Source: a virus (lineage: Duplodnaviria; Heunggongvirae; Uroviricota; Caudoviricetes). Taken from it: DNA of 64,000 nt. A program made the position numbers and the translations under genes. The notes below the pieces were generated by a model. That model was given only the letters and a program-made list of their open reading frames with translations. It was not told where the DNA came from and did not search any database. Location: IMG/VR virus record IMGVR_UViG_3300037312_000757. One strand, 5' to 3'. Positions within the stretch are counted from its first letter, which is position 1. Each line of letters opens with the position of its first letter. Positions 1 to 64,000 of the stretch are shown in pieces.

Positions 1-127
1 TGCAGAGCGTGCAACCCCGCAGAGAATACCAATTTTCATGTTTCACTCCAATACATTCAGTATTGTAGCGAACACGAACCATATTACCTAAATTCGTAAA
101 GAAGGCCAGATGGCCTTCTCATCCTGC

Positions 128-820
128 TTAGTAGGGCAGCAAACCTGCAAACTGCACCGCAAGCGTGAGCTGATATGGTGTTTCAAGTTCCTTGAATTCT
201 CGCCATTCATCGGGCGTACAAGCGGGACCATCACCATCAACTTCACCAGTTGCGTCGTCACCAGTGAAATATGGCTTCATCTTGTCGGTCACGTACTCGA
301 GAATATACTCGGGATCAGACCAGTTTTCCTTTTCACGTACACTATCGCCGATCTTCTTGTCGATCGTAGGGCCGTACTCTTCAAAGAAGAAATCAAAGGC
401 CGGGCGCGCCAGCTCAATAACTTCCTGGTGTTGTGCTGGGACCTCAATTTCATACCGCTTGAGACGCTCAGCGAGAGACAGCTCACCGCTGGTTTCTGCT
501 TTCTTAGCACGCCGGCTCGCGCGTTTCGCAGCCTTTTCCGCTGCGATTGCAGCCATCTGGTCCTTGAACGCTTGTTCCTGTCGTGCTCGAACGGATGAAG
601 GGTCATTGATAACGGGTCCTTTCCAACCTTTTCGGTACTTAACCTCTTGATCTTTCTCGAAACGGTCGAACGTATTGTCCGGATACATGACAAAGTGAAC
701 GCCTTGATTCTGGCCCACAGCAGCCACATCGTTACCGTTCACCACCTGTTCTTTGTAAATCTCACCGCCGATTTTCGTAAGGCGGTCGATGCGATCTTGT
801 ACGAGCGAATTAAAGTTCAT
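128..820 (-). CDS. hypothetical protein (230 aa)
   Basis: Long minus-strand ORF in the gene-dense run. Confidence 0.75.
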   Translation of the reverse strand: MNFNSLVQDRIDRLTKIGGEIYKEQVVNGNDVAAVGQNQGVHFVMYPDNTFDRFEKDQEVKYRKGWKGPVINDPSSVRARQEQAFKDQMAAIAAEKAAKRASRRAKKAETSGELSLAERLKRYEIEVPAQHQEVIELARPAFDFFFEEYGPTIDKKIGDSVREKENWSDPEYILEYVTDKMKPYFTGDDATGEVDGDGPACTPDEWREFKELETPYQLTLAVQFAGLLPY

Positions 821-874
821 TGTCTCTTGCTGTGGTGATTCTTGGTTGAGAAAATTATAACGAGTTGCGTTTGC

Positions 875-1321
875 TCAAGCAAACGTTCTTTTACGAGGAA
901 CTGCTAACCACGTACCATCACCGGATTTCCATGGCTTTGCATCTTTTACTCCCCATGCATAATCAATTGCATCTTCATTTACATATTGCATAAACCAGGG
1001 TTCACGTCCACATTCAAGACGCAATTGCGTTTTGATAGTGTGATCTGCCTCAAGCAACCCTTGATGCGTATGCCATCCACGCATCAAGTCCTTGTCGTCT
1101 AGAAGAGTACGCGGGAAGTTTGTCTCGACGAAGTGCAACATGTTCGCAACGATGTCTTGAATCGAATGAGGCCGCTTCAACATGGGGTGTGCGGCTCTGT
1201 ACGCGGTCTCGACGTCTTGAAACATGCATGCTGTGCTGAACGAACCTGGCTGCAATCCTAGAACGATCCACAACGCGAACGAATCGATCAGATCAAGTTG
1301 ATAGATGCGGCGATCAACCAT
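875..1321 (-). CDS. hypothetical protein
   Basis: ORF overlapping upstream stop codon. Confidence 0.7.
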   Translation of the reverse strand: MVDRRIYQLDLIDSFALWIVLGLQPGSFSTACMFQDVETAYRAAHPMLKRPHSIQDIVANMLHFVETNFPRTLLDDKDLMRGWHTHQGLLEADHTIKTQLRLECGREPWFMQYVNEDAIDYAWGVKDAKPWKSGDGTWLAVPRKRTFA

Positions 1322-1544
1322 TTACGTTCACCCGCATGCTTTCGTCCCAGCTAGGGTGGCCAAGGAAGTACCATTCGGCGAGATACCCGTAAGTCTTCAC
1401 GTACTGTTCAGCACGTTGTAAAAGGTTGTCACCGCTGAACAGCGCAAGCCTCAAACCTTTGTAGGTGACAATGAGGACATCGTACGGCTCCTTCGTCTTG
1501 TCATTGACACGTTGTTCAGCAACAAAGTCAAAAAGCGCGTTCAT
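1314..1544 (-). CDS. hypothetical protein
   Basis: GGAGG RBS upstream. Confidence 0.7.
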   Translation of the reverse strand: MNALFDFVAEQRVNDKTKEPYDVLIVTYKGLRLALFSGDNLLQRAEQYVKTYGYLAEWYFLGHPSWDESMRVNVNG

Positions 1545-1598
1545 AACATCCTCCTGTAAAAACCAAATGATACGAAATGGTCTTCAGTTAGTCAATGC

Positions 1599-1997
1599 TT
1601 AACGATAAGCGTAGGTGATTTCTGTCTTGCCATGCGGTGCCGGCTTGCCATCTTCGCCCAAGTTAACAAACACAATCTTATCAATTGATAGAATGGTCTG
1701 CTTGGTCATTTTGTTGCGAACCTCACAACGCATTGTGATCGATGTGCGACCAAAATGGGTTGCCACAATGCCAAGTTCGATAATGTCACCCTGTTTCGCG
1801 CTGCTGATAAAGTTGATTTCTGACATCAACTTGGTAACGATCTTTTGATTCTGCAGCTGAATCATGGCATAGACTGCTGCTTCTTCATCAATCCACGCAA
1901 GCAAACGACCACCGAAGAGTGAACCATTTGGATTCAAGTCTTCGGGTTTTACCCACTTGCGGGTGTGAAAGTTCATCGGGTTGGTTACTTCGATCAT
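1599..1997 (-). CDS. acyl-CoA thioesterase (hotdog fold, YciA-like)
   Basis: VKPEDLNPNGSLFGGRLLAWIDEEA hotdog motif. Confidence 0.88.
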   Translation of the reverse strand: MIEVTNPMNFHTRKWVKPEDLNPNGSLFGGRLLAWIDEEAAVYAMIQLQNQKIVTKLMSEINFISSAKQGDIIELGIVATHFGRTSITMRCEVRNKMTKQTILSIDKIVFVNLGEDGKPAPHGKTEITYAYR

Positions 1998-2001
1998 TTT
2001 C

Positions 2002-2436
2002 TTACCAGTCGAACGTAAAGCTGGCGATGTTATCAGCCAGAATTTCTTCCTTCAGAGCTTCGACAACCTCAGGTGTGTCTTCAAACTTTTCGGTGAACAT
2101 GTATGCCGCATCTTCACCTTCAGCAATAGCATTGAAATCTTCTTCGAGGTTTTCGACGAATTCGATCAAGTCGACTTCCTGGTGACGTTCACAACTATAG
2201 TCAGTATACCAGTTGAAATCACGGCCCAGAATTTTCGAATCCCACACATAACTCTGGTGTCCCTTCAAATCACTTGGCGCCTTGATGAACATATCCCAAC
2301 GATCATCAAGTGGAATGCTTTTGTCCGACATGATTTTCTTGAAGTCAACTCGCAACTGGTTCGCACGCTCTTTCAGTTTGCGGGATTCTTCTTGCATCTG
2401 ATCAATTGCCAGCTTGAGGTCAGCGATGTTTGCCAT
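2002..2436 (-). CDS. hypothetical protein
   Basis: ORF in operon-like run. Confidence 0.7.
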   Translation of the reverse strand: MANIADLKLAIDQMQEESRKLKERANQLRVDFKKIMSDKSIPLDDRWDMFIKAPSDLKGHQSYVWDSKILGRDFNWYTDYSCERHQEVDLIEFVENLEEDFNAIAEGEDAAYMFTEKFEDTPEVVEALKEEILADNIASFTFDW

Positions 2437-2504
2437 CTTATTGTTTTTATTATGGGCTAAAAAGGGAAGCCAATTGTGCTTTACAACTGGCTTCCAAGCA
2501 ACAC

Positions 2505-4085
2505 TTAGTTGGCTTTATTCAGCAAGAACTGAACGATCAGTGGAACAGGACGGCCAGTCGCAGCCTTGTTCTTACCACCAGTCGAAGCAGTACCAGCGAT
2601 GTCGAGGTGTGCCCAAACAGTGCCATCTTCGACGAAGCGACCCAGGAAGCAAGCAGCAGACGAACTACCACCATCGCGCCCACCGACGTTTGCTACGTCA
2701 GCATGATTCGTTGACAGCATGTCATCGTATTCCTTGTCCATCGGCATGCGCCACACTGTGTCCATTGCACCGTAGCCAGCGGCAATGAGATCTTTTGCCA
2801 GTGTGTCGTCCTTCGTGAACAGACCGCTATGCACTTCACCCAATGACACACAGATAGCACCAGTCAATGTTGCCATATCGATGATCAGTTCTGGTTTGAC
2901 GAGCAGGTTCTTTTGTGCGAATGTCAACGCGTCACAGAGAATCAAGCGACCTTCAGCGTCGGTGTTGTTGTTTTCGATCGTGATACCTGACATTGACGTA
3001 ACGATGTCGCCTGGCTTGACCGCATTGCCTGATGGCATGTTCTCGCAAGCAGGGATGATGCCGATCACGTTCTTCTTCAAGCCGATCTGTTGGATCGCCT
3101 TGATCGCACCCAGAACTGTACCAGCACCTAGCATGTCGTACTTCATTTCGTTCATGCCAGAAGATGGCTTGATCGAGATACCACCTGTGTCAAACGTGAT
3201 GCCTTTACCAACTAGCACAATTGGAGCTTCCATGCTGGCGTTAGGACCAATTGCTGAATCTTCCGCACCGCAGTATTGAATGACAATGAACTTAGGTTCT
3301 TGAACTGAACCTTGCGCAACGGAGAGGAACGAATTCATACCGAGCGACTTGATCTGTTCAAGACCCAGAACATTGACTGATGTCATAGGCTTACCAATAA
3401 CGTTCGTGTCAAGCTTCAGCGCTTCGTTTGCCAACCAAGTTGGTGTACACACATTAGCAGGCGTGTTGCCCAGATCTTTGGTGAATGCCATCCCAGCAGC
3501 AATTGCTTCACCAGTGTTCACTGCATCTTGCGCAAACGTGATGCTTTCGTCACCGTGAACCGTGACCGTAATGGATGCCGGGAAGTCAACCGGCTCAGCC
3601 TTGCTCTTGAATGCGTTGAACGAATACTGTGCGACGCGGAGCTTCATGGTAAGCTCACGAAGAGCATCGAGCGCACTTCCGTACTGGGTGTTGACTTGCT
3701 CAACCAAACGCACCAGAACGCTGGCAAACTTGCGGCCTTTGATAATTGAAGCAACTGCTTCTGCTGCCTTGTTGAACGCATGGCGATCGAACTTGGCTTG
3801 CTTGCCCAGACCGATCAATGCGATGCGAACGGCTCCCGAATCTTCCGTGTATGTGGTGCGCGGCTTGGTGTAGAACTCCGTGAACGTATTGCCCAGCTTG
3901 GGGGAGAAGTCACCATCAGCAATACGCTTGGCAATGAATCCGTTCAGTTCGAAATTGTACCGATAAGCAATGTCACCCATTTCTTCGTCATCGAACACAC
4001 CGATGACTACCATGTCTTCAACAGTCGCAGCGTCGTATGCGGGCTCCAGAACTACTTTGATATCCATATTGTTTTTATGATCCAA
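2505..4085 (-). CDS. pepA: M17 leucyl aminopeptidase
   Basis: VGKGITFDTGGISIKP, MKYDM and NTDAEGRL metal-binding motifs. Confidence 0.95.
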   Translation of the reverse strand: MDHKNNMDIKVVLEPAYDAATVEDMVVIGVFDDEEMGDIAYRYNFELNGFIAKRIADGDFSPKLGNTFTEFYTKPRTTYTEDSGAVRIALIGLGKQAKFDRHAFNKAAEAVASIIKGRKFASVLVRLVEQVNTQYGSALDALRELTMKLRVAQYSFNAFKSKAEPVDFPASITVTVHGDESITFAQDAVNTGEAIAAGMAFTKDLGNTPANVCTPTWLANEALKLDTNVIGKPMTSVNVLGLEQIKSLGMNSFLSVAQGSVQEPKFIVIQYCGAEDSAIGPNASMEAPIVLVGKGITFDTGGISIKPSSGMNEMKYDMLGAGTVLGAIKAIQQIGLKKNVIGIIPACENMPSGNAVKPGDIVTSMSGITIENNNTDAEGRLILCDALTFAQKNLLVKPELIIDMATLTGAICVSLGEVHSGLFTKDDTLAKDLIAAGYGAMDTVWRMPMDKEYDDMLSTNHADVANVGGRDGGSSSAACFLGRFVEDGTVWAHLDIAGTASTGGKNKAATGRPVPLIVQFLLNKAN

Positions 4086-4162
4086 ATGAAAAGGACCGCA
4101 TAGCGGTCCGAGAAATGAAACAGCTACCTTGCCAATTATACAACAAATGGCAAGGTTATGCG

Positions 4163-4561
4163 TTATGCGGAAGTGTGCGTTGTGGCGGGGATAACAACAG
4201 ACTCGAACGTGGTAACGATTTCGCCGTCAGCGTTGATGCCATACACTGGAATCTTCAACGCGCCTGCTGACTCGATCTCGTGCGTGACGCCTGTCGACTT
4301 GTCCCAGCCATCGAGCTCGAGAATAAACAGCGCGTCACTGCGTTCGAGCAGCTCGAGGCTGTAGTTCCTCCAGTATTCCCAGTCACCAGGCAAGTCGCAA
4401 TACTTGAGCATGAAATGCTTGTAAAGCGGCGACACAGTGCTGAACCCCTTCTTGATCAATACGGAATCGGTTCGACAAAACTGTTCCATTCGTTCTTCGA
4501 TCACACGCGGATCAGGGTCACTGTACGGCGCAGCGAGATACACAACCTTTCTTTCAAACAT
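4163..4561 (-). CDS. DUF1937 / nucleoside 2-deoxyribosyltransferase-like protein
   Basis: YLAAPYS start, GWDKSTGVTHEI motif. Confidence 0.65.
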   Translation of the reverse strand: MFERKVVYLAAPYSDPDPRVIEERMEQFCRTDSVLIKKGFSTVSPLYKHFMLKYCDLPGDWEYWRNYSLELLERSDALFILELDGWDKSTGVTHEIESAGALKIPVYGINADGEIVTTFESVVIPATTHTSA

Positions 4562-4572
4562 TGTCGTCTCCC

Positions 4573-4926
4573 TTAGAACGAATTACCCATCCGCTTCAAC
4601 TCTTCACTTTCGATTTCATCACGTATTTCAAAATACTTGCGAGTCCACTCTTCATCACCACGTTTGAATCCAAGGCTATTAACGTCGCAAGTATGCAACG
4701 TGCATATCGGTCGCAAATGCGGTTCCGCCGTGCAGCCATTTGGGCCCATCAACGGTAGCTTGGGATGGTCAGTGCGTTCGAGTGTTACTCCCCATTTGTC
4801 CTGCGCATACATGATTGTTGCTTCACAGTATTCGCCTGAGCAGCACGAATGAGGACAACGGCAGTTGGCACACTCGTCCTTCGTGTGCTCGTACATCGAA
4901 CGATACAAACGAATCAGGTGTTCCAT
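4573..4926 (-). CDS. Cys-rich hypothetical protein
   Basis: CxxCxCxxSCC pattern; start moved downstream of the tRNA. Confidence 0.65.
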   Translation of the reverse strand: MEHLIRLYRSMYEHTKDECANCRCPHSCCSGEYCEATIMYAQDKWGVTLERTDHPKLPLMGPNGCTAEPHLRPICTLHTCDVNSLGFKRGDEEWTRKYFEIRDEIESEELKRMGNSF

Positions 4927-4941
4927 CTCTACCTCAGAAAG

Positions 4942-5018
4942 TGGTGCGCCGTGAGGGATTCGAACCCCCGACACCAGGCTTAGAAGACCCGTACTCTAAT
5001 CCGCTGAGCTAACGGCGC
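4942..5018 (-). tRNA. tRNA-Arg(TCT)
   Basis: Cloverleaf, loop CTTCTAA, CCA encoded. Confidence 0.92.
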
Positions 5019-5047
5019 ATATCGCATACGATAACACCATTTGAACA

Positions 5048-5260
5048 TTAAATCAGCACGCCTTCACACGAATCGATCGTGACATAGAACGACACATCAT
5101 GAGGCCTGGACTGCGACTCGTAATGCACCATCACCTTTGTCATCGCTTCATCCGCGTCTTCAGCAAGCACCAAACGCCGCAGCTTATCGTGCTCAGGGTC
5201 ACTCATATAATGCACCGTTTGCAGCGTGAACTCGACCAGGAATAGGTTGGCGACTTCCAT
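5048..5260 (-). CDS. hypothetical protein
   Basis: TGATG coupling to upstream ORF. Confidence 0.6.
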   Translation of the reverse strand: MEVANLFLVEFTLQTVHYMSDPEHDKLRRLVLAEDADEAMTKVMVHYESQSRPHDVSFYVTIDSCEGVLI

Positions 5261-5574
5261 CAGAACGTCACCCATCGCGCTTCCTGCTCACGCTCTTCGT
5301 CCGACGCATCTTCAGGGTGAAAGAAAAGCGGCATACCTTTCGCCATCATGTGGTGGTTGATGACCGCCTGCATCTCTTCCCCATTCCGGTGCATCGCTTG
5401 GTGAATACGCGCCAACGAGTCAGGACAGAACACGACTGGTTTTACCTCGTCTAGGTCTTCGATATACACATCCTGACCAACAACCTTCACGTCGATCTGT
5501 TCGGTATGAGTATCGCGTATGATGGTGAGACCTTCCAGAACAATGACCGGCAAAACTTCTTCGATATGAAACAT
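5260..5574 (-). CDS. hypothetical protein
   Basis: ORF with RBS. Confidence 0.65.
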   Translation of the reverse strand: MFHIEEVLPVIVLEGLTIIRDTHTEQIDVKVVGQDVYIEDLDEVKPVVFCPDSLARIHQAMHRNGEEMQAVINHHMMAKGMPLFFHPEDASDEEREQEARWVTF

Positions 5575-5617
5575 ATGCCCTCCGGATGTCTAATTCTTAT
5601 ACAGCAAAAAGCGTGCT

Positions 5618-5944
5618 TTACAGTTTCGTAAGCAGCTTGAGCAGCAATGGTGATCCCTTCGGATTGTCTAGTTCTTTGGGTTCTCCCTGGCCGCCGACCA
5701 GGTTGTTGAACGTTTGCACGACAAACATGTCGTGCAAACTTGGACAATACGAGTCCAGAATGAGAACGTCTTCGAACTTGCTCGATGCTGGCAATTCGTT
5801 ATGCAGCTTTAACAACTGTCGATGGAGATTAACATCAGCCATCGACCCCGAATTGTCAGGAAGAATGCAATACAGATTCCGATCACGTTCAACACTTGAC
5901 AACGACGGTAATACCAAATCCAGTGTTCGCTTCGTGTCCATCAC
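5618..5944 (-). CDS. hypothetical protein
   Basis: ORF behind palindromic promoter. Confidence 0.65.
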   Translation of the reverse strand: MMDTKRTLDLVLPSLSSVERDRNLYCILPDNSGSMADVNLHRQLLKLHNELPASSKFEDVLILDSYCPSLHDMFVVQTFNNLVGGQGEPKELDNPKGSPLLLKLLTKL

Positions 5945-6002
5945 AACCCCCTTCGTCTACCATAACCAAATGGTACACTCATCTGGCTACGGAAACAAGC
6001 AC

Positions 6003-6188
6003 TTACAAGAAACCATCAGCCAACGCCTTGATACGAAAACACTCATCACGAAACGCTTCCAGTGCAGGAGTCATCAACTCACCCTCCGCCTCCAAATGCA
6101 CGTCAAACGCACGAAGACAACGACAATGCATCAGGTAATCATTCTCTTCTACCATCATCCCTCCTGCCCAATCTGCAACCCATGGCAA
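6003..6188 (-). CDS. hypothetical protein
   Basis: Short ORF, start uncertain. Confidence 0.5.
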   Translation of the reverse strand: MPWVADWAGGMMVEENDYLMHCRCLRAFDVHLEAEGELMTPALEAFRDECFRIKALADGFL

Positions 6189-6346
6189 AACGCCATGAAC
6201 ATGTACTCCGTCACACCAGGCAGACGCTTCTCCAACATAGCAATGTACGCAGGAGTAAACTCAATATCGAACTTCTCCTTTGCCTCAATGTGCGAATACT
6301 TCCCGACACGGTACGGTTCCTCTTGATCGTCCGCTATGTCACTCAT
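6155..6346 (-). CDS. hypothetical protein
   Basis: Short ORF downstream of triplicated element. Confidence 0.6.
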   Translation of the reverse strand: MSDIADDQEEPYRVGKYSHIEAKEKFDIEFTPAYIAMLEKRLPGVTEYMFMAFCHGLQIGQEG

Positions 6347-6393
6347 ACTCCTCTTCCCCTAAAGTCAATCAGTCTAGTATCTATTCCAGATAA

Positions 6394-6497
6394 CATTGTT
6401 CATTGAACAATTCATGGAGGTTATTAAGTATATCTAATGATAGCCATTAATCAATAGACTGATACTACCAAACCCAGGCAGAACTCTTCAAACTTGG
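6394..6497. repeat. triplicated ~100-bp intergenic element, copy 1
   Basis: ATTCATGGAGGTTA..TATCTAATGA..ATCAATAG..CAAACCCAGG shared with 50263 and 54165. Confidence 0.85.
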
Positions 6498-6767
6498 CTA
6501 CCGCTTTACGATGACTTGGTAGTTACCATCCGGCAGATCGCCAGTGTAATCGAGGTATGTGTTCACCATGCTGTCGGCTCCGCGGAAGCGTTCCACGGTC
6601 AATGTACCGACTTCGTTCTTCACGTCGAATGTCTCTTCGATCAACTCCATCGCGTCGATTGCAATGTCGGCACGTTCACCCCAATCAATCTCACCGGGCT
6701 GGCTAATCGCCTTCTGCCAGCGTGCAATCAATGCTTCGGCGCGTTGCTGCCGGGTTGGTTCGCTCAT
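6498..6767 (-). CDS. hypothetical protein
   Basis: AGGAG RBS, early-type promoter. Confidence 0.65.
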   Translation of the reverse strand: MSEPTRQQRAEALIARWQKAISQPGEIDWGERADIAIDAMELIEETFDVKNEVGTLTVERFRGADSMVNTYLDYTGDLPDGNYQVIVKR

Positions 6768-6791
6768 CTGCTTGCTCCTGTTGTTTACTGT

Positions 6792-6826
6792 ATTCAAATG
6801 ATAATTTCATTTGAATGGAGAAGCAA
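6792..6826 (-). promoter_or_regulatory. sigma70-like promoter with palindrome over -10
   Basis: TTGCTT-N17-TATCAT; ATTCAAATGA-N5-TCATTTGAAT inverted repeat. Confidence 0.75.
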
Positions 6827-6841
6827 GCACGGAATGAACGA

Positions 6842-6863
6842 AGGCGCCACTAAGTGGCGCCTT
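6842..6863 (-). terminator. intrinsic terminator hairpin
   Basis: aggcgccac-taa-gtggcgcct. Confidence 0.6.
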
Positions 6864-6876
6864 GCTTGCGTAACGC

Positions 6877-7254
6877 TTACGCGTTAGCTTTGAGAAACGT
6901 GATGATCTCGGCGATGATCTTCTTTTGCTCGTCGATTTCGACAAGTAAATCATCGTTCATGTATGCTTCTCGGTCCATCTTTACGATAAGATGTTTGCCT
7001 TGGAAACGCTTCATCACATCGTAAAGCGCAAAGATTGACTTGCTGTCACCATACCAGCGGCACGTACCACGCTTACCCGTACCATGCCAGCCATCGATGG
7101 AATACACAACTACGCCGTGTTTCTCGAAGTCCGTCTGGTACATTGCCGACGCAATTGAAGTCTTCTGCTTGTAGCCCTTCGACTTCATCAGCGCCAGGAT
7201 CTCCTTGCGACCAGCTTCGACAACTTCGTTCACTGCGGCGATTTGTGCATTCAT
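6877..7254 (-). CDS. hypothetical protein
   Basis: AGGAG RBS and promoter upstream. Confidence 0.7.
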   Translation of the reverse strand: MNAQIAAVNEVVEAGRKEILALMKSKGYKQKTSIASAMYQTDFEKHGVVVYSIDGWHGTGKRGTCRWYGDSKSIFALYDVMKRFQGKHLIVKMDREAYMNDDLLVEIDEQKKIIAEIITFLKANA

Positions 7255-7320
7255 TGTCTGCTCCTTGCTGTTGTCTACCATGTATCACATTCTACATTCA
7301 TTTGGTAGCCAGTCAAGCCG

Positions 7321-7425
7321 TTATTCGTTTGAAAACGTTCCTATTTTTGCCATCAGCATGACTACGCCGAACACGGCGACGATGACGATAGCGAAGATAC
7401 CGATGATTTGCAGGACGGGATGCAT
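7321..7425 (-). CDS. small membrane peptide (34 aa)
   Basis: MHPVLQIIGIFAIVIVAVFGVVMLMAKIGTFSNE, GGAG RBS. Confidence 0.5.
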   Translation of the reverse strand: MHPVLQIIGIFAIVIVAVFGVVMLMAKIGTFSNE

Positions 7426-7460
7426 TTGGTCTCCTTATGTCTAGTGACCAAATATTAGAC

Positions 7461-7664
7461 TCATCTAAGGGGAAAATCACCTAAAGATGGCAACCCTCTG
7501 CTTGTACGTTGGTGATATTCTTGCAGTTCAGGCTCGGTGTCAAACAAACGCTCTTTGACACCATCCGTCAGCACGTAACGGTAACCCAAGCGTTTGTCCT
7601 TGAAGCGATAAACTGAAGAAGAACCAACTTTGTAGAGAAACTCGCGTTGATGATTCACAGACAC
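7461..7664 (-). CDS. hypothetical protein
   Basis: AGGAGG RBS. Confidence 0.6.
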   Translation of the reverse strand: MSVNHQREFLYKVGSSSVYRFKDKRLGYRYVLTDGVKERLFDTEPELQEYHQRTSRGLPSLGDFPLR

Positions 7665-7804
7665 ACCTCCTGATTAACACGGTAGCTTCATGTGAATGTG
7701 AAGTCAAACGTCTTCGTCGTACGGCATACCGGGAACACAGCAGAAATCAAGCAGAGCTATGATCGAAACAACAACGATGATGCATACTGCTATGATGAAT
7801 GCTC

Positions 7805-8002
7805 TCATTGGTTGGTAACTGGAAAGATGTCAGGATGAGCACGTCGCGCAAGACGTGCCATTACTTGCCGCTGCAAGATGTGAATGTGGTGCGCGAATTC
7901 ATCACGGTCGTTTGGATGACTGTTTGATAAAGCCACAAACGCATTAAAAGCATCAGCAAGCTTCTCGACTACCGTGATCTCGTCTGGAGTCATCTCAGAC
8001 AT
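7805..8002 (-). CDS. hypothetical protein
   Basis: Short ORF. Confidence 0.6.
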   Translation of the reverse strand: MSEMTPDEITVVEKLADAFNAFVALSNSHPNDRDEFAHHIHILQRQVMARLARRAHPDIFPVTNQ

Positions 8003-8116
8003 GAAGAGCTGCCTTTACAATGTCCAGGAACTCATGCATCACAAAACCAATTTGCGACACAAAAAGGTAGATGAACGAACCCAGTAACAACCAGCCTAAA
8101 ATTGCTCGTTTGTTCA

Positions 8117-8473
8117 TTACCAACTCACCAGTAAGTAACTACCCTTGCTGTTAGCATGAGTGTAATAAACCACCTTCGCACCAAGATTCAACTCATGAAG
8201 ACGTGTGATGATTTTCTCTTGCATGGGAGTCAACCCATCGTCATTGTTGAGTTGATCGAAGCCAAATAGATAACATTTGGTATACGAAATCTGATCCTTC
8301 ATTCGTACAAACGCACGTTTCAAAATCTGATTTACGACTTCTTCTACCGCATTGTCTTTCTGACTTGCCAGTCTCTGCGCATAGTGTTCATTGTCTGCAC
8401 GAATAGCATTCGCTTTATGCACAGCATAAGTTTCGCTGAATACTGAACAGAATTTCGACCAAATATTCATCAC
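8117..8473 (-). CDS. hypothetical protein, paralog of 8470-8829
   Basis: LTPxQ.xII.RL..L.L.A.V..YL.VSW shared. Confidence 0.7.
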   Translation of the reverse strand: MMNIWSKFCSVFSETYAVHKANAIRADNEHYAQRLASQKDNAVEEVVNQILKRAFVRMKDQISYTKCYLFGFDQLNNDDGLTPMQEKIITRLHELNLGAKVVYYTHANSKGSYLLVSW

Positions 8474-8829
8474 CAGCTCACCACCAGATACCGTTCATCA
8501 TAGCTTTTCGATCGCGACCAATATTTCTTGGGCACATCCTTGACTTCAGCTTTTAGATCAAGTGCTTCAAGCCGCTCGATGATTCTTTTCTGGGCTGGCG
8601 TCAGCTCAGCTTGATACACATTGAAACCGTACGATTGCGTCCTGAAACTCGTATGACCTTTTGATTTCTCGACGTTTGCGGTACGCAACAGACTTAGTAC
8701 CGCGTTGTCGACTGTATCAGTGTTCTTCAACATGCCAGCAAGACGATTGATACGATCTTCGACAGGCATTGCCGGATCGATCCCTTCTTCAGGGTCTGGT
8801 GCGTGATTGAAAAAGTCAAAGATGGACAT
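8470..8829 (-). CDS. hypothetical protein, paralog of 8117-8473
   Basis: ATGA coupling, shared C-terminus. Confidence 0.7.
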   Translation of the reverse strand: MSIFDFFNHAPDPEEGIDPAMPVEDRINRLAGMLKNTDTVDNAVLSLLRTANVEKSKGHTSFRTQSYGFNVYQAELTPAQKRIIERLEALDLKAEVKDVPKKYWSRSKSYDERYLVVSW

Positions 8830-9323
8830 TATTTCCTCAGTGTTAATGCGTAGGGTTGCCATTCATGGTCGATCCATTCGTAACGTTCGAGTGGCCCATG
8901 CTTGACGAAACCAACTTTCTGGAAGAACGGTTCGACGATGGTGCGACCATACTCTGTGTGCGGAACCAGTTCGATCAATCGATTACGATCTGGGAAACGT
9001 TTCGAGCATTCGTCACGAACAAGCAACTCAAGTGCTTGACGTGCAACACCACCTTTGCGCAATCCGGGAACGACGCCAGTCCATCGCAAGTAAACGTCTG
9101 TGGGTCTTTCACCAAGACCGTCTTCCGGGTGGTCGTCACTCAAAAACAAACCAGTCGTACCGACTACTTGATCATCGAGAACGATCAAGTACACTTCACC
9201 TGTATGCGAATCTTCGGCTGATGCTTCGTGTGCAAACGTGTTGTACGGTTCCGGCCAGATCGTCTGGAGTTGCGGATACAGATCAAATGGACTGCCTTCC
9301 GCCGTTACTAGCTTGATGTTCAT
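8829..9323 (-). CDS. GNAT-family N-acetyltransferase
   Basis: LRWTGVVPGLRKGGVARQAL motif A; FFQKVGF. Confidence 0.75.
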   Translation of the reverse strand: MNIKLVTAEGSPFDLYPQLQTIWPEPYNTFAHEASAEDSHTGEVYLIVLDDQVVGTTGLFLSDDHPEDGLGERPTDVYLRWTGVVPGLRKGGVARQALELLVRDECSKRFPDRNRLIELVPHTEYGRTIVEPFFQKVGFVKHGPLERYEWIDHEWQPYALTLRK

Positions 9324-9544
9324 CGTTGTTCTTTAAGTGAAAGATATTGCCGTGCTACCCAATGCATGTTGTAGAAATCATCGTCAGCAAACATTCTCAC
9401 CATATGATCGAATTTGGCTTGCCCGTAATCAGGGTCACTGTATTCTGGGTATCTATTGAATACCTCTCTCAACTCTGCTTCGAGTTGTTCCAGCGTCTTA
9501 CCTTCTATGCGGGCGTAGTTTCTATTGCCGTAGTCGGGAGTCAT
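9320..9544 (-). CDS. hypothetical protein
   Basis: ATGA coupling. Confidence 0.6.
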   Translation of the reverse strand: MTPDYGNRNYARIEGKTLEQLEAELREVFNRYPEYSDPDYGQAKFDHMVRMFADDDFYNMHWVARQYLSLKEQR

Positions 9545-9747
9545 TTGTTGAACAGCTCGCACAGCTTGCCGTTCAATTCAGAATCTGAGCTGGCTGTGAA
9601 TGTTGCGACATGAGTTGAATTTGCTACGGTACCAATTCGTGCTTCGAAATCAACGTTATTGAACGACTCAACGATGACAACCGTGCTGTCATCAGTGTTG
9701 CGGAAGATCGCGAAATTTTGGTCTACTGCCATATCAAAGTGATACAT
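9541..9747 (-). CDS. hypothetical protein
   Basis: ATGA coupling, AAGGA RBS. Confidence 0.6.
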   Translation of the reverse strand: MYHFDMAVDQNFAIFRNTDDSTVVIVESFNNVDFEARIGTVANSTHVATFTASSDSELNGKLCELFNK

Positions 9748-9772
9748 TTTATTCCTTGTGAATCTGCGCAAA

Positions 9773-9988
9773 TTACAGCATTGATGGGTCAACCCTGCGG
9801 ACTTGAAGTGCATGCACGTGCGCGTTCCAGTTGCCTTGATCAACGCCCATCGTCTGCATGTAACAGTTGTTCAACGGATCAAATACGACACCACCAATTG
9901 GTTCCCACAGCAAGCCAATCATGTTGTTGACATTCTCTTCGAGAGTGTCTGTGTTGCTTGCTTTTACGATTCGATATTTTGCGTACAT
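9773..9988 (-). CDS. hypothetical protein
   Basis: Short ORF. Confidence 0.55.
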   Translation of the reverse strand: MYAKYRIVKASNTDTLEENVNNMIGLLWEPIGGVVFDPLNNCYMQTMGVDQGNWNAHVHALQVRRVDPSML

Positions 9989-10024
9989 ACCATCCCCCAG
10001 AGCAATAGTCTAGCGCGGAATGGC

Positions 10025-10053
10025 AAGAAAGCCACCTTAGGGTGGCTTTCTTT
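10025..10053. terminator. intrinsic terminator hairpin
   Basis: aagaaagccacc-tta-gggtggctttctt. Confidence 0.7.
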
Positions 10054-10083
10054 TAACTTAACTGGAATCTAATATTGACTTTA

Positions 10084-11055
10084 TTAGTCAAGGTCGATCC
10101 CATCCTCGTTCCTTGATCTAAAATATTTTCTTAGAGCGTCGCGGAGTTCTGGTTTATTACCAACCAAGAAAGGCATACCATCCTTGTCGAATGCAATGTC
10201 AGTGCGTGGGTCGAACTTAGTTTCAACCAATGTTGCCCAACGTTCAACATAGTAGCGCTTCTTCTTGCTGCCGTGCCAATGGTGCATGAGTGTACCTGGA
10301 ACATACCCTACGTCCTTTTGGATGTGAGTATCGCACAGTGCTTGGAATTCGGCCGCCTTTGTACGGTAACCGATACCCATTTGTCCGTGGACGCCACTCC
10401 AAATATCACCAACAAAAGCCCAGGCCATATGGTGATCCCCGGCACCCATGGGACACCAGTCAATGAATTTCTTGATACCGTCCATTGCATCACGACGGAT
10501 TGCCCATGCGTAGCCCGCATGCCAGTACTCACCACCATATTGTGACATTGGAGGAACACCTTCCACGTAGCATGACAGGAATGAACGTGCTGGTTTGCCT
10601 ACGAGCTCGTGGTTAGGACCGAGGTCAAGTGAGTGGCTCCATGGCTGAACCACTTTGTAATGCTGCAGAGCTTCGATTGTTTCTTCTGCCCAATCAGGAC
10701 GTGAAAACTCAACGTCTGCATCAATCCATGCCGCATACTTCCAATCAGGATACTTTTCGTACAAATGTTGGAAACCACGGTTCATCATTGGCTCTTTGAG
10801 CCACAGTTCATACTCAGGACCACCGCGTAGCTGAACATGGTCTGGGTTGTTCATGTCCGTCACATCAAAAGGACGGTCGCCGAACGCGTGTTCTACAGTA
10901 ATGAGTTTTACATTCTCATGCTCTGCCATACGAGCGGCAAATTCTTCGTAAAGGCGGATACGGCTATCGTAGCGGACTGGGTTGCTGATTACAGCGACGA
11001 CATAAAGGGTCCGGCCATTATGTCCTTGGCTAACTTTCTGATCTCGGTGACTCAT
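10084..11055 (-). CDS. putative glycosyltransferase (GT-A-like)
   Basis: WIDAD DxD motif, GAGDHHMA, HHWHG; late-type promoter. Confidence 0.55.
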   Translation of the reverse strand: MSHRDQKVSQGHNGRTLYVVAVISNPVRYDSRIRLYEEFAARMAEHENVKLITVEHAFGDRPFDVTDMNNPDHVQLRGGPEYELWLKEPMMNRGFQHLYEKYPDWKYAAWIDADVEFSRPDWAEETIEALQHYKVVQPWSHSLDLGPNHELVGKPARSFLSCYVEGVPPMSQYGGEYWHAGYAWAIRRDAMDGIKKFIDWCPMGAGDHHMAWAFVGDIWSGVHGQMGIGYRTKAAEFQALCDTHIQKDVGYVPGTLMHHWHGSKKKRYYVERWATLVETKFDPRTDIAFDKDGMPFLVGNKPELRDALRKYFRSRNEDGIDLD

Positions 11056-11103
11056 TATTCTTCTTCTTTTGGGATGGGATTGGCGAGACGGACGTCTCAA
11101 ACG

Positions 11104-11111
11104 TATTTATA
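11104..11111 (-). promoter_or_regulatory. T4 late-like promoter TATAAATA
   Basis: Exact match upstream of 10084-11055; variants at 16515, 27912, 35592, 41255 (minus) and 36321 (plus). Confidence 0.6.
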
Positions 11112-11256
11112 AACTATTCTTTTAATTTTCCGCTCAACCAAGTATTAGAATACAGAAAAATTGTTACCAATTCAACTTTTCTAATATTAAGTTTTTGTTA
11201 CCAACCCCTTGCACAGCCAGAAGGCATAAGGCACTTTTGTAGTGCCTTTCATTTGA

Positions 11257-12429
11257 TTAGTCTGGGTTATTGGCGATAAAGTTATTCATTGCATTGTATG
11301 GCAACTGATTGGGCGTGCCATTAATCACCAAACCCCATGTTGTGTCACCGCTATCGAGCTCGTAATACATGATCGAATCAATGTTGTCCGTCTTCCTGTT
11401 CGCATAGTAGGACGACATCTTCTGCGTGATGTAGTCGGCTCTTGCTTGCTGCGTGACTTCAGGGTTGGCATTCCATTCAGTCAGCATGAAGGGTACACCA
11501 TACTTCGCCTTGCAGTATGCTGGTAAGTCAAAACCAGGACCGGCACCATCTGTGCCAATGTTGAAGATATCACCGTACACCTGGTAATTGTGCCATGTCG
11601 TGATATCCCAGCGAACGGTAGGATGGCCCGTTGAACCATCGGGTTGTGTACCATTCCACAATGCATCACTTGCCCCGATATCAGCCACGCAGAAATTGAT
11701 ACCACACTGCGCAGTAGGTTGAACTGACTTGACACCAGCCATCATACCACGCATCAAGCCGCGCATCAATGGCCAGTTCGCATTATTGAAGTCTTGGACT
11801 TTGCTACCTGCTTCTGCGGAGTTGAGGATCATCTGTGGGCGTCGTGTGAGTTCGTTGCCACATTCATACATGGTCACACCAAGAAGAGCTAATGCCTTTG
11901 CGGTTGATGACCCCCAGTTATACCCTTCATTGTATGCGGCTTGTTCGTTCACCCACAGGTTACCGTTTGAATCAACATAGTTGGGGTCGATACAGACGAA
12001 CAAAGTCTTGTCAGTGCCCTGGAATGCTTTAGCTAGGTTAGCAACTGCGCCGAGTGAATTGGTCAGATTTTCAACAGTGACGCGATAAGTTGTACAGCCC
12101 AGAGCAGTCATCATCGAGATAACTTGAGCCGGCGTGTACGTGTAATCGAAGTGTCCGTTGACACCGTAGAAGATTTTCTTCTTAGTGATTGATGATGACC
12201 CATTCGATGTGTTTGAGCCATGCGAGTTGGTGTTTGTAGGGGATGGTGAATTAGCACTAGCTGCGGATGTCGCCGATGCTGCCGAAGCTGGCACGGCTGC
12301 TCCTGTACTGCCTGTGGTTGCGGAACCAGTGTTGCCTGGTTGTGTTGGATCAGAACCACCACCACAAGCGGCTAGAATAGCGGTACCGAAGATAGTACCT
12401 GCTGCTGCGAGGAAATTACGTCGTTTCAT
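11257..12429 (-). CDS. lipoprotein with glycoside hydrolase (clan A-like) domain
   Basis: KRRNFL Tat-like signal, LAAC lipobox, S/T linker, GNEL and TEWN catalytic-type motifs. Confidence 0.7.
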   Translation of the reverse strand: MKRRNFLAAAGTIFGTAILAACGGGSDPTQPGNTGSATTGSTGAAVPASAASATSAASANSPSPTNTNSHGSNTSNGSSSITKKKIFYGVNGHFDYTYTPAQVISMMTALGCTTYRVTVENLTNSLGAVANLAKAFQGTDKTLFVCIDPNYVDSNGNLWVNEQAAYNEGYNWGSSTAKALALLGVTMYECGNELTRRPQMILNSAEAGSKVQDFNNANWPLMRGLMRGMMAGVKSVQPTAQCGINFCVADIGASDALWNGTQPDGSTGHPTVRWDITTWHNYQVYGDIFNIGTDGAGPGFDLPAYCKAKYGVPFMLTEWNANPEVTQQARADYITQKMSSYYANRKTDNIDSIMYYELDSGDTTWGLVINGTPNQLPYNAMNNFIANNPD

Positions 12430-12526
12430 ATTTTACTCCATAAACGGCAAGCCAATTTTAATATGGCAATGGAGTGGCAAACAGAAACTTGGTTGACTTT
12501 TACATTTTGTTGCGCCGGATGGCACG

Positions 12527-12552
12527 ATAGCTCACCAAAAGGTGAGCTATCA
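12527..12552 (-). terminator. intrinsic terminator hairpin
   Basis: gatagctcacc-aaaa-ggtgagctatc. Confidence 0.6.
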
Positions 12553-12556
12553 TATT

Positions 12557-12636
12557 AGGGGGCCACGGTGGGACTCGAACCCACAACCAACCACTAGCAC
12601 ATAGTGGGTCTCTAGCCAGTTGAGTTACGCAGGCCC
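12557..12636 (-). pseudogene. degenerate tRNA (loop ATGTGCT, His-like)
   Basis: T arm intact, acceptor imperfect, no CCA. Confidence 0.5.
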
Positions 12637-12643
12637 ATTGAAA

Positions 12644-12907
12644 TCAATCGAGTGTTAGAAGCTCTTTTTCAACAAAACCTGCAGATAGCAATGCTTGCTT
12701 TGCTGCATCATCAGTATCGAATGTATGTTCGTACATCGATTCAGTCAACTCATAGAGGCCATCAGGCAATGCTGCCTCAGTGTCTTCGTCAAGACCGTCA
12801 CCATCAAGACATTCTTCGTGCTCCCAGAAGTCTTTGCTTGCGATTGCGATGCAAGTACCAAACATCGGGTCAGTGTAAAGTTGAAAATAACCAATTGTCA
12901 TGATCAA
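12644..12907 (-). CDS. acidic hypothetical protein
   Basis: ORF between tRNA-like genes. Confidence 0.6.
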   Translation of the reverse strand: MIMTIGYFQLYTDPMFGTCIAIASKDFWEHEECLDGDGLDEDTEAALPDGLYELTESMYEHTFDTDDAAKQALLSAGFVEKELLTLD

Positions 12908-12924
12908 TGTCTCGTTGAATAAAC

Positions 12925-13048
12925 TGGAGCGTGGGGCAGGAGTCGAACCTACACTGTTTAACGAGCGTCCCCGTTAACTGACAGCTTCCGGATTGCTATC
13001 AAACTGGCCTCAGCGACCAGTGCCTCTAACCTCTTGGGCTACCCACGC
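12925..13048 (-). ncRNA. 124-nt tRNA-like RNA with two extra hairpins (loop CGCTGAG)
   Basis: Acceptor GCGTGGG/CCCACGC-T-CCA, D and T arms, ~50-nt variable region. Confidence 0.75.
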
Positions 13049-13200
13049 ATAAAACTGTTTTAGGTGATGGGCCTTGATACCCACTGTTCGTCGATGTGCC
13101 ACACTTCATTACGATAAAGGAGTGACTAGTTCCAAGTGTGATATGACCATACGCCTCGTCGTCCGCCATTTCCGGTCAAGGCTGGTGGGACCGTGAACAC

Positions 13201-13410
13201 TTAGTCATTTCGTTGCCGGTCCATCCCGGCTGCACCTAATTCGATACGTCTTCGAAAACTTGATACTTCACTTTCTGGCATTGCTAGAGTAAACACTCGC
13301 GCATCACCATGATAGTGATTCGAGCAAAGACCATCGTGATACTCTCGAACCTTGCATTCGTTTGTCCGACCGTCATAGCAGACGTGAACGTCGATGATCT
13401 TTGCTTCCAT
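13201..13410 (-). CDS. hypothetical protein
   Basis: Short ORF. Confidence 0.55.
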   Translation of the reverse strand: MEAKIIDVHVCYDGRTNECKVREYHDGLCSNHYHGDARVFTLAMPESEVSSFRRRIELGAAGMDRQRND

Positions 13411-13425
13411 GGCTTTACTGGAGCC

Positions 13426-13821
13426 TCACAGACGCTCTGGTTTATCAGGGACGATGTCGGAAAGCTTCAACATGATACGGTACTGTTCCCACGCTTCCTT
13501 TACACCTTCATGATCGGAGAGCTTTGTTGGGACCAAATCCATCCAAACATGGTCCTCGATGATTCTAACTGGCCTGGTACCAAAGTTGCGCGGTTGATGC
13601 AACCGACCCGTGGTCCACAGTTCCAAGCCGACTTCCTGGCACTTTTCTTCGTCGAGGTCCATCAGATAATGCGGAACGTACATATATTCGGCGATGACGA
13701 ACTTCATGTCTTCGGGTTCGGTCATGCGAGTGCGGGTGATGATTGCAACCACATCATTGATGTCAACATCACCTTTAACAATGTCGCGAATACAGCGTCC
13801 GAATGAGAAACCAATCTTCAT
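13426..13821 (-). CDS. hypothetical protein
   Basis: ATGA coupling. Confidence 0.7.
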   Translation of the reverse strand: MKIGFSFGRCIRDIVKGDVDINDVVAIITRTRMTEPEDMKFVIAEYMYVPHYLMDLDEEKCQEVGLELWTTGRLHQPRNFGTRPVRIIEDHVWMDLVPTKLSDHEGVKEAWEQYRIMLKLSDIVPDKPERL

Positions 13822-13976
13822 TTTTTCTTGCTCTTTTTCTTTGCCGCTTTCATGCCAAGCTTGATATACTTCTTCAAGAGCTTGCCATGATGGACATTTT
13901 CCTTGACCGCCTGCAGACGAATCTTTACATCAAGTTCTTCTGGCAGGTGGACGATATTCAGAACTACGTTTGCCAT
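13818..13976 (-). CDS. putative ribbon-helix-helix DNA-binding protein (52 aa)
   Basis: MANVVLNIVHLPEELDVKIRLQAVKENVHHGKLLKKYIKLG, basic tail; not in ORF track. Confidence 0.5.
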   Translation of the reverse strand: MANVVLNIVHLPEELDVKIRLQAVKENVHHGKLLKKYIKLGMKAAKKKSKKK

Positions 13977-13977
13977 G

Positions 13978-14106
13978 TTAAACGAAGAAAACCAACACCA
14001 AAAGAATCAACGGTACATAGACTAAGTCCGCACCATGACCGCTTGCAATTGCACCACCGATCGCTGCTGCTATGCCTGCTACTGCAATACCCGTACCGAT
14101 TGTCAT
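13978..14106 (-). CDS. small membrane protein
   Basis: Hydrophobic 42-aa ORF. Confidence 0.55.
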   Translation of the reverse strand: MTIGTGIAVAGIAAAIGGAIASGHGADLVYVPLILLVLVFFV

Positions 14107-14123
14107 CGTTTCTCTTCTTTGTT

Positions 14124-14201
14124 TGGAGCACAGGGAGGGATTCGAACCCCCGGCTTTACGGCTTTGCAGGCCGTTACTTTGGACCACTCAGTCACCTGTG
14201 C
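14124..14201 (-). tRNA. tRNA-Cys(GCA)
   Basis: Loop CTGCAAA, U73-CCA. Confidence 0.92.
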
Positions 14202-14258
14202 ATTAATCTGGTCTACATCTTGTTGCCAATTCTACACGACTGGCAACTAGCGTCAAGC

Positions 14259-14501
14259 TTACGAAACCAGTTCGCTGTTTGCTTTTCTGAACGTTTCCGC
14301 CAGCTGCGCATCGTCGATGTAAATTCGCAATTCCACCAACGCACTCATGCCGGCTTTCATTTCGAGAAACCATACACCTTCGCGTGGTTCACCCAGAACA
14401 GAGTTCATGAATACGACTTTCTTGGCGATGTCACGTTCACTGATGTACGTGTTGAAGCCAAACTTCGCCTTGCGCGGCTTGAATTCACCGTAGAGTGCCA
14501 T
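14259..14501 (-). CDS. hypothetical protein
   Basis: AGGA RBS. Confidence 0.6.
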   Translation of the reverse strand: MALYGEFKPRKAKFGFNTYISERDIAKKVVFMNSVLGEPREGVWFLEMKAGMSALVELRIYIDDAQLAETFRKANSELVS

Positions 14502-14523
14502 TTGATTTTCCTGAGGTTGAGAA

Positions 14524-14985
14524 TTAGACGCCTTGTAGTGCGAGATGATTGACGTTGACGCAGTCAATCAATTCGTCCCAGTGAACATCAGGATCGAAAC
14601 CAGCTTTGTCATCCAGCAAAATGCTGAAATAAAACTTCTGATCGAAGCAGCCAGTCTTCGTGTTCTTCTCGTCTGGGTTCTCGTTGAAGTAATGAACGTT
14701 GATACCGTTTTCAGCCATGAAGTCGATAATGGCTGGCTTCTCGTGATCATGACACGACGACCACAGAATGATTTTGCTTTCAGGGAGACTGGCGATTGTA
14801 CGGAGACCTTCGCGGGCAGCGGCATTGATGAACTCATAGCCACCATTTTCGTAGTTCGACTTGAGGCAAACACCATGCAGGTCGATTGCCCAGTAGATCG
14901 TGTCCCACTTGCGCTCGATCATTACTTCATAAGCGCGATTGATTGCTTTTGCGATCATAGCCATTCCAAAAGAAAAGAGTGCCAT
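14524..14985 (-). CDS. HAD-like phage protein
   Basis: WAIDLHG, ILWSS, LLDDKAGF. Confidence 0.6.
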   Translation of the reverse strand: MALFSFGMAMIAKAINRAYEVMIERKWDTIYWAIDLHGVCLKSNYENGGYEFINAAAREGLRTIASLPESKIILWSSCHDHEKPAIIDFMAENGINVHYFNENPDEKNTKTGCFDQKFYFSILLDDKAGFDPDVHWDELIDCVNVNHLALQGV

Positions 14986-15026
14986 ATTGTAGCACTCTTT
15001 TAGGATTGGCAAAACCAGTTTATTGC

Positions 15027-15278
15027 CTAGTAATCACCCCGTTCGTCTTGACGACCCAGTTGGCGATATTCGGTTTTGATTTCGTCGATGTAGTCGTCCA
15101 ACGTCAGCACGTGGTACTTGATCGACATCGTCGTACCCGGAATGACCTTCGACATTTCAGCAGCTTTGGCTTCAGCCTCAGCTTTGTCAGTGTAGATATT
15201 TTCAGTATCACCACTGATGCCATCGTACTGGCTGTACGTGACAAGGATAAACAGATCGCTTGCTGATACCGTGCTCAT
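15027..15278 (-). CDS. hypothetical protein
   Basis: ATGA coupling. Confidence 0.6.
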   Translation of the reverse strand: MSTVSASDLFILVTYSQYDGISGDTENIYTDKAEAEAKAAEMSKVIPGTTMSIKYHVLTLDDYIDEIKTEYRQLGRQDERGDY

Positions 15279-15838
15279 TGAATCTCCTTCAACTTTTCGA
15301 TGACCTTGTCCCAATGCAGATCGTACCGATGACCACCATCTGCCGTTTCCGTCAGCGACTTTGCGAAGGGAATGTTGCGCTTTGCAACAACGGAATCAAG
15401 CACGTCATCGTCAGCAGCGAGAAAAAGATCGATCAGCCCGCCGTTTTGTCCGTTTTCGATTTCGGCCTTCATCGCCTTCCATTTGGCGAGGAATTCTTCT
15501 TCGACCACAAAATCTTTACCAGTCGAATAATTCTTGTTCACACCAAGGCGAGCAACCATCGTAACGTCGGGTTCCGTGCTCGGGTTAACCAGCACGCAAG
15601 GAGCATCGAACTTGGTGGAGAAATAGTGTGCGTAGAATCCGCCGAGACTGGTGCCAACAAACACGATCGGATAATCTTCGTTTTCGCGAATGATTGTACT
15701 CACCACTTCGATCACTGCGTCGGGATCAATGGGAAGATCAGGGCTGATCACATGATCGTCACCAAACACGGCTTTGAGCGCCTGAGACTTTGCGCTATTG
15801 CCCGAACTTCCAAAACCGTGTAAGTAGATGACCTTCAT
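15275..15838 (-). CDS. YqiA/YcfP-family alpha/beta esterase
   Basis: YLHGFGSS, GTSLGG nucleophile elbow, GGHRY. Confidence 0.85.
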   Translation of the reverse strand: MKVIYLHGFGSSGNSAKSQALKAVFGDDHVISPDLPIDPDAVIEVVSTIIRENEDYPIVFVGTSLGGFYAHYFSTKFDAPCVLVNPSTEPDVTMVARLGVNKNYSTGKDFVVEEEFLAKWKAMKAEIENGQNGGLIDLFLAADDDVLDSVVAKRNIPFAKSLTETADGGHRYDLHWDKVIEKLKEIQ

Positions 15839-15901
15839 GCTCGACTCCCTCTTCAATTTCACAGTTTCATTATATGAACAACTGCGAGCGACGTCAAACG
15901 A

Positions 15902-16489
15902 TTATTTGGGGAGCTTAATGTTACTTGGCAATGTGTGAAGATCGACACCTGAGGCCACCAGCTTGGCCGCTGTGTCCTTGTCGAGATTCACAAAACCGTA
16001 GATGATTTTCGTATGGCGGTGACCTGAGATGAGTCGATCGTAATGGTAACCATCAGGATCAAGCTCCAGAATCTCCTTACCAGTCAACACATTAGCCAAC
16101 GTGTTAGGTACTGGCTGAGCACCAGACTTCTTCATTACATTTTCAGCTGGACCGCTTACCTCAGCCCAAGCACGTTGACGTTCAACGTCTTCGTCCTTCA
16201 TAAGCATGTAGTCGCGTTTGCCACGGCTCGAGCCGTCAGTACCACTCGCAATACTCTTTCGACCGTTCTGGTCTTTGTATAGCATGGCCGCGAACACATG
16301 GTCATCGCGAACGCAGAGTTTCCAGAGACCAGTCTTCTGGATCAACTCCTGTATGTTAGCGGCCGTGTGGAAGCCGCCAAGTTTTTCGTAACTGCGGACC
16401 ATGATAGCCCAAACTTGGTCCGCGTATTTTTCTTTGGAATTTACGTCGAAGGCATTGACGTAATGTTCAAACAGTTCTGAATAGCGCAT
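15902..16489 (-). CDS. hypothetical protein, probably late
   Basis: CATAAATA at 16515-16522. Confidence 0.7.
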   Translation of the reverse strand: MRYSELFEHYVNAFDVNSKEKYADQVWAIMVRSYEKLGGFHTAANIQELIQKTGLWKLCVRDDHVFAAMLYKDQNGRKSIASGTDGSSRGKRDYMLMKDEDVERQRAWAEVSGPAENVMKKSGAQPVPNTLANVLTGKEILELDPDGYHYDRLISGHRHTKIIYGFVNLDKDTAAKLVASGVDLHTLPSNIKLPK

Positions 16490-16580
16490 AACCCGCCTTT
16501 ATGTTATAGACGGTTATTTATGCGCTGGGGAGCGTTGCACTCCCCAACTGTTCATGAGATGAAAGCCTCAGCTGGTTGAA

Positions 16581-17096
16581 TTAGCAAGTCCGCTTGAGAA
16601 CAGTGCGCCAAGTCGTGGTGAACGGTGCTTCGACGAAATTGTCCTTCGTCCAGATCAGCGCGTTATTGCACCAGAATTCGAGGTTGGGATCGTGGATGTT
16701 GGTGGGTTCTGCTGGGGCGTCATCACCGGTCCAGGCAGACACGAAGAAACTTTCGTTGGGATTGCGACCCTTGCGCAGCACTACCGTGATAAGCGGCGTC
16801 AACGACGGAACTGCAATAGCGCAACGTGAGGGACGCTTGCGGTTGTGGCGCAATGCAAACAAGGTGGGTTGATCAAGGTCGACTACCGTAGCGGACACCC
16901 TACCGTTCAGGCCAACACTGCGGCCCATGTCAACGGTCCCCTTCCAGAACTTTTTGCCGTCACGCGCAACTGTCATCATACCGAAAGCTTCATGAAGAAT
17001 TTCATCGGCAATCGGGTGAGCTTTCATGTGCTCAACACCGGATTCGGTGATGATGATGCGGTGGTTATTTCTGGCAGGGAAAATACCTTTTTGCAT
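16581..17096 (-). CDS. hypothetical protein
   Basis: GGAGG RBS downstream of tRNA-Leu. Confidence 0.7.
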   Translation of the reverse strand: MQKGIFPARNNHRIIITESGVEHMKAHPIADEILHEAFGMMTVARDGKKFWKGTVDMGRSVGLNGRVSATVVDLDQPTLFALRHNRKRPSRCAIAVPSLTPLITVVLRKGRNPNESFFVSAWTGDDAPAEPTNIHDPNLEFWCNNALIWTKDNFVEAPFTTTWRTVLKRTC

Positions 17097-17114
17097 TACG
17101 TCACCTCCATGTTG

Positions 17115-17201
17115 TGGTACGGGTGATGGGATTCGAACCCACAATCCTCAAGGGCGGCAGATTTTAAGTCTGCTGTGTATTGCCATTTCCACCACACCCG
17201 C
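17115..17201 (-). tRNA. tRNA-Leu(TAA)
   Basis: Loop CTTAAAA, long variable arm. Confidence 0.92.
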
Positions 17202-17207
17202 ATTGAA

Positions 17208-17477
17208 TTAGAATGTGCGCTGGATGAGCGCATATGCGTCTGCTGCGCCAGTAGTGTACGCGATATTCAACAGACTAACAATTTGTGCCACATTGTCCTC
17301 GTGATCTCGTATTTCACGAATCTCGGTGTCCATGTAATAGATGTAATACTTATCGCCAACTGCCTCCCGCAACCACGATGGCAATCGCGACGGTTTCAGC
17401 TTAAAACTGTAAGGCTTGCCCAACGCACGGAATGTTTCCAATACGTCAAGGGGCATTTTGACGATTTCGCTCATCAC
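17208..17477 (-). CDS. hypothetical protein
   Basis: GAGG RBS. Confidence 0.6.
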   Translation of the reverse strand: MMSEIVKMPLDVLETFRALGKPYSFKLKPSRLPSWLREAVGDKYYIYYMDTEIREIRDHEDNVAQIVSLLNIAYTTGAADAYALIQRTF

Positions 17478-17637
17478 ATCCTCTAAGGTTTAAAGACGTA
17501 TGATGGTACGTGTAACAATATACTACGTCAATGTTACATCGTTGTGTGGCTGAGATATTAAAGGCCGCAATTGCGGCCTTTACATTTTGCTAATTGCTTA
17601 GTCGTTGATAATAAGCATGCGCAGATTTGCAAGATGA

Positions 17638-17925
17638 CTACGTGCGCCACGCACACCTTCGGGGGGCAGGCTTCAGACGCCATCCTGCAACTTCACGATC
17701 TTCGCCTTGCCCGCTGTAGTCGATGCTATCGACCACGAACACGATTTTGTCACCCGTGCGCTCTGAGATCAGCGTGATGCCCTCGTCACAAGCGTCGTCA
17801 TAAACGCGCCCAAACACAGGGCGACGGCTGCCTTGGCTAAGCGTCGAGATCTCCACCGTGAACAGCTTGTCCTTGAACGAGAACAGATCCGTCGAAAACG
17901 TGTAAGGGGTCAGCAGCATGTTCAT
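17638..17925 (-). CDS. hypothetical protein
   Basis: AGGAG RBS, palindromic promoter. Confidence 0.65.
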   Translation of the reverse strand: MNMLLTPYTFSTDLFSFKDKLFTVEISTLSQGSRRPVFGRVYDDACDEGITLISERTGDKIVFVVDSIDYSGQGEDREVAGWRLKPAPRRCAWRT

Positions 17926-17947
17926 CTCTCCTTGTTGTCTACCATGT

Positions 17948-17981
17948 TTCAAATGATAGCTTCACTTGAAGGTGAATGCAA
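17948..17981 (-). promoter_or_regulatory. sigma70-like promoter with palindrome
   Basis: TTGCAT-N17-TATCAT; TTCAAGTGA-N5-TCATTTGAA. Confidence 0.75.
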
Positions 17982-18004
17982 GCACTATTTGACAACCAGA
18001 TCGG

Positions 18005-18271
18005 TTATGAAACTTGCTGATCTCTGCGCAGAGCAGTTGAACGACGCTTTGTCCAATTGTAGCCAGGTTCAACGTCACTTGCGCCCATCTTACCAACACA
18101 GTTCGGGTTCTCCGAAACCATACCGACGAACGCAATGCCTTCGCCTGCATGTTGGCGCTTGCGCAGGTCTTCCATGAACTTGAGCGCTTCGCTCATTTCG
18201 TTTGATTCAAAGCTTTCGCTTTTTGCTTCTACAGCCCCAGTCACATTCTGGGACCAATACACCATATACAT
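18005..18271 (-). CDS. hypothetical protein
   Basis: ORF. Confidence 0.65.
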   Translation of the reverse strand: MYMVYWSQNVTGAVEAKSESFESNEMSEALKFMEDLRKRQHAGEGIAFVGMVSENPNCVGKMGASDVEPGYNWTKRRSTALRRDQQVS

Positions 18272-18390
18272 ATTGATCTCTTTTTGTCTTTAGATATGTT
18301 CATTCTATTTAAACAATCACTTGAGATCAACAAGTATTTGAATGGCAAAAGAGGACCAAGCGGTCCTCTGTGCATCAGATGCAGTCGTGC

Positions 18391-18639
18391 TTAGTGACTG
18401 CTATCGGCTTCTTCGACGAACTGAATACGGATAATCATGTCATCCTGATCGAGATACGCGAATTTTTCCGCTTTGTTGAGCGTCAGGTTTTCCGTCACCG
18501 CGCCGACCATGTCAGTGTCACCATCGAAGAATGTGTCGAGGATCTCACCAACAACCTCGTCTGTGAGATCAGACCCGGTATCGATGTAATCAATCGCGGT
18601 TGCAGGCTTGCCAGGTGTAATCATTACAAAACGAAACAT
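18391..18639 (-). CDS. acidic hypothetical protein
   Basis: GGAGG RBS. Confidence 0.65.
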   Translation of the reverse strand: MFRFVMITPGKPATAIDYIDTGSDLTDEVVGEILDTFFDGDTDMVGAVTENLTLNKAEKFAYLDQDDMIIRIQFVEEADSSH

Positions 18640-18693
18640 TCTTACCTCCGTTGTTCACCAGGTCTCACACAATATGACAACATTTGCTTGAGG

Positions 18694-19053
18694 TCAACCT
18701 TTGTTTTCGCTGTTCTTTCCAATATGAAAACCGTCACAGCGCATACATTTGTAATTGCTGAAATAGACACCACGTTTCTTCGCCATAGCGGCGGCAGCTT
18801 TCTGCGCACTGGATTTTGAGCCATAGCTGATCTTTGGCTTACCATCTACGTTCTCATGCGATCGACGAGAAAGCAAACCGAAGACATGGCCCTTCAAAAG
18901 GTTACGGACTAGCCGACGCCACGGCAGCTGGTCCTTTAAAGCCAGGTAAATATTTTTGACTTTTAACAATGCAATACCTTGATAATGAAATCGTGAATCT
19001 GGGAGGCGTGAACGCAAGTCTCGCGATCCCAGTTGGATTCGTTGATAACCCAA
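18694..19053 (-). CDS. hypothetical protein (true start probably near 18970)
   Basis: C-terminal YKCxxCDGFHIG. Confidence 0.55.
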   Translation of the reverse strand: MGYQRIQLGSRDLRSRLPDSRFHYQGIALLKVKNIYLALKDQLPWRRLVRNLLKGHVFGLLSRRSHENVDGKPKISYGSKSSAQKAAAAMAKKRGVYFSNYKCMRCDGFHIGKNSENKG

Positions 19054-19211
19054 TCGCGGAAATCTTCAAATGTAGAAAACCAACCCATGAACGTTTCGAC
19101 TTCATCGTTGGAGATACCATTATCACCGGACGCAGCAACGTCAGCTTGCACACCGGCAACGCGATTAGCGATATACTCGAAAGCACGGGCTTGGATTTGC
19201 TTTTGGTTCAT
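18963..19211 (-). CDS. hypothetical protein
   Basis: AGGAG RBS. Confidence 0.65.
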   Translation of the reverse strand: MNQKQIQARAFEYIANRVAGVQADVAASGDNGISNDEVETFMGWFSTFEDFRDWVINESNWDRETCVHASQIHDFIIKVLHC

Positions 19212-19213
19212 GG

Positions 19214-19420
19214 TTATTCTCCTTGCTTGACGATGACGTCTTTGTACAATTCAATCACAGAAACAGTCTGATCGAAATCCCCATCGTACGGATCTCGTTT
19301 AGTTTCGACACCAGCATCGAGGATCACATCAAACAGATTGCCGTTGCCATCCTTGATCATGATCTCTTTGTCAAGGTAGCAGTTGCTTTGGATCAGATCG
19401 ATCAGTTCTTGTCCCGTCAT
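19214..19420 (-). CDS. hypothetical protein
   Basis: AGGAG RBS. Confidence 0.65.
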   Translation of the reverse strand: MTGQELIDLIQSNCYLDKEIMIKDGNGNLFDVILDAGVETKRDPYDGDFDQTVSVIELYKDVIVKQGE

Positions 19421-19535
19421 GTTTAGCTCCTAATGTTTACCATGTTTCATATGGTACTATAATTAGGCGATATTAGCAAGCATTTGAAAATAAAAAGGGC
19501 GCACATGGCGCCCTTTTACCAGCTTACTGCTTTGT

Positions 19536-19832
19536 TTAGCTGTACGTGCTTTCGTATGCGATTTCGCCGACCACGTTGCGTGCTTCTTCTTCGGTCTTGA
19601 ACGGACCGCGCCATTCACCACCACGGCTACCCGAAAACTTGCCGTAGTAACCAGGCTTGCTGGTGTACGTTTCCAGCGTCTCGAACGGGAACATACTCTC
19701 GACTGCTTCTTGCGTCTGGCCGCATAGCAACCAGCTATCGCGCAGTTTTTGCATGCGTTTGTTGTTGGAATTGACATCCGTCTTCTTCATGTCCGACGAG
19801 TGCTTGATCGTGATCGTGGGCATCTTCTTCAT
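19536..19832 (-). CDS. hypothetical protein
   Basis: AGGAG RBS, palindromic promoter ~19855. Confidence 0.65.
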   Translation of the reverse strand: MKKMPTITIKHSSDMKKTDVNSNNKRMQKLRDSWLLCGQTQEAVESMFPFETLETYTSKPGYYGKFSGSRGGEWRGPFKTEEEARNVVGEIAYESTYS

Positions 19833-19899
19833 CTTGCAGCTCCTTTGTGGTTTACCATGTTCAGATAATACATTCGCCTGAACATGGCTGCAAGCGTTT

Positions 19900-20286
19900 T
19901 TAGAACACGGTCGCAAGTGCGACACGACGGAGCTCATCACGGTCTGCTTGGAACAACGAAGCCGTAACGGGGCGGGTGGAAGGCCATGCGTACATAGTCG
20001 GCTCCGTCTTCATAAGTGAATACGGAATCGAGTACACATAATTCCACTGATTGTTGATGGTGTCCCACACGTGAACACGAGCGTGACACTGAAATGCGTT
20101 GGAGTCAGAGCTGATGTCATACTTCAGCTTTTGCACACGACCATCATTGTGCGTGTAGATTTCAATCTGGTTGAAATCCACGGTTTGCCGGCCTTTCGAA
20201 AGGGTGGTAGTTATCGGTTCAATCTTGGCGATTTTTGCATTGTCCATCATCATCGCCATTTTAATTAGTGACGTCGTGCGTGCCAT
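19900..20286 (-). CDS. hypothetical protein
   Basis: AGGAG RBS, palindromic promoter. Confidence 0.7.
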   Translation of the reverse strand: MARTTSLIKMAMMMDNAKIAKIEPITTTLSKGRQTVDFNQIEIYTHNDGRVQKLKYDISSDSNAFQCHARVHVWDTINNQWNYVYSIPYSLMKTEPTMYAWPSTRPVTASLFQADRDELRRVALATVF

Positions 20287-20311
20287 TTGATATCTCCTGT
20301 TGTTTACCGTG

Positions 20312-20345
20312 TTCAAATGATACATTCATTTGAATGTGGTTGCAA
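20312..20345 (-). promoter_or_regulatory. sigma70-like promoter with palindrome
   Basis: TTGCAA-N17-TATCAT; TTCAAATGA-N5-TCATTTGAA. Confidence 0.75.
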
Positions 20346-20351
20346 GAGATT

Positions 20352-20615
20352 TTAGATAGGCATCAACTCCACATTGTAGGCCGTAAGCGGTCTATTGGGT
20401 TTCCCGTCGGATCGCATAGGCTGTACCTTTGACGTCTGCGTCCAAAATGCATGCGCGGCCGTGGTCGATTCAAATGTCATTGCTTCTTTCACGTCAGTAG
20501 TGGTTGTGAGAAACCCTCGTCCCTTATGCGCGTCTGGGTCAAAGGTCTTGACAAATGTACCATCTACGCTTGTTCTATGCCCTGTAGCGTCGCCTACAAT
20601 ACGAATAACTATCAT
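20352..20615 (-). CDS. hypothetical protein
   Basis: GAGGGGG RBS. Confidence 0.6.
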   Translation of the reverse strand: MIVIRIVGDATGHRTSVDGTFVKTFDPDAHKGRGFLTTTTDVKEAMTFESTTAAHAFWTQTSKVQPMRSDGKPNRPLTAYNVELMPI

Positions 20616-20626
20616 TTGAATCCCCC

Positions 20627-21613
20627 TCATGGTCGCATACGAACACGATAGTCTTTTACAATCACGCCATGTTCTGATGTGCTGCGCATATGCGAGTGCC
20701 ACCAGAATATGCCTGACTTGCGTCGCTTGAAATGTCCAATAACAGAATGCAGCCTCGGCGGGCTTTTGAGCCACTGTTGAATAGCTGCTGCGCGCCTACC
20801 TCTACCGGACGGTATATCACGAATGCCGCCGAGAAATATATCAAGAACCTTGTACTCGAAAAAGGGCACTCTGCCGGCTTTACGGCGCTTTTTATTCAGT
20901 TTCTCGGAAGGCCGGACTGAAACCTCTTTTACGTTGCGGGCATTGAGCGCTAGTAACGCTGCTATCGTGACCGTTACTTCTTCATGACAGTCACGAGCCA
21001 AGGTATTAATATCAATACCTTGTTCCCTGTGGTCTCTAATAGAGTCAGGTAACAATGGTATAAAAGCTGTTTTGAACGATGAGCGTTCCCGCCCCTCAAG
21101 TATTACTGGTGTAATCTCGTTGTTACGTGGTACCCAAATCCCAATAGGTGAAGGCACCCAAATATCAACGTGATCATAATATGATATTGGTTGAAGCAGA
21201 ACGCCGTCAGTTGAATCGTCACCTGTTATCTGTTTTACTATCGGCTCAAGTACGTCAAGCGCTTCGCCGTCAGTAACAACAATCAATCGCTTGGACGAAG
21301 GTGATATTGTAGACGTACTGCTTCGCGTCCCATAAAATTCATCTGCGTTCGCTATAACCTTTTCGTCTATGGTGTTCACGGTTTCATACTCAAACACCAT
21401 GACTGGGTACGGGCACTTGGTGAGCTTGAACAGCTCAGCATCAATATGACTTACACCGACGCGTCCGTGCATGGGTAACAGAAACTTGACCCCGTAACGA
21501 AGTTGGTCGATGAGCAATTCGACCCCGAACGCATCACGCCGCGAATCAGGTTTCTTCGCGTAGGCTTTCTGCAGACGTTCCAACAACTCAATGGCTTCTG
21601 AAACGAAGTTCAT
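20627..21613 (-). CDS. hypothetical protein, R-x-H-x-V-x-G-H family (paralog of 33627-34643)
   Basis: C-terminal RLHSVIGHF..WW..H.R...G.I...Y.V. Confidence 0.75.
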   Translation of the reverse strand: MNFVSEAIELLERLQKAYAKKPDSRRDAFGVELLIDQLRYGVKFLLPMHGRVGVSHIDAELFKLTKCPYPVMVFEYETVNTIDEKVIANADEFYGTRSSTSTISPSSKRLIVVTDGEALDVLEPIVKQITGDDSTDGVLLQPISYYDHVDIWVPSPIGIWVPRNNEITPVILEGRERSSFKTAFIPLLPDSIRDHREQGIDINTLARDCHEEVTVTIAALLALNARNVKEVSVRPSEKLNKKRRKAGRVPFFEYKVLDIFLGGIRDIPSGRGRRAAAIQQWLKSPPRLHSVIGHFKRRKSGIFWWHSHMRSTSEHGVIVKDYRVRMRP

Positions 21614-21674
21614 TTGAAGCGCTCATATAATTGTCGTCAGTGTATGGTACAATCATATGAATACTACCGCAAGC

Positions 21675-21899
21675 TTAAACGCTTTCGGTCACAATCAAAG
21701 TGCGGGGAGGAAAACGAAGCGGTTGCTTGGAATCGTCGCAGTAGACTTTGCCGTTCTCGACGCGAGTAACGGTAATGATCTTGATGAGATGCAGGTCAGC
21801 ATGTCCGCCGCTGTATCCCTTCGCCAGCTTCGCGCCGACTTTGATCTCACGACCCAGCATGTCGATTGCATCCTTGCAATCTGCGCTAATGACGTTCAT
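21675..21899 (-). CDS. hypothetical protein
   Basis: AGGAG RBS, promoter. Confidence 0.65.
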   Translation of the reverse strand: MNVISADCKDAIDMLGREIKVGAKLAKGYSGGHADLHLIKIITVTRVENGKVYCDDSKQPLRFPPRTLIVTESV

Positions 21900-21982
21900 T
21901 TGCTTCTCCTGTTTGTTGTTCACCATGTATCACATGATACATTCATATGGTAAAAATACAAGAGACCCAATGAAGTAAAAGA

Positions 21983-22058
21983 TGGTCTGGGTGGTGGGGA
22001 TCGAACCCACGGCCTCCGCGTTCCGAACACGGCCGTCTACCGCTGACATTACACCCAG
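21983..22058 (-). tRNA. tRNA-Pro(CGG)
   Basis: Loop TTCGGAA. Confidence 0.9.
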
Positions 22059-22066
22059 ATAGAAGT

Positions 22067-22144
22067 TGGTAGGATAGGTCGGACTCGAACCGACAATCGA
22101 CTTATTTTGAGTAAGCCAGGTATTCCAATTCCCTTCACTATCCC
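22067..22144 (-). tRNA. tRNA-Leu(CAA), short variable loop
   Basis: Loop CTCAAAA, A73, 5-nt variable region. Confidence 0.85.
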
Positions 22145-22149
22145 ATTGT

Positions 22150-22225
22150 TGGTCACCCCTGACAGACTTGAACTGTCGCTCCATGATCCCAAATCACGTG
22201 TGCTTGCCGCTAACACTAAGGGGAG
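22150..22225 (-). tRNA. tRNA-Pro(TGG)
   Basis: Loop TTTGGGA. Confidence 0.85.
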
Positions 22226-22262
22226 ATATGACGATGAGCCTAAAGGCTCATGTAAAGAAAGA

Positions 22263-22350
22263 TGGTGCCCAAGAGGGGACTCGAACCCCTACGCCCTAAA
22301 CGGGCCACGGACTCTCAATCCGTGATGTCTACCAATTCCAACACCTGGGC
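22263..22350 (-). tRNA. tRNA-Leu(GAG)
   Basis: Loop TTGAGAG, long variable arm. Confidence 0.9.
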
Positions 22351-22401
22351 AAAACAAAAGAGCCACAGGACATGGCTCTCTTTTAAAACTTGTACTGCTA
22401 C

Positions 22402-22656
22402 TTACTGCGGAACACGCTGCACATGGAACGTGCGCAACACTTTGTTGGGACCGCACGCCATGACAACTTTAAAAATTGCTTGCTGCTTAGTACGCGTATT
22501 GCGGAAGTAGCCAAAACCACATTCAACAATAGTACCGGTGACAGTAACGCGATTTGCACGACTAGATTCAGACAGCTTGATGGTGAACTGCTGTCCAACA
22601 GCTTGGGCACCAATCCGGTTCGCCTTCTCCATCAGTGCTTGATCCGCTGCGTTCAT
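22402..22656 (-). CDS. hypothetical protein
   Basis: GGAG RBS, palindromic promoter. Confidence 0.65.
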   Translation of the reverse strand: MNAADQALMEKANRIGAQAVGQQFTIKLSESSRANRVTVTGTIVECGFGYFRNTRTKQQAIFKVVMACGPNKVLRTFHVQRVPQ

Positions 22657-22675
22657 CGTCTGCTCCGTTTGTTTA

Positions 22676-22714
22676 CCATGTTCAAATGATACATTCACTT
22701 GAACATGGTTGCAA
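22676..22714 (-). promoter_or_regulatory. sigma70-like promoter with long palindrome
   Basis: TTGCAA-N17-TATCAT; CCATGTTCAA..TTGAACATGG. Confidence 0.8.
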
Positions 22715-22720
22715 GAGCTC

Positions 22721-23230
22721 TTAACTATCCAGCACTTTGTTCAACGCAGCAACACGTTCATGCAGGAAGTCGCGTTCGATAACTCGGCTGTCGTATGACA
22801 GTGGGCGTTTGCCCGCTTTGATTGCTTCGATGCGAGCTTGTGCCCTGCGAATCTCTGCTTCCAGCTTTGCTATCTCGTCTGCATCCTCTTTGTCGCACTT
22901 TGCGAATGCTTCGTCGAACTTCTTCTGCAGATACTTGCGGATACCTGCTTCATTGGTTGTCAAGTTTCCGTAGAAACGAGTTCCGTTGCTAATGTCACCC
23001 CACTTACGTCCATCGCGTTGACCGTACAGTTTGCGCTGTTGTTCGTAGTCAAGGCTGAGACGTTTGCTAACGTCAAGCCCAGGGGCAGTGGTGAAGCAAT
23101 AGTCGTCGGCGCTCGTGACAACTTCTTTCTTGAAGAATTGCAGAGTCTGCTTGTAGTGATAGATGTTGTCCCACAGGTCGATGGATTCGAAATTGATCAC
23201 CACATCGCCTACGTTGAACTTGCGCGTCAT
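22721..23230 (-). CDS. hypothetical protein
   Basis: AGGAG RBS. Confidence 0.7.
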   Translation of the reverse strand: MTRKFNVGDVVINFESIDLWDNIYHYKQTLQFFKKEVVTSADDYCFTTAPGLDVSKRLSLDYEQQRKLYGQRDGRKWGDISNGTRFYGNLTTNEAGIRKYLQKKFDEAFAKCDKEDADEIAKLEAEIRRAQARIEAIKAGKRPLSYDSRVIERDFLHERVAALNKVLDS

Positions 23231-23294
23231 GTTGTTCTCCTTGTTTACCATACTCACATGATAAGTTCATATGAACTTGGTAGCAAGGTTTATT

Positions 23295-23380
23295 TGGTAC
23301 CCTGGGAGGGATTTGAACCCTCACGCCTAAAAGGCCACGCGTTCTGAGCACGTGATGTCTACCGGTTCCAACACCAGGGC
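23295..23380 (-). tRNA. tRNA-Leu(CAG)
   Basis: Loop CTCAGAA, long variable arm. Confidence 0.9.
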
Positions 23381-23387
23381 ATTAAAA

Positions 23388-23510
23388 CTATTTTGCGAAT
23401 CGCCAGCCTACACACCACAGGTCAAGTCGCACAAACCATGTTCCGTTGTGTTTGCCGAAACCAAATCGGAGCATACGGTTGTCTTTGTCAAGAGATATTT
23501 TTGTTATCAT
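23388..23510 (-). CDS. small hypothetical protein (40 aa)
   Basis: MITKISLDKDNRMLRFGFGKHNGTWFVRLDLWCVGWRFAK fills inter-tRNA gap. Confidence 0.5.
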   Translation of the reverse strand: MITKISLDKDNRMLRFGFGKHNGTWFVRLDLWCVGWRFAK

Positions 23511-23518
23511 TTTGTTAA

Positions 23519-23596
23519 TGGTGGGTAAGGTGGGATTCGAACCCACAGGCGACTGCTTCTGAGGCAATCAGGTATTCCAATTCCCTTCACTTACCC
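23519..23596 (-). tRNA. tRNA-Leu(CAG), short variable loop
   Basis: Loop CTCAGAA, A73. Confidence 0.85.
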
Positions 23597-23601
23597 GCTA
23601 A

Positions 23602-23678
23602 TGGTGGACCCCAAGGGAATCAAACCCTTCACAGACGCATTGCAAGTGCATCTCGCCACTCTTGGTACATGGGAGCCC
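23602..23678 (-). tRNA. tRNA-Ala(TGC)
   Basis: Loop CTTGCAA, G3:U70. Confidence 0.85.
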
Positions 23679-23686
23679 ATAAAACT

Positions 23687-23763
23687 TGGTCGGGATTGCA
23701 GGACTCGAACCTGCAGCCTCCGGTTTCCAGAACCGGCCGTCTACCAATTGACATTAAACCCCG
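23687..23763 (-). tRNA. tRNA-Pro(TGG), C33
   Basis: Loop TCTGGAA. Confidence 0.85.
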
Positions 23764-23772
23764 AATAAAACT

Positions 23773-23900
23773 TGGTGAGTTTGGGTGGATTCGAACCATC
23801 CTGAGCGCTTTCGTATCGCCTCTTACCATGACATTTCCCCGTGCCTGGACACACCATAAAGATGCAAGCGGGAGTCGAACCTGCTTATGCCTCAAACTCA
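23773..23900 (-). ncRNA. tRNA-like RNA with two T-loop hairpins
   Basis: Acceptor GAGTTTG/CAAACTC-A-CCA; TTCGACT and TTCGAAT hairpins. Confidence 0.75.
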
Positions 23901-23906
23901 TATCAG

Positions 23907-23984
23907 TGGTCGGTGTGGTGGGATTCGAACCCACAAGCATTTGGCTCTCGACCAAATAGGTATACCAATTCCCTTCACACACCG
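23907..23984 (-). tRNA. tRNA-Leu(GAG), short variable loop, C33
   Basis: Loop TCGAGAG, A73. Confidence 0.8.
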
Positions 23985-23992
23985 ATAAAACT

Positions 23993-24092
23993 TGGTGGAT
24001 ACGACGGGGTATTCTCCCGCACATGGGCCCCGCAGGGGCAGGCGCATATTTTGCCCGAGCCGATGTAGTTTTCAGGACTCCCTAACATACCC
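23993..24092 (-). ncRNA. tRNA-like RNA with non-canonical T loop
   Basis: Acceptor GGGTATG/CGTATCC-A-CCA; GCGGG-AGAATAC-CCCGT. Confidence 0.65.
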
Positions 24093-24100
24093 ATAAAACT

Positions 24101-24174
24101 TGGTACCCCAGCAAGGAATCGAACCTTGGTATGCGCCGTGTAAGGACGCCGTTCTACCATTGAACTACAGGGGT
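24101..24174 (-). tRNA. tRNA-Val(TAC)
   Basis: Loop CTTACAC. Confidence 0.9.
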
Positions 24175-24184
24175 GTTGAAAAAG

Positions 24185-24262
24185 TGGAGCGGGTAGGGAG
24201 AGTCGAACTCCGCGATCTTCAGCTTGGAAGGCTGCTGGACGCCCCTTGTCCTGTCTACCCGC
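24185..24262 (-). tRNA. tRNA-Gly(TCC), atypical D arm
   Basis: Loop CTTCCAA, U73. Confidence 0.8.
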
Positions 24263-24271
24263 ATTGAAACT

Positions 24272-24345
24272 TGGTGGGGGCGCTAGGGATTGAACCTAGA
24301 CCTGCTGAGTCAGAGTCAGCCACGCTGCCATTACGCCACGCCCCT
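24272..24345 (-). tRNA. tRNA-Gln(CTG)
   Basis: Loop CTCTGAC, 1:72 mismatch. Confidence 0.9.
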
Positions 24346-24354
24346 ATTAAAACA

Positions 24355-24475
24355 TGGTGCCTAGAACTGGGATCGAACCAGTGTCCTCGAAACAAACCAA
24401 GAACCACCGCGAGACGCAGGTGCGTACACCTGTACGGGTTCAGGATTTCGTGCTCTACCTCTGAGTTACCTAGGC
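24355..24475 (-). ncRNA. tRNA with ~53-nt anticodon loop
   Basis: Normal acceptor, D and T arms; stem CGAAA/TTTCG encloses long insert. Confidence 0.75.
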
Positions 24476-24482
24476 AAGGTAT

Positions 24483-24559
24483 TGGTGCCGCCCCGCGGAT
24501 TCGAACCGCGCTCTCCGGATTTTCAGTCCAGCGCTTTCACCAAGATTAGCTTGAGCGGC
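24483..24559 (-). tRNA. tRNA-Phe(GAA)
   Basis: Loop CTGAAAA. Confidence 0.9.
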
Positions 24560-24621
24560 ATTAAATTCTGTTTCCGGTTACGGGTTCCGGATGCTGCCCT
24601 ATCATTACAGCCGGTTTAAAA

Positions 24622-24696
24622 TGGTAGGTCGTAAGGGAGTCGAACCCCTGTCATCGCGTTCGTAGCACGATATTCTTTCCGTTGAACTAACGACCC
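24622..24696 (-). tRNA. tRNA-Arg(ACG)
   Basis: Loop CTACGAA. Confidence 0.9.
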
Positions 24697-24702
24697 ATTA
24701 AC

Positions 24703-24775
24703 TGGACCCACGTGGTGGAGTTGAACCACCGTAATTCGGCTTCGTAGACCAAACACCAGCTCCGCTGGACGTGAG
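24703..24775 (-). tRNA. tRNA-Arg(ACG), shortened D arm
   Basis: Loop CTACGAA; CCAGC-GGA-GCTGG D region. Confidence 0.7.
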
Positions 24776-24785
24776 ATTAAAAACT

Positions 24786-24861
24786 TGGGGTGACTAGTGG
24801 GAATCGAACCCACATCTCCGGATTCACAGTCCAGAACTCTAACCATTGAGCTATAGCCACC
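24786..24861 (-). tRNA. tRNA-His(GTG)
   Basis: Loop CTGTGAA, G-1/C73. Confidence 0.92.
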
Positions 24862-24883
24862 ATCGACTAAACAACCTTGAAAC

Positions 24884-25001
24884 TGGAGTGGGCGCCGGGA
24901 TTCGAACCCGGGTCTCGTCCTTGGAATGGAAGAATGATTGCTGAACGTTTCCTTGTCAGGAAAGCTTTTCTTACGCGTGCTAACCACTACACCACGCCCA
25001 C
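24884..25001 (-). ncRNA. CCA-ending tRNA body with CAGCAA handle hairpin replacing the anticodon
   Basis: GTGGGCG/CGCCCAC-T-CCA; insert GCTTTCC-TGACAA-GGAAACGTTCAGCAA. Confidence 0.8.
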
Positions 25002-25019
25002 ATTTAAAACTAAAATCAC

Positions 25020-25094
25020 TGGGGTGAGTTGGAGAATCGAACTCCAGTCGCCTGGTTCACAGCCAAGCATTCTAACCACTGAACTAATCTCACC
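25020..25094 (-). tRNA. tRNA-His(GTG)
   Basis: Loop CTGTGAA. Confidence 0.9.
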
Positions 25095-25104
25095 ATTGAA
25101 ACCG

Positions 25105-25434
25105 TTACAGCTTGTCAGGATATTGCGCATCGATATGATCGATGTACGCAAGCGGACTCATACCTGGTTCAAGGTCATGAACCTTGCTGAACCCGTTTTC
25201 CTTCGTGACAAGTGCATCCTCAGGCTTGACTGCACCAGCATACTTTCTGAAACCAGGCTTGTTCATCAACTTGCCTGTTGCTGGGTCAATCGACCCCCAA
25301 TCCGTCCAGTCAGTTTTGCTCTGACCGTCAATCGGTTCTACGAAATACGACTTACCAGTACGTTGACTTGTTACAATGAAGCGTCCGGTTTCGTCTGTAT
25401 TTGTGAGAAACCGTTTGCGTAGGTCGGGGTCCAT
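25105..25434 (-). CDS. hypothetical protein
   Basis: AAGGA RBS. Confidence 0.7.
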   Translation of the reverse strand: MDPDLRKRFLTNTDETGRFIVTSQRTGKSYFVEPIDGQSKTDWTDWGSIDPATGKLMNKPGFRKYAGAVKPEDALVTKENGFSKVHDLEPGMSPLAYIDHIDAQYPDKL

Positions 25435-25461
25435 ATTGGAATCCTTCTTGTTAGAGTTAAT

Positions 25462-25536
25462 TGGTGCCCTCGAGGTGAATTGAACACCTGTATCCGACAT
25501 ACCAAGTCGGCGTAATTGCCACTATACGACAAGGGC
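25462..25536 (-). tRNA. tRNA-Thr(GGT)
   Basis: Loop TTGGTAT. Confidence 0.88.
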
Positions 25537-25541
25537 GTTTC

Positions 25542-25952
25542 TTATTTCCAAGGAGTTGGTGGAGGAACAACAGCATTTTCTGGGGCTGGAACTCCAACAC
25601 TACCAAAGTCTGCTGGTGAACAAATCTCCAGGTACTCCATGTCAGGCGAGTAATCATACAAATAATGCACTAGCCCGGGAACTTGATGCACAACATCGCC
25701 TGCTTCAACAAGCGTAATTGTGTCGCCATACATGAACTTGGCCCAGCCTTTGTTCATGATGACAATTTGAAAATCTAAAACATGCTGATGCCAACCAGTA
25801 CCTTCTGTAGGTGGTTTGTTGGCTTTCACCAAGTGCGCAATAACCTTACCGTCAGTTGCGTCCTTGATACCTAAATCCTTGTACAGGAAAAAATCACGCA
25901 GTCCGTCACCTTTCCATTCAGTGTCGGCTGGTTTTACATGCGAAAATTTCAT
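25542..25952 (-). CDS. cupin-domain protein
   Basis: GWHQH..FQIVIM.KGW..F and H-x-L cupin motifs. Confidence 0.8.
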   Translation of the reverse strand: MKFSHVKPADTEWKGDGLRDFFLYKDLGIKDATDGKVIAHLVKANKPPTEGTGWHQHVLDFQIVIMNKGWAKFMYGDTITLVEAGDVVHQVPGLVHYLYDYSPDMEYLEICSPADFGSVGVPAPENAVVPPPTPWK

Positions 25953-26012
25953 GAGTTCTAACCTCAAAAAGTTAAATTATCATTATAAACTTCTTGGTTA
26001 GAACTACAATAT

Positions 26013-26087
26013 TGGCGCACCCTACAGGAATCGAACCTGTATCCAACTCTTAGGAGGAGCTGATTCTATCCGTTGAACTAAGGGCGC
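26013..26087 (-). tRNA. tRNA-Arg(CCT)
   Basis: Loop CTCCTAA. Confidence 0.9.
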
Positions 26088-26093
26088 GGCAGC

Positions 26094-26444
26094 TCAAACA
26101 ATCACTTGTTCAAGTTTATTCCACACATCATCGTACAATACGTAAAGCTTGCTTCCATCTACTTCGATTGGAATCGCTTTACTACCAAGACCAGCCATCC
26201 CCGCAACCTCACCAGGTATGACCATACGCCCTGTCACTTTGATGATGGCCGGCGCACGAATGATCCTGATAACATTGTCGATCACGTTACCATCAGCATC
26301 TTTTTTACACGCTGGGTGGTAGATTCCCACTCGTACTTGAATATCTTTCTTGGTCTTCCAGACCGTACCTTTCTTCAGTAATGAACGAATACTACCGGTC
26401 ATGATAAACCTCAAAGGAAAATCATATGATACGGTAGCATTCAT
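26094..26444 (-). CDS. hypothetical protein (start uncertain)
   Basis: ORF between tRNAs. Confidence 0.6.
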   Translation of the reverse strand: MNATVSYDFPLRFIMTGSIRSLLKKGTVWKTKKDIQVRVGIYHPACKKDADGNVIDNVIRIIRAPAIIKVTGRMVIPGEVAGMAGLGSKAIPIEVDGSKLYVLYDDVWNKLEQVIV

Positions 26445-26461
26445 TTAATGTCAAACAAAAC

Positions 26462-26536
26462 TGGTACCCGAAGTTGGAATCGAACCAACGACCTACGCGA
26501 TGTCAACGCGTTGCACTACCGCTGTGCTATCCGGGT
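26462..26536 (-). tRNA. tRNA-Val(GAC)
   Basis: Loop TTGACAT. Confidence 0.9.
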
Positions 26537-26543
26537 GTTGAAA

Positions 26544-26620
26544 CTGGAGCGTCATGAGAGGATCGAACTCCCGACCTGCTGGTTCGTAGCCAACTGCTCT
26601 GTCCACTGAGCTAATGACGC
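26544..26620 (-). tRNA. tRNA-Arg(ACG)
   Basis: Loop CTACGAA. Confidence 0.9.
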
Positions 26621-26628
26621 ATAAATCT

Positions 26629-26703
26629 TGGCATCTCGTATGGGAGTCGAACCCATCTCTGCAGATTGAAAGTCTACTGACCTAACCGATAGTCGAACGA
26701 GAT
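26629..26703 (-). tRNA. tRNA-Glu(TTC)
   Basis: Loop CTTTCAA. Confidence 0.9.
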
Positions 26704-26710
26704 ATAAAAC

Positions 26711-26785
26711 TGGAGTGCCATACGGGAGTTGAACCCGTCTTCCCACCTTGAAAGGGTGGTGTCCTAACCGATAGACGAATGACAC
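26711..26785 (-). tRNA. tRNA-Glu(TTC)
   Basis: Loop CTTTCAA. Confidence 0.9.
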
Positions 26786-26794
26786 ATAAAAATC

Positions 26795-26869
26795 TGGAGC
26801 CCCATGTGAGAATCGAACTCACATTTCTGGATTACGAAACCAGTGTTCTAGCCATTAAACTAAAGGGGC
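26795..26869 (-). tRNA. tRNA-Thr(CGT)
   Basis: Loop TTCGTAA, 31:39 mismatch. Confidence 0.75.
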
Positions 26870-26874
26870 AATTA

Positions 26875-27129
26875 TTACATATCAAAAAGAATATGACTCA
26901 CAAATGCGACAAGTTGTCCTTGTTGCAAGCCAGATCCTAATTTGTGACCAAAAACTGCTGAAAGATTCTTTATGGTTCCAGTTGTACTGCCAACCTGGAC
27001 TATACCATTATTTTGTGAAGCTTGCTGCAAATCGCTAAACACTTGGTCAATGCTAACCTGTTGTGTTGCGATTAACTCAAAGTGATTTCCTTGTTGCTGC
27101 GTTACTACGTTGGATGGAACTTGATACAT
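26875..27129 (-). CDS. hypothetical protein (Q-rich)
   Basis: AGGAG RBS. Confidence 0.65.
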   Translation of the reverse strand: MYQVPSNVVTQQQGNHFELIATQQVSIDQVFSDLQQASQNNGIVQVGSTTGTIKNLSAVFGHKLGSGLQQGQLVAFVSHILFDM

Positions 27130-27170
27130 AATTATCTCCTTTTGTGGAGATAATATACCAACCACCAATG

Positions 27171-27890
27171 TCAGTCAAATTTCATTTTTCTACCAACCTG
27201 CCATCCATTTTGCAGGTATGATTCTAAATCTGTTTTGGCAATCTTCTTTGCCGCTTTCTCTACGATTGAGAATATCCAACAAGACCCAAACTGAGAATTT
27301 TTCTCACCTTGCTGGTGTTTGTTTTTCTCAAACGTTTTTGTTCTTTTCAGCTTTGCTTCTGAAGTGTGTGCTTTCCTTGAAGCTTCAATTTGCCGCGTTC
27401 CGCCTTTAACAAACAGGGTGTGAGCAATTGTTCCGTCGGCATGTAAGTCAGTTAAACGCTTTGCTGACGCATCCAGATGCTCCTGGTAACGTTTGGTGTC
27501 TGATTTGAACTTCTGCATACGTGCAGGGCCACCGACCTTACCAGCGTCACTTGCGGTCTTTCTTTTAAGCTCTGGGTTTTCATTTATATGATCAAACCCA
27601 CCTTCCCCACCCACTTTTAAGTTCATACAAAGCGGATCAGTCAGTTGCTCTTCGCAAACTAACTCAGCTTCTCGAGCTTTCAAGGATTTGCGATCAGGTA
27701 AAAACTCTAGAATCTCACAAACATGATTATCTTTACCATGTTTGTTAATCGAATACCAAAGCCTTTTACCGGATCCCACGTAACCGTCATTAAGGTCATC
27801 TGTGGAATGCATACCGATGTAATACTTACCAGTTACTATACACGTTGTTTTGTATATGTAATGGTATTTTCTTCTTGCTGCTTGACGCAT
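27171..27890 (-). CDS. GIY-YIG homing endonuclease (Seg-like)
   Basis: YIYKTTCIVTGKYYIGMH..YVGSG, E..E, MNLKVGG; GCTAAATA upstream. Confidence 0.88.
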   Translation of the reverse strand: MRQAARRKYHYIYKTTCIVTGKYYIGMHSTDDLNDGYVGSGKRLWYSINKHGKDNHVCEILEFLPDRKSLKAREAELVCEEQLTDPLCMNLKVGGEGGFDHINENPELKRKTASDAGKVGGPARMQKFKSDTKRYQEHLDASAKRLTDLHADGTIAHTLFVKGGTRQIEASRKAHTSEAKLKRTKTFEKNKHQQGEKNSQFGSCWIFSIVEKAAKKIAKTDLESYLQNGWQVGRKMKFD

Positions 27891-27942
27891 TTGCCAAATC
27901 TCCTTTCGGAGTATTTAGCGGAAATGCGTTGATTTTGTTCAG

Positions 27943-28017
27943 TGGCGTCCGATACGGGAGTCGAACCCGTCTTTCCAGGTTGAAAGCCTAGCGACCTAAC
28001 CGATAGTCGAATCGGAC
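27943..28017 (-). tRNA. tRNA-Glu(TTC)
   Basis: Loop CTTTCAA. Confidence 0.9.
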
Positions 28018-28026
28018 ATGAAATCT

Positions 28027-28102
28027 TGGTACTGTCAGTGGGACTTGAACCCAACATTTGCTGATTGAAAGTCAGCGGTCCTAACCTTTAGACGATGACA
28101 GT
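28027..28102 (-). tRNA. tRNA-Glu(TTC)
   Basis: Loop CTTTCAA. Confidence 0.88.
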
Positions 28103-28107
28103 ATTAA

Positions 28108-28229
28108 CAGGATGGTATTTTTTACGTGCTCCCATTACACCACAGCGGGACCCTACCCCACTGCCGGGACTCGAACCCGGACCTTTCTTTTTTCCAGAAG
28201 AATAAAATAAATTTGCTGAAACCATCCAA
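28108..28229 (-). ncRNA. circularly permuted tRNA mimic with CAGCAA handle
   Basis: GGATGGTTTCAGCAA, then T arm, closed acceptor CAGTGGG/CCCGCTG, D arm, then ACCATCCTG. Confidence 0.85.
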
Positions 28230-28235
28230 GGGTTC

Positions 28236-28325
28236 TGGCAGTGGGAATGGGATTCGAACCCATGGGGCTTTTTAGGACCCGACGCCTTTCCAAGACGTTG
28301 CAATAGACCGCTCTGCCATCCCACT
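28236..28325 (-). tRNA. tRNA-Ser(GGA)
   Basis: Loop TTGGAAA, long variable arm, G73. Confidence 0.9.
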
Positions 28326-28360
28326 ATAAATTCAAATCACCAAGCCACGAAGAAAGGCGA

Positions 28361-28552
28361 TTACGATTGTGCTGCGAAACCTTCTTCACGTGCGAATGCC
28401 ACGACGCCACGGACTGCTTCGAGTGCGAACTCACCATGGAGTCGCTCCACGCGTTCTGCGGGGGTGGTCTCACGTCCAAGAGTCTCAGGGCGAGCCAGTA
28501 CGAGCGTATGCAACGGCAGTGCGGAAACGCGTGCAAATGTCAGCGTCGTCAT
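28361..28552 (-). CDS. hypothetical protein
   Basis: AGGAG RBS. Confidence 0.5.
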   Translation of the reverse strand: MTTLTFARVSALPLHTLVLARPETLGRETTPAERVERLHGEFALEAVRGVVAFAREEGFAAQS

Positions 28553-28595
28553 GATTGCTCTCCTTGAGAAAATGGTTAAAAGGTACTACGTTAAT

Positions 28596-28687
28596 TGGCG
28601 GTAGCGGAAGGATTTGAACCTTCGGGGCTTTTTAGGACCCGCTAGTTTTCGAGGCTAGTGCAATAAACCGGACTCTGCCACGCTACC
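28596..28687 (-). tRNA. tRNA-Ser(CGA)
   Basis: Loop CTCGAAA. Confidence 0.9.
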
Positions 28688-28694
28688 ATAAAAC

Positions 28695-28895
28695 TTACTT
28701 GGTGTCTTTCGATTGCTCTTCGCGCTGTGCGCTAATGAAAATGCAACCTTCAGCACCACATCCACAGACGATATGTCGTTCACGTACAATCTTGTCTGCG
28801 TCTTTGATTTCACCACGGTTACGAAGTGAATTGAAAACTTCCGTTGTATGGCGTGCTGCTGCCATATCTTTCTGCGATAAGCGTCTTCCGCTCAT
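28695..28895 (-). CDS. hypothetical protein (CGCG..GC)
   Basis: ORF between Ser tRNAs. Confidence 0.55.
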   Translation of the reverse strand: MSGRRLSQKDMAAARHTTEVFNSLRNRGEIKDADKIVRERHIVCGCGAEGCIFISAQREEQSKDTK

Positions 28896-28912
28896 ATCGT
28901 TCTCGTTATTAG

Positions 28913-29002
28913 TGGAGGAAGGTAAGGGATTCGAACCCTTGGGGCTTTTTAGGACCCGACTGTTTAGCAAACAGTTACAATAGACCGCTCTGCCAACCTT
29001 CC
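28913..29002 (-). tRNA. tRNA-Ser(GCT)
   Basis: Loop TTGCTAA. Confidence 0.9.
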
Positions 29003-29012
29003 ATTTAAAACT

Positions 29013-29108
29013 TGGTAGTCCCCCAGGGATTCGAACCCTGCCGTCGCAGCCCATCTAGCCGCTCTCCCGAGGATATAAATCTCAGCCGCTCAACCAGAGC
29101 TAAGGACC
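29013..29108 (-). tRNA. tRNA-Ile(TAT)-like with long variable arm
   Basis: GGTCCTT acceptor, A73, loop TTTATAT. Confidence 0.65.
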
Positions 29109-29119
29109 ACTGCAAAAAT

Positions 29120-29197
29120 TGGAGCTCCGAGCTAGATTCGAACTAGCGGTTTTACTGCTTTGCAGGCAGTTGCCTTGGACCTCTCGGCCATCGGAGC
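29120..29197 (-). tRNA. tRNA-Cys(GCA)
   Basis: Loop CTGCAAA. Confidence 0.9.
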
Positions 29198-29206
29198 GTT
29201 GAAAAC

Positions 29207-29282
29207 TGGAGCGGGTAACGGGGTTCGAACCCGTGACGTCTTGCTTGGCAAGCAAGTACTCTACCAACTGAGCTACACCCGC
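29207..29282 (-). tRNA. tRNA-Gly(GCC)
   Basis: Loop TTGCCAA, U73. Confidence 0.92.
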
Positions 29283-29293
29283 ATGGTGTATAA

Positions 29294-29356
29294 CTGGATG
29301 CACTTTAACGAGGTCAGATTAACGGTCTGGTGTTTGAAGTTGCTGTAGGCATCCAA
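29294..29356 (-). ncRNA. minimal CAGCAA-handle RNA
   Basis: GGATGCCTACAGCAA..GTGCATCCAG. Confidence 0.8.
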
Positions 29357-29362
29357 AACTGA

Positions 29363-29414
29363 CAGGAAGCACTTAGTCATGTAAGAAATGAGTAAGATTG
29401 CTGTAGGCTTCCTA
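29363..29414 (-). ncRNA. minimal CAGCAA-handle RNA
   Basis: GGAAGCCTACAGCAA..GTGCTTCCTG (compensatory change). Confidence 0.8.
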
Positions 29415-29426
29415 AAACTTGAATTC

Positions 29427-29681
29427 TTATAACAATCAGCACTAGGTTTGCAGTTTACCGCAGTGGAGGAATTAACTCACGGTGATCAAGCCGTTACTTC
29501 ATTCCATTCTCACGACCAAACTCAGGACCAAACAAGGAGGCGCGTCGGGGGCTCCCGAAACTCGTAAGCGGCTTAACTTCAGTGTGATACACTGTCCACA
29601 CATACCTACCCTTGCCCTCTGAGCGCTTTACCACTTGCACTGCAAAAACGGCCAGTTACTTCCTAACGCTGACTGCTATAA
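29427..29681 (-). ncRNA. ~255-nt structured RNA with 20-bp closing stem
   Basis: TTATAGCAGTCAGCGTTAGG pairs with CCTAGTGCTGATTGTTATAA; promoter TTGCAT-N16-TATCAT at 29687-29714. Confidence 0.7.
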
Positions 29682-29722
29682 AAACTATGATACACTTTGT
29701 TGCCATTTATGCAACAGAAAAC

Positions 29723-29814
29723 TGGCAGAGCTGCAAGGAATCGAACCCTATTGACTACCACCCACCGATTATTAAAGTCGCTGGTTTTGGAGACCAGTAG
29801 CGGGGAACAGCTCT
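29723..29814 (-). tRNA. tRNA-Trp(CCA) lacking D arm, expanded variable region
   Basis: AGAGCTG/CAGCTCT-G-CCA; loop CTCCAAA; only 10 nt between acceptor and anticodon stem. Confidence 0.75.
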
Positions 29815-29840
29815 GTTGAAAACTTGATACTACTAAAACT

Positions 29841-29917
29841 TGGTAGGGGCGGAGAGATTCGAACTCTCGACTTCCTGATTAAGAGTCAGGCACTCTGGCC
29901 AACTGAGTTACACCCCC
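29841..29917 (-). tRNA. tRNA-Lys(CTT)
   Basis: Loop CTCTTAA. Confidence 0.9.
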
Positions 29918-29924
29918 ATTGAAA

Positions 29925-30055
29925 TACCATTTGATGTGATCCCCATCACATCACCTGTTGAACACGATTCTGAAGCTACTTGCACATATAACGCTGAGTA
30001 GGCGTCACGTGCTTTTACTTACCGTGGGTGATCAGGTTAACCATATCAAATGGTA
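29925..30055 (-). ncRNA. ~130-nt stem-closed RNA
   Basis: TACCATTTGAT terminal inverted repeat. Confidence 0.55.
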
Positions 30056-30067
30056 CTTACGGAAACT

Positions 30068-30144
30068 TGGTGGGGGCACTGGGATTCGAACCCAAGCCTG
30101 ACGGATTAAAAGTCCGCTGTGCTAACCGCTAACACCATACCCCC
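30068..30144 (-). tRNA. tRNA-Lys(TTT)
   Basis: Loop CTTTTAA. Confidence 0.9.
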
Positions 30145-30150
30145 ATTGAC

Positions 30151-30225
30151 TGGTTGGGGCAGTGGGGATCGAACCCACGACCTTGAGATTAAGAGTCTCA
30201 TGCTCTACCGCTGAGCTATACCCCA
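30151..30225 (-). tRNA. tRNA-Lys(CTT)
   Basis: Loop CTCTTAA. Confidence 0.9.
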
Positions 30226-30245
30226 GTAAACTGGACTACAGAATC

Positions 30246-30380
30246 AGTAAGCTGGTACTTTCAATCAAGTACAGTGTACAGCTTACGACTCCCATGACTA
30301 CATTTTTGTCTGGGAGTCGTCGAACTTAATCTGCTACGACTCCCAGAAGTTTCGATGATTTTCGTTTCATCACAAACTCC
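30246..30380 (-). promoter_or_regulatory. leader-peptide RNA switch (MKRKSSKLLGVVAD, 30326-30370)
   Basis: AGGAG RBS; mutually exclusive 1:2, 2:3 and 3:4 helices. Confidence 0.65.
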
Positions 30381-30571
30381 TAAAGAGAAAATTAAATTAA
30401 AGTGTCCGAAAAATGTACACAAATTTCGGACAAAACCAACAACAAAGCCTGCATTTCCATCAGAGCACTTGCAAAAGCAAATGGTGATTCACGCAACTAG
30501 ACGTGATGGACTGGTTTAGCTCAAAGGCCAACCTAGGAGTATCAGGTCCCACCTATGGTTATTGGTAAACT

Positions 30572-30648
30572 TGGTTGCGCGAAGCAGGAGTCGAACCTGA
30601 TATCACCAGCTTATGAGACTGGTATGTAAACCGTTTCACTCTCGCGCG
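30572..30648 (-). tRNA. tRNA-Met(CAT), initiator-like C1:A72
   Basis: Loop CTCATAA. Confidence 0.8.
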
Positions 30649-30656
30649 AAACTTGT

Positions 30657-30737
30657 TGGTACCCCGCAAGAGATTCGAACTCTCACCCGAAGACCGGAAC
30701 CTAAATCCGGCGCGTCTACCAATTTCGCCAACGGGGC
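30657..30737 (-). tRNA. tRNA-Leu(TAG)
   Basis: Loop TTTAGGT. Confidence 0.9.
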
Positions 30738-30772
30738 ATCAATGCAGACCTACTAACGTCTGCACGAAATAC

Positions 30773-30850
30773 TGGTTGCGGAGAGATGGATTCGAACCAT
30801 CGACCTCCAGCTTATGAGGCTGGCGAGCTACCGGGCTGCTCTATCCCGCA
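30773..30850 (-). tRNA. tRNA-Met(CAT), fMet-like D arm
   Basis: AGAGCAGCCCGGTAGCTCG; loop CTCATAA. Confidence 0.85.
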
Positions 30851-30859
30851 ATTGAATTC

Positions 30860-30935
30860 TGGTTGTCAGTACTGGACTTGAACCAGTGACCTATCGCTTA
30901 TCAAGCGAGTGCTCTACCAACTGAGCTAACCGACA
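30860..30935 (-). tRNA. tRNA-Ile(GAT)
   Basis: Loop TTGATAA. Confidence 0.9.
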
Positions 30936-30939
30936 ATTG

Positions 30940-31168
30940 TCGCATCGCACTCGCTAAGGGCAACATTAAGCATCCACGCGCTAGAACAAGTTCCTGGCGT
31001 ATTCTCCGAATGTCATCCCTTACCAGCCATCATGCGCTGCAATGCATTTGCGCATAATGGACGAGATGCTACGTCCCTAACTGTAACCAAGTCTATTACC
31101 AACAAAACGTAGCAATACTGTTGGCACACATTGGCTCTGTTACAGCCCAGCAAGTTACCCTGCTAGTT
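30940..31168 (-). ncRNA. putative ~230-nt multi-hairpin RNA
   Basis: Promoter TTGCAA-N16-TACAAT (31175-31202), no ORF, several hairpins. Confidence 0.45.
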
Positions 31169-31210
31169 TGTTGCATTGTACAGCTTTTGCCATACTTTGC
31201 AAACACAACA

Positions 31211-31284
31211 TGGTTGTTCCAGAAAGAATCGAACTTTCGTTAATGGCTTATCAAGCCACCGTTCTACCATTGAACTATGGAACA
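31211..31284 (-). tRNA. tRNA-Ile(GAT)
   Basis: Loop TTGATAA. Confidence 0.88.
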
Positions 31285-31294
31285 ATTGAATTCT

Positions 31295-31369
31295 TGGTGG
31301 TTATAGATGGAGTCGAACCATCATTACCGGCTTATGAGACCAGTGTCCTAGCCATTGAACGATATAACC
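31295..31369 (-). tRNA. tRNA(CAT), elongator Met or Ile2
   Basis: Loop CTCATAA, G1:C72. Confidence 0.8.
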
Positions 31370-31373
31370 ATAA

Positions 31374-31429
31374 CTGGATGCACTTACGTTTTCACCGAAA
31401 GAAAGTATAAGATTGCTGTAGGCATCCAA
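31374..31429 (-). ncRNA. minimal CAGCAA-handle RNA
   Basis: GGATGCCTACAGCAA..GTGCATCCAG. Confidence 0.8.
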
Positions 31430-31449
31430 AACGGGTATTCGACATCAAA

Positions 31450-31557
31450 CTACCAAAAGTAGCGATACAACCAACCACTTTCTTGTTTATCAGTCATACA
31501 TTCGATTGGCGCTAATTCCCACACATCATTTTCAGTTCTGCGTCGAAATAACTGCAT
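31450..31557 (-). CDS. small protein (35 aa)
   Basis: AGGAG RBS; MQLFRRRTENDVWELAPIECMTDKQESGWLYRYFW. Confidence 0.5.
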   Translation of the reverse strand: MQLFRRRTENDVWELAPIECMTDKQESGWLYRYFW

Positions 31558-31575
31558 ACCAATCTCTCCTAAATG

Positions 31576-31650
31576 TGGCTCCAGAACCAGGGATCGAACC
31601 TGGGACCAACGCATTAACAGTGCGCTGCTCTACCGCTGAGCTATTCTGGA
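31576..31650 (-). tRNA. tRNA-Asn(GTT)
   Basis: Loop CTGTTAA. Confidence 0.92.
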
Positions 31651-31751
31651 ATTGAAACAGGACTGCATCGCGTACTCAGGCATTCGACACATTCAAATGC
31701 TTTCCTTTCCTTACTCTGCGGAATACCGCTAGAGATGATGCAGCAAAAACT

Positions 31752-31830
31752 TGGCTCCGCACACTGGGATCGAACCAGTCTAGCCACTGATTAACAGTCA
31801 GGTCCATGCACCTTGCTCGGATTCTGCGGA
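31752..31830 (-). tRNA. tRNA-Asn(GTT), atypical D arm
   Basis: Loop CTGTTAA. Confidence 0.82.
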
Positions 31831-31849
31831 ACTGTCATACAACAAAACT

Positions 31850-31925
31850 TGGTGCCTGGAGACGGAATCGAACCGCCGACACCCTGATCTTCAGTCAAGT
31901 GCTCTACCAACTGAGCTACCCAGGC
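31850..31925 (-). tRNA. tRNA-Phe(GAA), G37
   Basis: Loop CTGAAGA. Confidence 0.9.
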
Positions 31926-31996
31926 AAAGACCATAACGATGAGAACCTAACACACGCCTTAGCAGTGCGTACCCGCTCAACGTTACGATCAAAATT

Positions 31997-32071
31997 TGGC
32001 GATGCGTAGGGGATTCGAACCCCTGACTCCCGGCTAGACAGGCCAGTACTCTACCGCTGAGTTAACGCACC
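31997..32071 (-). tRNA. tRNA-Asp(GTC), U37
   Basis: Loop CTGTCTA. Confidence 0.88.
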
Positions 32072-32128
32072 ATGCGGGAGCAGCTTCTACTCCCCGCGCC
32101 CTGCTGTCGAAACAACAGGACTAAAACT

Positions 32129-32203
32129 TGGCGACCCTACGGAGAATCGAACTCCGTTCCCCAGATAGACAGTCTAGGATAATAACCAATATAAGATAGG
32201 GCC
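32129..32203 (-). tRNA. tRNA-Asp(GTC), U37
   Basis: Loop CTGTCTA. Confidence 0.85.
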
Positions 32204-32211
32204 GTGAAACT

Positions 32212-32299
32212 TGGTGAAGTGTGAAGGAATCGAACCTAATAACCAACCACCCCAGTATCATGGTAACGGGTTTACAATCCGCTCTGGGGAACACACTCC
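32212..32299 (-). tRNA. tRNA-Tyr(GTA) lacking D arm
   Basis: GGAGTGT/ACACTTC-A-CCA; loop TTGTAAA; GTTCCCCAGA replaces D arm. Confidence 0.75.
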
Positions 32300-32315
32300 A
32301 TTAAAACTTGTGCAA

Positions 32316-32468
32316 TTTGCTTTGCTCATCCGGGTGGGATCGAACCACCTTTTTATCCTCGAACATTTAGGCGCATTCGATAGCAACACGCTGGAATTAC
32401 GCTACCTTTAGCAGTCTTCTTCTGCGCTTCGGCCGAATAACCTGCGCAGTGCGGATGATAAAAGCAAA
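32316..32468 (-). ncRNA. ~155-nt RNA with T arm and extended acceptor-like stem, no CCA
   Basis: TCATCCG/CGGATGA; GGTGG-TTCGATC-CCACC. Confidence 0.65.
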
Positions 32469-32479
32469 CTACTGAAACT

Positions 32480-32563
32480 TGGTGGAGGATCCAGGATTCG
32501 AACCTGGGAACCCGAAGGAACGGATTTACAGTCCGCCGGCTTTAACCACTCACCCAACCCTCC
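32480..32563 (-). tRNA. tRNA-Tyr(GTA)
   Basis: Loop CTGTAAA, long variable arm. Confidence 0.92.
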
Positions 32564-32632
32564 ATTGCAACTTTACAACAAATGAAACACAAGTGCCTGC
32601 ATAGCTGTTATCCTCTTGTTTCATTTTACATC

Positions 32633-32722
32633 TGGCGGAAGCGGTGAGATTCGAACTCACGGACCTTTTTAGGGATCGACGGTTTTCAAGACCGCTGCCT
32701 TAACCCACTCAGCCACGCTTCC
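32633..32722 (-). tRNA. tRNA-Ser(TGA)
   Basis: Loop CTTGAAA. Confidence 0.92.
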
Positions 32723-32730
32723 ATTAATTC

Positions 32731-32804
32731 TGGCAGGAGCGCCAGGGTTCGAACCTGAACTACGTGAGTCAAAGTCACGGGTGCTACCATTACACTACGC
32801 TCCA
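32731..32804 (-). tRNA. tRNA-Gln(TTG)
   Basis: Loop CTTTGAC. Confidence 0.9.
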
Positions 32805-33067
32805 ACAGCGCTTACAAAGCTGATTACAACCACGGGTTTGAACCGCGATCAACTTAGTAAGCAACCTGCACAACGGTTCAGCACAAACATCATGCTGCTG
32901 CGTCATGCAGTTGTGTCTAGGCCTAATTGCCCTAGACTGACGGATTTTATACATTCGTTTGCAAACGAATCTTCATCCTCGCCGCCGCCCATTTAGCCAG
33001 TTTTTACGTGCGCGCCTGGGATCTCGTTTCCCGTCTACACGTTACTACAAAGAACATTGATGCCTTA

Positions 33068-33154
33068 AAACACGAAACCCCGGAAACTTTCGTTTACCGG
33101 GGTGCCTTGTTGTTGAGACTGCGCTAACTTATGCGCTGCCTCCTTGGCACCCCT
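33068..33154 (-). terminator. attenuator: terminator with overlapping antiterminator
   Basis: CCCCGG-TAAACGAAAGTTT-CCGGGG-TTTCGTGTTTT; GGGGTGCC in leader pairs with GGCACCCC. Confidence 0.85.
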
Positions 33155-33269
33155 TCCAATCTGACAGACTAATGCTATTCTTCTCACCATTACCGAGCCA
33201 ATAAGCTACAGGCATGGACGCTTTCTGTCCTTGCTGCTGCTCTGGTCGATAAAAGTTAAATGAATGCAT
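33129..33269 (-). CDS. attenuator leader peptide (46 aa)
   Basis: GAGG RBS; MHSFNFYRPEQQQGQKASMPVAYWLGNGEKNSISLSDWKGCQGGSA. Confidence 0.75.
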   Translation of the reverse strand: MHSFNFYRPEQQQGQKASMPVAYWLGNGEKNSISLSDWKGCQGGSA

Positions 33270-33327
33270 TTCGTCCTCAAAAAGGAAGTTAGTTAAACAA
33301 CACGCCGTTCATTACAGCGTGCATCGT

Positions 33328-33356
33328 ACTCTAAATCTACTGCTTTGCGAAGTCAA
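33328..33356 (-). promoter_or_regulatory. sigma70 promoter of leader/tRNA array
   Basis: TTGACT-N17-TAGAGT. Confidence 0.75.
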
Positions 33357-33423
33357 CAACTTTTTGTGACAACGCGGAAATCTTTTTGTTGCGCGCAACA
33401 CTGTTCGCTGCAACATGTTTCAC

Positions 33424-33539
33424 ATTCTATTTAGCAAACTATGGCAAGTCAATAACTTTTTAACCATCTTGCTAAACTTTTTGCAAACGCTGCATCAGCA
33501 ACGTGTTCACATTCTATTTAGCAAACTGACATCAGTTAA
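33424..33539 (-). promoter_or_regulatory. two repeated sigma70 promoters overlapping GCTAAATA
   Basis: TTGACT-N17-TAGAAT and TTAACT-N17-TAGAAT; 20-bp direct repeat cacattctatttagcaaact. Confidence 0.7.
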
Positions 33540-33626
33540 TAACTTTGTTGCCACTTTTTGCTGCACTGCTCTGTTCCGCAGCGCATGTTCGTACTATACG
33601 GCATGCCATTCCAGGCGTCAAATATA

Positions 33627-34643
33627 TTATTCTGTAACCTGGTAATGACTTGTGACAATGCCCTTCTCTTCATGCCCTCTCTTGTGCTCAGTACGCCACC
33701 AGCGCACTCCGCCACACTTGAGCTTGCATTCCCAATGCAAGGGCTTCGTCTCTTCCCATTCATGCAAGCAACCGCTGAAACGCGCTTCCTTGTTATGACA
33801 GAAGTGCCCACGCACATCATGTAGTCTACGGAAAACACCCACACCTGCTATAAGTTTTCGCAAACGTGGTATTGGGTTCAGCTTGATCTTGATGACACTG
33901 TGCTTGAGCAGCGGTGCAGCACGTCTTCCTATCATGGTCTGTGCGCGCCCAACCTCTGTTGTATATATGTCCTTGCTCGCTCTATTAAGGAAGAGCAGAA
34001 TCGCAATAATGTTGCGCAGATCACCAGCTAGGCTTCCCGCCATCGCAGTGACTAGTTCTTCTTCATATTCCTTAGTGCATTGCAACTTGATTGAATGATT
34101 GCGACGAAGTGCGCGAAGACCTTCCTTATCATGTTCTTCAATTAGCTGGTTAGCCGCAGCACCCCAGAACATTTGATCAAGCCCCAAACGCGAGATATGG
34201 GCCTTGTGACAGAAATCAAGTTCCTCTTGAGGAGTCCACGGTTGAAACAAACGGTACTCGAATTGAATGCAGACTGGGTTTTCATTTGCTTCGCTCGGAT
34301 TGCCAGCTACTACTCGCGCAACGGGACCAGCAATCAGATATCCCACTCGCTCATCACTGTTACTGGCCGAAGGTTCACCAGTCACGACTTCGTATAAGAG
34401 GCGAGCATTGAACTCGATCCAAGTTTGCTTGAAGGGTGGGATTGCGAAGTCTTGAGCATCCGCAATGATGCGGGGCATTGTGCGTATGAGTTCGCCAATG
34501 TAGCGAACAGCGTCGTCATCAAGTACGAATCGGTGAGCCTGACGAATGTGATCGCACGTGGTTTGCACGAAGTGCGGCGCATCAATGCGCGTCTTCTTAG
34601 CAGTCGCGAGATAAAAGTCTGCGAGTAACGGCTGTCGCTTCAC
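33627..34643 (-). CDS. hypothetical protein, R-x-H-x-V-x-G-H family (paralog of 20627-21613)
   Basis: RLHDVRGHF..WW..EHKRG..EKGIV...YQV. Confidence 0.75.
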   Translation of the reverse strand: MKRQPLLADFYLATAKKTRIDAPHFVQTTCDHIRQAHRFVLDDDAVRYIGELIRTMPRIIADAQDFAIPPFKQTWIEFNARLLYEVVTGEPSASNSDERVGYLIAGPVARVVAGNPSEANENPVCIQFEYRLFQPWTPQEELDFCHKAHISRLGLDQMFWGAAANQLIEEHDKEGLRALRRNHSIKLQCTKEYEEELVTAMAGSLAGDLRNIIAILLFLNRASKDIYTTEVGRAQTMIGRRAAPLLKHSVIKIKLNPIPRLRKLIAGVGVFRRLHDVRGHFCHNKEARFSGCLHEWEETKPLHWECKLKCGGVRWWRTEHKRGHEEKGIVTSHYQVTE

Positions 34644-34756
34644 CGGAGACTCCGCTCATATGATTACTCATTGTAACTTCATATGAGCGGAAAGTCTAGC
34701 GTTAGATTTTAAAAAGAACATGATCTAACGTAGAATCAACATACAACTATAAGAAC

Positions 34757-35386
34757 GTGGCCAAAGCCACGCATATCATGACTAGAGAAGAAAAAAGACT
34801 ACGAGCAGTAGCCAATGCTCAAAAGAAAGCCGACGAATTGGCCGCATACCTGGCTAACCCAAAGCTTTGTCGAAACTGTAAAGTTCAGATTGATTTCAAG
34901 AAGCGCAACACAAATGAATATTGCTCAAGTAGGTGCTCTTCTGCAGTCAACAGCTCATTGCGATCAACACGTATCAAGGCAAATAAGAAATCTTTCGAAT
35001 GCATTAATTGCGGAACCTTAAAAGTATATAAGAGTGAAAAACCTGGTAGGTATTGCTCAAATACCTGCCAACATCAATACCAAGAAAAGCAGCAGTTCGC
35101 ATTAGTTGAAGCTGGTAAAGCTAGTAACTCCGGTCAAGTCAAACGATATCTGTTAGCAAAATACGGCAATATTTGTATGGACTCTGAATGCTGCTGGAAT
35201 CAATCGAAGCGCCCAGTAGTAGTTGAGCTCGAACACCAGGATGGTAATTCAGATAACAACACTCTCGAAAATTGCATCTTGTTGTGCCCAAACTGCCACA
35301 GCTTGACGCCAACATACAAGAACAAAAACATGGGAAATGGTAGAGCGTATCGCAGAGCACGATACGCAGAAGGAAAGAGCTACTGA
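34757..35386 (+). CDS. HNH endonuclease with Zn-finger repeats
   Basis: LEHQDGNSDNNTLENCILLCPNCHS; inverted relative to neighbours. Confidence 0.88.
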   Translation: MAKATHIMTREEKRLRAVANAQKKADELAAYLANPKLCRNCKVQIDFKKRNTNEYCSSRCSSAVNSSLRSTRIKANKKSFECINCGTLKVYKSEKPGRYCSNTCQHQYQEKQQFALVEAGKASNSGQVKRYLLAKYGNICMDSECCWNQSKRPVVVELEHQDGNSDNNTLENCILLCPNCHSLTPTYKNKNMGNGRAYRRARYAEGKSY

Positions 35387-35433
35387 AAATGACGATGAGC
35401 AGCCTAGGCTGCTCATCTAAATTCGCAAATCAG

Positions 35434-35518
35434 TGGTGCCGGCTGTGAGACTCGAACTCACGATGGGTTTCCCCGCCGGATTACAAATCCGGTGCAATAG
35501 CCACTATGCGAAACCGGC
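35434..35518 (-). tRNA. tRNA-Thr(TGT) with long variable arm
   Basis: Loop TTTGTAA. Confidence 0.85.
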
Positions 35519-35631
35519 TTACTTGAATACAACAGTTTGTTCGACTGGATAACAACTACTGCCCAGCTCACCAACAAACTTACTACAAATCTATTTAGCA
35601 AATCAACAACGTTCGCTAACTTAGCTTCAAA

Positions 35632-35926
35632 CAGGATGGTTTGTGCATGCAGGTTTGAAAGTTATCGTTCAGTCTACATAGCAGGTTGCCTTATCTTCAC
35701 GTGCTCATGTAATTTTCATTACACAAGGGAAGCCTTATCAACAAGCGTACACCCACTGAACTATCACGTATTCTACGTGCCTATCTTGTTTGTTCTCGTC
35801 TACAAGCTGACGCCACATTCTTCGCTGCGGACGCTATCTAGCCTAGCATGTTTTACCAGTGCGCTTTCGCACACTGCACGCGTACTAGCACAATCATTTA
35901 GATTTGATATTGCTGTACCCATCCAA
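35632..35926 (-). ncRNA. ~295-nt CAGCAA-handle RNA
   Basis: GGATGGGTACAGCAA..AACCATCCTG enclosing several hairpins. Confidence 0.7.
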
Positions 35927-35963
35927 AACGCCAACTATCCAAAAGCCAGCGCTTCGAAACTAA

Positions 35964-36139
35964 CAGGATTGTGGTCTCCCTACACTCTTTACCGGGCCAG
36001 GATCTTCCCGGAGAGCTCGTTTCTACGAGAAATAGCTGCATCTCACACCGCAGGCACTCTTTCGAGTTCGACATCTAAGTCAGCTTACGGATTATGCAGC
36101 ACGCCATAGTTGTAAAGTATGGTTGCTGTAACAATCCTA
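35964..36139 (-). ncRNA. ~175-nt CAGCAA-handle RNA
   Basis: GGATTGTTACAGCAA..CACAATCCTG; starts just after promoter 36148-36175. Confidence 0.75.
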
Positions 36140-36147
36140 AGACTGCA

Positions 36148-36267
36148 ATTCTAACAAATCTACCAAACAAGTCAATAAATTTGTTGAAACTTTTCTACTT
36201 CGGCGCTGCTTTCGCTGCGTCGTCTACATCATATGCCAATTATGCATGCCTGCTGGCAACACGTCAA
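36148..36267 (-). promoter_or_regulatory. two sigma70 promoters
   Basis: TTGACT-N16-TAGAAT and TTGACG-N17-CATAAT. Confidence 0.65.
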
Positions 36268-36370
36268 CAATTAATTTACCACTTCTGCGTTATGCTGGCT
36301 GTTTAGCTGTACGTTTTCCCGATAAATATTAAGTCACGTGATTTTTCGCGCGACATAAGGAGAAAAACAT

Positions 36371-38185
36371 ATGGCTAATGTAAAAAACTTTGGCTTGGAA
36401 GGCGTAGCTTCCTCAGTTCAACTGGGTAAGGGCGGCGCTACTCTGCAAGGTTCAGCTTCAAGCGTGGCGGTGAAGACAGCTGATGGTTCAGCTCTCGTAA
36501 ACCTGCAGGCGGCTGATCCTGTTGCAGCACAAGACGTAGTCACAAAGGGTGTTTTCGACGCTCTGAACGGCGGTACTGTTCAATTGGGTAATCCACAAGA
36601 CGGCACATTGAACGATGGCGCTGTGCAGTTGACAACTTCAACAACAGTCACTACCGCAGTTGACAAGCTGAACGAGATCCTCGGTAAGCTGGTTCCAACC
36701 GCTCCAGCCAACTTCCCTGGCGGTCAAACACTGTCACTGTCAGGCGCAGGCACAGCTCTGCTGGCTAGCGGTTCAGTTGCTGACAACACAGGCGGTGGCA
36801 CGCTTCCAGTTACAGCAGGTAGTTCAGTCACACGTGTGACAGCAGCAACAGTTTCATCAACAACCATTGGTGACAACGGTTCAACAGGCTTCGTTGGTCC
36901 AGGTGACAGTGGCACAGTTCAAGCAGTGGTTAACGGCGCAGTCGTTGACTCACAGGCAATGAGTGGTGGTGTTGCTAAGAGCACAGGTGTTCTGCGTATC
37001 AGCAATGATACAGCGTACCCAGCAGCCACACCAGGTTTCTGGTACAGCTTCCGCGCAAGCATCAGCGGTGCTTCAGCCACACAAGGCTGGAACCGTATTG
37101 CACTGAATGACACAGCATCAGGTGCAACAGCAACAAACGATGTCTACTTCGTTCGTGACAACTTGACAGCTAACCCAGTAGTTTCATCGGGCACAGTTGT
37201 TCAAGGTACAGCTGGCACACTTGCTTATTCATCAAGCGTTCCACACTATAACACAGGCGCAACACTGACAGTTGGCTTCACAGCGACAAACATCGCAGGT
37301 GAAACATACTCATCAGGTAACATCCTGTCAGTAGCAGGCTCAAACGGTATTCTGTCAACTGTTGGTTATGCTGCCGGTTCCGGTGGTTTGTCAAGCCCAG
37401 TTGCTCGCCAAACACTAAGCTTCACAGCATCAGGTCTGAGCATTCCAGTTAGCGGCACTAACGTATTCGCATCAGGTCAGATCACAGCAACAGCAACAAA
37501 CCCAAATGGTTCAGGCAACGCAACATTCGGTCCAAACATCCTGGTGATGAATGGTACAGCTTCAAGCAAACTGTATGAAATGAATGTTCCAGTTACAGTC
37601 GCAGTGAACGGTGGCCCATCCGGCAACTCAACACGTGTGACAATGAGCAACGGTGACAATCCAAGCGACGACAAGTCTTCACTGACTACCGGCGACTGGA
37701 ATTCATCATCAGCTTTGCAAGTATGGGATGCAACAGTGGTTGCAGGTGTTCTGAAGAACGACTTGACAGACTACAGCACTTATCTGCCAGCAGGTCCAAA
37801 CCTGACAACACAAAACGCAACACAGTACGTGACATTCATGTTCCGCCGTACAGCCGTGTCCAAGTTTGACATTGCAGTAACAGGTACATATGCTGGTATG
37901 TGGATTAAGGCAGTTGGTCTGACCGAACAGTACACAGCTTCAGCAAATGGTTGGTACTCAATGTCAGCATCATATGCTGGTTCAGGTTTCCCAGGCGACC
38001 AGGCAGGTGCTAACGGTTCACTGGGTTGCGCATTGGGCGGTACAGCAAGTGGCAGTGGTTCATTCACAGCCACACTGGGCACACTGAGCTCAACAAACGC
38101 GACAAACAACATCATCATGGTACGTTTCAAGCTGACAGCAGGCCAGTCAATCACTGCCCTGAGCTTTGTACCAGCTACACACTAA
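36371..38185 (+). CDS. probable virion structural protein (604 aa, G/S/T-rich)
   Basis: Beta-rich composition, GATAAATA upstream, strong AGGAG RBS. Confidence 0.7.
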   Translation: MANVKNFGLEGVASSVQLGKGGATLQGSASSVAVKTADGSALVNLQAADPVAAQDVVTKGVFDALNGGTVQLGNPQDGTLNDGAVQLTTSTTVTTAVDKLNEILGKLVPTAPANFPGGQTLSLSGAGTALLASGSVADNTGGGTLPVTAGSSVTRVTAATVSSTTIGDNGSTGFVGPGDSGTVQAVVNGAVVDSQAMSGGVAKSTGVLRISNDTAYPAATPGFWYSFRASISGASATQGWNRIALNDTASGATATNDVYFVRDNLTANPVVSSGTVVQGTAGTLAYSSSVPHYNTGATLTVGFTATNIAGETYSSGNILSVAGSNGILSTVGYAAGSGGLSSPVARQTLSFTASGLSIPVSGTNVFASGQITATATNPNGSGNATFGPNILVMNGTASSKLYEMNVPVTVAVNGGPSGNSTRVTMSNGDNPSDDKSSLTTGDWNSSSALQVWDATVVAGVLKNDLTDYSTYLPAGPNLTTQNATQYVTFMFRRTAVSKFDIAVTGTYAGMWIKAVGLTEQYTASANGWYSMSASYAGSGFPGDQAGANGSLGCALGGTASGSGSFTATLGTLSSTNATNNIIMVRFKLTAGQSITALSFVPATH

Positions 38186-38199
38186 TCGGGAGATTTTAA

Positions 38200-39222
38200 A
38201 TGGCTATTTCTGACTCAAGCAAAGTCGACCTGATGTGGAAGAAGCTGGTTTACGGCGTTTCCAAGACAGATACATCATCAGCAAAGAGCGGTTCAAATGA
38301 AACAGTGTCATCACCACTGCCAGTTTACGCTAACAGCATTTGGGCACAAGCAGGCAGCATTCCAGCAACTCCACCAGCTTCAACAACATCAGTTGTTAAG
38401 CTGCTGACAGGTGCTAATCGTGTTGCAGCCACAGAAGATACAACAGCAACACTGAACGCAACATGGAAGACAGGCCAAACAAACTGGATTCCAGCGTCAT
38501 TCGGTGCAAACTACACCGTTAAGGTGTATGTTGGCGATCCACAGACAACAGGCGTTCAGATCTTCCCAGACACAAGCGGTACCGAATACACATTCGACTA
38601 CAATGCTGGTGTTCTGAACTTCCCAAATAGCTTGCCAGCTAACATTGCAAACGGCATCTACGTCGTCGGTTACCAATACATTGGTACACTGGGTCTGACA
38701 GGTACAGGTGCTGGTGCAAAGAGTGCAGTAGTCGCTGACATCACAGCTCGTAACGCAATCACAGGTCAAGCAGTTGGTGACATTGTGTTCGTTACCGATG
38801 CTTCAGGCATCCCTACTGACGCTAACCCAGGTCAGTATGCAGTGTACATGTGGACAGGTTCCGCTTGGACTGTGATTGCAACACAAGACTCAGGCGAAGC
38901 AGACGACAAGGTTAACTCAGTTGCTTTGACATCAGCTTCAACTGGCACAATTGCTCTGAGCACAGCTCGCGCTGGTGCTACAGTGACATCAGTTCAAATC
39001 AACGTAACAACAGCATTTGACGGTGCGTTCGCAATCTCAGTTGGTACATCAGCAAACAATGCATTGCTGGTTGCATCATCAGAGAACGACATGCAAACAG
39101 CTGGTGTTTACCAATTGAACATGTCCCTGATGGTTTCTCCAACAGCAGCAACAGCAGTCAATATCTACGTGACTGGAACAGCTACGGTTGGCGCAGCAAA
39201 CGTAACGATCACTTATGCTTGA
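38200..39222 (+). CDS. probable virion structural protein (340 aa)
   Basis: Co-transcribed; FDYNAGVLNF motif; similar composition. Confidence 0.7.
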   Translation: MAISDSSKVDLMWKKLVYGVSKTDTSSAKSGSNETVSSPLPVYANSIWAQAGSIPATPPASTTSVVKLLTGANRVAATEDTTATLNATWKTGQTNWIPASFGANYTVKVYVGDPQTTGVQIFPDTSGTEYTFDYNAGVLNFPNSLPANIANGIYVVGYQYIGTLGLTGTGAGAKSAVVADITARNAITGQAVGDIVFVTDASGIPTDANPGQYAVYMWTGSAWTVIATQDSGEADDKVNSVALTSASTGTIALSTARAGATVTSVQINVTTAFDGAFAISVGTSANNALLVASSENDMQTAGVYQLNMSLMVSPTAATAVNIYVTGTATVGAANVTITYA

Positions 39223-39239
39223 TAGGTAAGTGAGTTGGC

Positions 39240-39270
39240 AAAAGGCCCCACAATGTGGGGCCTTTTCTTT
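39240..39270. terminator. bidirectional terminator
   Basis: aaaaggcccca-caatg-tggggcctttt. Confidence 0.8.
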
Positions 39271-39284
39271 GGGCTTGTGAAAGC

Positions 39285-40073
39285 TTAGATCTTGATTTCG
39301 TGCGAGCCGAACGAGATGCGCGAAACCCAGTCGATGAACTTACGGGACACGAAGATCACCTTGTCCACCAGCACAGTCAGCACGCGCGAGAAGAGCGTCG
39401 ACAGAATCGTGATCGGCCATTCGAACACAGCAGAGGCCAGGATCGTCTTGCCTTGCAACGTGCGCGGCGGAAACAGTTCGGCCATCTTCTTCGCGATCAT
39501 GGCTTGCATGTCTTCGATCATCTCGTATTGACGCAGCGTCCACGTATCGAAACTAGTGTTCACCTTGTATGCGTAACCGAAGATCGTTTGCTTGTTGCTC
39601 GTTGCGAGGTCAAGCTGCAGAACCTGGCGTACGAAGTCGTCCGTGAGATCAGTGTCAGCGAATTGCACCTTGCGTTGATCGTTCATCTGTTTCAGAATGT
39701 TTGCACGGTAGTTGGCAAATTTTTCCGAGTCCATGAGATACGGCAAAACGAGGTTTCGATAACGTGTCTTCACGTGCATACAGTAAAGCACCCAGTTCGC
39801 GAACGAAACGACCACGCCGATCAGCAAGTAGACAACAATTGGCAACAGCACAGCATGCGCAATTGCACTTGGCTGTCGAATCAGATCGAAGACCGGCACA
39901 TGAGCGAACACGCCGATCGAAACGAACATCGCGACCATGGTGACGAACGAAACGCCGTAATGCTCGTTCGAATAAACCGCGATCGATACGACCAGTAACA
40001 CGAGCGCCGCCGCAACAGCAATCCACTCAATCAGAGTGAAAGCCACCGCTCCGGCCATCAGAGCTGCAAACAT
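39285..40073 (-). CDS. multi-pass membrane protein
   Basis: Several hydrophobic segments. Confidence 0.7.
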   Translation of the reverse strand: MFAALMAGAVAFTLIEWIAVAAALVLLVVSIAVYSNEHYGVSFVTMVAMFVSIGVFAHVPVFDLIRQPSAIAHAVLLPIVVYLLIGVVVSFANWVLYCMHVKTRYRNLVLPYLMDSEKFANYRANILKQMNDQRKVQFADTDLTDDFVRQVLQLDLATSNKQTIFGYAYKVNTSFDTWTLRQYEMIEDMQAMIAKKMAELFPPRTLQGKTILASAVFEWPITILSTLFSRVLTVLVDKVIFVSRKFIDWVSRISFGSHEIKI

Positions 40074-40299
40074 GTAAGGAACCTCTTGAAATTGTTATGA
40101 AAGGAAACAGCGCTGCCATTCTGCAATGGCACGCCATTTCATTCAAGCGTTCGTTACCATCTTAAAACTGAAGCGCCAAATGCCTAGACGCCCCACATGA
40201 ATCTAGTCCATGCAGGGCGTTTTCGGCAGGTAAACAACTTCAGGAGGTGAAGTGTTAAGTGTTAGATTACACCCGTCTCAGGATGCAGTCAAGCACTTT

Positions 40300-41130
40300 T
40301 TAGAACAGGATCAGCGAAGTGCCGCATTCACTGCAGAACTTGGCTGTCGCCTTGTTCGTTCTACCGCAAGTTTCGCACTTAGGCTTGGCCTTCACCGTCA
40401 CAGGTGCTTCGACCTTCTTCCCTTCTGGGCTTTCACCCAACAGCTTGAGCGCGATGACGTGTTTCGTGCTCTCTACAGGGAACCAAGCCGCAGTCTTAAA
40501 TGATTGCGAGCTGTGGGCGCCAGGTACGGTGATACCAACTTCATTTTGCACCGCAGCTTGAGCGGTGTATGCGGTGTTCACTGCATTTGTTGCCACTGAC
40601 GCAGACGCAACTGATGCGGTTGCGTTAAGAGTGGCGCCACGCAAGATACCCTTTGTAACGGGTTCTCCAGCAGTGGTTGAAGTGGTGAAGGTAACGTCGT
40701 TACCGTAGAAAGTACCATCATACAGACCTGGTGACTTGTAGACCCAGCCATTGTTGTTCCAAGTGTTGACTTGTGGGTAAAGATATTCGAACTGATATTC
40801 GACACGGATGAACCCGTCATCAACTTTGGAACCACGGTGATTTTCAATCTCGGCAGTGCGTTCGATGAACTTAAACTTGTTACCTTCCTTCAGGTTCCCG
40901 TTCTTGATGAAACGCTCGAACTCAATCTCGCTATGAGCTTCGATTACGAGTGCGGTGCCTTCTGTTGCATCAGTACCATCAACATGAACCTTGACCTGAA
41001 CACGACGTGAGTCCATGTTTTTGATCAGAATGCTGTAGTGGGAGCCAAATGGGATGTAGCAAGTGTCCTTTACTTCGCGCAGAACTTTGCCATTCGCCTT
41101 GACGGCGACGATGAGATTTTGATTGAACAT
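40300..41130 (-). CDS. hypothetical protein with C-terminal zinc ribbon
   Basis: CETCG..KFCSECGT. Confidence 0.75.
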   Translation of the reverse strand: MFNQNLIVAVKANGKVLREVKDTCYIPFGSHYSILIKNMDSRRVQVKVHVDGTDATEGTALVIEAHSEIEFERFIKNGNLKEGNKFKFIERTAEIENHRGSKVDDGFIRVEYQFEYLYPQVNTWNNNGWVYKSPGLYDGTFYGNDVTFTTSTTAGEPVTKGILRGATLNATASVASASVATNAVNTAYTAQAAVQNEVGITVPGAHSSQSFKTAAWFPVESTKHVIALKLLGESPEGKKVEAPVTVKAKPKCETCGRTNKATAKFCSECGTSLILF

Positions 41131-41134
41131 GGTG

Positions 41135-41262
41135 TGGTTTCCTTATTGTACGGCCTACGGAGTAAAGGCCTTATGTTTTAACTCCGTTTCAGGTGTTGAG
41201 TTGTTCGTCTCAACGGTTTCAACTATAGGCTATTGCCAACCTATAGTCAAAATCTATTTAGT
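41135..41262 (-). promoter_or_regulatory. structured 5' leader with putative pseudoknot
   Basis: ACTAAATA, two hairpins, GGAGT/ACTCC pairing into loop of GGCCT/AGGCC. Confidence 0.5.
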
Positions 41263-41263
41263 A

Positions 41264-41737
41264 TCAAGCATCGACAATCGATTCAAGCATGACATCGAGG
41301 CTTTCATACATCTTGACACCGAAGCGATTACACACGATGTCCACGTTACCCTTGCGCCAAAAGCCTTCTGGGCAGCATACGTGCAGTTTTTCTGGATAAC
41401 GAGCAGCGACGATACCGAGCTCGAGCAGCGTAATGGGTGATTTTGTACCTGGTGCAAAGTACATGATGACAATGTCCGCTTTATCGATGTGATCGAGCTC
41501 CCAGTTCACCTGTGTGTTGAAGTTGGGCTCGTCAATCTCTTGACGCCATGATGAGTCCCAGTCCGAACGACGTGGATTGTAGATTACACTGGCGAAACGG
41601 TCGAGCTTGCCGATGGCATATGTTTGCCAGTCTTCGGACGCACCCATTTCGATCGTCCCCGCCAGAAACACGGATGGCGCTTCCAAGAGCGCTGGCTTGT
41701 TGAAAAAGCACGGTGGGTATTTTACGATTGCAGTCAT
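41264..41737 (-). CDS. nucleoside 2-deoxyribosyltransferase-like protein
   Basis: VFLAGTIEMG..DWQ, NPRR, QVNWEL, SPITLLELG. Confidence 0.8.
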   Translation of the reverse strand: MTAIVKYPPCFFNKPALLEAPSVFLAGTIEMGASEDWQTYAIGKLDRFASVIYNPRRSDWDSSWRQEIDEPNFNTQVNWELDHIDKADIVIMYFAPGTKSPITLLELGIVAARYPEKLHVCCPEGFWRKGNVDIVCNRFGVKMYESLDVMLESIVDA

Positions 41738-41840
41738 TTTATTTTTCTTGTTAGCAGACTGTGGAACGACTAAGGGCTCCCGTAAGGGAGCCCGTCGCCG
41801 ATGGTAACAACCTACAGGAGGAACTACATGGTAAAACCAA

Positions 41841-41973
41841 CAGGATCCCTTTACATGTCTAGCGCGTATACCAATTTCGCCACAATCCACTTTTAAGGGT
41901 GGATTAGAAGGGTTCGAACCTTCACGTCTTTCGACACCAGATTTCCGATAGTTTGTTTGCTGTACGGATCCTA
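41841..41973 (-). ncRNA. circularly permuted Leu-type tRNA mimic with CAGCAA handle
   Basis: GGATCCGTACAGCAA, variable arm + T arm, closed acceptor, GGCGAAATTGGTATACGC D arm, GGGATCCTG. Confidence 0.85.
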
Positions 41974-42014
41974 AAATCTACCACCAGTAATACTTCGCTG
42001 GTGGGAAAAACTAA

Positions 42015-42071
42015 CTGGATGCACACTTGGTTTCTTAGCAAAAGAAGAGTGTGGTTGCTGTAGGCATCCAA
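42015..42071 (-). ncRNA. minimal CAGCAA-handle RNA
   Basis: GGATGCCTACAGCAA..GTGCATCCAG. Confidence 0.8.
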
Positions 42072-42129
42072 AACCTTAAATTCTTCCAGTGTTCGTGTTT
42101 AACACAAAGAGAACACTGGCAACCTTTGC

Positions 42130-42225
42130 GTTAAGTCCCAGCTCGTTGAGCGCTGAAACACTAGGCCTTTTAACTCTCACTCGACACTAGCTTCTAACAT
42201 CTAGTGCAGACCTAACTACCTTAAC
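42130..42225 (-). ncRNA. ~95-nt stem-closed RNA
   Basis: GTTAAG/CTTAAC and TAGGTCT/AGGCCTA; promoter TTGACG-N17-TAGAAT at 42229-42257. Confidence 0.5.
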
Positions 42226-42281
42226 TCTATTCTACTGCTATGGCAACCTAACGTCAAGCATTTTGTTGCCACTTCATTTAA

Positions 42282-42414
42282 CAGGATGGGACTACTTTAA
42301 GGCCGCTGCTCTGCCAACTGAGCTAACCATGCTTACCAATTTCTTAGTAATCATAGTGCAGGACTCGAACCTGCGACCCGCGGCTTGGATTTAGTGATTG
42401 CTGAATCCATCCTA
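42282..42414 (-). ncRNA. circularly permuted Lys-type tRNA mimic with CAGCAA handle
   Basis: GGATGGATTCAGCAA, GCCGC + T arm, acceptor closed by GAAA hairpin, D arm + GCGGC, CCCATCCTG. Confidence 0.85.
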
Positions 42415-42422
42415 AAACTTGT

Positions 42423-42563
42423 GCTTTATGGGAAAGGGCTGAGGTGATCTTCAGCTTGCGGCGGCCTTATTCTCCGTGTTCCGCTGTACGACAGGATCCC
42501 TGCACATTCGCGAACAGGTTGCCCACTAGCGCATCACCATTGCGCATTCCCTTCCCATAAAGC
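42423..42563 (-). ncRNA. ~140-nt stem-closed RNA
   Basis: GCTTTATGGGAA terminal inverted repeat. Confidence 0.55.
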
Positions 42564-42569
42564 TTTTGG

Positions 42570-42688
42570 AAGGCTCACCGATTTCTTAGGTGTTCGGCGC
42601 TTGTGAGGGCTACCTCTTTATCAATCAGCACGCTGACCAATGTAAGGGTTCTTCACAGCTAAGTTCACCCATCTCGTCGGTGAGTCTT
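42570..42688 (-). ncRNA. ~120-nt stem-closed RNA
   Basis: AAGACTCACCGA/TCGGTGAGCCTT; promoter TTGACT-N17-TATGCT at 42711-42739. Confidence 0.55.
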
Positions 42689-42779
42689 ACAAAAGCTTCA
42701 CCTTACATAAAGCATAGCAAATGAATCATTTCAAGTCAAGCACTTAATTCATCTGCTATGCTCTCACATAGCCACCAAA

Positions 42780-42930
42780 TTGCCATAGCAGGAGTGATGC
42801 TGCTACGCGTTACCAGGTCGCTGGACACTGTGACTAGACATCCGGTGGTTTGTTATGCCCAAGGACTGTTACGCCCCCACCGCATTTGCCATTCTGCAGT
42901 CACCAATGACCAGCGTCAAGCATCAATTAC
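42780..42930 (-). ncRNA. rod-like structured RNA
   Basis: Nested TGATGCT/AGCATCA, GGTC/GACC, TGACT/AGTCA, CGGTGG/CCACCG. Confidence 0.5.
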
Positions 42931-42943
42931 CACCTAAAATGAC

Positions 42944-43213
42944 TCATGCATCGTTGTCATAGTAGACGATGAGCTTCGCACCGACAGCTTGCAGTTCCTT
43001 TTCGACACACGCACGGAAGTCGAAACGGCCATCAGCGTAGAGCGCGTAATCATCCTCTTCAGCTTTCTTCACTTGTTCATGAAGCATTCGAGCTTGGGCA
43101 TCAGCTTCGCTGGGAGAAAGCCACGTATTGGGCTCTGCTACAACCGTAACACCGTTGAATGCCTGAAAATCAAGCACCATAAGCGTCTTCGCGTAACCGC
43201 TGCTATTCGACAT
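42944..43213 (-). CDS. hypothetical protein
   Basis: GGGGAAG RBS. Confidence 0.65.
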   Translation of the reverse strand: MSNSSGYAKTLMVLDFQAFNGVTVVAEPNTWLSPSEADAQARMLHEQVKKAEEDDYALYADGRFDFRACVEKELQAVGAKLIVYYDNDA

Positions 43214-43285
43214 TCTCTTCCCCGGTGAGTTATCGTATTCATATGGTAAACGAAGCACAGTTGCCAGTCAAGGTTCTTTGGCACA

Positions 43286-43316
43286 AAAAAGATGCCAGAG
43301 TGCTTGGCACTCTGGC
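43286..43316 (-). terminator. intrinsic terminator
   Basis: gccagagtgc-caa-gcactctggc followed by U tract. Confidence 0.75.
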
Positions 43317-43337
43317 CGCCAATATTTGGCTGTTTTC

Positions 43338-43415
43338 ACGTCTCATCATGAAGAGCCTACCAAGAGGGGGAACAGATGGCAGGTTAACGCTACATCGAGG
43401 AGGGTGATGAGGCGT
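43338..43415 (-). ncRNA. putative sRNA with C-rich loops
   Basis: ACGCCTCATCA/TGATGAGACGT stem; CCCTCCT and TCCCCCTCT single-stranded. Confidence 0.4.
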
Positions 43416-43491
43416 CCCAGTCAGTATGCTACATGCCTTAAATAGGTGCAAACTGCTGACATTTTGATTCTTACAGATGCATTAAAAGTGT

Positions 43492-43593
43492 TTAAACACT
43501 TTTCTTTTTCCTCCAGGACGAAACAGTGAGCGAAAATGCAGAAGCACCAACGACTGCCGTTGCCAACCAAGCAATTGTGATTTTTAGTAACAT
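43492..43593 (-). CDS. small single-TM peptide (33 aa)
   Basis: MLLKITIAWLATAVVGASAFSLTVSSWRKKKSV. Confidence 0.45.
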   Translation of the reverse strand: MLLKITIAWLATAVVGASAFSLTVSSWRKKKSV

Positions 43594-43791
43594 GGCTAAT
43601 AGTTGAATTCTAAGTAATTTCTACATAAACCAGCTTGGAATTATACTTAGAAATTACTGTTTTATGCGTTTTAACGTCAGCCATTGGTAACACTATGTTA
43701 CATAAACGCTTTACGTAACTTTTGCACAACTAAGCAGCCAGTCATAGCGAAGCCGCACTTTTTACAGTGCGGCTGTCAAACAACCGTTTGT

Positions 43792-44013
43792 CTACTTGTG
43801 ACGGAATGTAATGCGACCACGTGACATGTCGTAGGGCGAAATGTCGATCGTGACTTTGTCACCTGGGAGGATGCGGATGTAATTCTGACGAATTCTGCCG
43901 GATACATGACCCAACACAACATGCCCATTCTCGAGCTTCACACGGAACGTAGCATTAGGGAGGTTTTCCACAATCTCACCTTGCATTTGAATCACATCAT
44001 CTTGTTTCGGCAT
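43792..44013 (-). CDS. infA: translation initiation factor IF-1
   Basis: [39 protein letters not shown]. Confidence 0.95.
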
Positions 44014-44033
44014 TTGTCCTCAGAATGAAAAAT

Positions 44034-44111
44034 TGGAGCGTGTGACAGGATTCGAACCTATGGTTTTACTGCTTTGCAGGCAGTTGCCTTGGACCACTCG
44101 GCCACACACGC
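44034..44111 (-). tRNA. tRNA-Cys(GCA)
   Basis: Loop CTGCAAA. Confidence 0.9.
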
Positions 44112-44201
44112 ATCGTGAACTGCTATTATGAATCTTTGTTGCCACTAAGTCAACTACTTTTGTGCAGCCAAGCTATTAACCTGGCTGCACTTGGTTACTG
44201 C

Positions 44202-45275
44202 TTAGAACGCGCCGTAGTCGAAATACTTCGGCTGAACACGCTTCATCAGCAACTTGTATTCGCCGTCGCCGAACAAGAACGTTCCAGCTTGAGCATCAAC
44301 CTTCAGCAGGTTCGATTGGTTGAACTCAACGCACTCCCATTCCCAGTCGTCACGGTCATCGCTGCCCTTGTCGTCGTAGAAGTTGATCGAGATGTCATCT
44401 TCCGGCGACAGCGGGTTGCCGTTCCATTCCTTGCCGTGAATGCGATCGTCCGGCACTTCCTTGTCACCACGGAACAGCTTGACATCGAACTTCGAACCAC
44501 CGTCGAATTCCGGCGAAGCGTTCAGCATACGCAGCGCTTCTTGCGGTGTTTCACCGTAGCGGTTCATTTCTTCGACCAGTGCCTTCAGCATGTCGAAGTT
44601 GAATTCGCGGAACAGTGCTGCGATCTCGCAAATCTTGTTGATGAACTGCTTGTTCTGCAGGTTGTCCTGGCAGTATTCCGTGATGAAGTCTGCACCCAGG
44701 CCCTTGAAGTTCAACATGTAGTAGATACGACCCGGACGGTTGCGCATGTGGCTGTCAACACGGAACTTGTCATTGCACGTGAGCACGAACAGCTTCTTGC
44801 TAGGGAATACTCCGTCCAGCAGCGTCAGGATTTCTTCCTGATCATCGCGATCATACACTTTCTCGAACTCGTCGAACAGCACCATGCAAGGCTGGCTGAT
44901 GTCTTGCAGGAACTTATTGAAGGCATCACCCTTCCAAGGCGTGTTGATCACGATCGTCGGAATGTCCAGGGCCGCACATTCGATCGACAGCGTCTTCGCG
45001 AGCAGCGACTTGCCAGAACCCTTTTCACCAGCAAGCATGACGCCAGTGCTGACCGTGCGTTCACGGAACGTATTGATGATACGACCAGCATTCTTAGTCG
45101 TATCGCCGTACAGCTTCTTGAGCGGCGTGAAGCCGTCGATCATCTCGAGATACAGCGCACCAGTCATCGGGTTTTGCTTGATGATGTAGTTGCCGGCGGG
45201 CAGCTTCTCGTGAATGTCCAGGGAATTCGAATCAGAAACGTTGAACGTGTTGCCGTTACGGATGAAATATGACAT
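44202..45275 (-). CDS. AAA+ ATPase
   Basis: GEKGSGKS Walker A, VLFDEFEK Walker B, RPGR. Confidence 0.88.
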   Translation of the reverse strand: MSYFIRNGNTFNVSDSNSLDIHEKLPAGNYIIKQNPMTGALYLEMIDGFTPLKKLYGDTTKNAGRIINTFRERTVSTGVMLAGEKGSGKSLLAKTLSIECAALDIPTIVINTPWKGDAFNKFLQDISQPCMVLFDEFEKVYDRDDQEEILTLLDGVFPSKKLFVLTCNDKFRVDSHMRNRPGRIYYMLNFKGLGADFITEYCQDNLQNKQFINKICEIAALFREFNFDMLKALVEEMNRYGETPQEALRMLNASPEFDGGSKFDVKLFRGDKEVPDDRIHGKEWNGNPLSPEDDISINFYDDKGSDDRDDWEWECVEFNQSNLLKVDAQAGTFLFGDGEYKLLMKRVQPKYFDYGAF

Positions 45276-45340
45276 TTCGTTATAGTTGTGTTGTTTGCGA
45301 CGAGTCACATTGTACGTATGGCAACCTTGCTGTAAAGCCT

Positions 45341-45523
45341 TTATTGCCACTTTGTTGTAAACGTGGCAACCTGCTTCTTTATACGAATGACGATCTCGCC
45401 CGATTCTTCAGTGACTCGCATGTCGACTTTCATATTCACTTTGATGCCAAACTGTTCGCACACTTGTCGAGGAATACGTAGAGCTAGGCTGTTTCCCCAT
45501 TGACGAATGAACGATGAGAACAT
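45341..45523 (-). CDS. AbrB/MazE-like DNA-binding protein (orphan antitoxin-like)
   Basis: IRQWGNSLALRIP... Confidence 0.8.
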   Translation of the reverse strand: MFSSFIRQWGNSLALRIPRQVCEQFGIKVNMKVDMRVTEESGEIVIRIKKQVATFTTKWQ

Positions 45524-45640
45524 TTGCACTCCCTGGTTGAATGTAAGAGTCATGGTAAGCCTTCCATGGTACATTCAACACTAGGCTCAGATGCAGAAAG
45601 AGCACCGCTTGGGTGCTCTTTGGTGACGCGTTATGAACGC

Positions 45641-45964
45641 TTACAGATAATCGCGGCGCGTTGACGATCTGATAAAACCACGAACAGGAGCGCCCTGATT
45701 GAATCGATAATTTGCAACTCGCCAACGTGCAGCCGCATTCTTGGGACCATGATCCCATGCGAAATGCAAAGCACCGTGAAACCTGATCTTGAACTGTGCA
45801 TTCAATGGCAACACTTTGCCAGTTCTCAAATCAGTGTGTAAACGTGATTTGTGCCGATCTCTGACGTTACTGTAATAATATCGAACAATCCCATTGGCTC
45901 TAGCTAATGAGATGCGATACCTAGTGCTCTTCGAACACCCGTCAGGCCTCAGGTACTTACTCAC
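45641..45964 (-). CDS. hypothetical protein
   Basis: ATGA-type overlap with upstream ORF. Confidence 0.55.
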   Translation of the reverse strand: MSKYLRPDGCSKSTRYRISLARANGIVRYYYSNVRDRHKSRLHTDLRTGKVLPLNAQFKIRFHGALHFAWDHGPKNAAARWRVANYRFNQGAPVRGFIRSSTRRDYL

Positions 45965-46281
45965 AGTTCACCCTTGAAATCGAAATACAGATCAGTTGGA
46001 TCAGGTTTCTTCCAGTTCAAGATCTGGCCTATTTCAATGTCAATGACAAACCGTACATAGTCGCCACCACCCAGATTGATGCCATGCATCATGCCGTTAG
46101 TTTCGCTGCGCATCACTTCCCGACCATCAGCATCCTTGCCGATGATCGTCGCCATATCGCTGCATTTGGCATTGATGGTAAGCGTCTTGATGGTTGCAGC
46201 TTTGTTGCGGCCATCGACTTCTTCATCAGCTTGCAATTCTTCACCACGCTCTTCATCAAAATCGTTTTCAAACATTCCCAT
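45961..46281 (-). CDS. hypothetical protein
   Basis: GGGDYV.F.ID..GQI.NW phage motif. Confidence 0.7.
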   Translation of the reverse strand: MGMFENDFDEERGEELQADEEVDGRNKAATIKTLTINAKCSDMATIIGKDADGREVMRSETNGMMHGINLGGGDYVRFVIDIEIGQILNWKKPDPTDLYFDFKGEL

Positions 46282-46283
46282 GA

Positions 46284-47939
46284 TTACCCCACGTGTTCAG
46301 CCATCTTGTCCAGGTCGATCAGTGCAACCTGCAGATCGCCATTATATGACAAACGGATCTGCACGCCCGTCGCAATGTCTTTCACTGCGAATGCAACTTG
46401 CAAATCGCCCTTACCGCGCTTGATGTCAGCCTTGTCGATGCTTGCTACTGCTTCATCAATCTCGGCTTTTTCGTTTGCCAGCAGTTCACCATCCCAATCA
46501 CGATCGTCCTTGTTGAAGACGACCACCGCGGTGAATTCTTCCAGCTTTTTCTTCTTCTCGAGATCCGAATACACTTGGCGAACACCACTGCCATACTTCA
46601 CAGTCAATTCACGCAGTGACCATGAACGCTTGAGCGAATTGACAAGGTCAATCTTGCGAACCACTTGCTTGGTCGTTTTGTCAATCTCGTGAATCTCCCA
46701 CGTATCAGGAATGTCAAACTTCTTCGGACCACCAGTGTAATAGTTGTCGTATCGATCGTTACCTGGCAGATTGTGGTAGTACCCGCTCCATTCCATCACT
46801 GCACGACGCACGTCAGCAAGACGCTTCCAGTTCTTGCAGCCCTTCGGGCCTTTGTTTGAATATTCTATCGAATACTGCCAGGTATAATACTGCCCGCTCA
46901 GGACATGTTCTGCACCGTCGCTCTTGTAATACTTCTGCGTAGCAGTATCGAAAATGTAGTAGACCGGAATCACGTCCTTCGGATCGATGTTCACCGTGCC
47001 ATCTGCATTGGTGGTCGGTTGAGCAGTCAGAATGCGTTCGACTTTGCCATTCACATCAGACAGTCGTGCCCATTTCTGGTTAATGCCGTCGAACTTGATT
47101 CTGCACCAGATACCTTTTGTCCAACCAGGACCATACGTTCCAGCCTTTTCTTCCATCTTGAATTCGGTACCAACAGGAATCACATCACCGAGATCATCTT
47201 CGATAGTCGTGACTGGATAGACGTGGCCATGCGGGTTGGTCACTTGCTTGGTGGTGATTTTCGGCAGCTTGATTTCGGTCGTGACTTTCCACGTGGTGCC
47301 TGGAACGAACACTTGACGGAACGTGGGACCCTTGCTCGTGGACTCCTTGCGTGCTTTTGGTGCATCCGCCTTCTCGATGTCATCTACGTGAACAGCTTTC
47401 AGACCATCCGCGTAACGGAAATACAGGCCAAGCTTTGCTCCCACTGGTGCTTCGTGGCCAAGAACAAACCAGCTTGCCGTCTTGCCCTTGTACTTGCGTG
47501 CTACTTTCGTCACATTGATACGATCTTTGTGATTAAACAAATCGTATGCGTTGTTGTACCAATTGGGATTGGTTTCGACGTACTCAAGCAACAGCCCACC
47601 AGCTTCGACTTCAAAATGCTCGTCGTCTTGAATGTCGGTGCCGTCCGGCCATTTGGCCGTTTCTGATACTACTTGGTTGTTGATGAAGTAGATGTACTTG
47701 TCACCAGTCGCCGCCGAACGTCGACACCAGCGCATGTCAAGTGGAACGGAACTTTTGATGATCGCTTGCAGGTTGCGCGGGATCTGATGTTCGCGATACT
47801 GGTCACGATATTCAAGCACCATGTCTTCCTGCAGAGTTTCCGCAGTCCAAGTGCAAGTGTGAAGACCATAGTTACTTGCGTCAGCCACAAAGACAACCGA
47901 ACCAGCGGGAAGCTTCATGACTTGAATCGTGGCGCCCAT
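46284..47939 (-). CDS. hypothetical protein (551 aa)
   Basis: Long ORF, GGAG RBS. Confidence 0.8.
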   Translation of the reverse strand: MGATIQVMKLPAGSVVFVADASNYGLHTCTWTAETLQEDMVLEYRDQYREHQIPRNLQAIIKSSVPLDMRWCRRSAATGDKYIYFINNQVVSETAKWPDGTDIQDDEHFEVEAGGLLLEYVETNPNWYNNAYDLFNHKDRINVTKVARKYKGKTASWFVLGHEAPVGAKLGLYFRYADGLKAVHVDDIEKADAPKARKESTSKGPTFRQVFVPGTTWKVTTEIKLPKITTKQVTNPHGHVYPVTTIEDDLGDVIPVGTEFKMEEKAGTYGPGWTKGIWCRIKFDGINQKWARLSDVNGKVERILTAQPTTNADGTVNIDPKDVIPVYYIFDTATQKYYKSDGAEHVLSGQYYTWQYSIEYSNKGPKGCKNWKRLADVRRAVMEWSGYYHNLPGNDRYDNYYTGGPKKFDIPDTWEIHEIDKTTKQVVRKIDLVNSLKRSWSLRELTVKYGSGVRQVYSDLEKKKKLEEFTAVVVFNKDDRDWDGELLANEKAEIDEAVASIDKADIKRGKGDLQVAFAVKDIATGVQIRLSYNGDLQVALIDLDKMAEHVG

Positions 47940-48012
47940 GCATTCTCTCCGTGCATTGAAAACGCCATTTTACAACCTTTTGGTTCCACGAGTGCCACAA
48001 AGTGGCAAATAC

Positions 48013-48282
48013 CTACATCTCAGTTGAAAGCTTGATTACACGCTGCCCAAGATCTGCTAGAACGACCATGCGAAACGTACTGTTAGCATTCGCTTGATAC
48101 TTGGTGACACTTTTCTCGCTATCATGTGTCTTGTAATCAAATCGAAACTCTTTACATATGATACGATCCAAACTGTTCATGACATCCAGAAACTGCTGCG
48201 TCGTATCGAAGTACCATACAACGGACTGCATACTGGAACACTGTGGCATGCAGGTGATACGCTTTGTTATCTTCCCCAACAT
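48013..48282 (-). CDS. hypothetical protein, possible degenerate FKL-family member
   Basis: Ends MVVLADLGQRVIKL. Confidence 0.4.
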   Translation of the reverse strand: MLGKITKRITCMPQCSSMQSVVWYFDTTQQFLDVMNSLDRIICKEFRFDYKTHDSEKSVTKYQANANSTFRMVVLADLGQRVIKLSTEM

Positions 48283-48416
48283 TGGTCCCTCCGCTCAGTA
48301 ATTTGTACGTTAGCGCACTTATTTTACAGTCATACTAAAGTAAATGTGTTGCATAAACGCAAAAAGGTTTTACCTATTAACTCAAAAAAGCCAATAGGTA
48401 AAACCTTTCTATTTTC

Positions 48417-48818
48417 TTACCAAGCGCTGCTAACCAACTTAAACGCCACCGCGTCCACATCATTATCGATCTGCACAATCACGCGCATCATCTTGCATCC
48501 AATGTTGATGAGTTTATTGTTGTCCCTATTCATCAACTGTATCTGTGCTGATGCATCGATCCAGAACAGCTTTGCACCGTCGTAAATGTTGCTTGCTATA
48601 TGGTTGTAACGCAAGTTTGTGTATTTGGAATGGTCAAAATAACCATCCATTTGGTCAAATGCTTCTTTCTGGTTCCGACACGGTGACCAAATACGTTCGC
48701 ATTCGGTGTAATTTGAATCAAGCCATGTTACTGCTTCTTCAAACAACTTGCTCAAATACTCTTCTTGTTGAACCTGCGAGCCATTCGCTTTAAAGGTGAA
48801 CAGATTCGGTGCCGTCAT
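48417..48818 (-). CDS. FKL-family paralog 1
   Basis: WLDSN; VIVQIDNDVDAVAFKL. Confidence 0.8.
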   Translation of the reverse strand: MTAPNLFTFKANGSQVQQEEYLSKLFEEAVTWLDSNYTECERIWSPCRNQKEAFDQMDGYFDHSKYTNLRYNHIASNIYDGAKLFWIDASAQIQLMNRDNNKLINIGCKMMRVIVQIDNDVDAVAFKLVSSAW

Positions 48819-49176
48819 AACTGAGTTTAAAAAGAACCGCGTCTTCGCTATTTGGAAATTCAATCACCACATCATAATAGGTGTCATCACGAATGATGAA
48901 TTCATTCGTTCGTTGGGTGTTCCAAACATTGTAATTATTGCCTCGATTGACTTCTAAGAAAACAATCTCTCCTTCCAAGTTCAATCCCTTTGAGATTTCA
49001 TGAAACTCGGATAGTAATGAATAATATATATTTTTCTGCGAAGATCTGGCTCCCCAGATTCCAGGGTCAACACGACCATACTGTTCACCCAACTTTTTCA
49101 AGGTGAAATTCAGAAAATCTGAATGAATCCTGTTTTCTTTAGGATACTCATGTGTATAGCAAACTACATTTCTCAT
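48790..49176 (-). CDS. FKL-family paralog 2
   Basis: VVIEFPNSEDAVLFKL. Confidence 0.8.
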   Translation of the reverse strand: MRNVVCYTHEYPKENRIHSDFLNFTLKKLGEQYGRVDPGIWGARSSQKNIYYSLLSEFHEISKGLNLEGEIVFLEVNRGNNYNVWNTQRTNEFIIRDDTYYDVVIEFPNSEDAVLFKLSYDGTESVHL

Positions 49177-49535
49177 AGTGCTAACTTCAATGCCACCCCG
49201 TTGCTGACATCCTTTACTTCAATAATGATCAGTCGCTCACGCGACTTACTCTTCCCGCCATAACCTTGCAACCATAGCATCCGCCATTCTTCATTGTTGC
49301 CGGTAACACAAGTGATATGATCAACAGTAACATCATCGAAGTCCTGCGGTATCTGAAGAATATGCTTCAACATGATATCGTAATACAACGAATGAAACTT
49401 CAACTTCTCGTTGTCATCATCAAAATACGCATATGCCTGCACGTTGTCATTCATCGGCGAAACATTGGTAGTAAGCCACTCCCGAGCAGCGTACCAAATA
49501 TCCAGGTTGGTATTCTCAATTATTATTCTATTCAT
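49173..49535 (-). CDS. FKL-family paralog 3
   Basis: WLTTN; IIIEVKDVSNGVALKL. Confidence 0.8.
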   Translation of the reverse strand: MNRIIIENTNLDIWYAAREWLTTNVSPMNDNVQAYAYFDDDNEKLKFHSLYYDIMLKHILQIPQDFDDVTVDHITCVTGNNEEWRMLWLQGYGGKSKSRERLIIIEVKDVSNGVALKLAL

Positions 49536-49924
49536 AATACGCTCAACTTGAATGCTACCGCATTTGTGTCATCGTAAATGATGGCAATGACATGGTAAAA
49601 GTCCTTCATGTACCCCGTACATGTATAACGACCATAATGTTCAACGTCCCATCGTTCAAACTTCTCACGATACTCAACGTACCACAACTCCCCATCACCA
49701 CTGCTTATTTTCGTACAATGCCATATTGTAACACCATCGTTGAATCTATCCTGGTACTCTGCAGCCACTTCACGAACATTCGGTGTATCCTGTGGTCGAT
49801 ACTGATAATCAACATCCCATCTGCGATCATCATATGACCCATTGGCAATGAACCACTCATGACCATTCTTGAAGAGCGGATACACATCCGTCACTGCCTC
49901 ACTCTTCAGATTGATTACTTCCAT
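49532..49924 (-). CDS. FKL-family paralog 4
   Basis: IAIIYDDTNAVAFKL. Confidence 0.8.
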   Translation of the reverse strand: MEVINLKSEAVTDVYPLFKNGHEWFIANGSYDDRRWDVDYQYRPQDTPNVREVAAEYQDRFNDGVTIWHCTKISSGDGELWYVEYREKFERWDVEHYGRYTCTGYMKDFYHVIAIIYDDTNAVAFKLSVL

Positions 49925-50265
49925 GAAATTTTAGGTAACTCGAATTCACTACTGATTAACTTGAATCGAACTAATTCAATCTCAGAACCATATACGTAAA
50001 TCCGGCGAAAGAACTGGTTAGGAACACCATTCGGTTCCTTCTGCTTACTGATCACTCGCCATACTTCAATGTCACCACATCGAAATCCCATACAGTCGGA
50101 TGGTTTCCAATAGTCAGGTAAATCAGATATCTTGCTCAATGGGAATTCAGTTTGCATTAGATCCACACACTTACCATCACCATGCTCCCTGTACCAATCT
50201 TCAGCCATTAAGAAGAAGAACATGGTCCGTGTACCAGTCTCAAATCCAATTTCGATCTTGTCCAT
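49915..50265 (-). CDS. FKL-family paralog 5
   Basis: IYVYGSEIELVRFKL. Confidence 0.75.
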   Translation of the reverse strand: MDKIEIGFETGTRTMFFFLMAEDWYREHGDGKCVDLMQTEFPLSKISDLPDYWKPSDCMGFRCGDIEVWRVISKQKEPNGVPNQFFRRIYVYGSEIELVRFKLISSEFELPKISWK

Positions 50266-50369
50266 TATTTCAACGAATAATTCATGGAGGTTAATTACTT
50301 TTATCTAATGACTACCTGGGATCAATAGAGGAAAGTAATCAAACCCAGGTAGAACTCTACGAACTTGCC
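50263..50369. repeat. triplicated intergenic element, copy 2
   Basis: Matches 6394 and 54165. Confidence 0.85.
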
Positions 50370-50704
50370 AACTTATACATCACAGCATCAACATCATTCT
50401 GGAATAGCAGAACGGCACGATACTTGAACATTGGGTTACTACCTTGGTAATAGTATGTGACCTTTAATACTCGATACTCTTCACCTTCCCATAACGAAAT
50501 CAAGAAAGCGTTATCTGTGGGGATGCCACTATCGTTCAGCTTCTGCATCATCTCCCCAGTGTTGAATCCCGACAGATCGTCGTTATGCGTATTGCACCAT
50601 TTTTCTTTTGATAGAACGTATTGACGATGTAGATATTCGAGCCATTCACTTAGCGTGTGTTCAACAGCACTACTGTCTTCCGCGTGGCACTCGAATCTTT
50701 TCAT
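50357..50704 (-). CDS. FKL-family paralog 6
   Basis: VLLFQNDVDAVMYKL. Confidence 0.8.
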   Translation of the reverse strand: MKRFECHAEDSSAVEHTLSEWLEYLHRQYVLSKEKWCNTHNDDLSGFNTGEMMQKLNDSGIPTDNAFLISLWEGEEYRVLKVTYYYQGSNPMFKYRAVLLFQNDVDAVMYKLASS

Positions 50705-51045
50705 GGCATCATCAACTTAAAAGCGACCGCATCAGCATCTGAGATGGGAAACTTGAACTGAACAATAAACGGATATGCGGTTTTATAGGTGATTTCGTTC
50801 TCGAGGTTGTACAGCAGAATTTGCCATTTATCAGCGTCTAGCACATAAACACTCGTGATGCGCATATCTGGGTCAGATGGTAAGAACGATTTGTATTTGT
50901 CAAGTCGCATCTGAGCGTGAGCATCAAACGTGAATCTCGAATATGAATATTCTTGTGTATGCGCACCATACGCATCAGTCAATAGGCTCAATGCCTTTTG
51001 TGCTTTCTCTTGTGCTAGAACAGCGTCTGGAAAGTAAATTCTCAC
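50701..51045 (-). CDS. FKL-family paralog 7
   Basis: FPISDADAVAFKL. Confidence 0.8.
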   Translation of the reverse strand: MRIYFPDAVLAQEKAQKALSLLTDAYGAHTQEYSYSRFTFDAHAQMRLDKYKSFLPSDPDMRITSVYVLDADKWQILLYNLENEITYKTAYPFIVQFKFPISDADAVAFKLMMP

Positions 51046-51443
51046 AGCATCTCCAGCTTGCAGAGAATCGCCAGTTGTTCATCATCAATCACAACAAACA
51101 CATGATTGTGGTAAGACCGACCATTACCATCACCTCTATCTTTGATAACGTATCGCTCCCACCCAGGAGCCGAATCGTAGATTACCGTATGCAGCTTTGC
51201 AAAGTCGTAGTCGTCATCAGCAATGACGGGACGCAGCTTGTCTACGACCGTTTTGAAGTCGGTTTGAGTGCCTTCACCAATGAAAGAATATCGTTCCTTC
51301 TTGGGCTCGTACGCGTGAAAATAGCATTCATTCCGGTGGTTGAACTTGTAATAACCCTTACCCTCACTGATGTTGGTATAGAGCCACTGATCCAGATCTG
51401 TCAGCAGGGTATTGGTGCCTTTTTGGAATACAATCTTATTCAT
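51042..51443 (-). CDS. FKL-family paralog 8
   Basis: WLYTN, APGW, VVIDDEQLAILCKL. Confidence 0.8.
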   Translation of the reverse strand: MNKIVFQKGTNTLLTDLDQWLYTNISEGKGYYKFNHRNECYFHAYEPKKERYSFIGEGTQTDFKTVVDKLRPVIADDDYDFAKLHTVIYDSAPGWERYVIKDRGDGNGRSYHNHVFVVIDDEQLAILCKLEML

Positions 51444-51912
51444 TTGCCATCAGCTTGAATGCCACCGCGTCGCTCGGATCATCAAACGCAATCATGATGC
51501 GATACATATCACGTCTGTAATTGTCAAAACGGAGTTCTGAGCTTTCATTTTCGTTATAGACAAGTATGAGACGACGCCATTTGGTCGTAATGTCGTGACC
51601 TATATAGTACACGCTTTCGAGCCAGTTGTCTTTGGCATCTTGATAATAATGGCAAACTTCATCCTCTAGCACTTGCCATTCCACCAATGATTCTTCTGGT
51701 GTCTTTTGGACATCAAGTTCCTTGAAATCCTCATCACGCCCAAGACGTTGTTTGTACTGGGTGTAACGTATTTCGCCATCAACTTTGTTCAGCAGATAAT
51801 ACGTATCGGTTGAGTCGAGTTGAAGCAGCAAATTCTCCAACCTTTCCAATGCATCACGGAACTCGAAAACATCACGATACTCATACTTGATTGCGTATGG
51901 TTTGTACATCAC
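51436..51912 (-). CDS. FKL-family paralog 9
   Basis: MIAFDDPSDAVAFKL. Confidence 0.8.
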   Translation of the reverse strand: MMYKPYAIKYEYRDVFEFRDALERLENLLLQLDSTDTYYLLNKVDGEIRYTQYKQRLGRDEDFKELDVQKTPEESLVEWQVLEDEVCHYYQDAKDNWLESVYYIGHDITTKWRRLILVYNENESSELRFDNYRRDMYRIMIAFDDPSDAVAFKLMANE

Positions 51913-52334
51913 ATCCTCAACTTAAATTCGATTGCGTCGAGTTCGTTGTCGAACTCGTATACCACGTATGCTAGACCTTCACCTGTATTCTTGCAAAACC
52001 AGTATCGTTGCCACCCGGGTCCGTTGTCATACATCATGTCGTTGAATTCACAAAACTGACTAAGATGTTCACCAACCAATGCCAAACATCTATTGCTAAA
52101 TTCAACCGCATCAGCATCTGTTGTTAGAGCGACTTCTGATCGAAGGGTAGCGTCGATAATGGTGTTTGAGTCTGGTTCAATCTTGTAGGTGCAAAACCGT
52201 GAACTATCCATGTAACGAAGAACTATACGAGTATGGCCTACTGCAAAAAGCACTTTGTCAGACCTGCGGATTTCTTTCCACATTTCGTTATTGGCGAAAT
52301 GGCCGTCGAATGTCTTTACGATTTTTGTTGTCAC
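51909..52334 (-). CDS. FKL-family paralog 10
   Basis: GPGW, YEFDNELDAIEFKL. Confidence 0.8.
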   Translation of the reverse strand: MTTKIVKTFDGHFANNEMWKEIRRSDKVLFAVGHTRIVLRYMDSSRFCTYKIEPDSNTIIDATLRSEVALTTDADAVEFSNRCLALVGEHLSQFCEFNDMMYDNGPGWQRYWFCKNTGEGLAYVVYEFDNELDAIEFKLRM

Positions 52335-52774
52335 AGCATCAACCTCATAGCCACAGCATCAGTTGCTTCTTTCATCCAGATAAAGACGTCAGACATGATT
52401 TCATTATCTTGTTGTGTCCCAACGATCCAACGTTCCCATCCAGGCCCAGTGTCCAGACCGAACAACAAGTATTCACCATGATCAGCATTCATGTACGACT
52501 CAACCTTATTGATCATCATGTCAGAAAATGCTTTGGCTGATATGAACGAAGTCACTACGCTTTCAGCGTGCAAACCCTCGCGCCGATACGAATATGGCAT
52601 GCCTGGGAGAGCCATAGCCATTTCAAATTCTGTTGGGTAGTGCGAGAACAGATAAATACCATCGTGCCCATGGTGCTCCAACAAATAGTCAGAGGTCTTG
52701 TCCACCATGTCTGCGTACTCATCTGAGTATGTTTCGAAATTGTAATGAAGATGAAGCTTAGTATAGTCTTTCAT
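52331..52774 (-). CDS. FKL-family paralog 11
   Basis: GPGW, IWMKEATDAVAMRL. Confidence 0.8.
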   Translation of the reverse strand: MKDYTKLHLHYNFETYSDEYADMVDKTSDYLLEHHGHDGIYLFSHYPTEFEMAMALPGMPYSYRREGLHAESVVTSFISAKAFSDMMINKVESYMNADHGEYLLFGLDTGPGWERWIVGTQQDNEIMSDVFIWMKEATDAVAMRLML

Positions 52775-53103
52775 TGTAATAATTTGAACTCCACAGCGAG
52801 TAGATCATTATCAATTTCAACAACCAGACAACCCCGTTCTGCATATGGTAAATTACTATTTTTACGCTTGACGAAATACAGGCTTGCCATTTTCCACCCT
52901 TTACCTCTGATTACTCTACCGAAATAATACTCACAGCTATATTCCTGTGCAGTCTGAACAATGAAATCTCGATAAAGTTCAAATGTGGTATCAGTTGATG
53001 ATACACCATTGATACGATAGCCCACACGTTCCGCAAGCCATTCTACGGTTTTGTTGGCTACGCTCTTGTTGTCATAGTCGAACTGAATAACAATGCGATT
53101 CAT
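52771..53103 (-). CDS. FKL-family paralog 12
   Basis: GKGW, VEIDNDLLAVEFKL. Confidence 0.8.
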   Translation of the reverse strand: MNRIVIQFDYDNKSVANKTVEWLAERVGYRINGVSSTDTTFELYRDFIVQTAQEYSCEYYFGRVIRGKGWKMASLYFVKRKNSNLPYAERGCLVVEIDNDLLAVEFKLLQ

Positions 53104-53453
53104 GATGTCATCAACTTGAACGCAACCGCGTCAGTGTCGTCCTTGATCTCAACAATAAAACCCACATAGGACATCAAACCAGGTATCCAAGTATCAATCG
53201 TATAAGACTTATACGAATCACATTCTGCTATGCAAGCACGAGAGAAATTGGAGATGTCGAATTCTTCAAATGTGATCTGCTTAATTGCCTTCTCTTCTGG
53301 CGAATCTACCTTTCCGCTGACCCAAGGTGCATGCTGTACTGTGCGGTTAGTGACTTCACCACGTTCTATCTGCTTGAGAATCTCTGCCCACTCCCTCATT
53401 GCATTCTGGTCTTCATCCTCTTCCAGATACAAGCTGAATCGATTATTTGCCAT
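53100..53453 (-). CDS. FKL-family paralog 13
   Basis: VEIKDDTDAVAFKL. Confidence 0.8.
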   Translation of the reverse strand: MANNRFSLYLEEDEDQNAMREWAEILKQIERGEVTNRTVQHAPWVSGKVDSPEEKAIKQITFEEFDISNFSRACIAECDSYKSYTIDTWIPGLMSYVGFIVEIKDDTDAVAFKLMTS

Positions 53454-53829
53454 TCATATACTCCGAATACGTTAATTTGAATTGCAGAGCTAACATCTCA
53501 TCCTCAATGCCAATATCCAACACAAATGGCGACACTTCAAATACGGTAGGATACGCTCTGTTCTGCGTTGCGAAAAGTTCCCATCCATCACCAACCGTAT
53601 GAGTGATACAACCAATGGCAGAAAAAATCTGGCAGAAATTGAAATGCAAAACACATATCTCGGTAAACCGTTTATTGTCAACATCAAACGATTTTACTGA
53701 CGACCGTTCAAACGGATTAAACACTGACTCAGAACTCTTGATCGGTCCAATTTCATCAATAAGCCAATCAAACACCGACAAGAAATGCTTGTCATCAGTC
53801 CGGTGTCCAATTAATCGAAACTTGTTCAT
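53443..53829 (-). CDS. FKL-family paralog 14
   Basis: GDGW, IGIEDEMLALQFKL. Confidence 0.8.
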   Translation of the reverse strand: MNKFRLIGHRTDDKHFLSVFDWLIDEIGPIKSSESVFNPFERSSVKSFDVDNKRFTEICVLHFNFCQIFSAIGCITHTVGDGWELFATQNRAYPTVFEVSPFVLDIGIEDEMLALQFKLTYSEYMNGK

Positions 53830-54167
53830 ATCACCGCCAACTTGCACTGAACAGCTAATACATCATCTTCAATGCTGAGGAAATAACCAATTCCAAAACC
53901 AACACCAGACTGCTTAAAAATGTAATATTCAACAACAATCATCTCCCACCCAGGACCCTTTGAATGGCGAATCCAGTCAGGATCCATATCAGAAGGAATC
54001 CAGTCTGCATATCCAGTATTCAATCTATGCAAACACACTTGATAATCAGTATTGATCTTGGTGGCAGTGTAACTACTATCAGGCCAACCAATATTCGTCT
54101 CAAGCCATGCACTAATGGCTTGTATATCCTTACTCGTTACATTGGACGTCTTCGCTATCACTGCCAT
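53826..54167 (-). CDS. FKL-family paralog 15
   Basis: WLETN, GPGW, LSIEDDVLAVQCKL. Confidence 0.8.
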   Translation of the reverse strand: MAVIAKTSNVTSKDIQAISAWLETNIGWPDSSYTATKINTDYQVCLHRLNTGYADWIPSDMDPDWIRHSKGPGWEMIVVEYYIFKQSGVGFGIGYFLSIEDDVLAVQCKLAVI

Positions 54168-54258
54168 TATTTCAACGAATAATTCATGGATGTTATTAAG
54201 TTTATCTAATGATCTCTTCTTATCAATAGGTTGAAACTACCAAACCCAGGTAGAAGTC
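54165..54258. repeat. triplicated intergenic element, copy 3
   Basis: Matches 6394 and 50263. Confidence 0.85.
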
Positions 54259-54265
54259 ACCACTT

Positions 54266-54679
54266 TTACAATACGGTCAGTTTCAGTTGGATCAAATCCA
54301 GTTCATTGTACGTCATGAACAAGAAGTGATTTTCCAAGTAGCCATCCAGGTTGTAATGCCAAAACGCAAACACTGCCCATCCATCACCCACAGCTCTTGC
54401 AGATGCTTTCGTATGCCACAGACCACTCCACACTTCATCCGCCATCATCATGTAGTGGGCAACGACGTTATCGAATTTTGGATTATGCTCCCTCAGATAT
54501 CTCAATGCTGTTGGGTTCGATTGAATCTTCGTTGAACGCATTCTCTTTCTGGCATACTGCCCTATTTGCTTGCACTCAGAAACATTCTCCGACAACCATT
54601 CGACCGCCAGATCGAACAGAGCAAGTACCTCAGGTTCTCTAAGTTGCGCGTCAATTCTGTGAGTCATTTGGTACATCAA
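54266..54679 (-). CDS. FKL-family paralog 16
   Basis: WLSEN, GDGW, MTYNELDLIQLKL. Confidence 0.8.
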   Translation of the reverse strand: MMYQMTHRIDAQLREPEVLALFDLAVEWLSENVSECKQIGQYARKRMRSTKIQSNPTALRYLREHNPKFDNVVAHYMMMADEVWSGLWHTKASARAVGDGWAVFAFWHYNLDGYLENHFLFMTYNELDLIQLKLTVL

Positions 54680-55074
54680 AGCATCTCCAGCTTGAATAGC
54701 AAGCCAAGAGTTTCATCATGGAAGTCGAATGTGAAATGGCACACACCAAGGTGCGACCGGTCACTGTTAAACCGATACGTGGTTTCATACATCGTGCAGC
54801 CTTCAAACTGATATGTCCAGCAGCATTCAATATCCCAGGGCTCACATTCGATGCCTTGAATTGCAATTATTGGATCAGCGTATTCCTTCATTTCTGGCCA
54901 TTGTACCGCCAGCTTGTTTCGACCTTCATGCGGAACAACATCACCCCAACTATTGCCATCTGGAGGGTTGGGAATGAACCAGTCCCCAACAGAGTTGATA
55001 AACTCTAGCCCCTTGTGCCAAACGTTGTTCTGGCCGTATCCAAAACCGGTAATGACGTGATGTAGTCGATGCAT
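54676..55074 (-). CDS. FKL-family paralog 17
   Basis: FDFHDETLGLLFKL. Confidence 0.8.
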   Translation of the reverse strand: MHRLHHVITGFGYGQNNVWHKGLEFINSVGDWFIPNPPDGNSWGDVVPHEGRNKLAVQWPEMKEYADPIIAIQGIECEPWDIECCWTYQFEGCTMYETTYRFNSDRSHLGVCHFTFDFHDETLGLLFKLEML

Positions 55075-55076
55075 GA

Positions 55077-55463
55077 TTATCCGTACAGCAGTTTGAGTTC
55101 TGTTGCCTCTAAGAGATCATCGATCAACACCAAGTACGTGTATGAGATACAACGGATATCGTCGTAATGATCTCCCTCTGGATCATCTTTACTCACAACC
55201 GGTGGTGGGTCGATTGAACGAACGCAAATGATTTCCCATCCTTCGGCTACGGATCGCATAACCGTGCTCAAAAATTGTGTATCAAACCAAGGATCGAGAT
55301 TGACAATTCGTTCGCGTAGATCGTCAGGGAGGTCTTTCCAGTCGTACTTTTGTTGACTGAATGGGCGTCCGAGATTCGTTACCCATTCACACAATTCACG
55401 CGACTTATTATCATAACCACGATAGTCGTTGTTTTCGTCAAACCGATACTTGATGAGATGCAT
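55077..55463 (-). CDS. FKL-family paralog 18
   Basis: AEGW, VLIDDLLEATELKL. Confidence 0.8.
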   Translation of the reverse strand: MHLIKYRFDENNDYRGYDNKSRELCEWVTNLGRPFSQQKYDWKDLPDDLRERIVNLDPWFDTQFLSTVMRSVAEGWEIICVRSIDPPPVVSKDDPEGDHYDDIRCISYTYLVLIDDLLEATELKLLYG

Positions 55464-55996
55464 TAGAGTGGCAATGTTACGTTATGCTTTTTGGCCAGTG
55501 CGAGCAACGCTTCGGCGTTACCGATCGCATCGTTCACCGGGTTGTGGTCGTGCTTGGTTGTTCGCAGCTTCTTCCAGTTGTTTGCTGCCTTGTAATTGCC
55601 TTCAAGGCCAGCAGCAAAGTCACCGATACGACGTGACGAGAAGCCAAACGGATTTTCACCTGCGAACTTGTGCAGGTAATAGCACATGAACATCCAGTCG
55701 AAGCCATTGTTGTCCGACACGAACACGGCATGGCTATCACCTTTGTTCTGTTTGACAAAGTCGACCGCTTGTGGCATAACGATGTTTGGTGCCAGGAACG
55801 TGTGCGTCTCTTCACGGGTATGACCGCTGACTGCTAGAGCCTCAGGCAGCCAATAATCACTAACCGGAGCTACTTTACCATAGAAGGTAGGCGCCGCACT
55901 CAAGTCTTCTTGCACCTTCACGATACCAAACGAGATCATCGAATAGTCGCCTGGGTATGGACCGTCGGCTTCGACGTCAACAATAAACAATGCCAT
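55463..55996 (-). CDS. DEDDh 3'-5' exonuclease
   Basis: VDVEADG, DNNGFDW, HNPVNDA. Confidence 0.85.
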   Translation of the reverse strand: MALFIVDVEADGPYPGDYSMISFGIVKVQEDLSAAPTFYGKVAPVSDYWLPEALAVSGHTREETHTFLAPNIVMPQAVDFVKQNKGDSHAVFVSDNNGFDWMFMCYYLHKFAGENPFGFSSRRIGDFAAGLEGNYKAANNWKKLRTTKHDHNPVNDAIGNAEALLALAKKHNVTLPL

Positions 55997-56281
55997 AGTT
56001 AGCCTCACAATAATGTGCCAATTGTAGCAATGAATAGAAGTCAATATTGTGTTTAAAAACCAAGATTGGCAATCTGCCAATACAGCATCAGCCATGCTGA
56101 ACGATCGAATGATCCGTCATTACGTCTACGGTTAATTTGGCGGGGGCTGGTGGTGTTGGCTCGACTAACTATAGCACGGGTAGATGCTCGAGCAAATGAG
56201 CGCTTGGTGGCTCTTTGGTGACGTCTATGAGATGGGTTGATGAATATGAATCATCAACCCAGACTGTTAAGCGATAATAGC

Positions 56282-56599
56282 TTAATATGAACGGTAGTAA
56301 CCGGGATACACTGGTGCAGGCTGAACGATGACCGGTTGTGGTGCGACGTAAACGGGCGCTTGCTGGTAGATGACTGGAGGCGGTGGGGCGACATAGGTCG
56401 GTTGTGACATTGCACCAACTACCGCACCCGCAACCAGACCACCTACGATAGCAGGTCCAACCCAGTGACCTCCGCCGTAGTATCCGTGCCCGTAACCGTG
56501 ATGGTAGTAACAACCATAACAACCAGCGAATGAAGCGCTGCTGGATGCAAGGCCCACTGCCACGAGCAATGTTGCTAAAAGCTTCTTCATGTTTGTCAT
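56282..56599 (-). CDS. secreted glycine-zipper / proline-rich protein
   Basis: Signal peptide, GGLVAGAVVGA, YVAPPP repeats. Confidence 0.65.
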   Translation of the reverse strand: MTNMKKLLATLLVAVGLASSSASFAGCYGCYYHHGYGHGYYGGGHWVGPAIVGGLVAGAVVGAMSQPTYVAPPPPVIYQQAPVYVAPQPVIVQPAPVYPGYYRSY

Positions 56600-56685
56600 T
56601 CTCCTTGTTATAGATTGACGCTAAATGATAACACAAATGGCATGTTCATCTGTTACGGCTGCCATTCTTTTGTAACCAAAAACAA

Positions 56686-56710
56686 CGAAGGCCCCTTTAC
56701 GGGGCCTTCA
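56686..56710 (-). terminator. intrinsic terminator
   Basis: aaggcccc-ttta-cggggcctt. Confidence 0.6.
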
Positions 56711-56729
56711 AACTTTACATCAGATCAGC

Positions 56730-58229
56730 TTAGAACTGGTAGCCTGCGCCGATCACTGCACCGAAGTCACCACGGCTGTTGCCAGTCACTGCGCCCTTCA
56801 CAACCCAGGGGCCTTGCACCGTCGAAACACCGATCGCGTAACCCGTTGCACCGTGATACGTGCTTGCTGCTGCCGACATCATCGAACGGTGATTGCCAGT
56901 CGGTTGCGGAAGACCTGCCACTGCCAGTGCGCTGCTCACACCACCGTACATGTCTTGACGCACACTGTTGATGTCTGCTTCAGCTTGGTTGAAGCGTTGG
57001 TCCGTGTACTGGTTTGCCGCCCCCAACGTTGCTTGCGACGATTGATCCATGTACTTGGCCACCGCACGACCCATGCTGTTCAGCGAGCTGTCCGTGTAGT
57101 CGTTTGCCGACTTCAGCGTAGCCGCATCACCAGCATCAGCATGTGCGTTCGCACTTTGCAGCGTCTGTGCCGACGATTGATCCGTGTACGACTTTGCCGA
57201 GGTCAGCGTCTGTTGTGCCGTCTGCTGGACTTCCGTATGCGTTGCGCTGTTCGTCTGCAGAGTCTGGATGTTCTGCGCGTTCGTTGCAATGTTGGTCGTA
57301 TTGGTCGTCACTTGCTTCTGCACTGCACCGACTTGTTGATCGGTGTATTGATTTGCCGCCACACCGACACCGTCAGCATACGTATTCGCTTGAGACAGAC
57401 CACTAGCCACTTGCTTGTCAGTGTACGTTTGCGCAGCGTTTGCCGCATCGCTCACTTCCTGATGAGTTGCGCCGTTGACTTGCAGTGCATTGATGTCCGA
57501 CGTGTTCTTGCCTTGCTGCGTTTGCAGATCGGTGATCGCTTGCGTATTCGTGCCAACTGTCGTCTTCAGTCCTGAGATATCGGACGTATTGGTCGTAACT
57601 TGAGTCTGCACCTTGCCGACTTGTTGATCGGTGTAACCGTTTGCCGTCGTGACCGCGCCAGTGGCTGCATTCGTGACTTCAGCATGCGTTGCCGAGTTTG
57701 TCGTCAGACTGTCGATCGCTTTGCCTTGCGCCGTGCTTTGATCTTTCAGGCTCGAGATATCCGCCGTGTTCGTCGATTGCTGCGTCTGGAGCGCCGTGAT
57801 AGCTTGCGTGTTCTGGCTGACGTTGCCAGCATTCGTAGTCACTTGCGATTGAACACCTGCCAGATCGCTGGATGTCGCCAGACCTGTTACCGTTCCAGTC
57901 ACAGACTTGCCGTTCGAGAGAGTTGATGTCACGGTCGATCCAGAAATCGAAACGCCCGTCACCGACGCGCCATCAGCACCAGTTGCGCCCGTAGCACCTT
58001 TCAGCGATGGGTTATTTGTGATCGCCGTCGCAATTGCACTGTCCGTGTATGCGTTGGCAGCCGTCAACGTATTTGTTGCACTGGTACTCACCGCGTTGTC
58101 AACATAGCCTTGCGTGGCACTTTGGCAATCATGCGGGTTGCCGACGCACGCGTCGGCAAATGCCGGTGCAGTGATCGTTCCCATCACTGCGGCTGCAAGG
58201 AGCGAACGCACAAGAATACTTTTCTTCAT
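56730..58229 (-). CDS. YadA-like trimeric autotransporter adhesin
   Basis: Signal peptide, ANxYTD stalk repeats, YadA anchor ending GAGYQF. Confidence 0.88.
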   Translation of the reverse strand: MKKSILVRSLLAAAVMGTITAPAFADACVGNPHDCQSATQGYVDNAVSTSATNTLTAANAYTDSAIATAITNNPSLKGATGATGADGASVTGVSISGSTVTSTLSNGKSVTGTVTGLATSSDLAGVQSQVTTNAGNVSQNTQAITALQTQQSTNTADISSLKDQSTAQGKAIDSLTTNSATHAEVTNAATGAVTTANGYTDQQVGKVQTQVTTNTSDISGLKTTVGTNTQAITDLQTQQGKNTSDINALQVNGATHQEVSDAANAAQTYTDKQVASGLSQANTYADGVGVAANQYTDQQVGAVQKQVTTNTTNIATNAQNIQTLQTNSATHTEVQQTAQQTLTSAKSYTDQSSAQTLQSANAHADAGDAATLKSANDYTDSSLNSMGRAVAKYMDQSSQATLGAANQYTDQRFNQAEADINSVRQDMYGGVSSALAVAGLPQPTGNHRSMMSAAASTYHGATGYAIGVSTVQGPWVVKGAVTGNSRGDFGAVIGAGYQF

Positions 58230-58321
58230 CTAAACCCCCTTCTAAGTTGTTTAACTGTTTACTTGCCACATTCAAATGATACGTTCACCTAACAATGGCA
58301 GCAAGCGTTTTATTGAATGTT

Positions 58322-58735
58322 TTACCAACGCCCCCGCCGCCAACGTATTGCATCAATGGCTAGTTGCGTTGCCTTTTGTACATCAGGATGGTAGACAGGC
58401 AAATTCAGCTTCTGTGCTTGATACCTGGCCTCACGCTTGAAGTGCAGTTTGTCACGAGCCTTCACGTCCTTCTTGGGGACCTTCTGAGCTTTGGACAACT
58501 GCTTGCGATATTGATACCGATCACGTACTTCAGCCTCAGTCAAGCCAGTACGAGCCATGATGCGGCGCAGTTCTTTGCCTTCATTCTTGTTTGGCGCATG
58601 CGGCGCACCATCAGGAATGTTCTCATACGTGCGCTCACGAACTCTCACGTATTCCTGATCATCCTCGTCCCATTCACGAGTCACCGTAACGTAGCTACGT
58701 TTGGCGGCACGAACTTGATTCTTATTCATTTTCAC
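58322..58735 (-). CDS. basic hypothetical protein
   Basis: ORF. Confidence 0.65.
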   Translation of the reverse strand: MKMNKNQVRAAKRSYVTVTREWDEDDQEYVRVRERTYENIPDGAPHAPNKNEGKELRRIMARTGLTEAEVRDRYQYRKQLSKAQKVPKKDVKARDKLHFKREARYQAQKLNLPVYHPDVQKATQLAIDAIRWRRGRW

Positions 58736-58841
58736 TCGCGAATTGGTAATGAGTGCGATTATAGCAAAGAACTATTGCTAAATCGTTGTTAATTGGCACG
58801 AAGCCGCCTAATTGGCGGCTTCCGTTTGCTGCGGAACTTGC

Positions 58842-59213
58842 TCAGATGTACATGCTAGTTTCTGCGTTGCGGGCACGCGTTTCTTCGAGATCGAACTTGT
58901 GGTTGCGCCAGCAGAACGTGTAAACGTCCAGACGATGCTTCTTTTCGTTGCTCGAACCCTTGTAAGCGATGATTGTCACCGTCTTGTCGGTGATTGACTC
59001 GATCACACCGGTGTATGACAGGTTGAAGCTGTCATACTCGGCGATGTCGCCGATTTCGAACTTGCGTGCAATGGTGACTTGATTAGAGCGTTCGACGAAG
59101 ATCTGAATGCTCTTGTTCTTCTCGATGACAGCCAGGTATTCGCTTTCCTTCGGCTCGTAATGCTTGCGTGCTTTGGTCATCACGCGCTTCGCATTCTTGA
59201 TCGCTTCGAGCAT
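58842..59213 (-). CDS. hypothetical protein
   Basis: AGGAG RBS, palindromic promoter 59243-59275. Confidence 0.7.
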   Translation of the reverse strand: MLEAIKNAKRVMTKARKHYEPKESEYLAVIEKNKSIQIFVERSNQVTIARKFEIGDIAEYDSFNLSYTGVIESITDKTVTIIAYKGSSNEKKHRLDVYTFCWRNHKFDLEETRARNAETSMYI

Positions 59214-59332
59214 TTGTTTCTCCTGTTTGTTGTTCACCATGTACCAAATGATACATTCATTTGGTTATTAGTCAACACTTGAATGAATGATGGCTCCCAC
59301 AAAGTGGGAGCCATCATGTAATGCGTTGATGC

Positions 59333-59683
59333 TTACGCGAAGAGCAGCGGATCGATCAGTGCTTGGAAGATGGCGTTCCGCATGTGGCCAGTGCCGCCAG
59401 TGATGAATGCGCTCATGATCTTTTGCGAGTGATCTTTGAACAGCTTGGCGTAGATGTCGTTATGCGCGAACTTCAGCTGAATGCGTTCCTGATCGGCTTT
59501 TGTCTTCTGGCTGAGAATCACACGATCTTCTGCGGTGACGATCAAGTCTTGGATGCCCGCATCCAGACCCTTGCGCCCGCTGTCCATGAACTTGAAGAAA
59601 AGATGCTCGACGAAAAAGTCCGTCAACTCGTGAACATTGTTCTCGTTTACCGGCTTGTCGTTGATTGCAACAAAACGTGGCAT
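59333..59683 (-). CDS. hypothetical protein
   Basis: AGGAGG RBS, palindromic promoter 59711-59731. Confidence 0.7.
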   Translation of the reverse strand: MPRFVAINDKPVNENNVHELTDFFVEHLFFKFMDSGRKGLDAGIQDLIVTAEDRVILSQKTKADQERIQLKFAHNDIYAKLFKDHSQKIMSAFITGGTGHMRNAIFQALIDPLLFA

Positions 59684-59829
59684 ATCACCTCCTATGTTTA
59701 CCGAATCATTCCAAATGATATGCTCACTTGGCTACCGAATCAACTACAGATTCGGGTCAACATTCAGCACGTAGTGAAACATAGGGCCAAGCGAAGCAAG
59801 ACAAAACGCGATGAGTAGAATTTGATCCA

Positions 59830-60177
59830 TCATGCTTCCTTGCCGTTGTATTCAGAATAGACCCACGTCCATGTTCCACGCGACGGACCCTTGTCCTGGA
59901 ACGGTTTGCGCTGATACGGCTTGCCTTTAGCCTGTGCAGCAGCTTCGGCCGCATCTTGCCCAGCTTCGTGACGTGCGACATCCTTTTCACGGTTGTAATA
60001 CGAGTACTTGAACACCAAGTACATGCGGATATTACCGACCGCATACTGGGGATACCGCTCGTTTTCGTCTTCTGACAGTTGCGGCAGCGCCGTCGAATAA
60101 TCGTGGTTATGCGGTGACGGCGCGGCGAACAGTTCGTAGACACCAGTTGCACCGGGTCGGCTACTCTTGACCTTCAT
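59830..60177 (-). CDS. hypothetical protein
   Basis: AAGGA RBS. Confidence 0.65.
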   Translation of the reverse strand: MKVKSSRPGATGVYELFAAPSPHNHDYSTALPQLSEDENERYPQYAVGNIRMYLVFKYSYYNREKDVARHEAGQDAAEAAAQAKGKPYQRKPFQDKGPSRGTWTWVYSEYNGKEA

Positions 60178-60185
60178 GTTGTTCC

Positions 60186-60812
60186 TTATCGTTGACGAAA
60201 TGCCTTCAGCCAAAAGGTAGCGACAGCATCAGAAATCACTTCTTCAGGCATATTCTCGGCGGCTTCTAACAGCTTGCGCAGCCATGCCATTTGATTTCGG
60301 TCTTGCGTCGCATCAGGCAAACTGGTGTATTGTAGCATGCCAGTATGCTCACTGCGTGGTTCCATTGCCTGCTTGATGAGGTTGATGTACATCTGGCGTG
60401 CAGTCAACGGGCCTTCCTGCGTAACTTCAGGCTCGAACTGTTTGTAGTAGCGCACCTTGACACGTTTGCAGTTCTCGTCGGCCACATCTTGTATGTTGAA
60501 GAGGCTCAGTTCGTAGAATTGAACCTTGTGCGCGTACTGCTTGGGCAGCTGATACAGAACTTCGGCTATAGTCGGGTAGTCTTCATGATGCTTGAAGTAG
60601 ACCCATTCTTCACCTAGCTCAACCAGCTCTTCGTCGCGATAGAGATGAAATGACAGCTTGAAGAACTCGGCAAGGTTGCCAGAATACATCGAGATCTGGC
60701 CAAGGTCATAAGCATTGAAACCTCCGCCGCGTCGACGATCCACATACTTGATCCGCTCGACGAGCTCCTTCGCGTCAGATTTCGAAATCTTGTCCCACTT
60801 GCTGTACGCCAT
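60186..60812 (-). CDS. hypothetical protein
   Basis: GGAGG RBS. Confidence 0.7.
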   Translation of the reverse strand: MAYSKWDKISKSDAKELVERIKYVDRRRGGGFNAYDLGQISMYSGNLAEFFKLSFHLYRDEELVELGEEWVYFKHHEDYPTIAEVLYQLPKQYAHKVQFYELSLFNIQDVADENCKRVKVRYYKQFEPEVTQEGPLTARQMYINLIKQAMEPRSEHTGMLQYTSLPDATQDRNQMAWLRKLLEAAENMPEEVISDAVATFWLKAFRQR

Positions 60813-60813
60813 G

Positions 60814-61263
60814 TTATTCCTCCCCGAAACGGGCCTGAAGGCCCTTGAGATTGCGATCGACATAACCAGCTTCGTTGAGATCGTCCAAGATCATCATAAG
60901 ACGTTCACGTGCGATGGCTTCGTTGTAACCGTACACTTCCATGTGAGTGACCGTGTACACCAGATCGATGCGTTCTTTTACGTACGACTGTTGTGTCGTT
61001 GCATCGATCACAGTGGGACGACACGGGTATGCGTTGATATCACCAGTGAGGAAATTGTAATGCACATACTTGGTGAAGTGTTGAGCAAAACGCCCGACCA
61101 CAGGTTTCTCTACCACGATGCAGGTTTCATTAACACCCTGCGAACGATCATATGAGTTGACAGCATCCTTCAACTTTATCGCAGCAACCCTGTCATCGAA
61201 GGTTCCCAAGCTTTCCTCGTCATCTGTTGATGTACCGCACAGCACCTCCCAGACTTGGCTCAT
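60814..61263 (-). CDS. hypothetical protein
   Basis: GAGG RBS, palindromic promoter 61285-61311. Confidence 0.7.
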   Translation of the reverse strand: MSQVWEVLCGTSTDDEESLGTFDDRVAAIKLKDAVNSYDRSQGVNETCIVVEKPVVGRFAQHFTKYVHYNFLTGDINAYPCRPTVIDATTQQSYVKERIDLVYTVTHMEVYGYNEAIARERLMMILDDLNEAGYVDRNLKGLQARFGEE

Positions 61264-61308
61264 AATCCTCTACCCAATGAATGATAGCCAGATGGTACAC
61301 TCATCTGG

Positions 61309-61587
61309 CTACTTTGTAAAGGTCTCGGCAAACTTTAGTGCAAACGCTACCAGTAAGGTGTCATCATGAATTGTGATGACAACCGAACCGGACAATATTC
61401 GTTTTCGGTGGTGAAATGAGACACCAGGTAAACTTATATTGCGTTCGTCCAACACACAGTCCAGCTGATTTGCGTTCTCAGGGAAATGGTTTTTGAACCA
61501 GTCGACCACTTCAGTCAGTTTCGATTTCCATTGCTTATCAGTACTCTGGCAATGGATCATGTAATTACGTTGATCGACTTGTTTCAT
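61309..61587 (-). CDS. dispersed FKL-family-like protein
   Basis: WFKNH; VITIHDDTLLVAFALKF. Confidence 0.65.
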   Translation of the reverse strand: MKQVDQRNYMIHCQSTDKQWKSKLTEVVDWFKNHFPENANQLDCVLDERNISLPGVSFHHRKRILSGSVVITIHDDTLLVAFALKFAETFTK

Positions 61588-61886
61588 TTCTCAACGTTTG
61601 TGCAATAGCCATAAACCTGATTGAGCGATGTCCAACCGTTTGTCCCACCCCTATTATTACCGATCAGAACTCGCTTACCGTCCACCGCTTTGACAAGATG
61701 CAGATATTGATTACCCATCACCTTGCATAAAACGATGTCGCCCTTTTCGGGTTCGCGATCACCGCGTGGTTCAACCGTGACAAGCTCTCCATCATTGACA
61801 AGCCCAGTCATCGAATGACCGCGTGGGCGAAACTTGACAGTCTCGCCTTGAAGCAGCTTGTTGATATAAACGGTTGCCCAGCCCAT
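61584..61886 (-). CDS. S24/S26 peptidase-like protein
   Basis: RGHSMTGL..DG, YLHLVK, IGNN. Confidence 0.6.
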   Translation of the reverse strand: MGWATVYINKLLQGETVKFRPRGHSMTGLVNDGELVTVEPRGDREPEKGDIVLCKVMGNQYLHLVKAVDGKRVLIGNNRGGTNGWTSLNQVYGYCTNVEK

Positions 61887-62194
61887 TATTGCTCATCCTT
61901 CTTGGGATACGAAAACAACTCGTTGTCGAAATTATGCGGATTGGCCAAGGCCAGCAGAATATCAGCGTGACATGGCTGCGGATGGCACCAGCATGCGAGC
62001 GTCTTTCCAGTCAACTCTGGTAGTTGTGCCAGCAGCTCGTGATTCGACATCAAGTAGTCCTTGTACTTGGCGATTATTTGACTGCGAGTTCCATGTTCAC
62101 CAATGACAAATGGGTTTCCCCATTTACTGGGTCTTCCGACGTACACGTCATAGAATTCCTTCTTGACGTGTACGACTTTGGGCGTGTTTGCCAT
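61886..62194 (-). CDS. DUF4326-like protein
   Basis: YVGRPSKWGNPF, LACWCHPQPCHAD. Confidence 0.8.
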   Translation of the reverse strand: MANTPKVVHVKKEFYDVYVGRPSKWGNPFVIGEHGTRSQIIAKYKDYLMSNHELLAQLPELTGKTLACWCHPQPCHADILLALANPHNFDNELFSYPKKDEQ

Positions 62195-62195
62195 G

Positions 62196-63317
62196 TTATT
62201 TCTTCGGAGCGAATTCCTTGCGGAGTTCGTCGCGCATGTCAGCAATCAACTTCACAGCCTCAGCACGTTCCTTCTTGCCTGCTTCGATATGCGTTGCAGC
62301 AGTGCGGCTAGATTCGATCAACGACTTCTGCGTGTACTTCATCGTCTCGATGTCATAGCTTGAACGTTGGCTCAACTTGGCAGCAGCAATTGCATTCTTG
62401 CCGTTGAGATCAGCCAGCTTGCGTTGCATTTCGTTAGTCTTGTCCATGATTGTATTGCCAAGCTCCAAACGTTCCTGCAGAGCTTGACCCATCGACGCAA
62501 GACTCATCAGCTTCTTCCAAGCAGGCAACGTCTGCTCGCGAATGACTGTGAGGTTGTCAATGCTGTCCATGTTGCCGTTCTGGATGCGGCGAATTTCAGG
62601 TGCAGTCAGATAGGCCATGTGCTGTGAACGACGCAGACGATCAGCTTGCTTGTCGATCTTGTTCACAAAGTCTTCTTGATCGCTGATCTTCTGCACTTGC
62701 ATTGGTGTAGGATCTTTGATCGACTTCATGTCGTTCAGAATTGCTTCTTGTTCAGCCTTGAACGTGTCAAGTGCTTCAACAGTGTAGCCAAGTTCTTCGT
62801 ATTCACGAAGGTTAGCTTCGTACATGTTCTCGAGGAACACATTCTGTTCTTCAGCCGCCTTGACATTTTCTTCCAGCTTGTCACTGATCTCGGCAATCTG
62901 ATCAGACACCGTCTTGAAGTGTGACATGACTTCGTTCTTCGACTTCTTGAACATGCCAGTCATCTTACCCATCAGACCCTTGCTCTTATCGAGGTTCAAG
63001 TCATCAGGATCAACACTGTCAGTCAAGTTGATGATCGACGTCAACTGTTTGCCAAACTCACCCATGTGAGACACGGTCGTGAGTTCCAGCACTTCATCAC
63101 TCAGGCGCGCTGTCTCTTCGGCATGATTCGCACCAAAACTGCTCACTGTCAAGCGGTTAACGCTTCTGAGCGCTTCCATTTGACGTTGGACTTCCGGGCG
63201 TCGAACAGCAACGGCAGACGTTTTGGTGGGCATTGCCACGATATTTGCGGCTTGCGGTTGACCAAGATCAGGCAATGCCTGTTTGGTTTTCGAAACCGGC
63301 TCAAACGTAATTTTCAT
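62196..63317 (-). CDS. TelA-like toxic anion resistance protein
   Basis: Helical protein; LTAPEIRRIQ..N, QTLPAWK pattern. Confidence 0.75.
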   Translation of the reverse strand: MKITFEPVSKTKQALPDLGQPQAANIVAMPTKTSAVAVRRPEVQRQMEALRSVNRLTVSSFGANHAEETARLSDEVLELTTVSHMGEFGKQLTSIINLTDSVDPDDLNLDKSKGLMGKMTGMFKKSKNEVMSHFKTVSDQIAEISDKLEENVKAAEEQNVFLENMYEANLREYEELGYTVEALDTFKAEQEAILNDMKSIKDPTPMQVQKISDQEDFVNKIDKQADRLRRSQHMAYLTAPEIRRIQNGNMDSIDNLTVIREQTLPAWKKLMSLASMGQALQERLELGNTIMDKTNEMQRKLADLNGKNAIAAAKLSQRSSYDIETMKYTQKSLIESSRTAATHIEAGKKERAEAVKLIADMRDELRKEFAPKK

Positions 63318-63991
63318 TTTTGTTCTTTTAACTGTTTAGCAGCTTCTACCAACGAATTGCAAAGCTTGGCATCAACTTCCTGATGCGAGCAGCGTTTCAA
63401 CATAATCTCAATGCTGATCGACTGCCATGTAGGCATCATCGTGTTCTGCAGGTCATTCACAGAATCAATGAAGCTTTCAATGGTCTGCTTTGCAGTGTCA
63501 AGCTGATTGATTCCTGCTTCGTGCAAGCCACGCGTTTGATTGATCGCAATCGTACGCTTATTAACCCAGTCATCATCAGCTACACGTCCGAGCAAATATT
63601 CTTCGCACACTGCAAGCTCATCCAATTGCTTAGTGATACTTGGCATGCCATCGATCAAGTGCTCAAACTTTTTGTTCAGGAATTTCGCATCGTTCACACA
63701 GATCTTTGCAGAGGACATCAGATCGTCAAACACGTCACGAACTTCCTGCACTGATGGAACTTCAACATTGCGACCCAACACACGATCAAGAATTGATCGT
63801 TGTGGTGGCAATACCGTTTCAAACACGTGACTGATCTTCAGCTTCAATTCACTAAAACGACTGGAGACTTTTTCGAGATCAATCACCGCATCCTGAATGG
63901 CATCAACTTGCTGACGTACAAGGTCGGTCACAGGTCTACCAAGACTTGCAACCGACTCGCGATCTTTTAGGTCGATGTCACCGATGTGCAA
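63314..63991 (-). CDS. helical protein coupled to telA (may start beyond window)
   Basis: ATGA overlap; TMMPTWQ resembles TelA motif. Confidence 0.6.
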   Translation of the reverse strand: MHIGDIDLKDRESVASLGRPVTDLVRQQVDAIQDAVIDLEKVSSRFSELKLKISHVFETVLPPQRSILDRVLGRNVEVPSVQEVRDVFDDLMSSAKICVNDAKFLNKKFEHLIDGMPSITKQLDELAVCEEYLLGRVADDDWVNKRTIAINQTRGLHEAGINQLDTAKQTIESFIDSVNDLQNTMMPTWQSISIEIMLKRCSHQEVDAKLCNSLVEAAKQLKEQK

Positions 63992-64000
63992 GTCAATGCG

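What the first reader, a model, noticed from the sequence alone, without database searches (positions are those of the whole stretch)
24884..42414. Family of 10 'CAGCAA-handle' RNAs with interchangeable cargo: candidate new modular RNP system
Ten minus-strand loci share a helix whose 5' strand is GGA(T/A)NN-NT-(A/T)CAGCAA and whose 3' strand is NN(A/T)TCC-(T/A)G. The stems covary: GGATGC/GCATCC, GGAAGC/GCTTCC, GGATGG/CCATCC, GGATCC/GGATCC, GGATTG/CAATCC, GGAAA/TTTCC. Cargo differs by class: bare loops (29294, 29363, 31374, 42015), permuted tRNA halves (28108, 41841, 42282), a CCA tRNA body (24884), and large domains (35632, 35964). Established: bacterial Y RNAs use a terminal bulged helix to bind the Ro60/TROVE ring and a variable module as effector, and YrlA's module is a permuted tRNA mimic. 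The CAGCAA motif differs from the Ro-binding consensus as I know it, and no Ro gene lies in this window. Inference: a Y-RNA-like handle for a phage or host ring protein that tethers different RNA modules.
Basis: partly seen in the sequence, partly recalled or inferred. Interest (0 to 1): 0.95.

Follow-up and report, generated by a model that had tools for sequence, protein, structure and literature searches.

The report
Phage Y-like RNAs with CAGCAA handle
Ten small RNA genes scattered through the 52-tRNA array of a 524-kb soil phage share one conserved stem-and-loop "handle" around different pieces of tRNA, and they most likely dock onto a Ro60-shaped protein that the phage encodes 100 kb away, a pairing that recurs in hundreds of phages but that I found described in no paper or RNA-family library.

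Summary
Nine minus-strand loci carry the full handle: a 6-7 bp closing helix, N-U-W-CAGCAA on the 5' side, and an (A/U)GUU tail. A tenth (24887-25001) is a tRNA body with the same handle as a loop-closed hairpin in its anticodon arm.

The handle is not local. It occurs in more than 100 viral contigs, inside tRNA arrays and on the tRNA strand. The cargo is mostly tRNA parts: anticodon stem-loop mimics, acceptor-less cloverleaves and anticodon-less YrlA-like bodies.

The window and genome have no TROVE gene. The genome does encode a DUF2828+DUF7788 protein whose model matches Ro60 structures over its full length.

The handle and this protein are tightly linked:
- 23 of 25 handle-bearing viral records encode it, against 0 of 25 control records.
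- 62 of 80 DUF2828 loci have a handle RNA within 500 nt, on the gene strand.
- Felix O1-like, mycobacterial, Listeria, Bacillus and Cronobacter phages show the same adjacency.

No Rfam family reaches threshold. YrlA scores 33.9 bits and Dictyostelium Class I RNA 18.8 bits, though the Class I resemblance is striking.

Best reading: Y-RNA-like partners of a divergent phage Ro60. Binding itself is inferred, not shown. Earlier agents of this scan reported the same family on many other genomes.

The parts
42282..42412 (-). Handle RNA with permuted tRNA-like cargo (T arm, hairpin-closed acceptor stem, D arm). Stem GGATGG/CCATCC.
   Evidence: The YrlA RF02553 module matches at 42304-42382 with 33.9 bits.
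42015..42069 (-). Minimal handle RNA. The cargo is one hairpin with a 7-nt loop. Stem GGATGC/GCATCC.
41841..41971 (-). Handle RNA with permuted tRNA-like cargo (T arm GAAGG-TTCGAAC-CCTTC, closed acceptor hairpin, D arm). Stem GGATCC/GGATCC.
35964..36137 (-). Handle RNA with a 150-nt multi-hairpin cargo. Stem GGATTG/CAATCC.
   Evidence: Fold z-score -2.3. No Rfam match.
35632..35924 (-). Handle RNA with a 270-nt structured cargo. Stem GGATGG/CCATCC.
   Evidence: Fold z-score -4.8. No Rfam match.
31374..31427 (-). Minimal handle RNA with a 7-nt-loop hairpin cargo. It ends directly at the 5' end of tRNA-Met (31295-31369).
29363..29412 (-). Minimal handle RNA. Stem GGAAGC/GCTTCC, hairpin loop UUCUUAC.
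   Evidence: RF01414 Dicty_Class_I_RNA scores 18.8 bits over the whole model.
29294..29354 (-). Minimal handle RNA directly downstream of the previous one and about 8 nt upstream of tRNA-Gly.
28108..28227 (-). Handle RNA with permuted tRNA-like cargo. Stem GGATGG/CCATCC.
24887..25001 (-). tRNA-like gene (normal acceptor, D and T arms, encoded CCA) whose anticodon arm is replaced by 54 nt. The insert contains the handle as a loop-closed hairpin at 24938-24963.
   Evidence: tRNA model 46.1 bits with a 54-nt insert. Sequence. The loop-closed form recurs elsewhere.
36148..36175 (-). Sigma-70-like promoter (TTGACT, 16 nt, TG, TAGAAT) that would start transcription at the 5' end of the 35964-36137 RNA.
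   Evidence: This is a consensus match only.
35394..35417 (-). Terminator-like hairpin after tRNA-Thr (35434-35518). It would close a unit of promoter, two handle RNAs and one tRNA.
   Evidence: This is a consensus match only.

Best explanation
The ten loci are genes for small, stem-closed non-coding RNAs of a large phage family.

Inferred from position: they are transcribed with the tRNA genes (one pair probably from its own promoter), and their ends are set by tRNA processing.

Every member has the same handle:
- a 6-7 bp helix joining the 5' and 3' ends, whose sequence is free but stays complementary;
- an unpaired N-U-W-C-A-G-C-A-A stretch on the 5' side, opposite a short A-rich stretch;
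- a 3' (A/U)GUU tail.

The handle most likely docks the RNA onto the phage's Ro60-shaped DUF2828+DUF7788 protein (467 aa, genome position 281171-282574, about 100 kb away). This would parallel the way the Y RNA stem binds the outside of the Ro60 ring.

The variable cargo is mostly a part of a tRNA: an anticodon stem-loop, a tRNA without acceptor stem, or a tRNA without anticodon arm. It would present a tRNA-like surface to host or phage proteins. It could act as a decoy for tRNA-cutting defence nucleases, or as an adaptor that brings tRNA-binding enzymes or an exonuclease to the ring.

Status of each step:
- Shown: the RNA family, its covarying helix, its cargo classes, the Ro60-like fold of the protein, and the genomic linkage.
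- Inferred: expression and processing, protein binding, and the downstream role.
For: The family is real and widespread.
- A 5'-motif scan of viral contigs returned more than 119 stretches. 122 motif sites had a perfect 6-nt partner plus WG within 700 nt, where chance gives about 0.02 per site.
- The elements sit in tRNA arrays, on the tRNA strand, a few bases from tRNA ends.
- The helix covaries. 52 distinct stems were found in a stem-agnostic scan: 144 of 725 CAGCAA sites have a partner at the right register, against 14-17 at shifted registers and 11 of 534 on the other strand. An extra seventh pair that was not used for detection pairs in 48 of 48 sequences, with 6 double changes.

The protein is Ro60-shaped.
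- DUF2828 (98.8 bits) plus DUF7788 (152.6 bits).
- AlphaFold model with pLDDT 79.
- The top 13 PDB hits are all Ro60/TROVE, TM 0.40-0.60, about 500 aligned columns. The top Swiss-Prot hits are Ro60 of Deinococcus, mouse, human, Xenopus and C. elegans.

The RNA and the protein are linked.
- DUF2828 is over cut-off in 23 of 25 handle-bearing records and in 0 of 25 records with chance motif hits (Fisher p = 5.6e-12).
- 105 of 144 elements lie within 500 nt of the gene, in 62 of 80 loci, all on the gene strand.
- The same adjacency occurs in phages HY02, LilDestine, LMTA-34, Tsamsa and S13, whose proteins share the same two domains.

The cargo mimics tRNA.
- YrlA-module hits.
- 116 of 183 short cargos have a stem of at least 4 bp with a 7-nt loop, against 43 in shuffled controls. 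The loop consensus is C32-U33-NNN-A37-A38.

Functional hint: the Ro60-like gp130 of phage Bas63 counters the Ppl defence system (bioRxiv 10.1101/2024.10.10.617714).
Against: - No binding, expression or processing data exist for this phage.
- Here the protein gene is about 100 kb from the RNAs, so adjacency, the strongest argument elsewhere, does not apply in this genome.
- The control records are different kinds of phage (not tRNA-rich). Part of the co-occurrence could therefore reflect shared ancestry of tRNA-rich phages.
- In Dictyostelium, the look-alike Class I RNA is reported to bind an RRM protein (Rnp1A/CIBP, PMC7919456), not a Ro-like protein.
- The four short cargos in this window fit the anticodon-loop pattern only loosely.
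- The two large cargos have no recognisable relatives.
Confidence: 0.65

Rival explanations
1. The handle is a processing or stabilising module read by host tRNA-maturation enzymes or another RNA-binding protein (for example an RRM protein, as reported for Dictyostelium Class I RNA). The DUF2828 gene travels with it only because both belong to the same tRNA-rich phage lineages or operons.
For: - The elements abut tRNA genes, so their ends must be made by tRNA processing.
- Class I RNA binds Rnp1A (PMC7919456).
- In this genome the RNAs and the protein gene are 100 kb apart.
Against: - The adjacency to the DUF2828 gene recurs in phages of Proteobacteria, Actinobacteria and Firmicutes, with different stems and different neighbouring genes.
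- 62 of 80 loci have an element within 500 nt, always on the gene strand.
- The linked protein has the fold of a known RNA-stem-binding ring.
Confidence: 0.15
2. The RNAs are partners of a canonical TROVE-type Ro60 (Rsr) supplied by the unknown host, that is, ordinary YrlA-type Y RNAs carried by a phage.
For: - Three copies have the YrlA-type permuted tRNA module.
- Related phage elements score 30-49 bits against RF02553.
Against: - None reaches the RF02553 gathering score of 69 bits.
- The stem and loop differ from the YrlA consensus (cggCga-AUGCu against GGAUNN-NUWCAGCAA).
- The co-occurring protein is DUF2828, not TROVE.
Confidence: 0.05
3. The handle is a cis-acting operator through which the DUF2828 protein regulates its own mRNA. 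The dispersed copies in the array are by-products.
For: Many elements lie within 100 nt upstream (37) or downstream (22) of the gene on the same strand.
Against: - This genome has ten copies, and none is near the gene.
- The cargos are elaborate, conserved tRNA mimics.
- Several copies per locus form arrays separate from the coding sequence.
Confidence: 0.05
4. The repeats are DNA-level features: terminal inverted repeats of a miniature mobile element, or recombination sites that shuffle tRNA-gene fragments.
For: Short inverted repeats flank variable inserts, and homing-endonuclease-like ORFs occur in tRNA arrays (weak GIY-YIG hit).
Against: - The arms differ between copies but stay complementary within each copy. 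This is the signature of a transcribed helix, not of a transposase site.
- Strand bias is strict, 63 to 0.
- An asymmetric conserved single-stranded motif sits on one arm only.
- There are no target-site duplications or identical copies.
Confidence: 0.03

Closest known systems
Ro60 (Rsr, TROVE) with Y RNAs of the YrlA type in bacteria and phages (Chen et al. 2014, PMC4201824; Rfam RF02553; Thermus phage phiLo Ro60 with Yrl1/Yrl2, PMC12135203)
   Same: - A ring-shaped HEAT-repeat plus vWA protein.
- Small RNAs closed by a terminal helix with an internal loop.
- A variable module that in YrlA is a tRNA lacking the anticodon arm, in the same permuted order as three copies here.
- RNA genes usually lie next to the protein gene.
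   Different: - The protein hits DUF2828/DUF7788, not TROVE.
- The handle sequence (NUWCAGCAA, 3' UGUU) differs from the YrlA stem and from the CGAA motif used for phiLo.
- No copy reaches the RF02553 threshold.
- The cargo range is far wider: bare anticodon-loop mimics, acceptor-less cloverleaves, and 150-270-nt domains.
- There are up to ten copies, dispersed in a tRNA array.
Class I RNAs of dictyostelid social amoebae (Rfam RF01414; Kjellin et al. 2021, PMC7919456)
   Same: - A 6-bp covarying stem joining the 5' and 3' ends, with a conserved first G.
- An adjacent unpaired motif ending in ACAGCAA (CCUUACAGCAA).
- A conserved 3' CUGU end.
- A variable remainder and a length of about 60 nt.
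- The Rfam model aligns end to end with phage elements at 18.8-30.8 bits.
   Different: - The scores are below the gathering score of 41.5 bits.
- The phage motif is one base shorter.
- Class I RNAs are eukaryotic genes with their own DUSE promoter, are described as unique to Dictyostelia, and have an RRM protein as their known binder.
- No tRNA-like cargo is reported for them.
Bas63 gp130 (Felix O1-type E. coli phage), a Ro60-like counter to the Ppl defence system (PhageMaP preprint, bioRxiv 10.1101/2024.10.10.617714)
   Same: - The Felix O1-type relative HY02, examined here, has the same protein family by domain content, and its gene lies at the head of an unannotated RNA/tRNA stretch.
- The authors suggest that some annotated tRNAs may be Y RNAs.
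   Different: - The preprint names no RNA, motif or family.
- In this genome the RNAs are defined, and they sit 100 kb from the gene.
T4 stable RNAs rnaC and rnaD (species 1 and 2) in the T4 tRNA cluster
   Same: Small stable RNAs of unknown function, co-transcribed with phage tRNAs. One ends in a tRNA-like T arm and acceptor strand.
   Different: They have no CAGCAA handle and no closing helix of this type.

Membership tests
YrlA (Rfam RF02553) | Score at or above the gathering threshold (69 bits) | tested here: not met
   The best score in the window is 33.9 bits at 42304-42382, covering model positions 23-85 only. Related phage elements score 30-49 bits.
YrlA (Rfam RF02553) | tRNA-like module in permuted order (T arm, closed acceptor stem, D arm) | tested here: met
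   Present in 42282-42412, 41841-41971 and 28108-28227. Absent from the other seven loci.
YrlA (Rfam RF02553) | Ro-binding stem of the family consensus (cggCga / AUGCu ... aAaAcUuG / ucGccg) | tested here: not met
   The handle is GGAUNN / NUWCAGCAA ... AAAR / NNAUCC. An alignment of a LilDestine element to the full model gives only 21.7 bits.
YrlA (Rfam RF02553) | Encoded beside a TROVE-domain Ro60 gene | tested here: not met
   No PF05731 match in the 523,836-bp genome.
Dictyostelium Class I RNA (Rfam RF01414) | Score at or above the gathering threshold (41.5 bits) | tested here: not met
   18.8 bits at 29363-29412. Scores are 24-31 bits for nine short elements in related phage contigs.
Dictyostelium Class I RNA (Rfam RF01414) | Short covarying stem joining the ends, unpaired motif ending in ACAGCAA next to the 5' strand, and a 3' CUGU | tested here: met
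   compared with the description in PMC7919456. The phage motif is 10 nt rather than 11 nt.
Dictyostelium Class I RNA (Rfam RF01414) | Dictyostelid gene with a DUSE promoter about 60 nt upstream | tested here: not met
   These are phage genes inside tRNA operons, and one has a sigma-70-like promoter.
Ro60 / TROVE proteins (for the linked protein P0001) | Pfam TROVE domain match | tested here: not met
   Pfam gives DUF2828, DUF7788 and a weak VWA_2 hit only. There is no TROVE hit in the genome.
Ro60 / TROVE proteins (for the linked protein P0001) | Ring of helical repeats closed by a vWA domain | tested here: met
   The Foldseek top 13 PDB hits are all Ro60/TROVE over about 500 columns, probability 1.00. 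One Atlas cluster mixes TROVE, DUF7788 and DUF2828 annotations.
Ro60 / TROVE proteins (for the linked protein P0001) | Binds the stem of a Y RNA on the outer ring surface | not testable with these tools
   No protein-RNA complex prediction or binding assay is available here.
CAGCAA-handle RNA with DUF2828 protein (I found no paper or Rfam family describing it; seen repeatedly in this scan) | Handle RNA and DUF2828+DUF7788 gene in the same genome | tested here: met
   Across records the count is 23 of 25 against 0 of 25.
CAGCAA-handle RNA with DUF2828 protein (I found no paper or Rfam family describing it; seen repeatedly in this scan) | Handle RNA within a few hundred bases of the protein gene, on the same strand | tested here: not met
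   In this genome the nearest handle (genome position 382105) is about 99.5 kb from the gene (281171-282574). No handle lies near the gene. The feature is met in 62 of 80 other loci.

The most novel reading that the evidence does not exclude
The CAGCAA handle is the general recognition element of the DUF2828 branch of Ro60-like proteins in viruses, bacteria and eukaryotes. On this reading the 'orphan' Class I RNAs of Dictyostelium are the Y RNAs of a eukaryotic DUF2828 protein. In phages, the particle would use its interchangeable tRNA-part cargos as decoys or adaptors against tRNA-directed host immunity. Phages would then carry a programmable, modular RNA-protein counter-defence particle.
Probability: 0.2. 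Interest if true: 0.9.

Novelty: new variant of a known kind. Interest (0 to 1): 0.78.

Why it matters
**A partner for an unstudied protein family.** DUF2828 proteins occur in at least 710 cultured phage genomes, including Felix O1-type coliphages, Listeria, Staphylococcus, Campylobacter, Vibrio and mycobacterial phages. They also occur in thousands of metagenomic sequences. No paper I could find names an RNA partner. A defined RNA handle gives this family a testable partner.

**Unexplained phage sequences.** The handle explains many odd "tRNA-like" or over-long tRNA annotations in phage arrays.

**A known phenotype.** It connects to an experimentally seen counter-defence phenotype (Bas63 gp130 against Ppl).

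**An open question in amoebae.** It suggests where to look for the function and partner of the Dictyostelium Class I RNAs, which have been open for two decades.

**Possible tool.** The modular design, with one handle and swappable cargo, may also be useful as an RNA-display scaffold.

Tried and rejected
**Searches that found nothing**
- TROVE (PF05731) and RtcB (PF01139) in the phage genome: no match.
- Megablast of window 33000-41000 and blastn of two related elements against cultured phages: no match.
- BLAST of the window's cargos against about 115 elements from other contigs: only handle-level or short tRNA-arm similarity.
- The two large cargos against four related huge-phage genomes: nothing.
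- Pfam on ten neighbouring ORFs: nothing informative.
- Sequence search of P0001 against PDB chains: nothing.
- Swiss-Prot fold search: no dictyostelid DUF2828 protein appeared, which says nothing either way.
- Public sequencing runs: two rhizosphere DNA holders, no RNA holder listed.

**Comparison that failed**
- T4 rnaC and rnaD were read directly and have no handle.

**Ideas considered by inspection and dropped**
- K-turn: there are no tandem G-A pairs next to the helix.
- Archaeal bulge-helix-bulge splice site: the loop geometry is wrong.
- Self-cleaving ribozyme: no Rfam hit at E up to 10.
- Reading NU-WCA-GC as an anticodon loop: the motif is an internal loop, kept regardless of cargo.
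- The second interrupted tRNA (24358-24475): its 52-nt insert has no handle.

-.

Full report
**Setting**

The window is the minus strand of positions 360517-424516 of a complete 523,836-bp viral record with direct terminal repeats. The DNA is held by two rhizosphere metagenome runs. ARAGORN finds 52 tRNA genes on the window's minus strand, most between 21983 and 35518. Rfam at gathering thresholds finds only tRNAs.

**The observation**

I printed every minus-strand CAGCAA with its context and folded the ten loci. This shows a common design: (U)UUU(A/G)-GGAWSS-NUW-CAGCAA, then the cargo, then SSWUCC-(A/U)GUUA.

A whole-genome scan finds exactly nine such sites with a perfect 6-nt reverse-complement partner. 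All lie in the finding's range and on one strand.

The tenth locus (24887-25001) is a tRNA by the Rfam model (46.1 bits) with 54 nt in place of the anticodon arm. The insert reads UUUCC-UG-ACAA-GGAAA-CGUU-CAGCAA. That is the same handle with its outer end closed by a loop and its inner end opening into the tRNA body. The same loop-closed form turns up in several other phage contigs, with 12 hits against 1 in reversed-sequence controls.

**Spread beyond this genome**

- 122 motif sites in those loci have a perfect 6-nt partner followed by WG within 700 nt, where chance gives about 0.02 per site.
- The sites without a partner mostly have TTTG or TTTT leaders and look like chance matches.
- The true elements lie inside tRNA arrays of 10-38 genes, on the tRNA strand, often 3-10 nt from a tRNA end.
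- In the window, 31374-31427 runs straight into the 5' end of tRNA-Met. RNase P cleavage of the downstream tRNA would therefore make the element's ...CCAGUUAU 3' end. This is inference from position.

**Covariation**

My detection rule demands six complementary bases, so perfect pairing of those six columns is partly built in. Two checks are free of that bias.

First, I ran a stem-agnostic scan of 80 loci that were fetched through the protein rather than the RNA. On the gene strand, 144 of 725 CAGCAA sites have a partner at the correct register. The figure is 14-17 at registers shifted by 7 or 14 nt, and 11 of 534 on the other strand. The scan yields 52 different stems, including GGUUCC, GGAUAG, GGCUAG and GAAUGU.

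Second, in a 48-sequence alignment that includes cultured phages of four host genera, the base just outside the helix pairs with the base just after the 3' strand in 48 of 48 cases (A-U 42, U-A 6). This pair was not part of the rule. Within the window, seven of the nine copies keep that pair.

**Cargo**

Across the 437 distinct elements collected, the cargos fall into recurring types.
- **Short cargos.** 116 of 183 hold a hairpin with at least 4 bp and a 7-nt loop, against 43 in shuffled controls. The loop composition is C32 (59), U33 (76), A37 (87) and A38 (76), which is the anticodon-loop signature. The commonest loops are CUUGUAA, CUUUUAA and CUUCUAA.
- **Acceptor-less cloverleaves.** Other cargos are D arm plus anticodon arm plus T arm, with the handle in place of the acceptor stem.
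- **Anticodon-less bodies.** Others are T arm plus closed acceptor stem plus D arm, with the handle in place of the anticodon arm. This is the YrlA topology.
- **Larger domains.** There are conserved classes of about 170 nt and about 235 nt.

The window holds four short hairpin cargos, whose loops UUUGCUA, UUUCGGU, UUCUUAC and CCGUUAA fit the anticodon pattern only loosely. It also holds three YrlA-like bodies, two large structured domains without recognisable relatives (z = -4.8 and -2.3), and the tRNA with an internal handle.

**Known RNA families**

At E up to 10, the only non-tRNA signals are two sub-threshold matches.
- YrlA RF02553 scores 33.9 bits (gathering score 69) on the tRNA-like module of 42282-42412.
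- Dicty_Class_I_RNA RF01414 scores 18.8 bits (gathering score 41.5) over the whole of 29363-29412.

In related phage contigs, short elements score 24-31 bits against RF01414 and tRNA-cargo elements score 30-49 bits against RF02553. None reaches threshold.

The RF02553 consensus stem (cggCga, AUGCu loop) is not the handle. The RF01414 consensus, GaUcuC-CUUACAGCAA...GagAuC-UG, is very close to it. Kjellin et al. 2021 describe Class I RNAs as having a 6-bp covarying stem with a conserved first G, an unpaired 11-nt motif next to the 5' strand, and a conserved 3' CUGU. They state that the class is unique to Dictyostelia (PMC7919456). The phage handle shares all of these features, apart from being one base shorter in the motif.

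**The protein**

My own searches for TROVE and RtcB in the genome were negative. The lead to DUF2828 came from earlier notes of this scan, and I then tested it.
- PF11443 hits one 467-aa ORF at genome position 281171-282574.
- Pfam gives DUF7788 (152.6 bits) and DUF2828 (98.8 bits).
- The family has more than 6,600 relatives in the protein collection.
- An AlphaFold model built on 27 sequences has pLDDT 79 and pTM 0.74.
- Its 13 best PDB matches are all Ro60/TROVE structures (phiLo, Xenopus, Deinococcus, human) over about 500 columns, with TM 0.40-0.60.
- The Swiss-Prot fold search gives Ro60 of five species and telomerase p80.
- One ESM Atlas cluster mixes TROVE, DUF7788 and DUF2828 annotations.

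So the phage encodes a divergent Ro60-shaped protein about 99.5 kb from the nearest handle RNA.

**Linkage of RNA and protein**

1. **Record level.** Among 25 viral records with a true handle, 23 have DUF2828 over cut-off, although most are fragments. The two without it are 71% and 11% complete. Among 25 records that matched the 5' motif by chance, none does (Fisher p = 5.6e-12). The control records are not tRNA-rich phages, so this test alone cannot exclude a lineage effect.
2. **Position.** In 80 DUF2828 loci from viral contigs, strict handles were 63 on the gene strand and 0 on the other strand, with 0 in reversed controls. With the stem-agnostic rule, 105 of 144 elements lie within 500 nt of the gene (59 within 100 nt), in 62 of 80 loci.
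3. **Cultured phages.** tblastn finds the protein in 710 records. In every case below the protein is DUF2828+DUF7788 and not TROVE.
   - Felix O1-like HY02 has four handle RNAs just downstream of the gene.
   - Mycobacteriophage LilDestine has three, just downstream of its 'Ro-like RNA binding protein'.
   - Listeria phage LMTA-34 has three just upstream, with an RtcB ligase gene 1.3 kb downstream.
   - Bacillus phage Tsamsa has three upstream.
   - Cronobacter phage S13 has one downstream, next to two over-long 'tRNAs'.
   - The stems differ by lineage (GACCNN, GGACNC, AGACAC), while CAGCAA and the 3' WG stay.

**Mechanism**

The most economical reading is a Y-RNA-type particle.
- The handle docks on the Ro60-like ring.
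- The cargo, a part of a tRNA in most members, faces outward and engages proteins that recognise tRNA.

The genome also carries T4 Rnl1-like and Rnl2-like RNA ligases and a CCA-adding-type enzyme, so tRNA maintenance matters to this phage. The only functional datum for the protein family is that deleting gp130 of Bas63 sensitises the phage to the Ppl defence system. The authors guessed that some annotated tRNAs might be Y RNAs.

For canonical phage Ro60 (phiLo), the protein, its Y-like RNAs and host PNPase form a complex that slows PNPase (PMC12135203). That is a second possible output. Whether the cargos act as decoys, adaptors or gates cannot be decided here.

**Transcription**

A sigma-70-like site (36175-36148, 10 of 12 matches with TG) would start transcription at the 5' end of the 35964-36137 RNA. 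The next handle RNA and tRNA-Thr follow, and then a terminator-like hairpin (35417-35394). This suggests a self-contained RNA operon. These are consensus matches only.

**Novelty and prior notes**

I found no paper that names this RNA family or links DUF2828 to RNA, and no Rfam family covers it. Earlier agents of this scan have reported the same handle and its DUF2828 link on many other genomes. One of those reports was later checked and its observation stood. The family is therefore not new to the scan, but as far as I can tell it is unpublished.

This window adds four things:
- a case where ten copies of five cargo types sit about 100 kb from the protein gene, which argues for trans-acting RNAs;
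- the internally controlled co-occurrence count;
- the seventh covarying pair;
- the anticodon-loop statistics.

I class it as a new variant of a known kind (Ro60 with Y RNA).

Noticed in passing
window 24358-24475 (-): A second tRNA-like gene (42.4 bits) with a 52-nt replacement of the anticodon loop. It has no CAGCAA handle, and the nature of the insert is unknown.
   Followed up: partly
window 41985-43420 (-): The ORF-poor stretch around the three upstream handle RNAs holds further hairpin-rich sequence and a promoter-like site (42257-42229). Other small RNAs may be encoded there.
   Followed up: no
window 27171-27890 (-): A 239-aa ORF inside the tRNA array with a weak SegE-type GIY-YIG match (E = 0.0099). 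It may be a homing endonuclease, as in the T4 tRNA cluster.
   Followed up: no
genome G000:C1:54078-54683, 447080-447535 and 243715-244083 (outside the window): The phage encodes a T4 Rnl1-like RNA ligase, an Rnl2-like ligase and a CCA-adding/poly(A)-polymerase-family enzyme. Together these form a tRNA repair and maturation kit.
   Followed up: partly
L032:3640-3765 (+): A handle RNA with the variant motif CAGCAU and a YrlA-like cargo scores 48.9 bits over the whole RF02553 model. This was the closest approach to the known family that I saw.
   Followed up: partly
L213:6841-8052 (Listeria phage LMTA-34): An RtcB-type 'tRNA-splicing ligase' gene lies 1.3 kb downstream of the DUF2828 gene and its three handle RNAs. 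This echoes the bacterial rsr-yrlBA-rtcBA arrangement.
   Followed up: no
L214:5890-6132 (Cronobacter phage S13) and L211:8187-8308 (Aeromonas phage Aeh1): Annotated 'tRNAs' of 113-122 nt lie next to or near the DUF2828 gene. They may be handle-bearing tRNA mimics that were mis-annotated.
   Followed up: no
L090:1810-2201: A phage contig carrying handle RNAs also encodes a tmRNA with the tag ANDEKFALAA.
   Followed up: no

What the first reader, a model, noticed from the sequence alone, without database searches (positions are those of the whole stretch)
24884..25001. A CCA-ending tRNA whose anticodon loop is replaced by the CAGCAA handle: the unpermuted link
Here the handle strands occur in reverse order (TTTCC-TG-ACAA-GGAAAC-GTTCAGCAA), closed by a loop inside a normal tRNA with U73-CCA. 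Opening that loop and sealing the acceptor end gives exactly the permuted mimics. This shows a plausible evolutionary route between tRNA and Y-like RNA, and suggests a chargeable RNA carrying a protein-binding handle.
Basis: partly seen in the sequence, partly recalled or inferred. Interest (0 to 1): 0.8.

Follow-up and report, generated by a model that had tools for sequence, protein, structure and literature searches.

The report
Glycine tRNA carrying a Ro60-type handle
A glycine tRNA gene of a 524-kb soil phage has a 43-base arm inserted in its anticodon stem; the arm is probably the docking handle for the phage's Ro60-like protein, which makes the RNA a tRNA/Y-RNA hybrid of a widespread class that I could not find described.

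Summary
The gene is real. It lies at 24884-25001 on the minus strand, scores 46 bits against Rfam tRNA, ends in U73-CCA, and sits in a 52-tRNA phage array. It holds the CAGCAA handle in reversed strand order, closed by a loop. The handle is a 43-nt insert (24930-24972) in the 5' strand of the anticodon stem, between nt 29 and 30. Removing it leaves a perfect 75-nt tRNA-Gly(UCC).

The gene is also not a unique link. Pattern scans found 69 distinct tRNAs built this way in IMG/VR. Cultured Cronobacter and Vibrio T4-like phages carry them too, annotated as 'tRNA-OTHER'. Their anticodons differ widely, and the split stem and the handle hairpin both covary.

Contigs with such tRNAs also encode a DUF2828/vWA protein, in all 7 near-complete genomes and in this one. 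Its predicted fold matches Ro60.

Best reading (about 0.55): the insert stays in the mature RNA as the docking site for this Ro60-like protein, which makes a tRNA-shaped Y-RNA analogue. Main rival (about 0.25): it is an intron of a new kind.

No RNA data could be obtained. Earlier reports of this scan noted the same class in at least six other genomes.

The parts
24884..25001 (-). Whole gene: 118-nt tRNA-shaped RNA with encoded CCA
   Evidence: Rfam tRNA 46.1 bits, model 1-71; sequence read
24995..25001 (-). Acceptor stem, 5' strand GUGGGCG
   Evidence: Pairs 7/7 with 24888-24894
24977..24992 (-). D arm GUGU-AGUGGUUA-GCAC, a form shared by many handle-tRNAs of other phages
24973..24975 (-). 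Anticodon-stem nt 27-29 (CGU), lying 5' of the insert and pairing with ACG at 24916-24918
   Evidence: covariation across 69 homologues
24930..24972 (-). 43-nt insert, the closed CAGCAA handle. Its boundary can slide by 1 nt (28/29 or 29/30).
   Evidence: removing it gives tRNA-Gly(tcc)
24968..24972 (-). S2 helix, 5' strand AAGAA; pairs with UUCUU at 24930-24934
   Evidence: Read from the sequence. The unconstrained folds and the constrained fold of this arm do not draw this helix.
24959..24963 (-). S1 hairpin strand UUUCC; corresponds to the 3' strand of open handles, and is followed by UG
24953..24958 (-). Closing loop UGACAA, which lies where the open copies have their 5' and 3' ends
24948..24952 (-). 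S1 hairpin strand GGAAA; corresponds to the 5' strand of open handles
   Evidence: S1 covaries in homologues
24935..24947 (-). Unpaired bulge CGUU-CAGCAA-UCA holding the conserved CAGCAA motif (24938-24943)
24930..24934 (-). S2 helix, 3' strand UUCUU
   Evidence: Read from the sequence; not drawn by the folds
24916..24929 (-). Rest of the anticodon arm: CC (nt 30-31), loop AUUCCAA with anticodon UCC at 24923-24925, and 3' strand GGACG
24895..24911 (-). T arm CCGGG-UUCGAAU-CCCGG, preceded by the 4-nt variable loop AGAC (24912-24915)
24884..24894 (-). Acceptor 3' strand CGCCCAC, discriminator U73 (24887) and CCA (24884-24886)
29340..29354 (-). Example of an open handle 5' strand, GGAUGC-CUA-CAGCAA. 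Eight more have their CAGCAA at 28213-28218, 29398-29403, 31413-31418, 35910-35915, 36123-36128, 41957-41962, 42055-42060 and 42398-42403.

Best explanation
The gene makes a composite RNA: a complete tRNA-Gly(UCC)-type body with acceptor stem, CCA, D arm, T arm and a normal anticodon loop, plus a 43-nt side arm. The arm leaves the 5' strand of the anticodon stem between nt 29 and 30, which creates a three-way junction.

The arm is a circularly permuted copy of the handle that closes nine other small RNAs in this tRNA array. The handle is a 5-6-bp helix, then an unpaired bulge with CAGCAA, then a second helix. I propose four steps:
1. The RNA is cut out of the tRNA-array transcript like its neighbours.
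2. It keeps the arm.
3. The arm docks the phage's Ro60-like DUF2828/vWA protein, as the bulged stem of a Y RNA docks Ro60.
4. The tRNA body is then the cargo. It links the protein to factors that read tRNAs, including the anticodon loop, probably for tRNA surveillance or counter-defence.

Shown: the anatomy, the covariation, the spread of the class, its co-occurrence with the protein, and the Ro60 fold. Inferred: that the protein binds the handle, that the arm is retained, and what the particle does.
For: 1. The handle is a module of mature stand-alone RNAs. Nine of the ten copies in this genome are not inside tRNAs, and their ends lie at the handle stem. The same holds in more than 100 open copies in related loci.
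2. Co-occurrence with the protein:
- A DUF2828+DUF7788 protein is the commonest neighbour of such tRNAs, in 19 of 66 loci.
- It is found in 29 of 44 handle-tRNA contigs, including all 7 that are at least 83% complete, and in 0 of 6 chance-match control contigs.
- This genome has one, outside the window.
3. The protein's model (pLDDT 80.8) matches Ro60 structures over its full length. The best hit is 1yvr (E 3.6e-9, TM 0.63), and the hits include the Ro60 of phage phiLo.
4. The architecture matches the Ro60 site of Y RNAs, a stem, bulge and stem with a purine-rich 5'-strand motif (PMC4201824, PMC12135203).
5. In Cronobacter phage S13, two handle-tRNAs and an open tRNA mimic lie directly after the DUF2828 gene and apart from the 25-tRNA arrays. 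A normal tRNA-Gly(UCC) also exists there. This genome likewise has a second Gly(UCC).
6. Several features are odd for plain decoders:
- Orthologues in Vibrio phages keep the body and handle but change the anticodon loop, sometimes to 8 nt.
- Ser and Tyr anticodons sit on bodies with short variable loops.
7. No splicing machinery is recognisable. By my own reading of the junction sequences there is no bulge-helix-bulge motif. The genome has no tRNA_int_endo and no RtcB, and 43 nt is too short for a group I intron.
8. With the insert removed, this tRNA is 74-79% identical to handle-tRNAs of other phages that bear other anticodons. It is at most 71% identical to any tRNA of its own genome.
Against: 1. 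No RNA data exist for this phage, so retention is an inference.
2. Removing the insert restores a flawless tRNA, here and in most homologues.
3. The loops obey tRNA decoding rules: U33 in 61 of 69, and G37 only when N36 is G (13 of 20 against 0 of 45). This suggests use on the ribosome.
4. From general knowledge of ribosome-tRNA contacts, an arm at nt 29/30 should not fit the ribosome.
5. The genome encodes Rnl1- and Rnl2-type RNA ligases that could seal a cut tRNA.
6. The handle lacks the GNCGAA motif of YrlA, and the protein fails Pfam TROVE.
7. Co-occurrence in very large phage genomes is weaker evidence than adjacency. Here the protein gene lies about 100 kb from the tRNA.
Confidence: 0.55

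Rival explanations
1. The insert is an intron of a new, protein-dependent or conditional kind. An unknown nuclease cuts at the two junctions of the three-way junction. A phage Rnl1/Rnl2 ligase or a host ligase then seals the exons. The products are an ordinary tRNA-Gly(UCC) and a free 43-nt handle RNA.
For: - Deleting exactly 43 nt gives a canonical 75-nt tRNA-Gly with U33, A37, a 4-nt variable loop and U73-CCA.
- The same holds for most of 69 homologues, with compensatory changes across the insert.
- The G37/N36 rule of decoding tRNAs is obeyed.
- Rnl1- and Rnl2-type ligases are encoded.
- The only other Gly(UCC) of this genome is atypical, at 27 bits, below Rfam's gathering score.
Against: - No bulge-helix-bulge motif is visible at the junctions, judged by my own reading of the sequence.
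- The genome has no splicing-endonuclease domain and no RtcB.
- The insert is too short for self-splicing, and no ribozyme family of Rfam matched at E up to 1.
- The junction position (27/28 to 31/32) and the spacer lengths vary between homologues.
- The same module is a stable part of non-tRNA RNAs.
- Anticodon loops are hypervariable between orthologues, 8-nt loops recur, and Ser-type anticodons sit on class I bodies.
- S13 also has a normal Gly(UCC), so its handle copy is redundant.
Confidence: 0.25
2. The handle stays in, and the RNA still works as a decoding tRNA on the ribosome. The Ro60-like protein would act only as a chaperone or as a shield against nucleases.
For: The anticodon loop is canonical, CCA is encoded, and Gly-type features are present: U73, G1-C72, G3-C70, C35 and C36. 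The loop rules are kept across the family.
Against: From established knowledge of ribosome structure, the 30S subunit grips the anticodon stem around nt 28-30 and 40-41, so a 43-nt arm there should clash. This was not tested here. Redundant normal isoacceptors exist.
Confidence: 0.07
3. It is a dead tRNA gene, disrupted when a mobile handle element inserted into it, and it has no function of its own.
For: Different tRNA bodies in one phage carry nearly identical handles, which is what mobility or gene conversion would produce.
Against: - All stems are perfect, here and in 69 homologues.
- Both the split stem and S1 covary.
- The arrangement is conserved across 49 cultured Vibrio phage records at 78-93% identity.
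Confidence: 0.05
4. One reading: the anticodon loop has been replaced by the handle, and this single gene is the evolutionary intermediate between tRNAs and the permuted Y-like mimics.
For: The handle strands are in reversed order and closed by a loop. One permuted mimic in the window (near 28108) has a nearly identical D arm.
Against: An intact anticodon hairpin follows the insert. The form is a widespread, conserved class and not a one-off intermediate.
Confidence: 0.03

Closest known systems
YrlA-type Y RNAs with Ro60/Rsr (Rfam RF02553; Chen et al. 2014, PMC4201824; phage phiLo Yrl1/2, PMC12135203)
   Same: - A small RNA combines a tRNA-like body with a stem-bulge-stem module that has a purine-rich 5'-strand motif.
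- A ring-shaped protein with a Ro60 fold and a vWA domain is encoded in the same genome.
- The system is found in phages.
- The partner RNAs lie next to or among tRNA genes.
   Different: - Here the ends are at a real acceptor stem with CCA. In YrlA they are at the protein-binding stem.
- A true anticodon loop is kept.
- The motif is CAGCAA, not GNCGAA.
- The protein is DUF2828/DUF7788 and does not match Pfam TROVE.
- No RF02553 match was listed at E up to 1.
Open CAGCAA-handle RNAs of the same genome, including three permuted tRNA mimics
   Same: They share the S1 helix, the CAGCAA bulge, the UG after the 3' strand and the S2 helix. One mimic also has nearly the same D arm.
   Different: The strand order is reversed and S1 is closed by a loop. 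The cargo is a full, unpermuted tRNA with an anticodon hairpin. S1 here is GGAAA/UUUCC, where most open copies have GGAUGC/GCAUCC.
Archaeal and eukaryal tRNA introns at non-canonical positions (bulge-helix-bulge type; review PMC4090602, found, title and abstract only)
   Same: A short insert lies in the anticodon stem near nt 29/30, and removing it restores a perfect tRNA.
   Different: There is no bulge-helix-bulge motif and no splicing endonuclease gene. The host is a bacteriophage. The insert is a conserved protein-handle module that also occurs outside tRNAs.
Class I RNAs of dictyostelid amoebae (Rfam RF01414; Kjellin et al. 2021, PMC7919456)
   Same: The open handles of this window share three features with the RF01414 consensus: a 6-bp terminal stem, the adjoining motif C-CU(U)ACAGCAA-U, and a 3' CUG. 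The alignment shows this.
   Different: The score is only 18.8 bits against a gathering score of 41.5. The closed copy inside the tRNA keeps only UCAGCAA and is permuted. No link between Class I RNAs and a Ro60-like protein was tested here.
Bas63 gp130, the Ro60-like protein of a Felixounavirus (preprint 10.1101/2024.10.10.617714)
   Same: A Ro60-like phage protein is encoded directly upstream of tRNA genes. The authors guess that some of these 'tRNAs' are Y RNAs. The related phage HY02 has open handles there.
   Different: The preprint reports a counter-defence phenotype against the ppl system, but no RNA partner, no handle motif and no handle-bearing tRNA.

Membership tests
tRNA (Rfam RF00005) | Covariance-model score above the gathering score over the full model | tested here: met
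   46.1 bits against 29, model positions 1-71
tRNA (Rfam RF00005) | Contiguous anticodon arm: 5-bp stem and 7-nt loop with U33 | tested here: not met
   A 43-nt insert splits the 5' strand. The arm is canonical only after the insert is removed. ARAGORN's default mode finds nothing.
tRNA-Gly (bacterial identity set) | U73, G1-C72, C2-G71, G3-C70, C35, C36 | tested here: inconclusive
   U73, G1-C72, G3-C70, C35 and C36 are present, but the 2-71 pair is U-A. The identity set itself is taken from general knowledge. Charging cannot be tested with these tools.
Y RNA / YrlA (RF02553) | Partner protein of the Ro60/TROVE family in the genome | tested here: inconclusive
   Pfam TROVE is absent. A DUF2828/vWA protein is present whose model matches Ro60 structures (E 3.6e-9, TM 0.63).
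Y RNA / YrlA (RF02553) | Ro60-binding motif GNCGAA(N)G in the 5' strand of a bulged stem formed by the RNA's own ends | tested here: not met
   The motif is CAGCAA, and the RNA's ends are at the acceptor stem. The criterion comes from PMC4201824.
Y RNA / YrlA (RF02553) | Match to the Rfam model | tested here: not met
   No RF02553 match at E up to 1 in 21000-36000
Y RNA / YrlA (RF02553) | tRNA-like T and D arms | tested here: met
Y RNA / YrlA (RF02553) | Physical binding to the Ro60-type protein | not testable with these tools
   Only co-occurrence was shown
Bulge-helix-bulge tRNA intron | Bulge-helix-bulge motif at the exon-intron junctions | tested here: not met
   Reading both junctions, no pair of 3-nt bulges separated by 4 bp can be drawn. 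This was inspection by eye, not a tool output.
Bulge-helix-bulge tRNA intron | Splicing endonuclease and RtcB-type ligase available | tested here: not met
   PF01974 and PF01139 are absent from the 524-kb genome. The host's genes are unknown.
Group I intron in a tRNA | Self-splicing core, usually more than 200 nt, placed in the anticodon loop | tested here: not met
   The insert is 43 nt and lies in the stem. No intron family matched in Rfam.
CAGCAA-handle RNA class (this scan's working name) | 5-6-bp helix, a few nt, CAGCAA in a 5'-side bulge, a second helix, and UG after the 3' strand | tested here: met
   All elements are present in permuted order. S1 covaries in homologues.
Dictyostelid Class I RNA (RF01414) | Model score above the gathering score | tested here: not met
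   The best open handle scores 18.8 bits against 41.5. The closed copy was not matched.

The most novel reading that the evidence does not exclude
The handle is a true intron that is also a Y-like RNA. An unknown nuclease, guided by the handle or by the Ro60-like protein, excises it, and the phage's Rnl1/Rnl2 ligase seals the exons. Each such gene would then give both a working tRNA and a free protein-bound handle RNA. This would be the first protein-dependent tRNA splicing in a bacterial virus. It might be switched on when host nucleases attack tRNAs.
Probability: 0.2. Interest if true: 0.9.

Novelty: new variant of a known kind. Interest (0 to 1): 0.62.

Why it matters
Ro60/Y-RNA particles are known in animals, bacteria and some phages. 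Their known bacterial partner RNAs only imitate part of a tRNA. Here a complete tRNA, with CCA end and a rule-abiding anticodon loop, carries the docking module. The same design recurs in dozens of phage lineages, including T4-like phages of Vibrio natriegens and Cronobacter that can be grown in the laboratory. In public records these genes are filed as 'tRNA-OTHER', as mis-typed tRNAs or as hypothetical proteins.

If the arm is retained, this is a new way to tie an RNA-surveillance protein to the translation system. That could explain why a Ro60-like phage protein counters a bacterial defence (preprint 10.1101/2024.10.10.617714). If the arm is cut out, it is a new kind of tRNA intron in bacterial viruses.

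Either way, tRNA counts and codon-supply estimates for large phages need to treat these genes separately.

Tried and rejected
Expression and splicing are therefore untested.
- ARAGORN in intron mode forces an intron into the loop and calls tRNA-Trp(cca) with G.A and A.G mismatches in the stem. I rejected this in favour of the perfect Gly(UCC) parse.
- Known RNA families: only tRNA matched the locus. No ribozyme, riboswitch, YrlA or intron model matched at E up to 1.
- A single-sequence fold of the DUF2828 protein failed (pLDDT 38). It was repeated with a 13-sequence alignment.
- Sequence searches of the protein against PDB chains gave nothing significant. The single-sequence search found only an unrelated chain at E 0.29. 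The profile search gave TROVE chains at E 0.5. Only the fold search was clear.
- The first D-arm pattern scan was mis-designed and returned 8 loci. The corrected pattern returned 53.
- A scan for a close orthologue of this exact tRNA in IMG/VR found none. No insert-free sister gene could therefore be compared.
- A second GTTCAGCAA at 25184-25192 lies inside a 109-aa ORF that has no Pfam match. I judged it a chance resemblance.
- MFE folding of the whole RNA or of the insert alone is not distinctive (z -1.3 and -0.95). The support for the structure comes from comparison, not from folding energy.
- The KVP40 genome paper (PMC180978) is not held. Literature searches found no description of handle-bearing tRNAs.

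Full report
**Setting.** The window is the minus strand of a 523,836-bp IMG/VR virus record with direct terminal repeats. ARAGORN finds 52 tRNA genes on the window's minus strand, most of them between about 22 and 33 kb. The finding lies in this array, between two tRNA-His genes, with spacers of about 20 nt.

**The observation.** On the minus strand, 24884-25001 reads as a tRNA. Rfam's tRNA model aligns end to end (46.1 bits against a gathering score of 29) with 54 nt looped out where the distal anticodon arm (model positions 30-40) should be. ARAGORN's default mode misses it.

The ordinary tRNA parts are all present:
- acceptor stem GUGGGCG/CGCCCAC
- D arm GUGU-AGUGGUUA-GCAC
- T arm CCGGG-UUCGAAU-CCCGG
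- discriminator U and an encoded CCA

It carries the two strands of the genome's handle in reversed order, joined by the loop UGACAA. The closed pattern occurs once in the window, with none in 100 shuffles.

I collected the nine open copies. Their consensus is GUUUU(A)-GGAUGC-CUA-CAGCAA-[second helix and cargo]-(U)GCAUCC-(A/U)G-UUA. That is a 6-bp helix S1, a 9-11-nt bulge on the 5' side, and then a variable helix S2. All nine lie in the tRNA-array region.

After the handle comes CC-AUUCCAA-GG-ACG, and before it, right after G26, comes CGU. CGU+CC pairs perfectly with GGACG. The loop has U33, anticodon UCC and A37. The handle is therefore a 43-nt insert (24930-24972) in the 5' strand of the anticodon stem, between nt 29 and 30. 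The boundary can slide by one base.

With the insert removed, ARAGORN calls a 75-nt tRNA-Gly(tcc) with a 4-nt variable loop and U73-CCA. ARAGORN's intron mode, which allows introns only in the loop, gives a poor Trp(cca) parse with two mismatched stem pairs. I rejected that parse.

**It is a class, not a single link.** An IMG/VR scan for the closed handle followed by a T loop gave 66 loci. Of these, 45 distinct sequences, counting the window, have perfect 7-bp acceptor and 5-bp T stems. In nearly all of them, removing a 41-54-nt insert from the 5' strand of the anticodon stem restores a 5-bp stem and a 7-nt loop. A second scan, anchored on a D arm and on CAGCAA only, left S1 free. It raised the set to 69 distinct sequences and showed free covariation in S1: UAUCC/GGAUA, UAUCU/AGAUA, GAACU/GGUUC, GUAUC/GAUAC, CUACU/AGUAG and others.

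| Feature across the 69 sequences | Result |
|---|---|
| Pairs 27-43 to 30-40 canonical | 68-69 of 69, with four to five canonical pair types each |
| Nucleotides 5' of the insert that pair across it | 171 of 172 |
| Same number of nucleotides taken from the insert's 3' end | 91 of 172 |
| Shuffled partners | about 102 of 172 |
| U33 | 61 of 69 |
| G37 when N36 is G | 13 of 20 |
| G37 when N36 is not G | 0 of 45 |

My parser picks the best-pairing register, so the 171 of 172 is inflated. The variety of pair types is not affected by that choice. The G37 pattern is the rule that real decoding tRNAs follow.

The anticodons are very diverse: GUC, UCU, GCU, GAU, GUU, UUU, UGU, UGG, CCA, GUA, CAU, UCC, UUA and more.

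**Cultured phages.** A BLAST search of the locus against GenBank phages hit Vibrio T4-like phages and Cronobacter phage S13.

In S13 a 113-nt 'tRNA-OTHER' is a Gly(UCC) tRNA with the handle at 29/30, like the window's. A 121-nt 'tRNA-Ser' next to it is really Thr(GGU) with the handle after nt 31. Directly after them lies an open handle, GGAUGC-CUA-CAGCAA, with a permuted tRNA mimic. About 500 nt upstream lies a 467-aa DUF2828/DUF7788 gene. These genes stand apart from S13's 25 ordinary tRNAs, which already include a normal Gly(UCC).

Forty-nine Vibrio phage records share a cluster of handle-tRNAs, and I compared four of them:
- The bodies and handles are conserved.
- The anticodon loop of two orthologues changes between phages: AUAGGGA or AUUAGGA in one, and AUUCAUAA, AUUUCCAA or AUUCUAA in the other. 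Some of these loops have 8 nt.
- A third orthologue keeps CUGUUAA throughout.

**The protein.** Clustering the ORFs of the 66 loci put one ~470-aa family on top. It occurs in 19 loci, on the same strand as the tRNA. It is DUF2828 + DUF7788 (a vWA domain), and PHROG 850 names it 'RNA-binding protein'.

I then searched the whole contigs. It is present in 29 of 44 contigs with a handle-tRNA, in all 7 that are at least 83% complete, and in 0 of 6 control contigs that matched my pattern by chance. This genome has one copy, about 100 kb from the tRNA and outside the window.

Pfam TROVE does not match. An AlphaFold model built on 13 homologues (pLDDT 80.8) has Ro60 structures as its 13 best PDB matches, over the full length (1yvr E 3.6e-9, TM 0.63). 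These include the Ro60 of Thermus phage phiLo. The family is in 710 GenBank phage records, and some mycobacteriophage records already call it 'Ro-like RNA binding protein'.

**Comparison with known systems.**
- Y RNAs bind Ro60 through a stem-bulge-stem with a purine-rich motif in the 5' strand: GNCGAA in bacterial YrlA, CGAA in phiLo Yrl RNAs (PMC4201824, PMC12135203). YrlA also has a tRNA-like body. The handle has the same architecture with another motif.
- Here the tRNA is complete and unpermuted, so the locus fails the formal YrlA criteria of motif, position of the ends and Rfam model.
- A preprint reports that the Ro60-like gp130 of phage Bas63 lies upstream of tRNA genes and counters the ppl defence. 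It only guesses that some of those 'tRNAs' are Y RNAs. The related phage HY02 does carry open handles there.
- The open handles also align, below threshold, to Rfam's Dictyostelium Class I RNA model. They share its 6-bp stem, its C-CU(U)ACAGCAA-U motif and its 3' CUG (18.8 bits against 41.5). This lead came from earlier notes of this scan.

**Retained or spliced?**

For retention:
- The handle is a working part of many stand-alone RNAs.
- It travels with a Ro60-fold protein.
- In S13 the handle-tRNAs belong to the protein's gene cluster and duplicate a normal isoacceptor.
- Anticodon loops vary between orthologues, some have 8 nt, and Ser or Tyr anticodons sit on short-arm bodies.
- No bulge-helix-bulge motif, splicing endonuclease or RtcB is present.
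- The exons resemble handle-tRNAs of other phages (74-79%) more than this genome's own tRNAs (at most 71%).

For splicing:
- The restored tRNA is flawless.
- The loop rules are those of decoders.
- Rnl1- and Rnl2-type ligases are encoded.
- From general knowledge, an arm at 29/30 should not fit the ribosome.

I put retention at about 0.55 and an intron of a new kind at about 0.25.

**Verdict.** The object is a new variant within the Ro60/Y-RNA kind: a full tRNA with a grafted handle. Earlier reports of this scan described the same class in at least six other genomes and reached the same reading.

Noticed in passing
window 24358-24475 (-): A second 118-nt tRNA (Rfam 42.4 bits) has about 52 nt in place of the anticodon loop. 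It has no CAGCAA handle, and I could not rebuild a loop with U33 by simple excision.
   Followed up: partly
window 24185-24262 (-): The genome's other tRNA-Gly(UCC) is atypical. ARAGORN draws an 8-bp acceptor stem, a 3-bp D stem and a 4-bp T stem. It scores only 27.1 bits, below Rfam's gathering score. It also ends in U73-CCA.
   Followed up: partly
window 29363-29412 (-) and the other open handles: The open handles align end to end with Rfam RF01414 (Dictyostelium Class I RNA). They share its 6-bp stem, the CCU(U)ACAGCAAU motif and the 3' CUG, but score only 18.8 bits against a gathering score of 41.5.
   Followed up: partly
window 25105-25434 (-): A 109-aa ORF between tRNAs contains GGAAAACGGGTTCAGCAAGG, which resembles the handle's 5' strand. 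It has no Pfam match, and the resemblance is probably chance.
   Followed up: partly
window 27174-27890 (-): A 239-aa ORF inside the tRNA array has a weak match to the SegE GIY-YIG endonuclease domain (E 0.0099). It may be a homing-endonuclease relic.
   Followed up: no
L069, L072, L073, L074 (Vibrio phages CZ01, phi-ST2, F86, D482): Orthologous handle-tRNAs keep the body and handle but swap the anticodon loop between phages. Loops of 8 nt of the form AU-N-CAU-AA recur here and in IMG/VR loci L003, L030, L060 and L106.
   Followed up: partly
L070 / L112 (Cronobacter phage S13, KC954775 132703-132945), L072 (phi-ST2): Public records annotate handle-tRNAs as 'tRNA-Ser', 'tRNA-OTHER', 'tRNA-Cys' or 'tRNA-Ile' of 113-122 nt, or place hypothetical proteins over them. 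The assigned amino acids often disagree with the anticodon in my parse.
   Followed up: partly
L071 (Escherichia phage HY02, 7700-8450): This Felixounavirus has open handles of the form AGAAGACC-NNNUA-CAGCAA ... GGUCUGG directly after its Ro-like gene. One of them carries a permuted tRNA mimic with the D arm GUGUAAUGGUAGCAC. I saw no closed handle-tRNA there.
   Followed up: partly
G000:C1:54078-54683 and 447080-447535 (outside the window): The phage encodes an Rnl1-type (440-aa frame) and an Rnl2-type (391-aa frame) RNA ligase. It has no RtcB and no tRNA-splicing endonuclease domain.
   Followed up: partly
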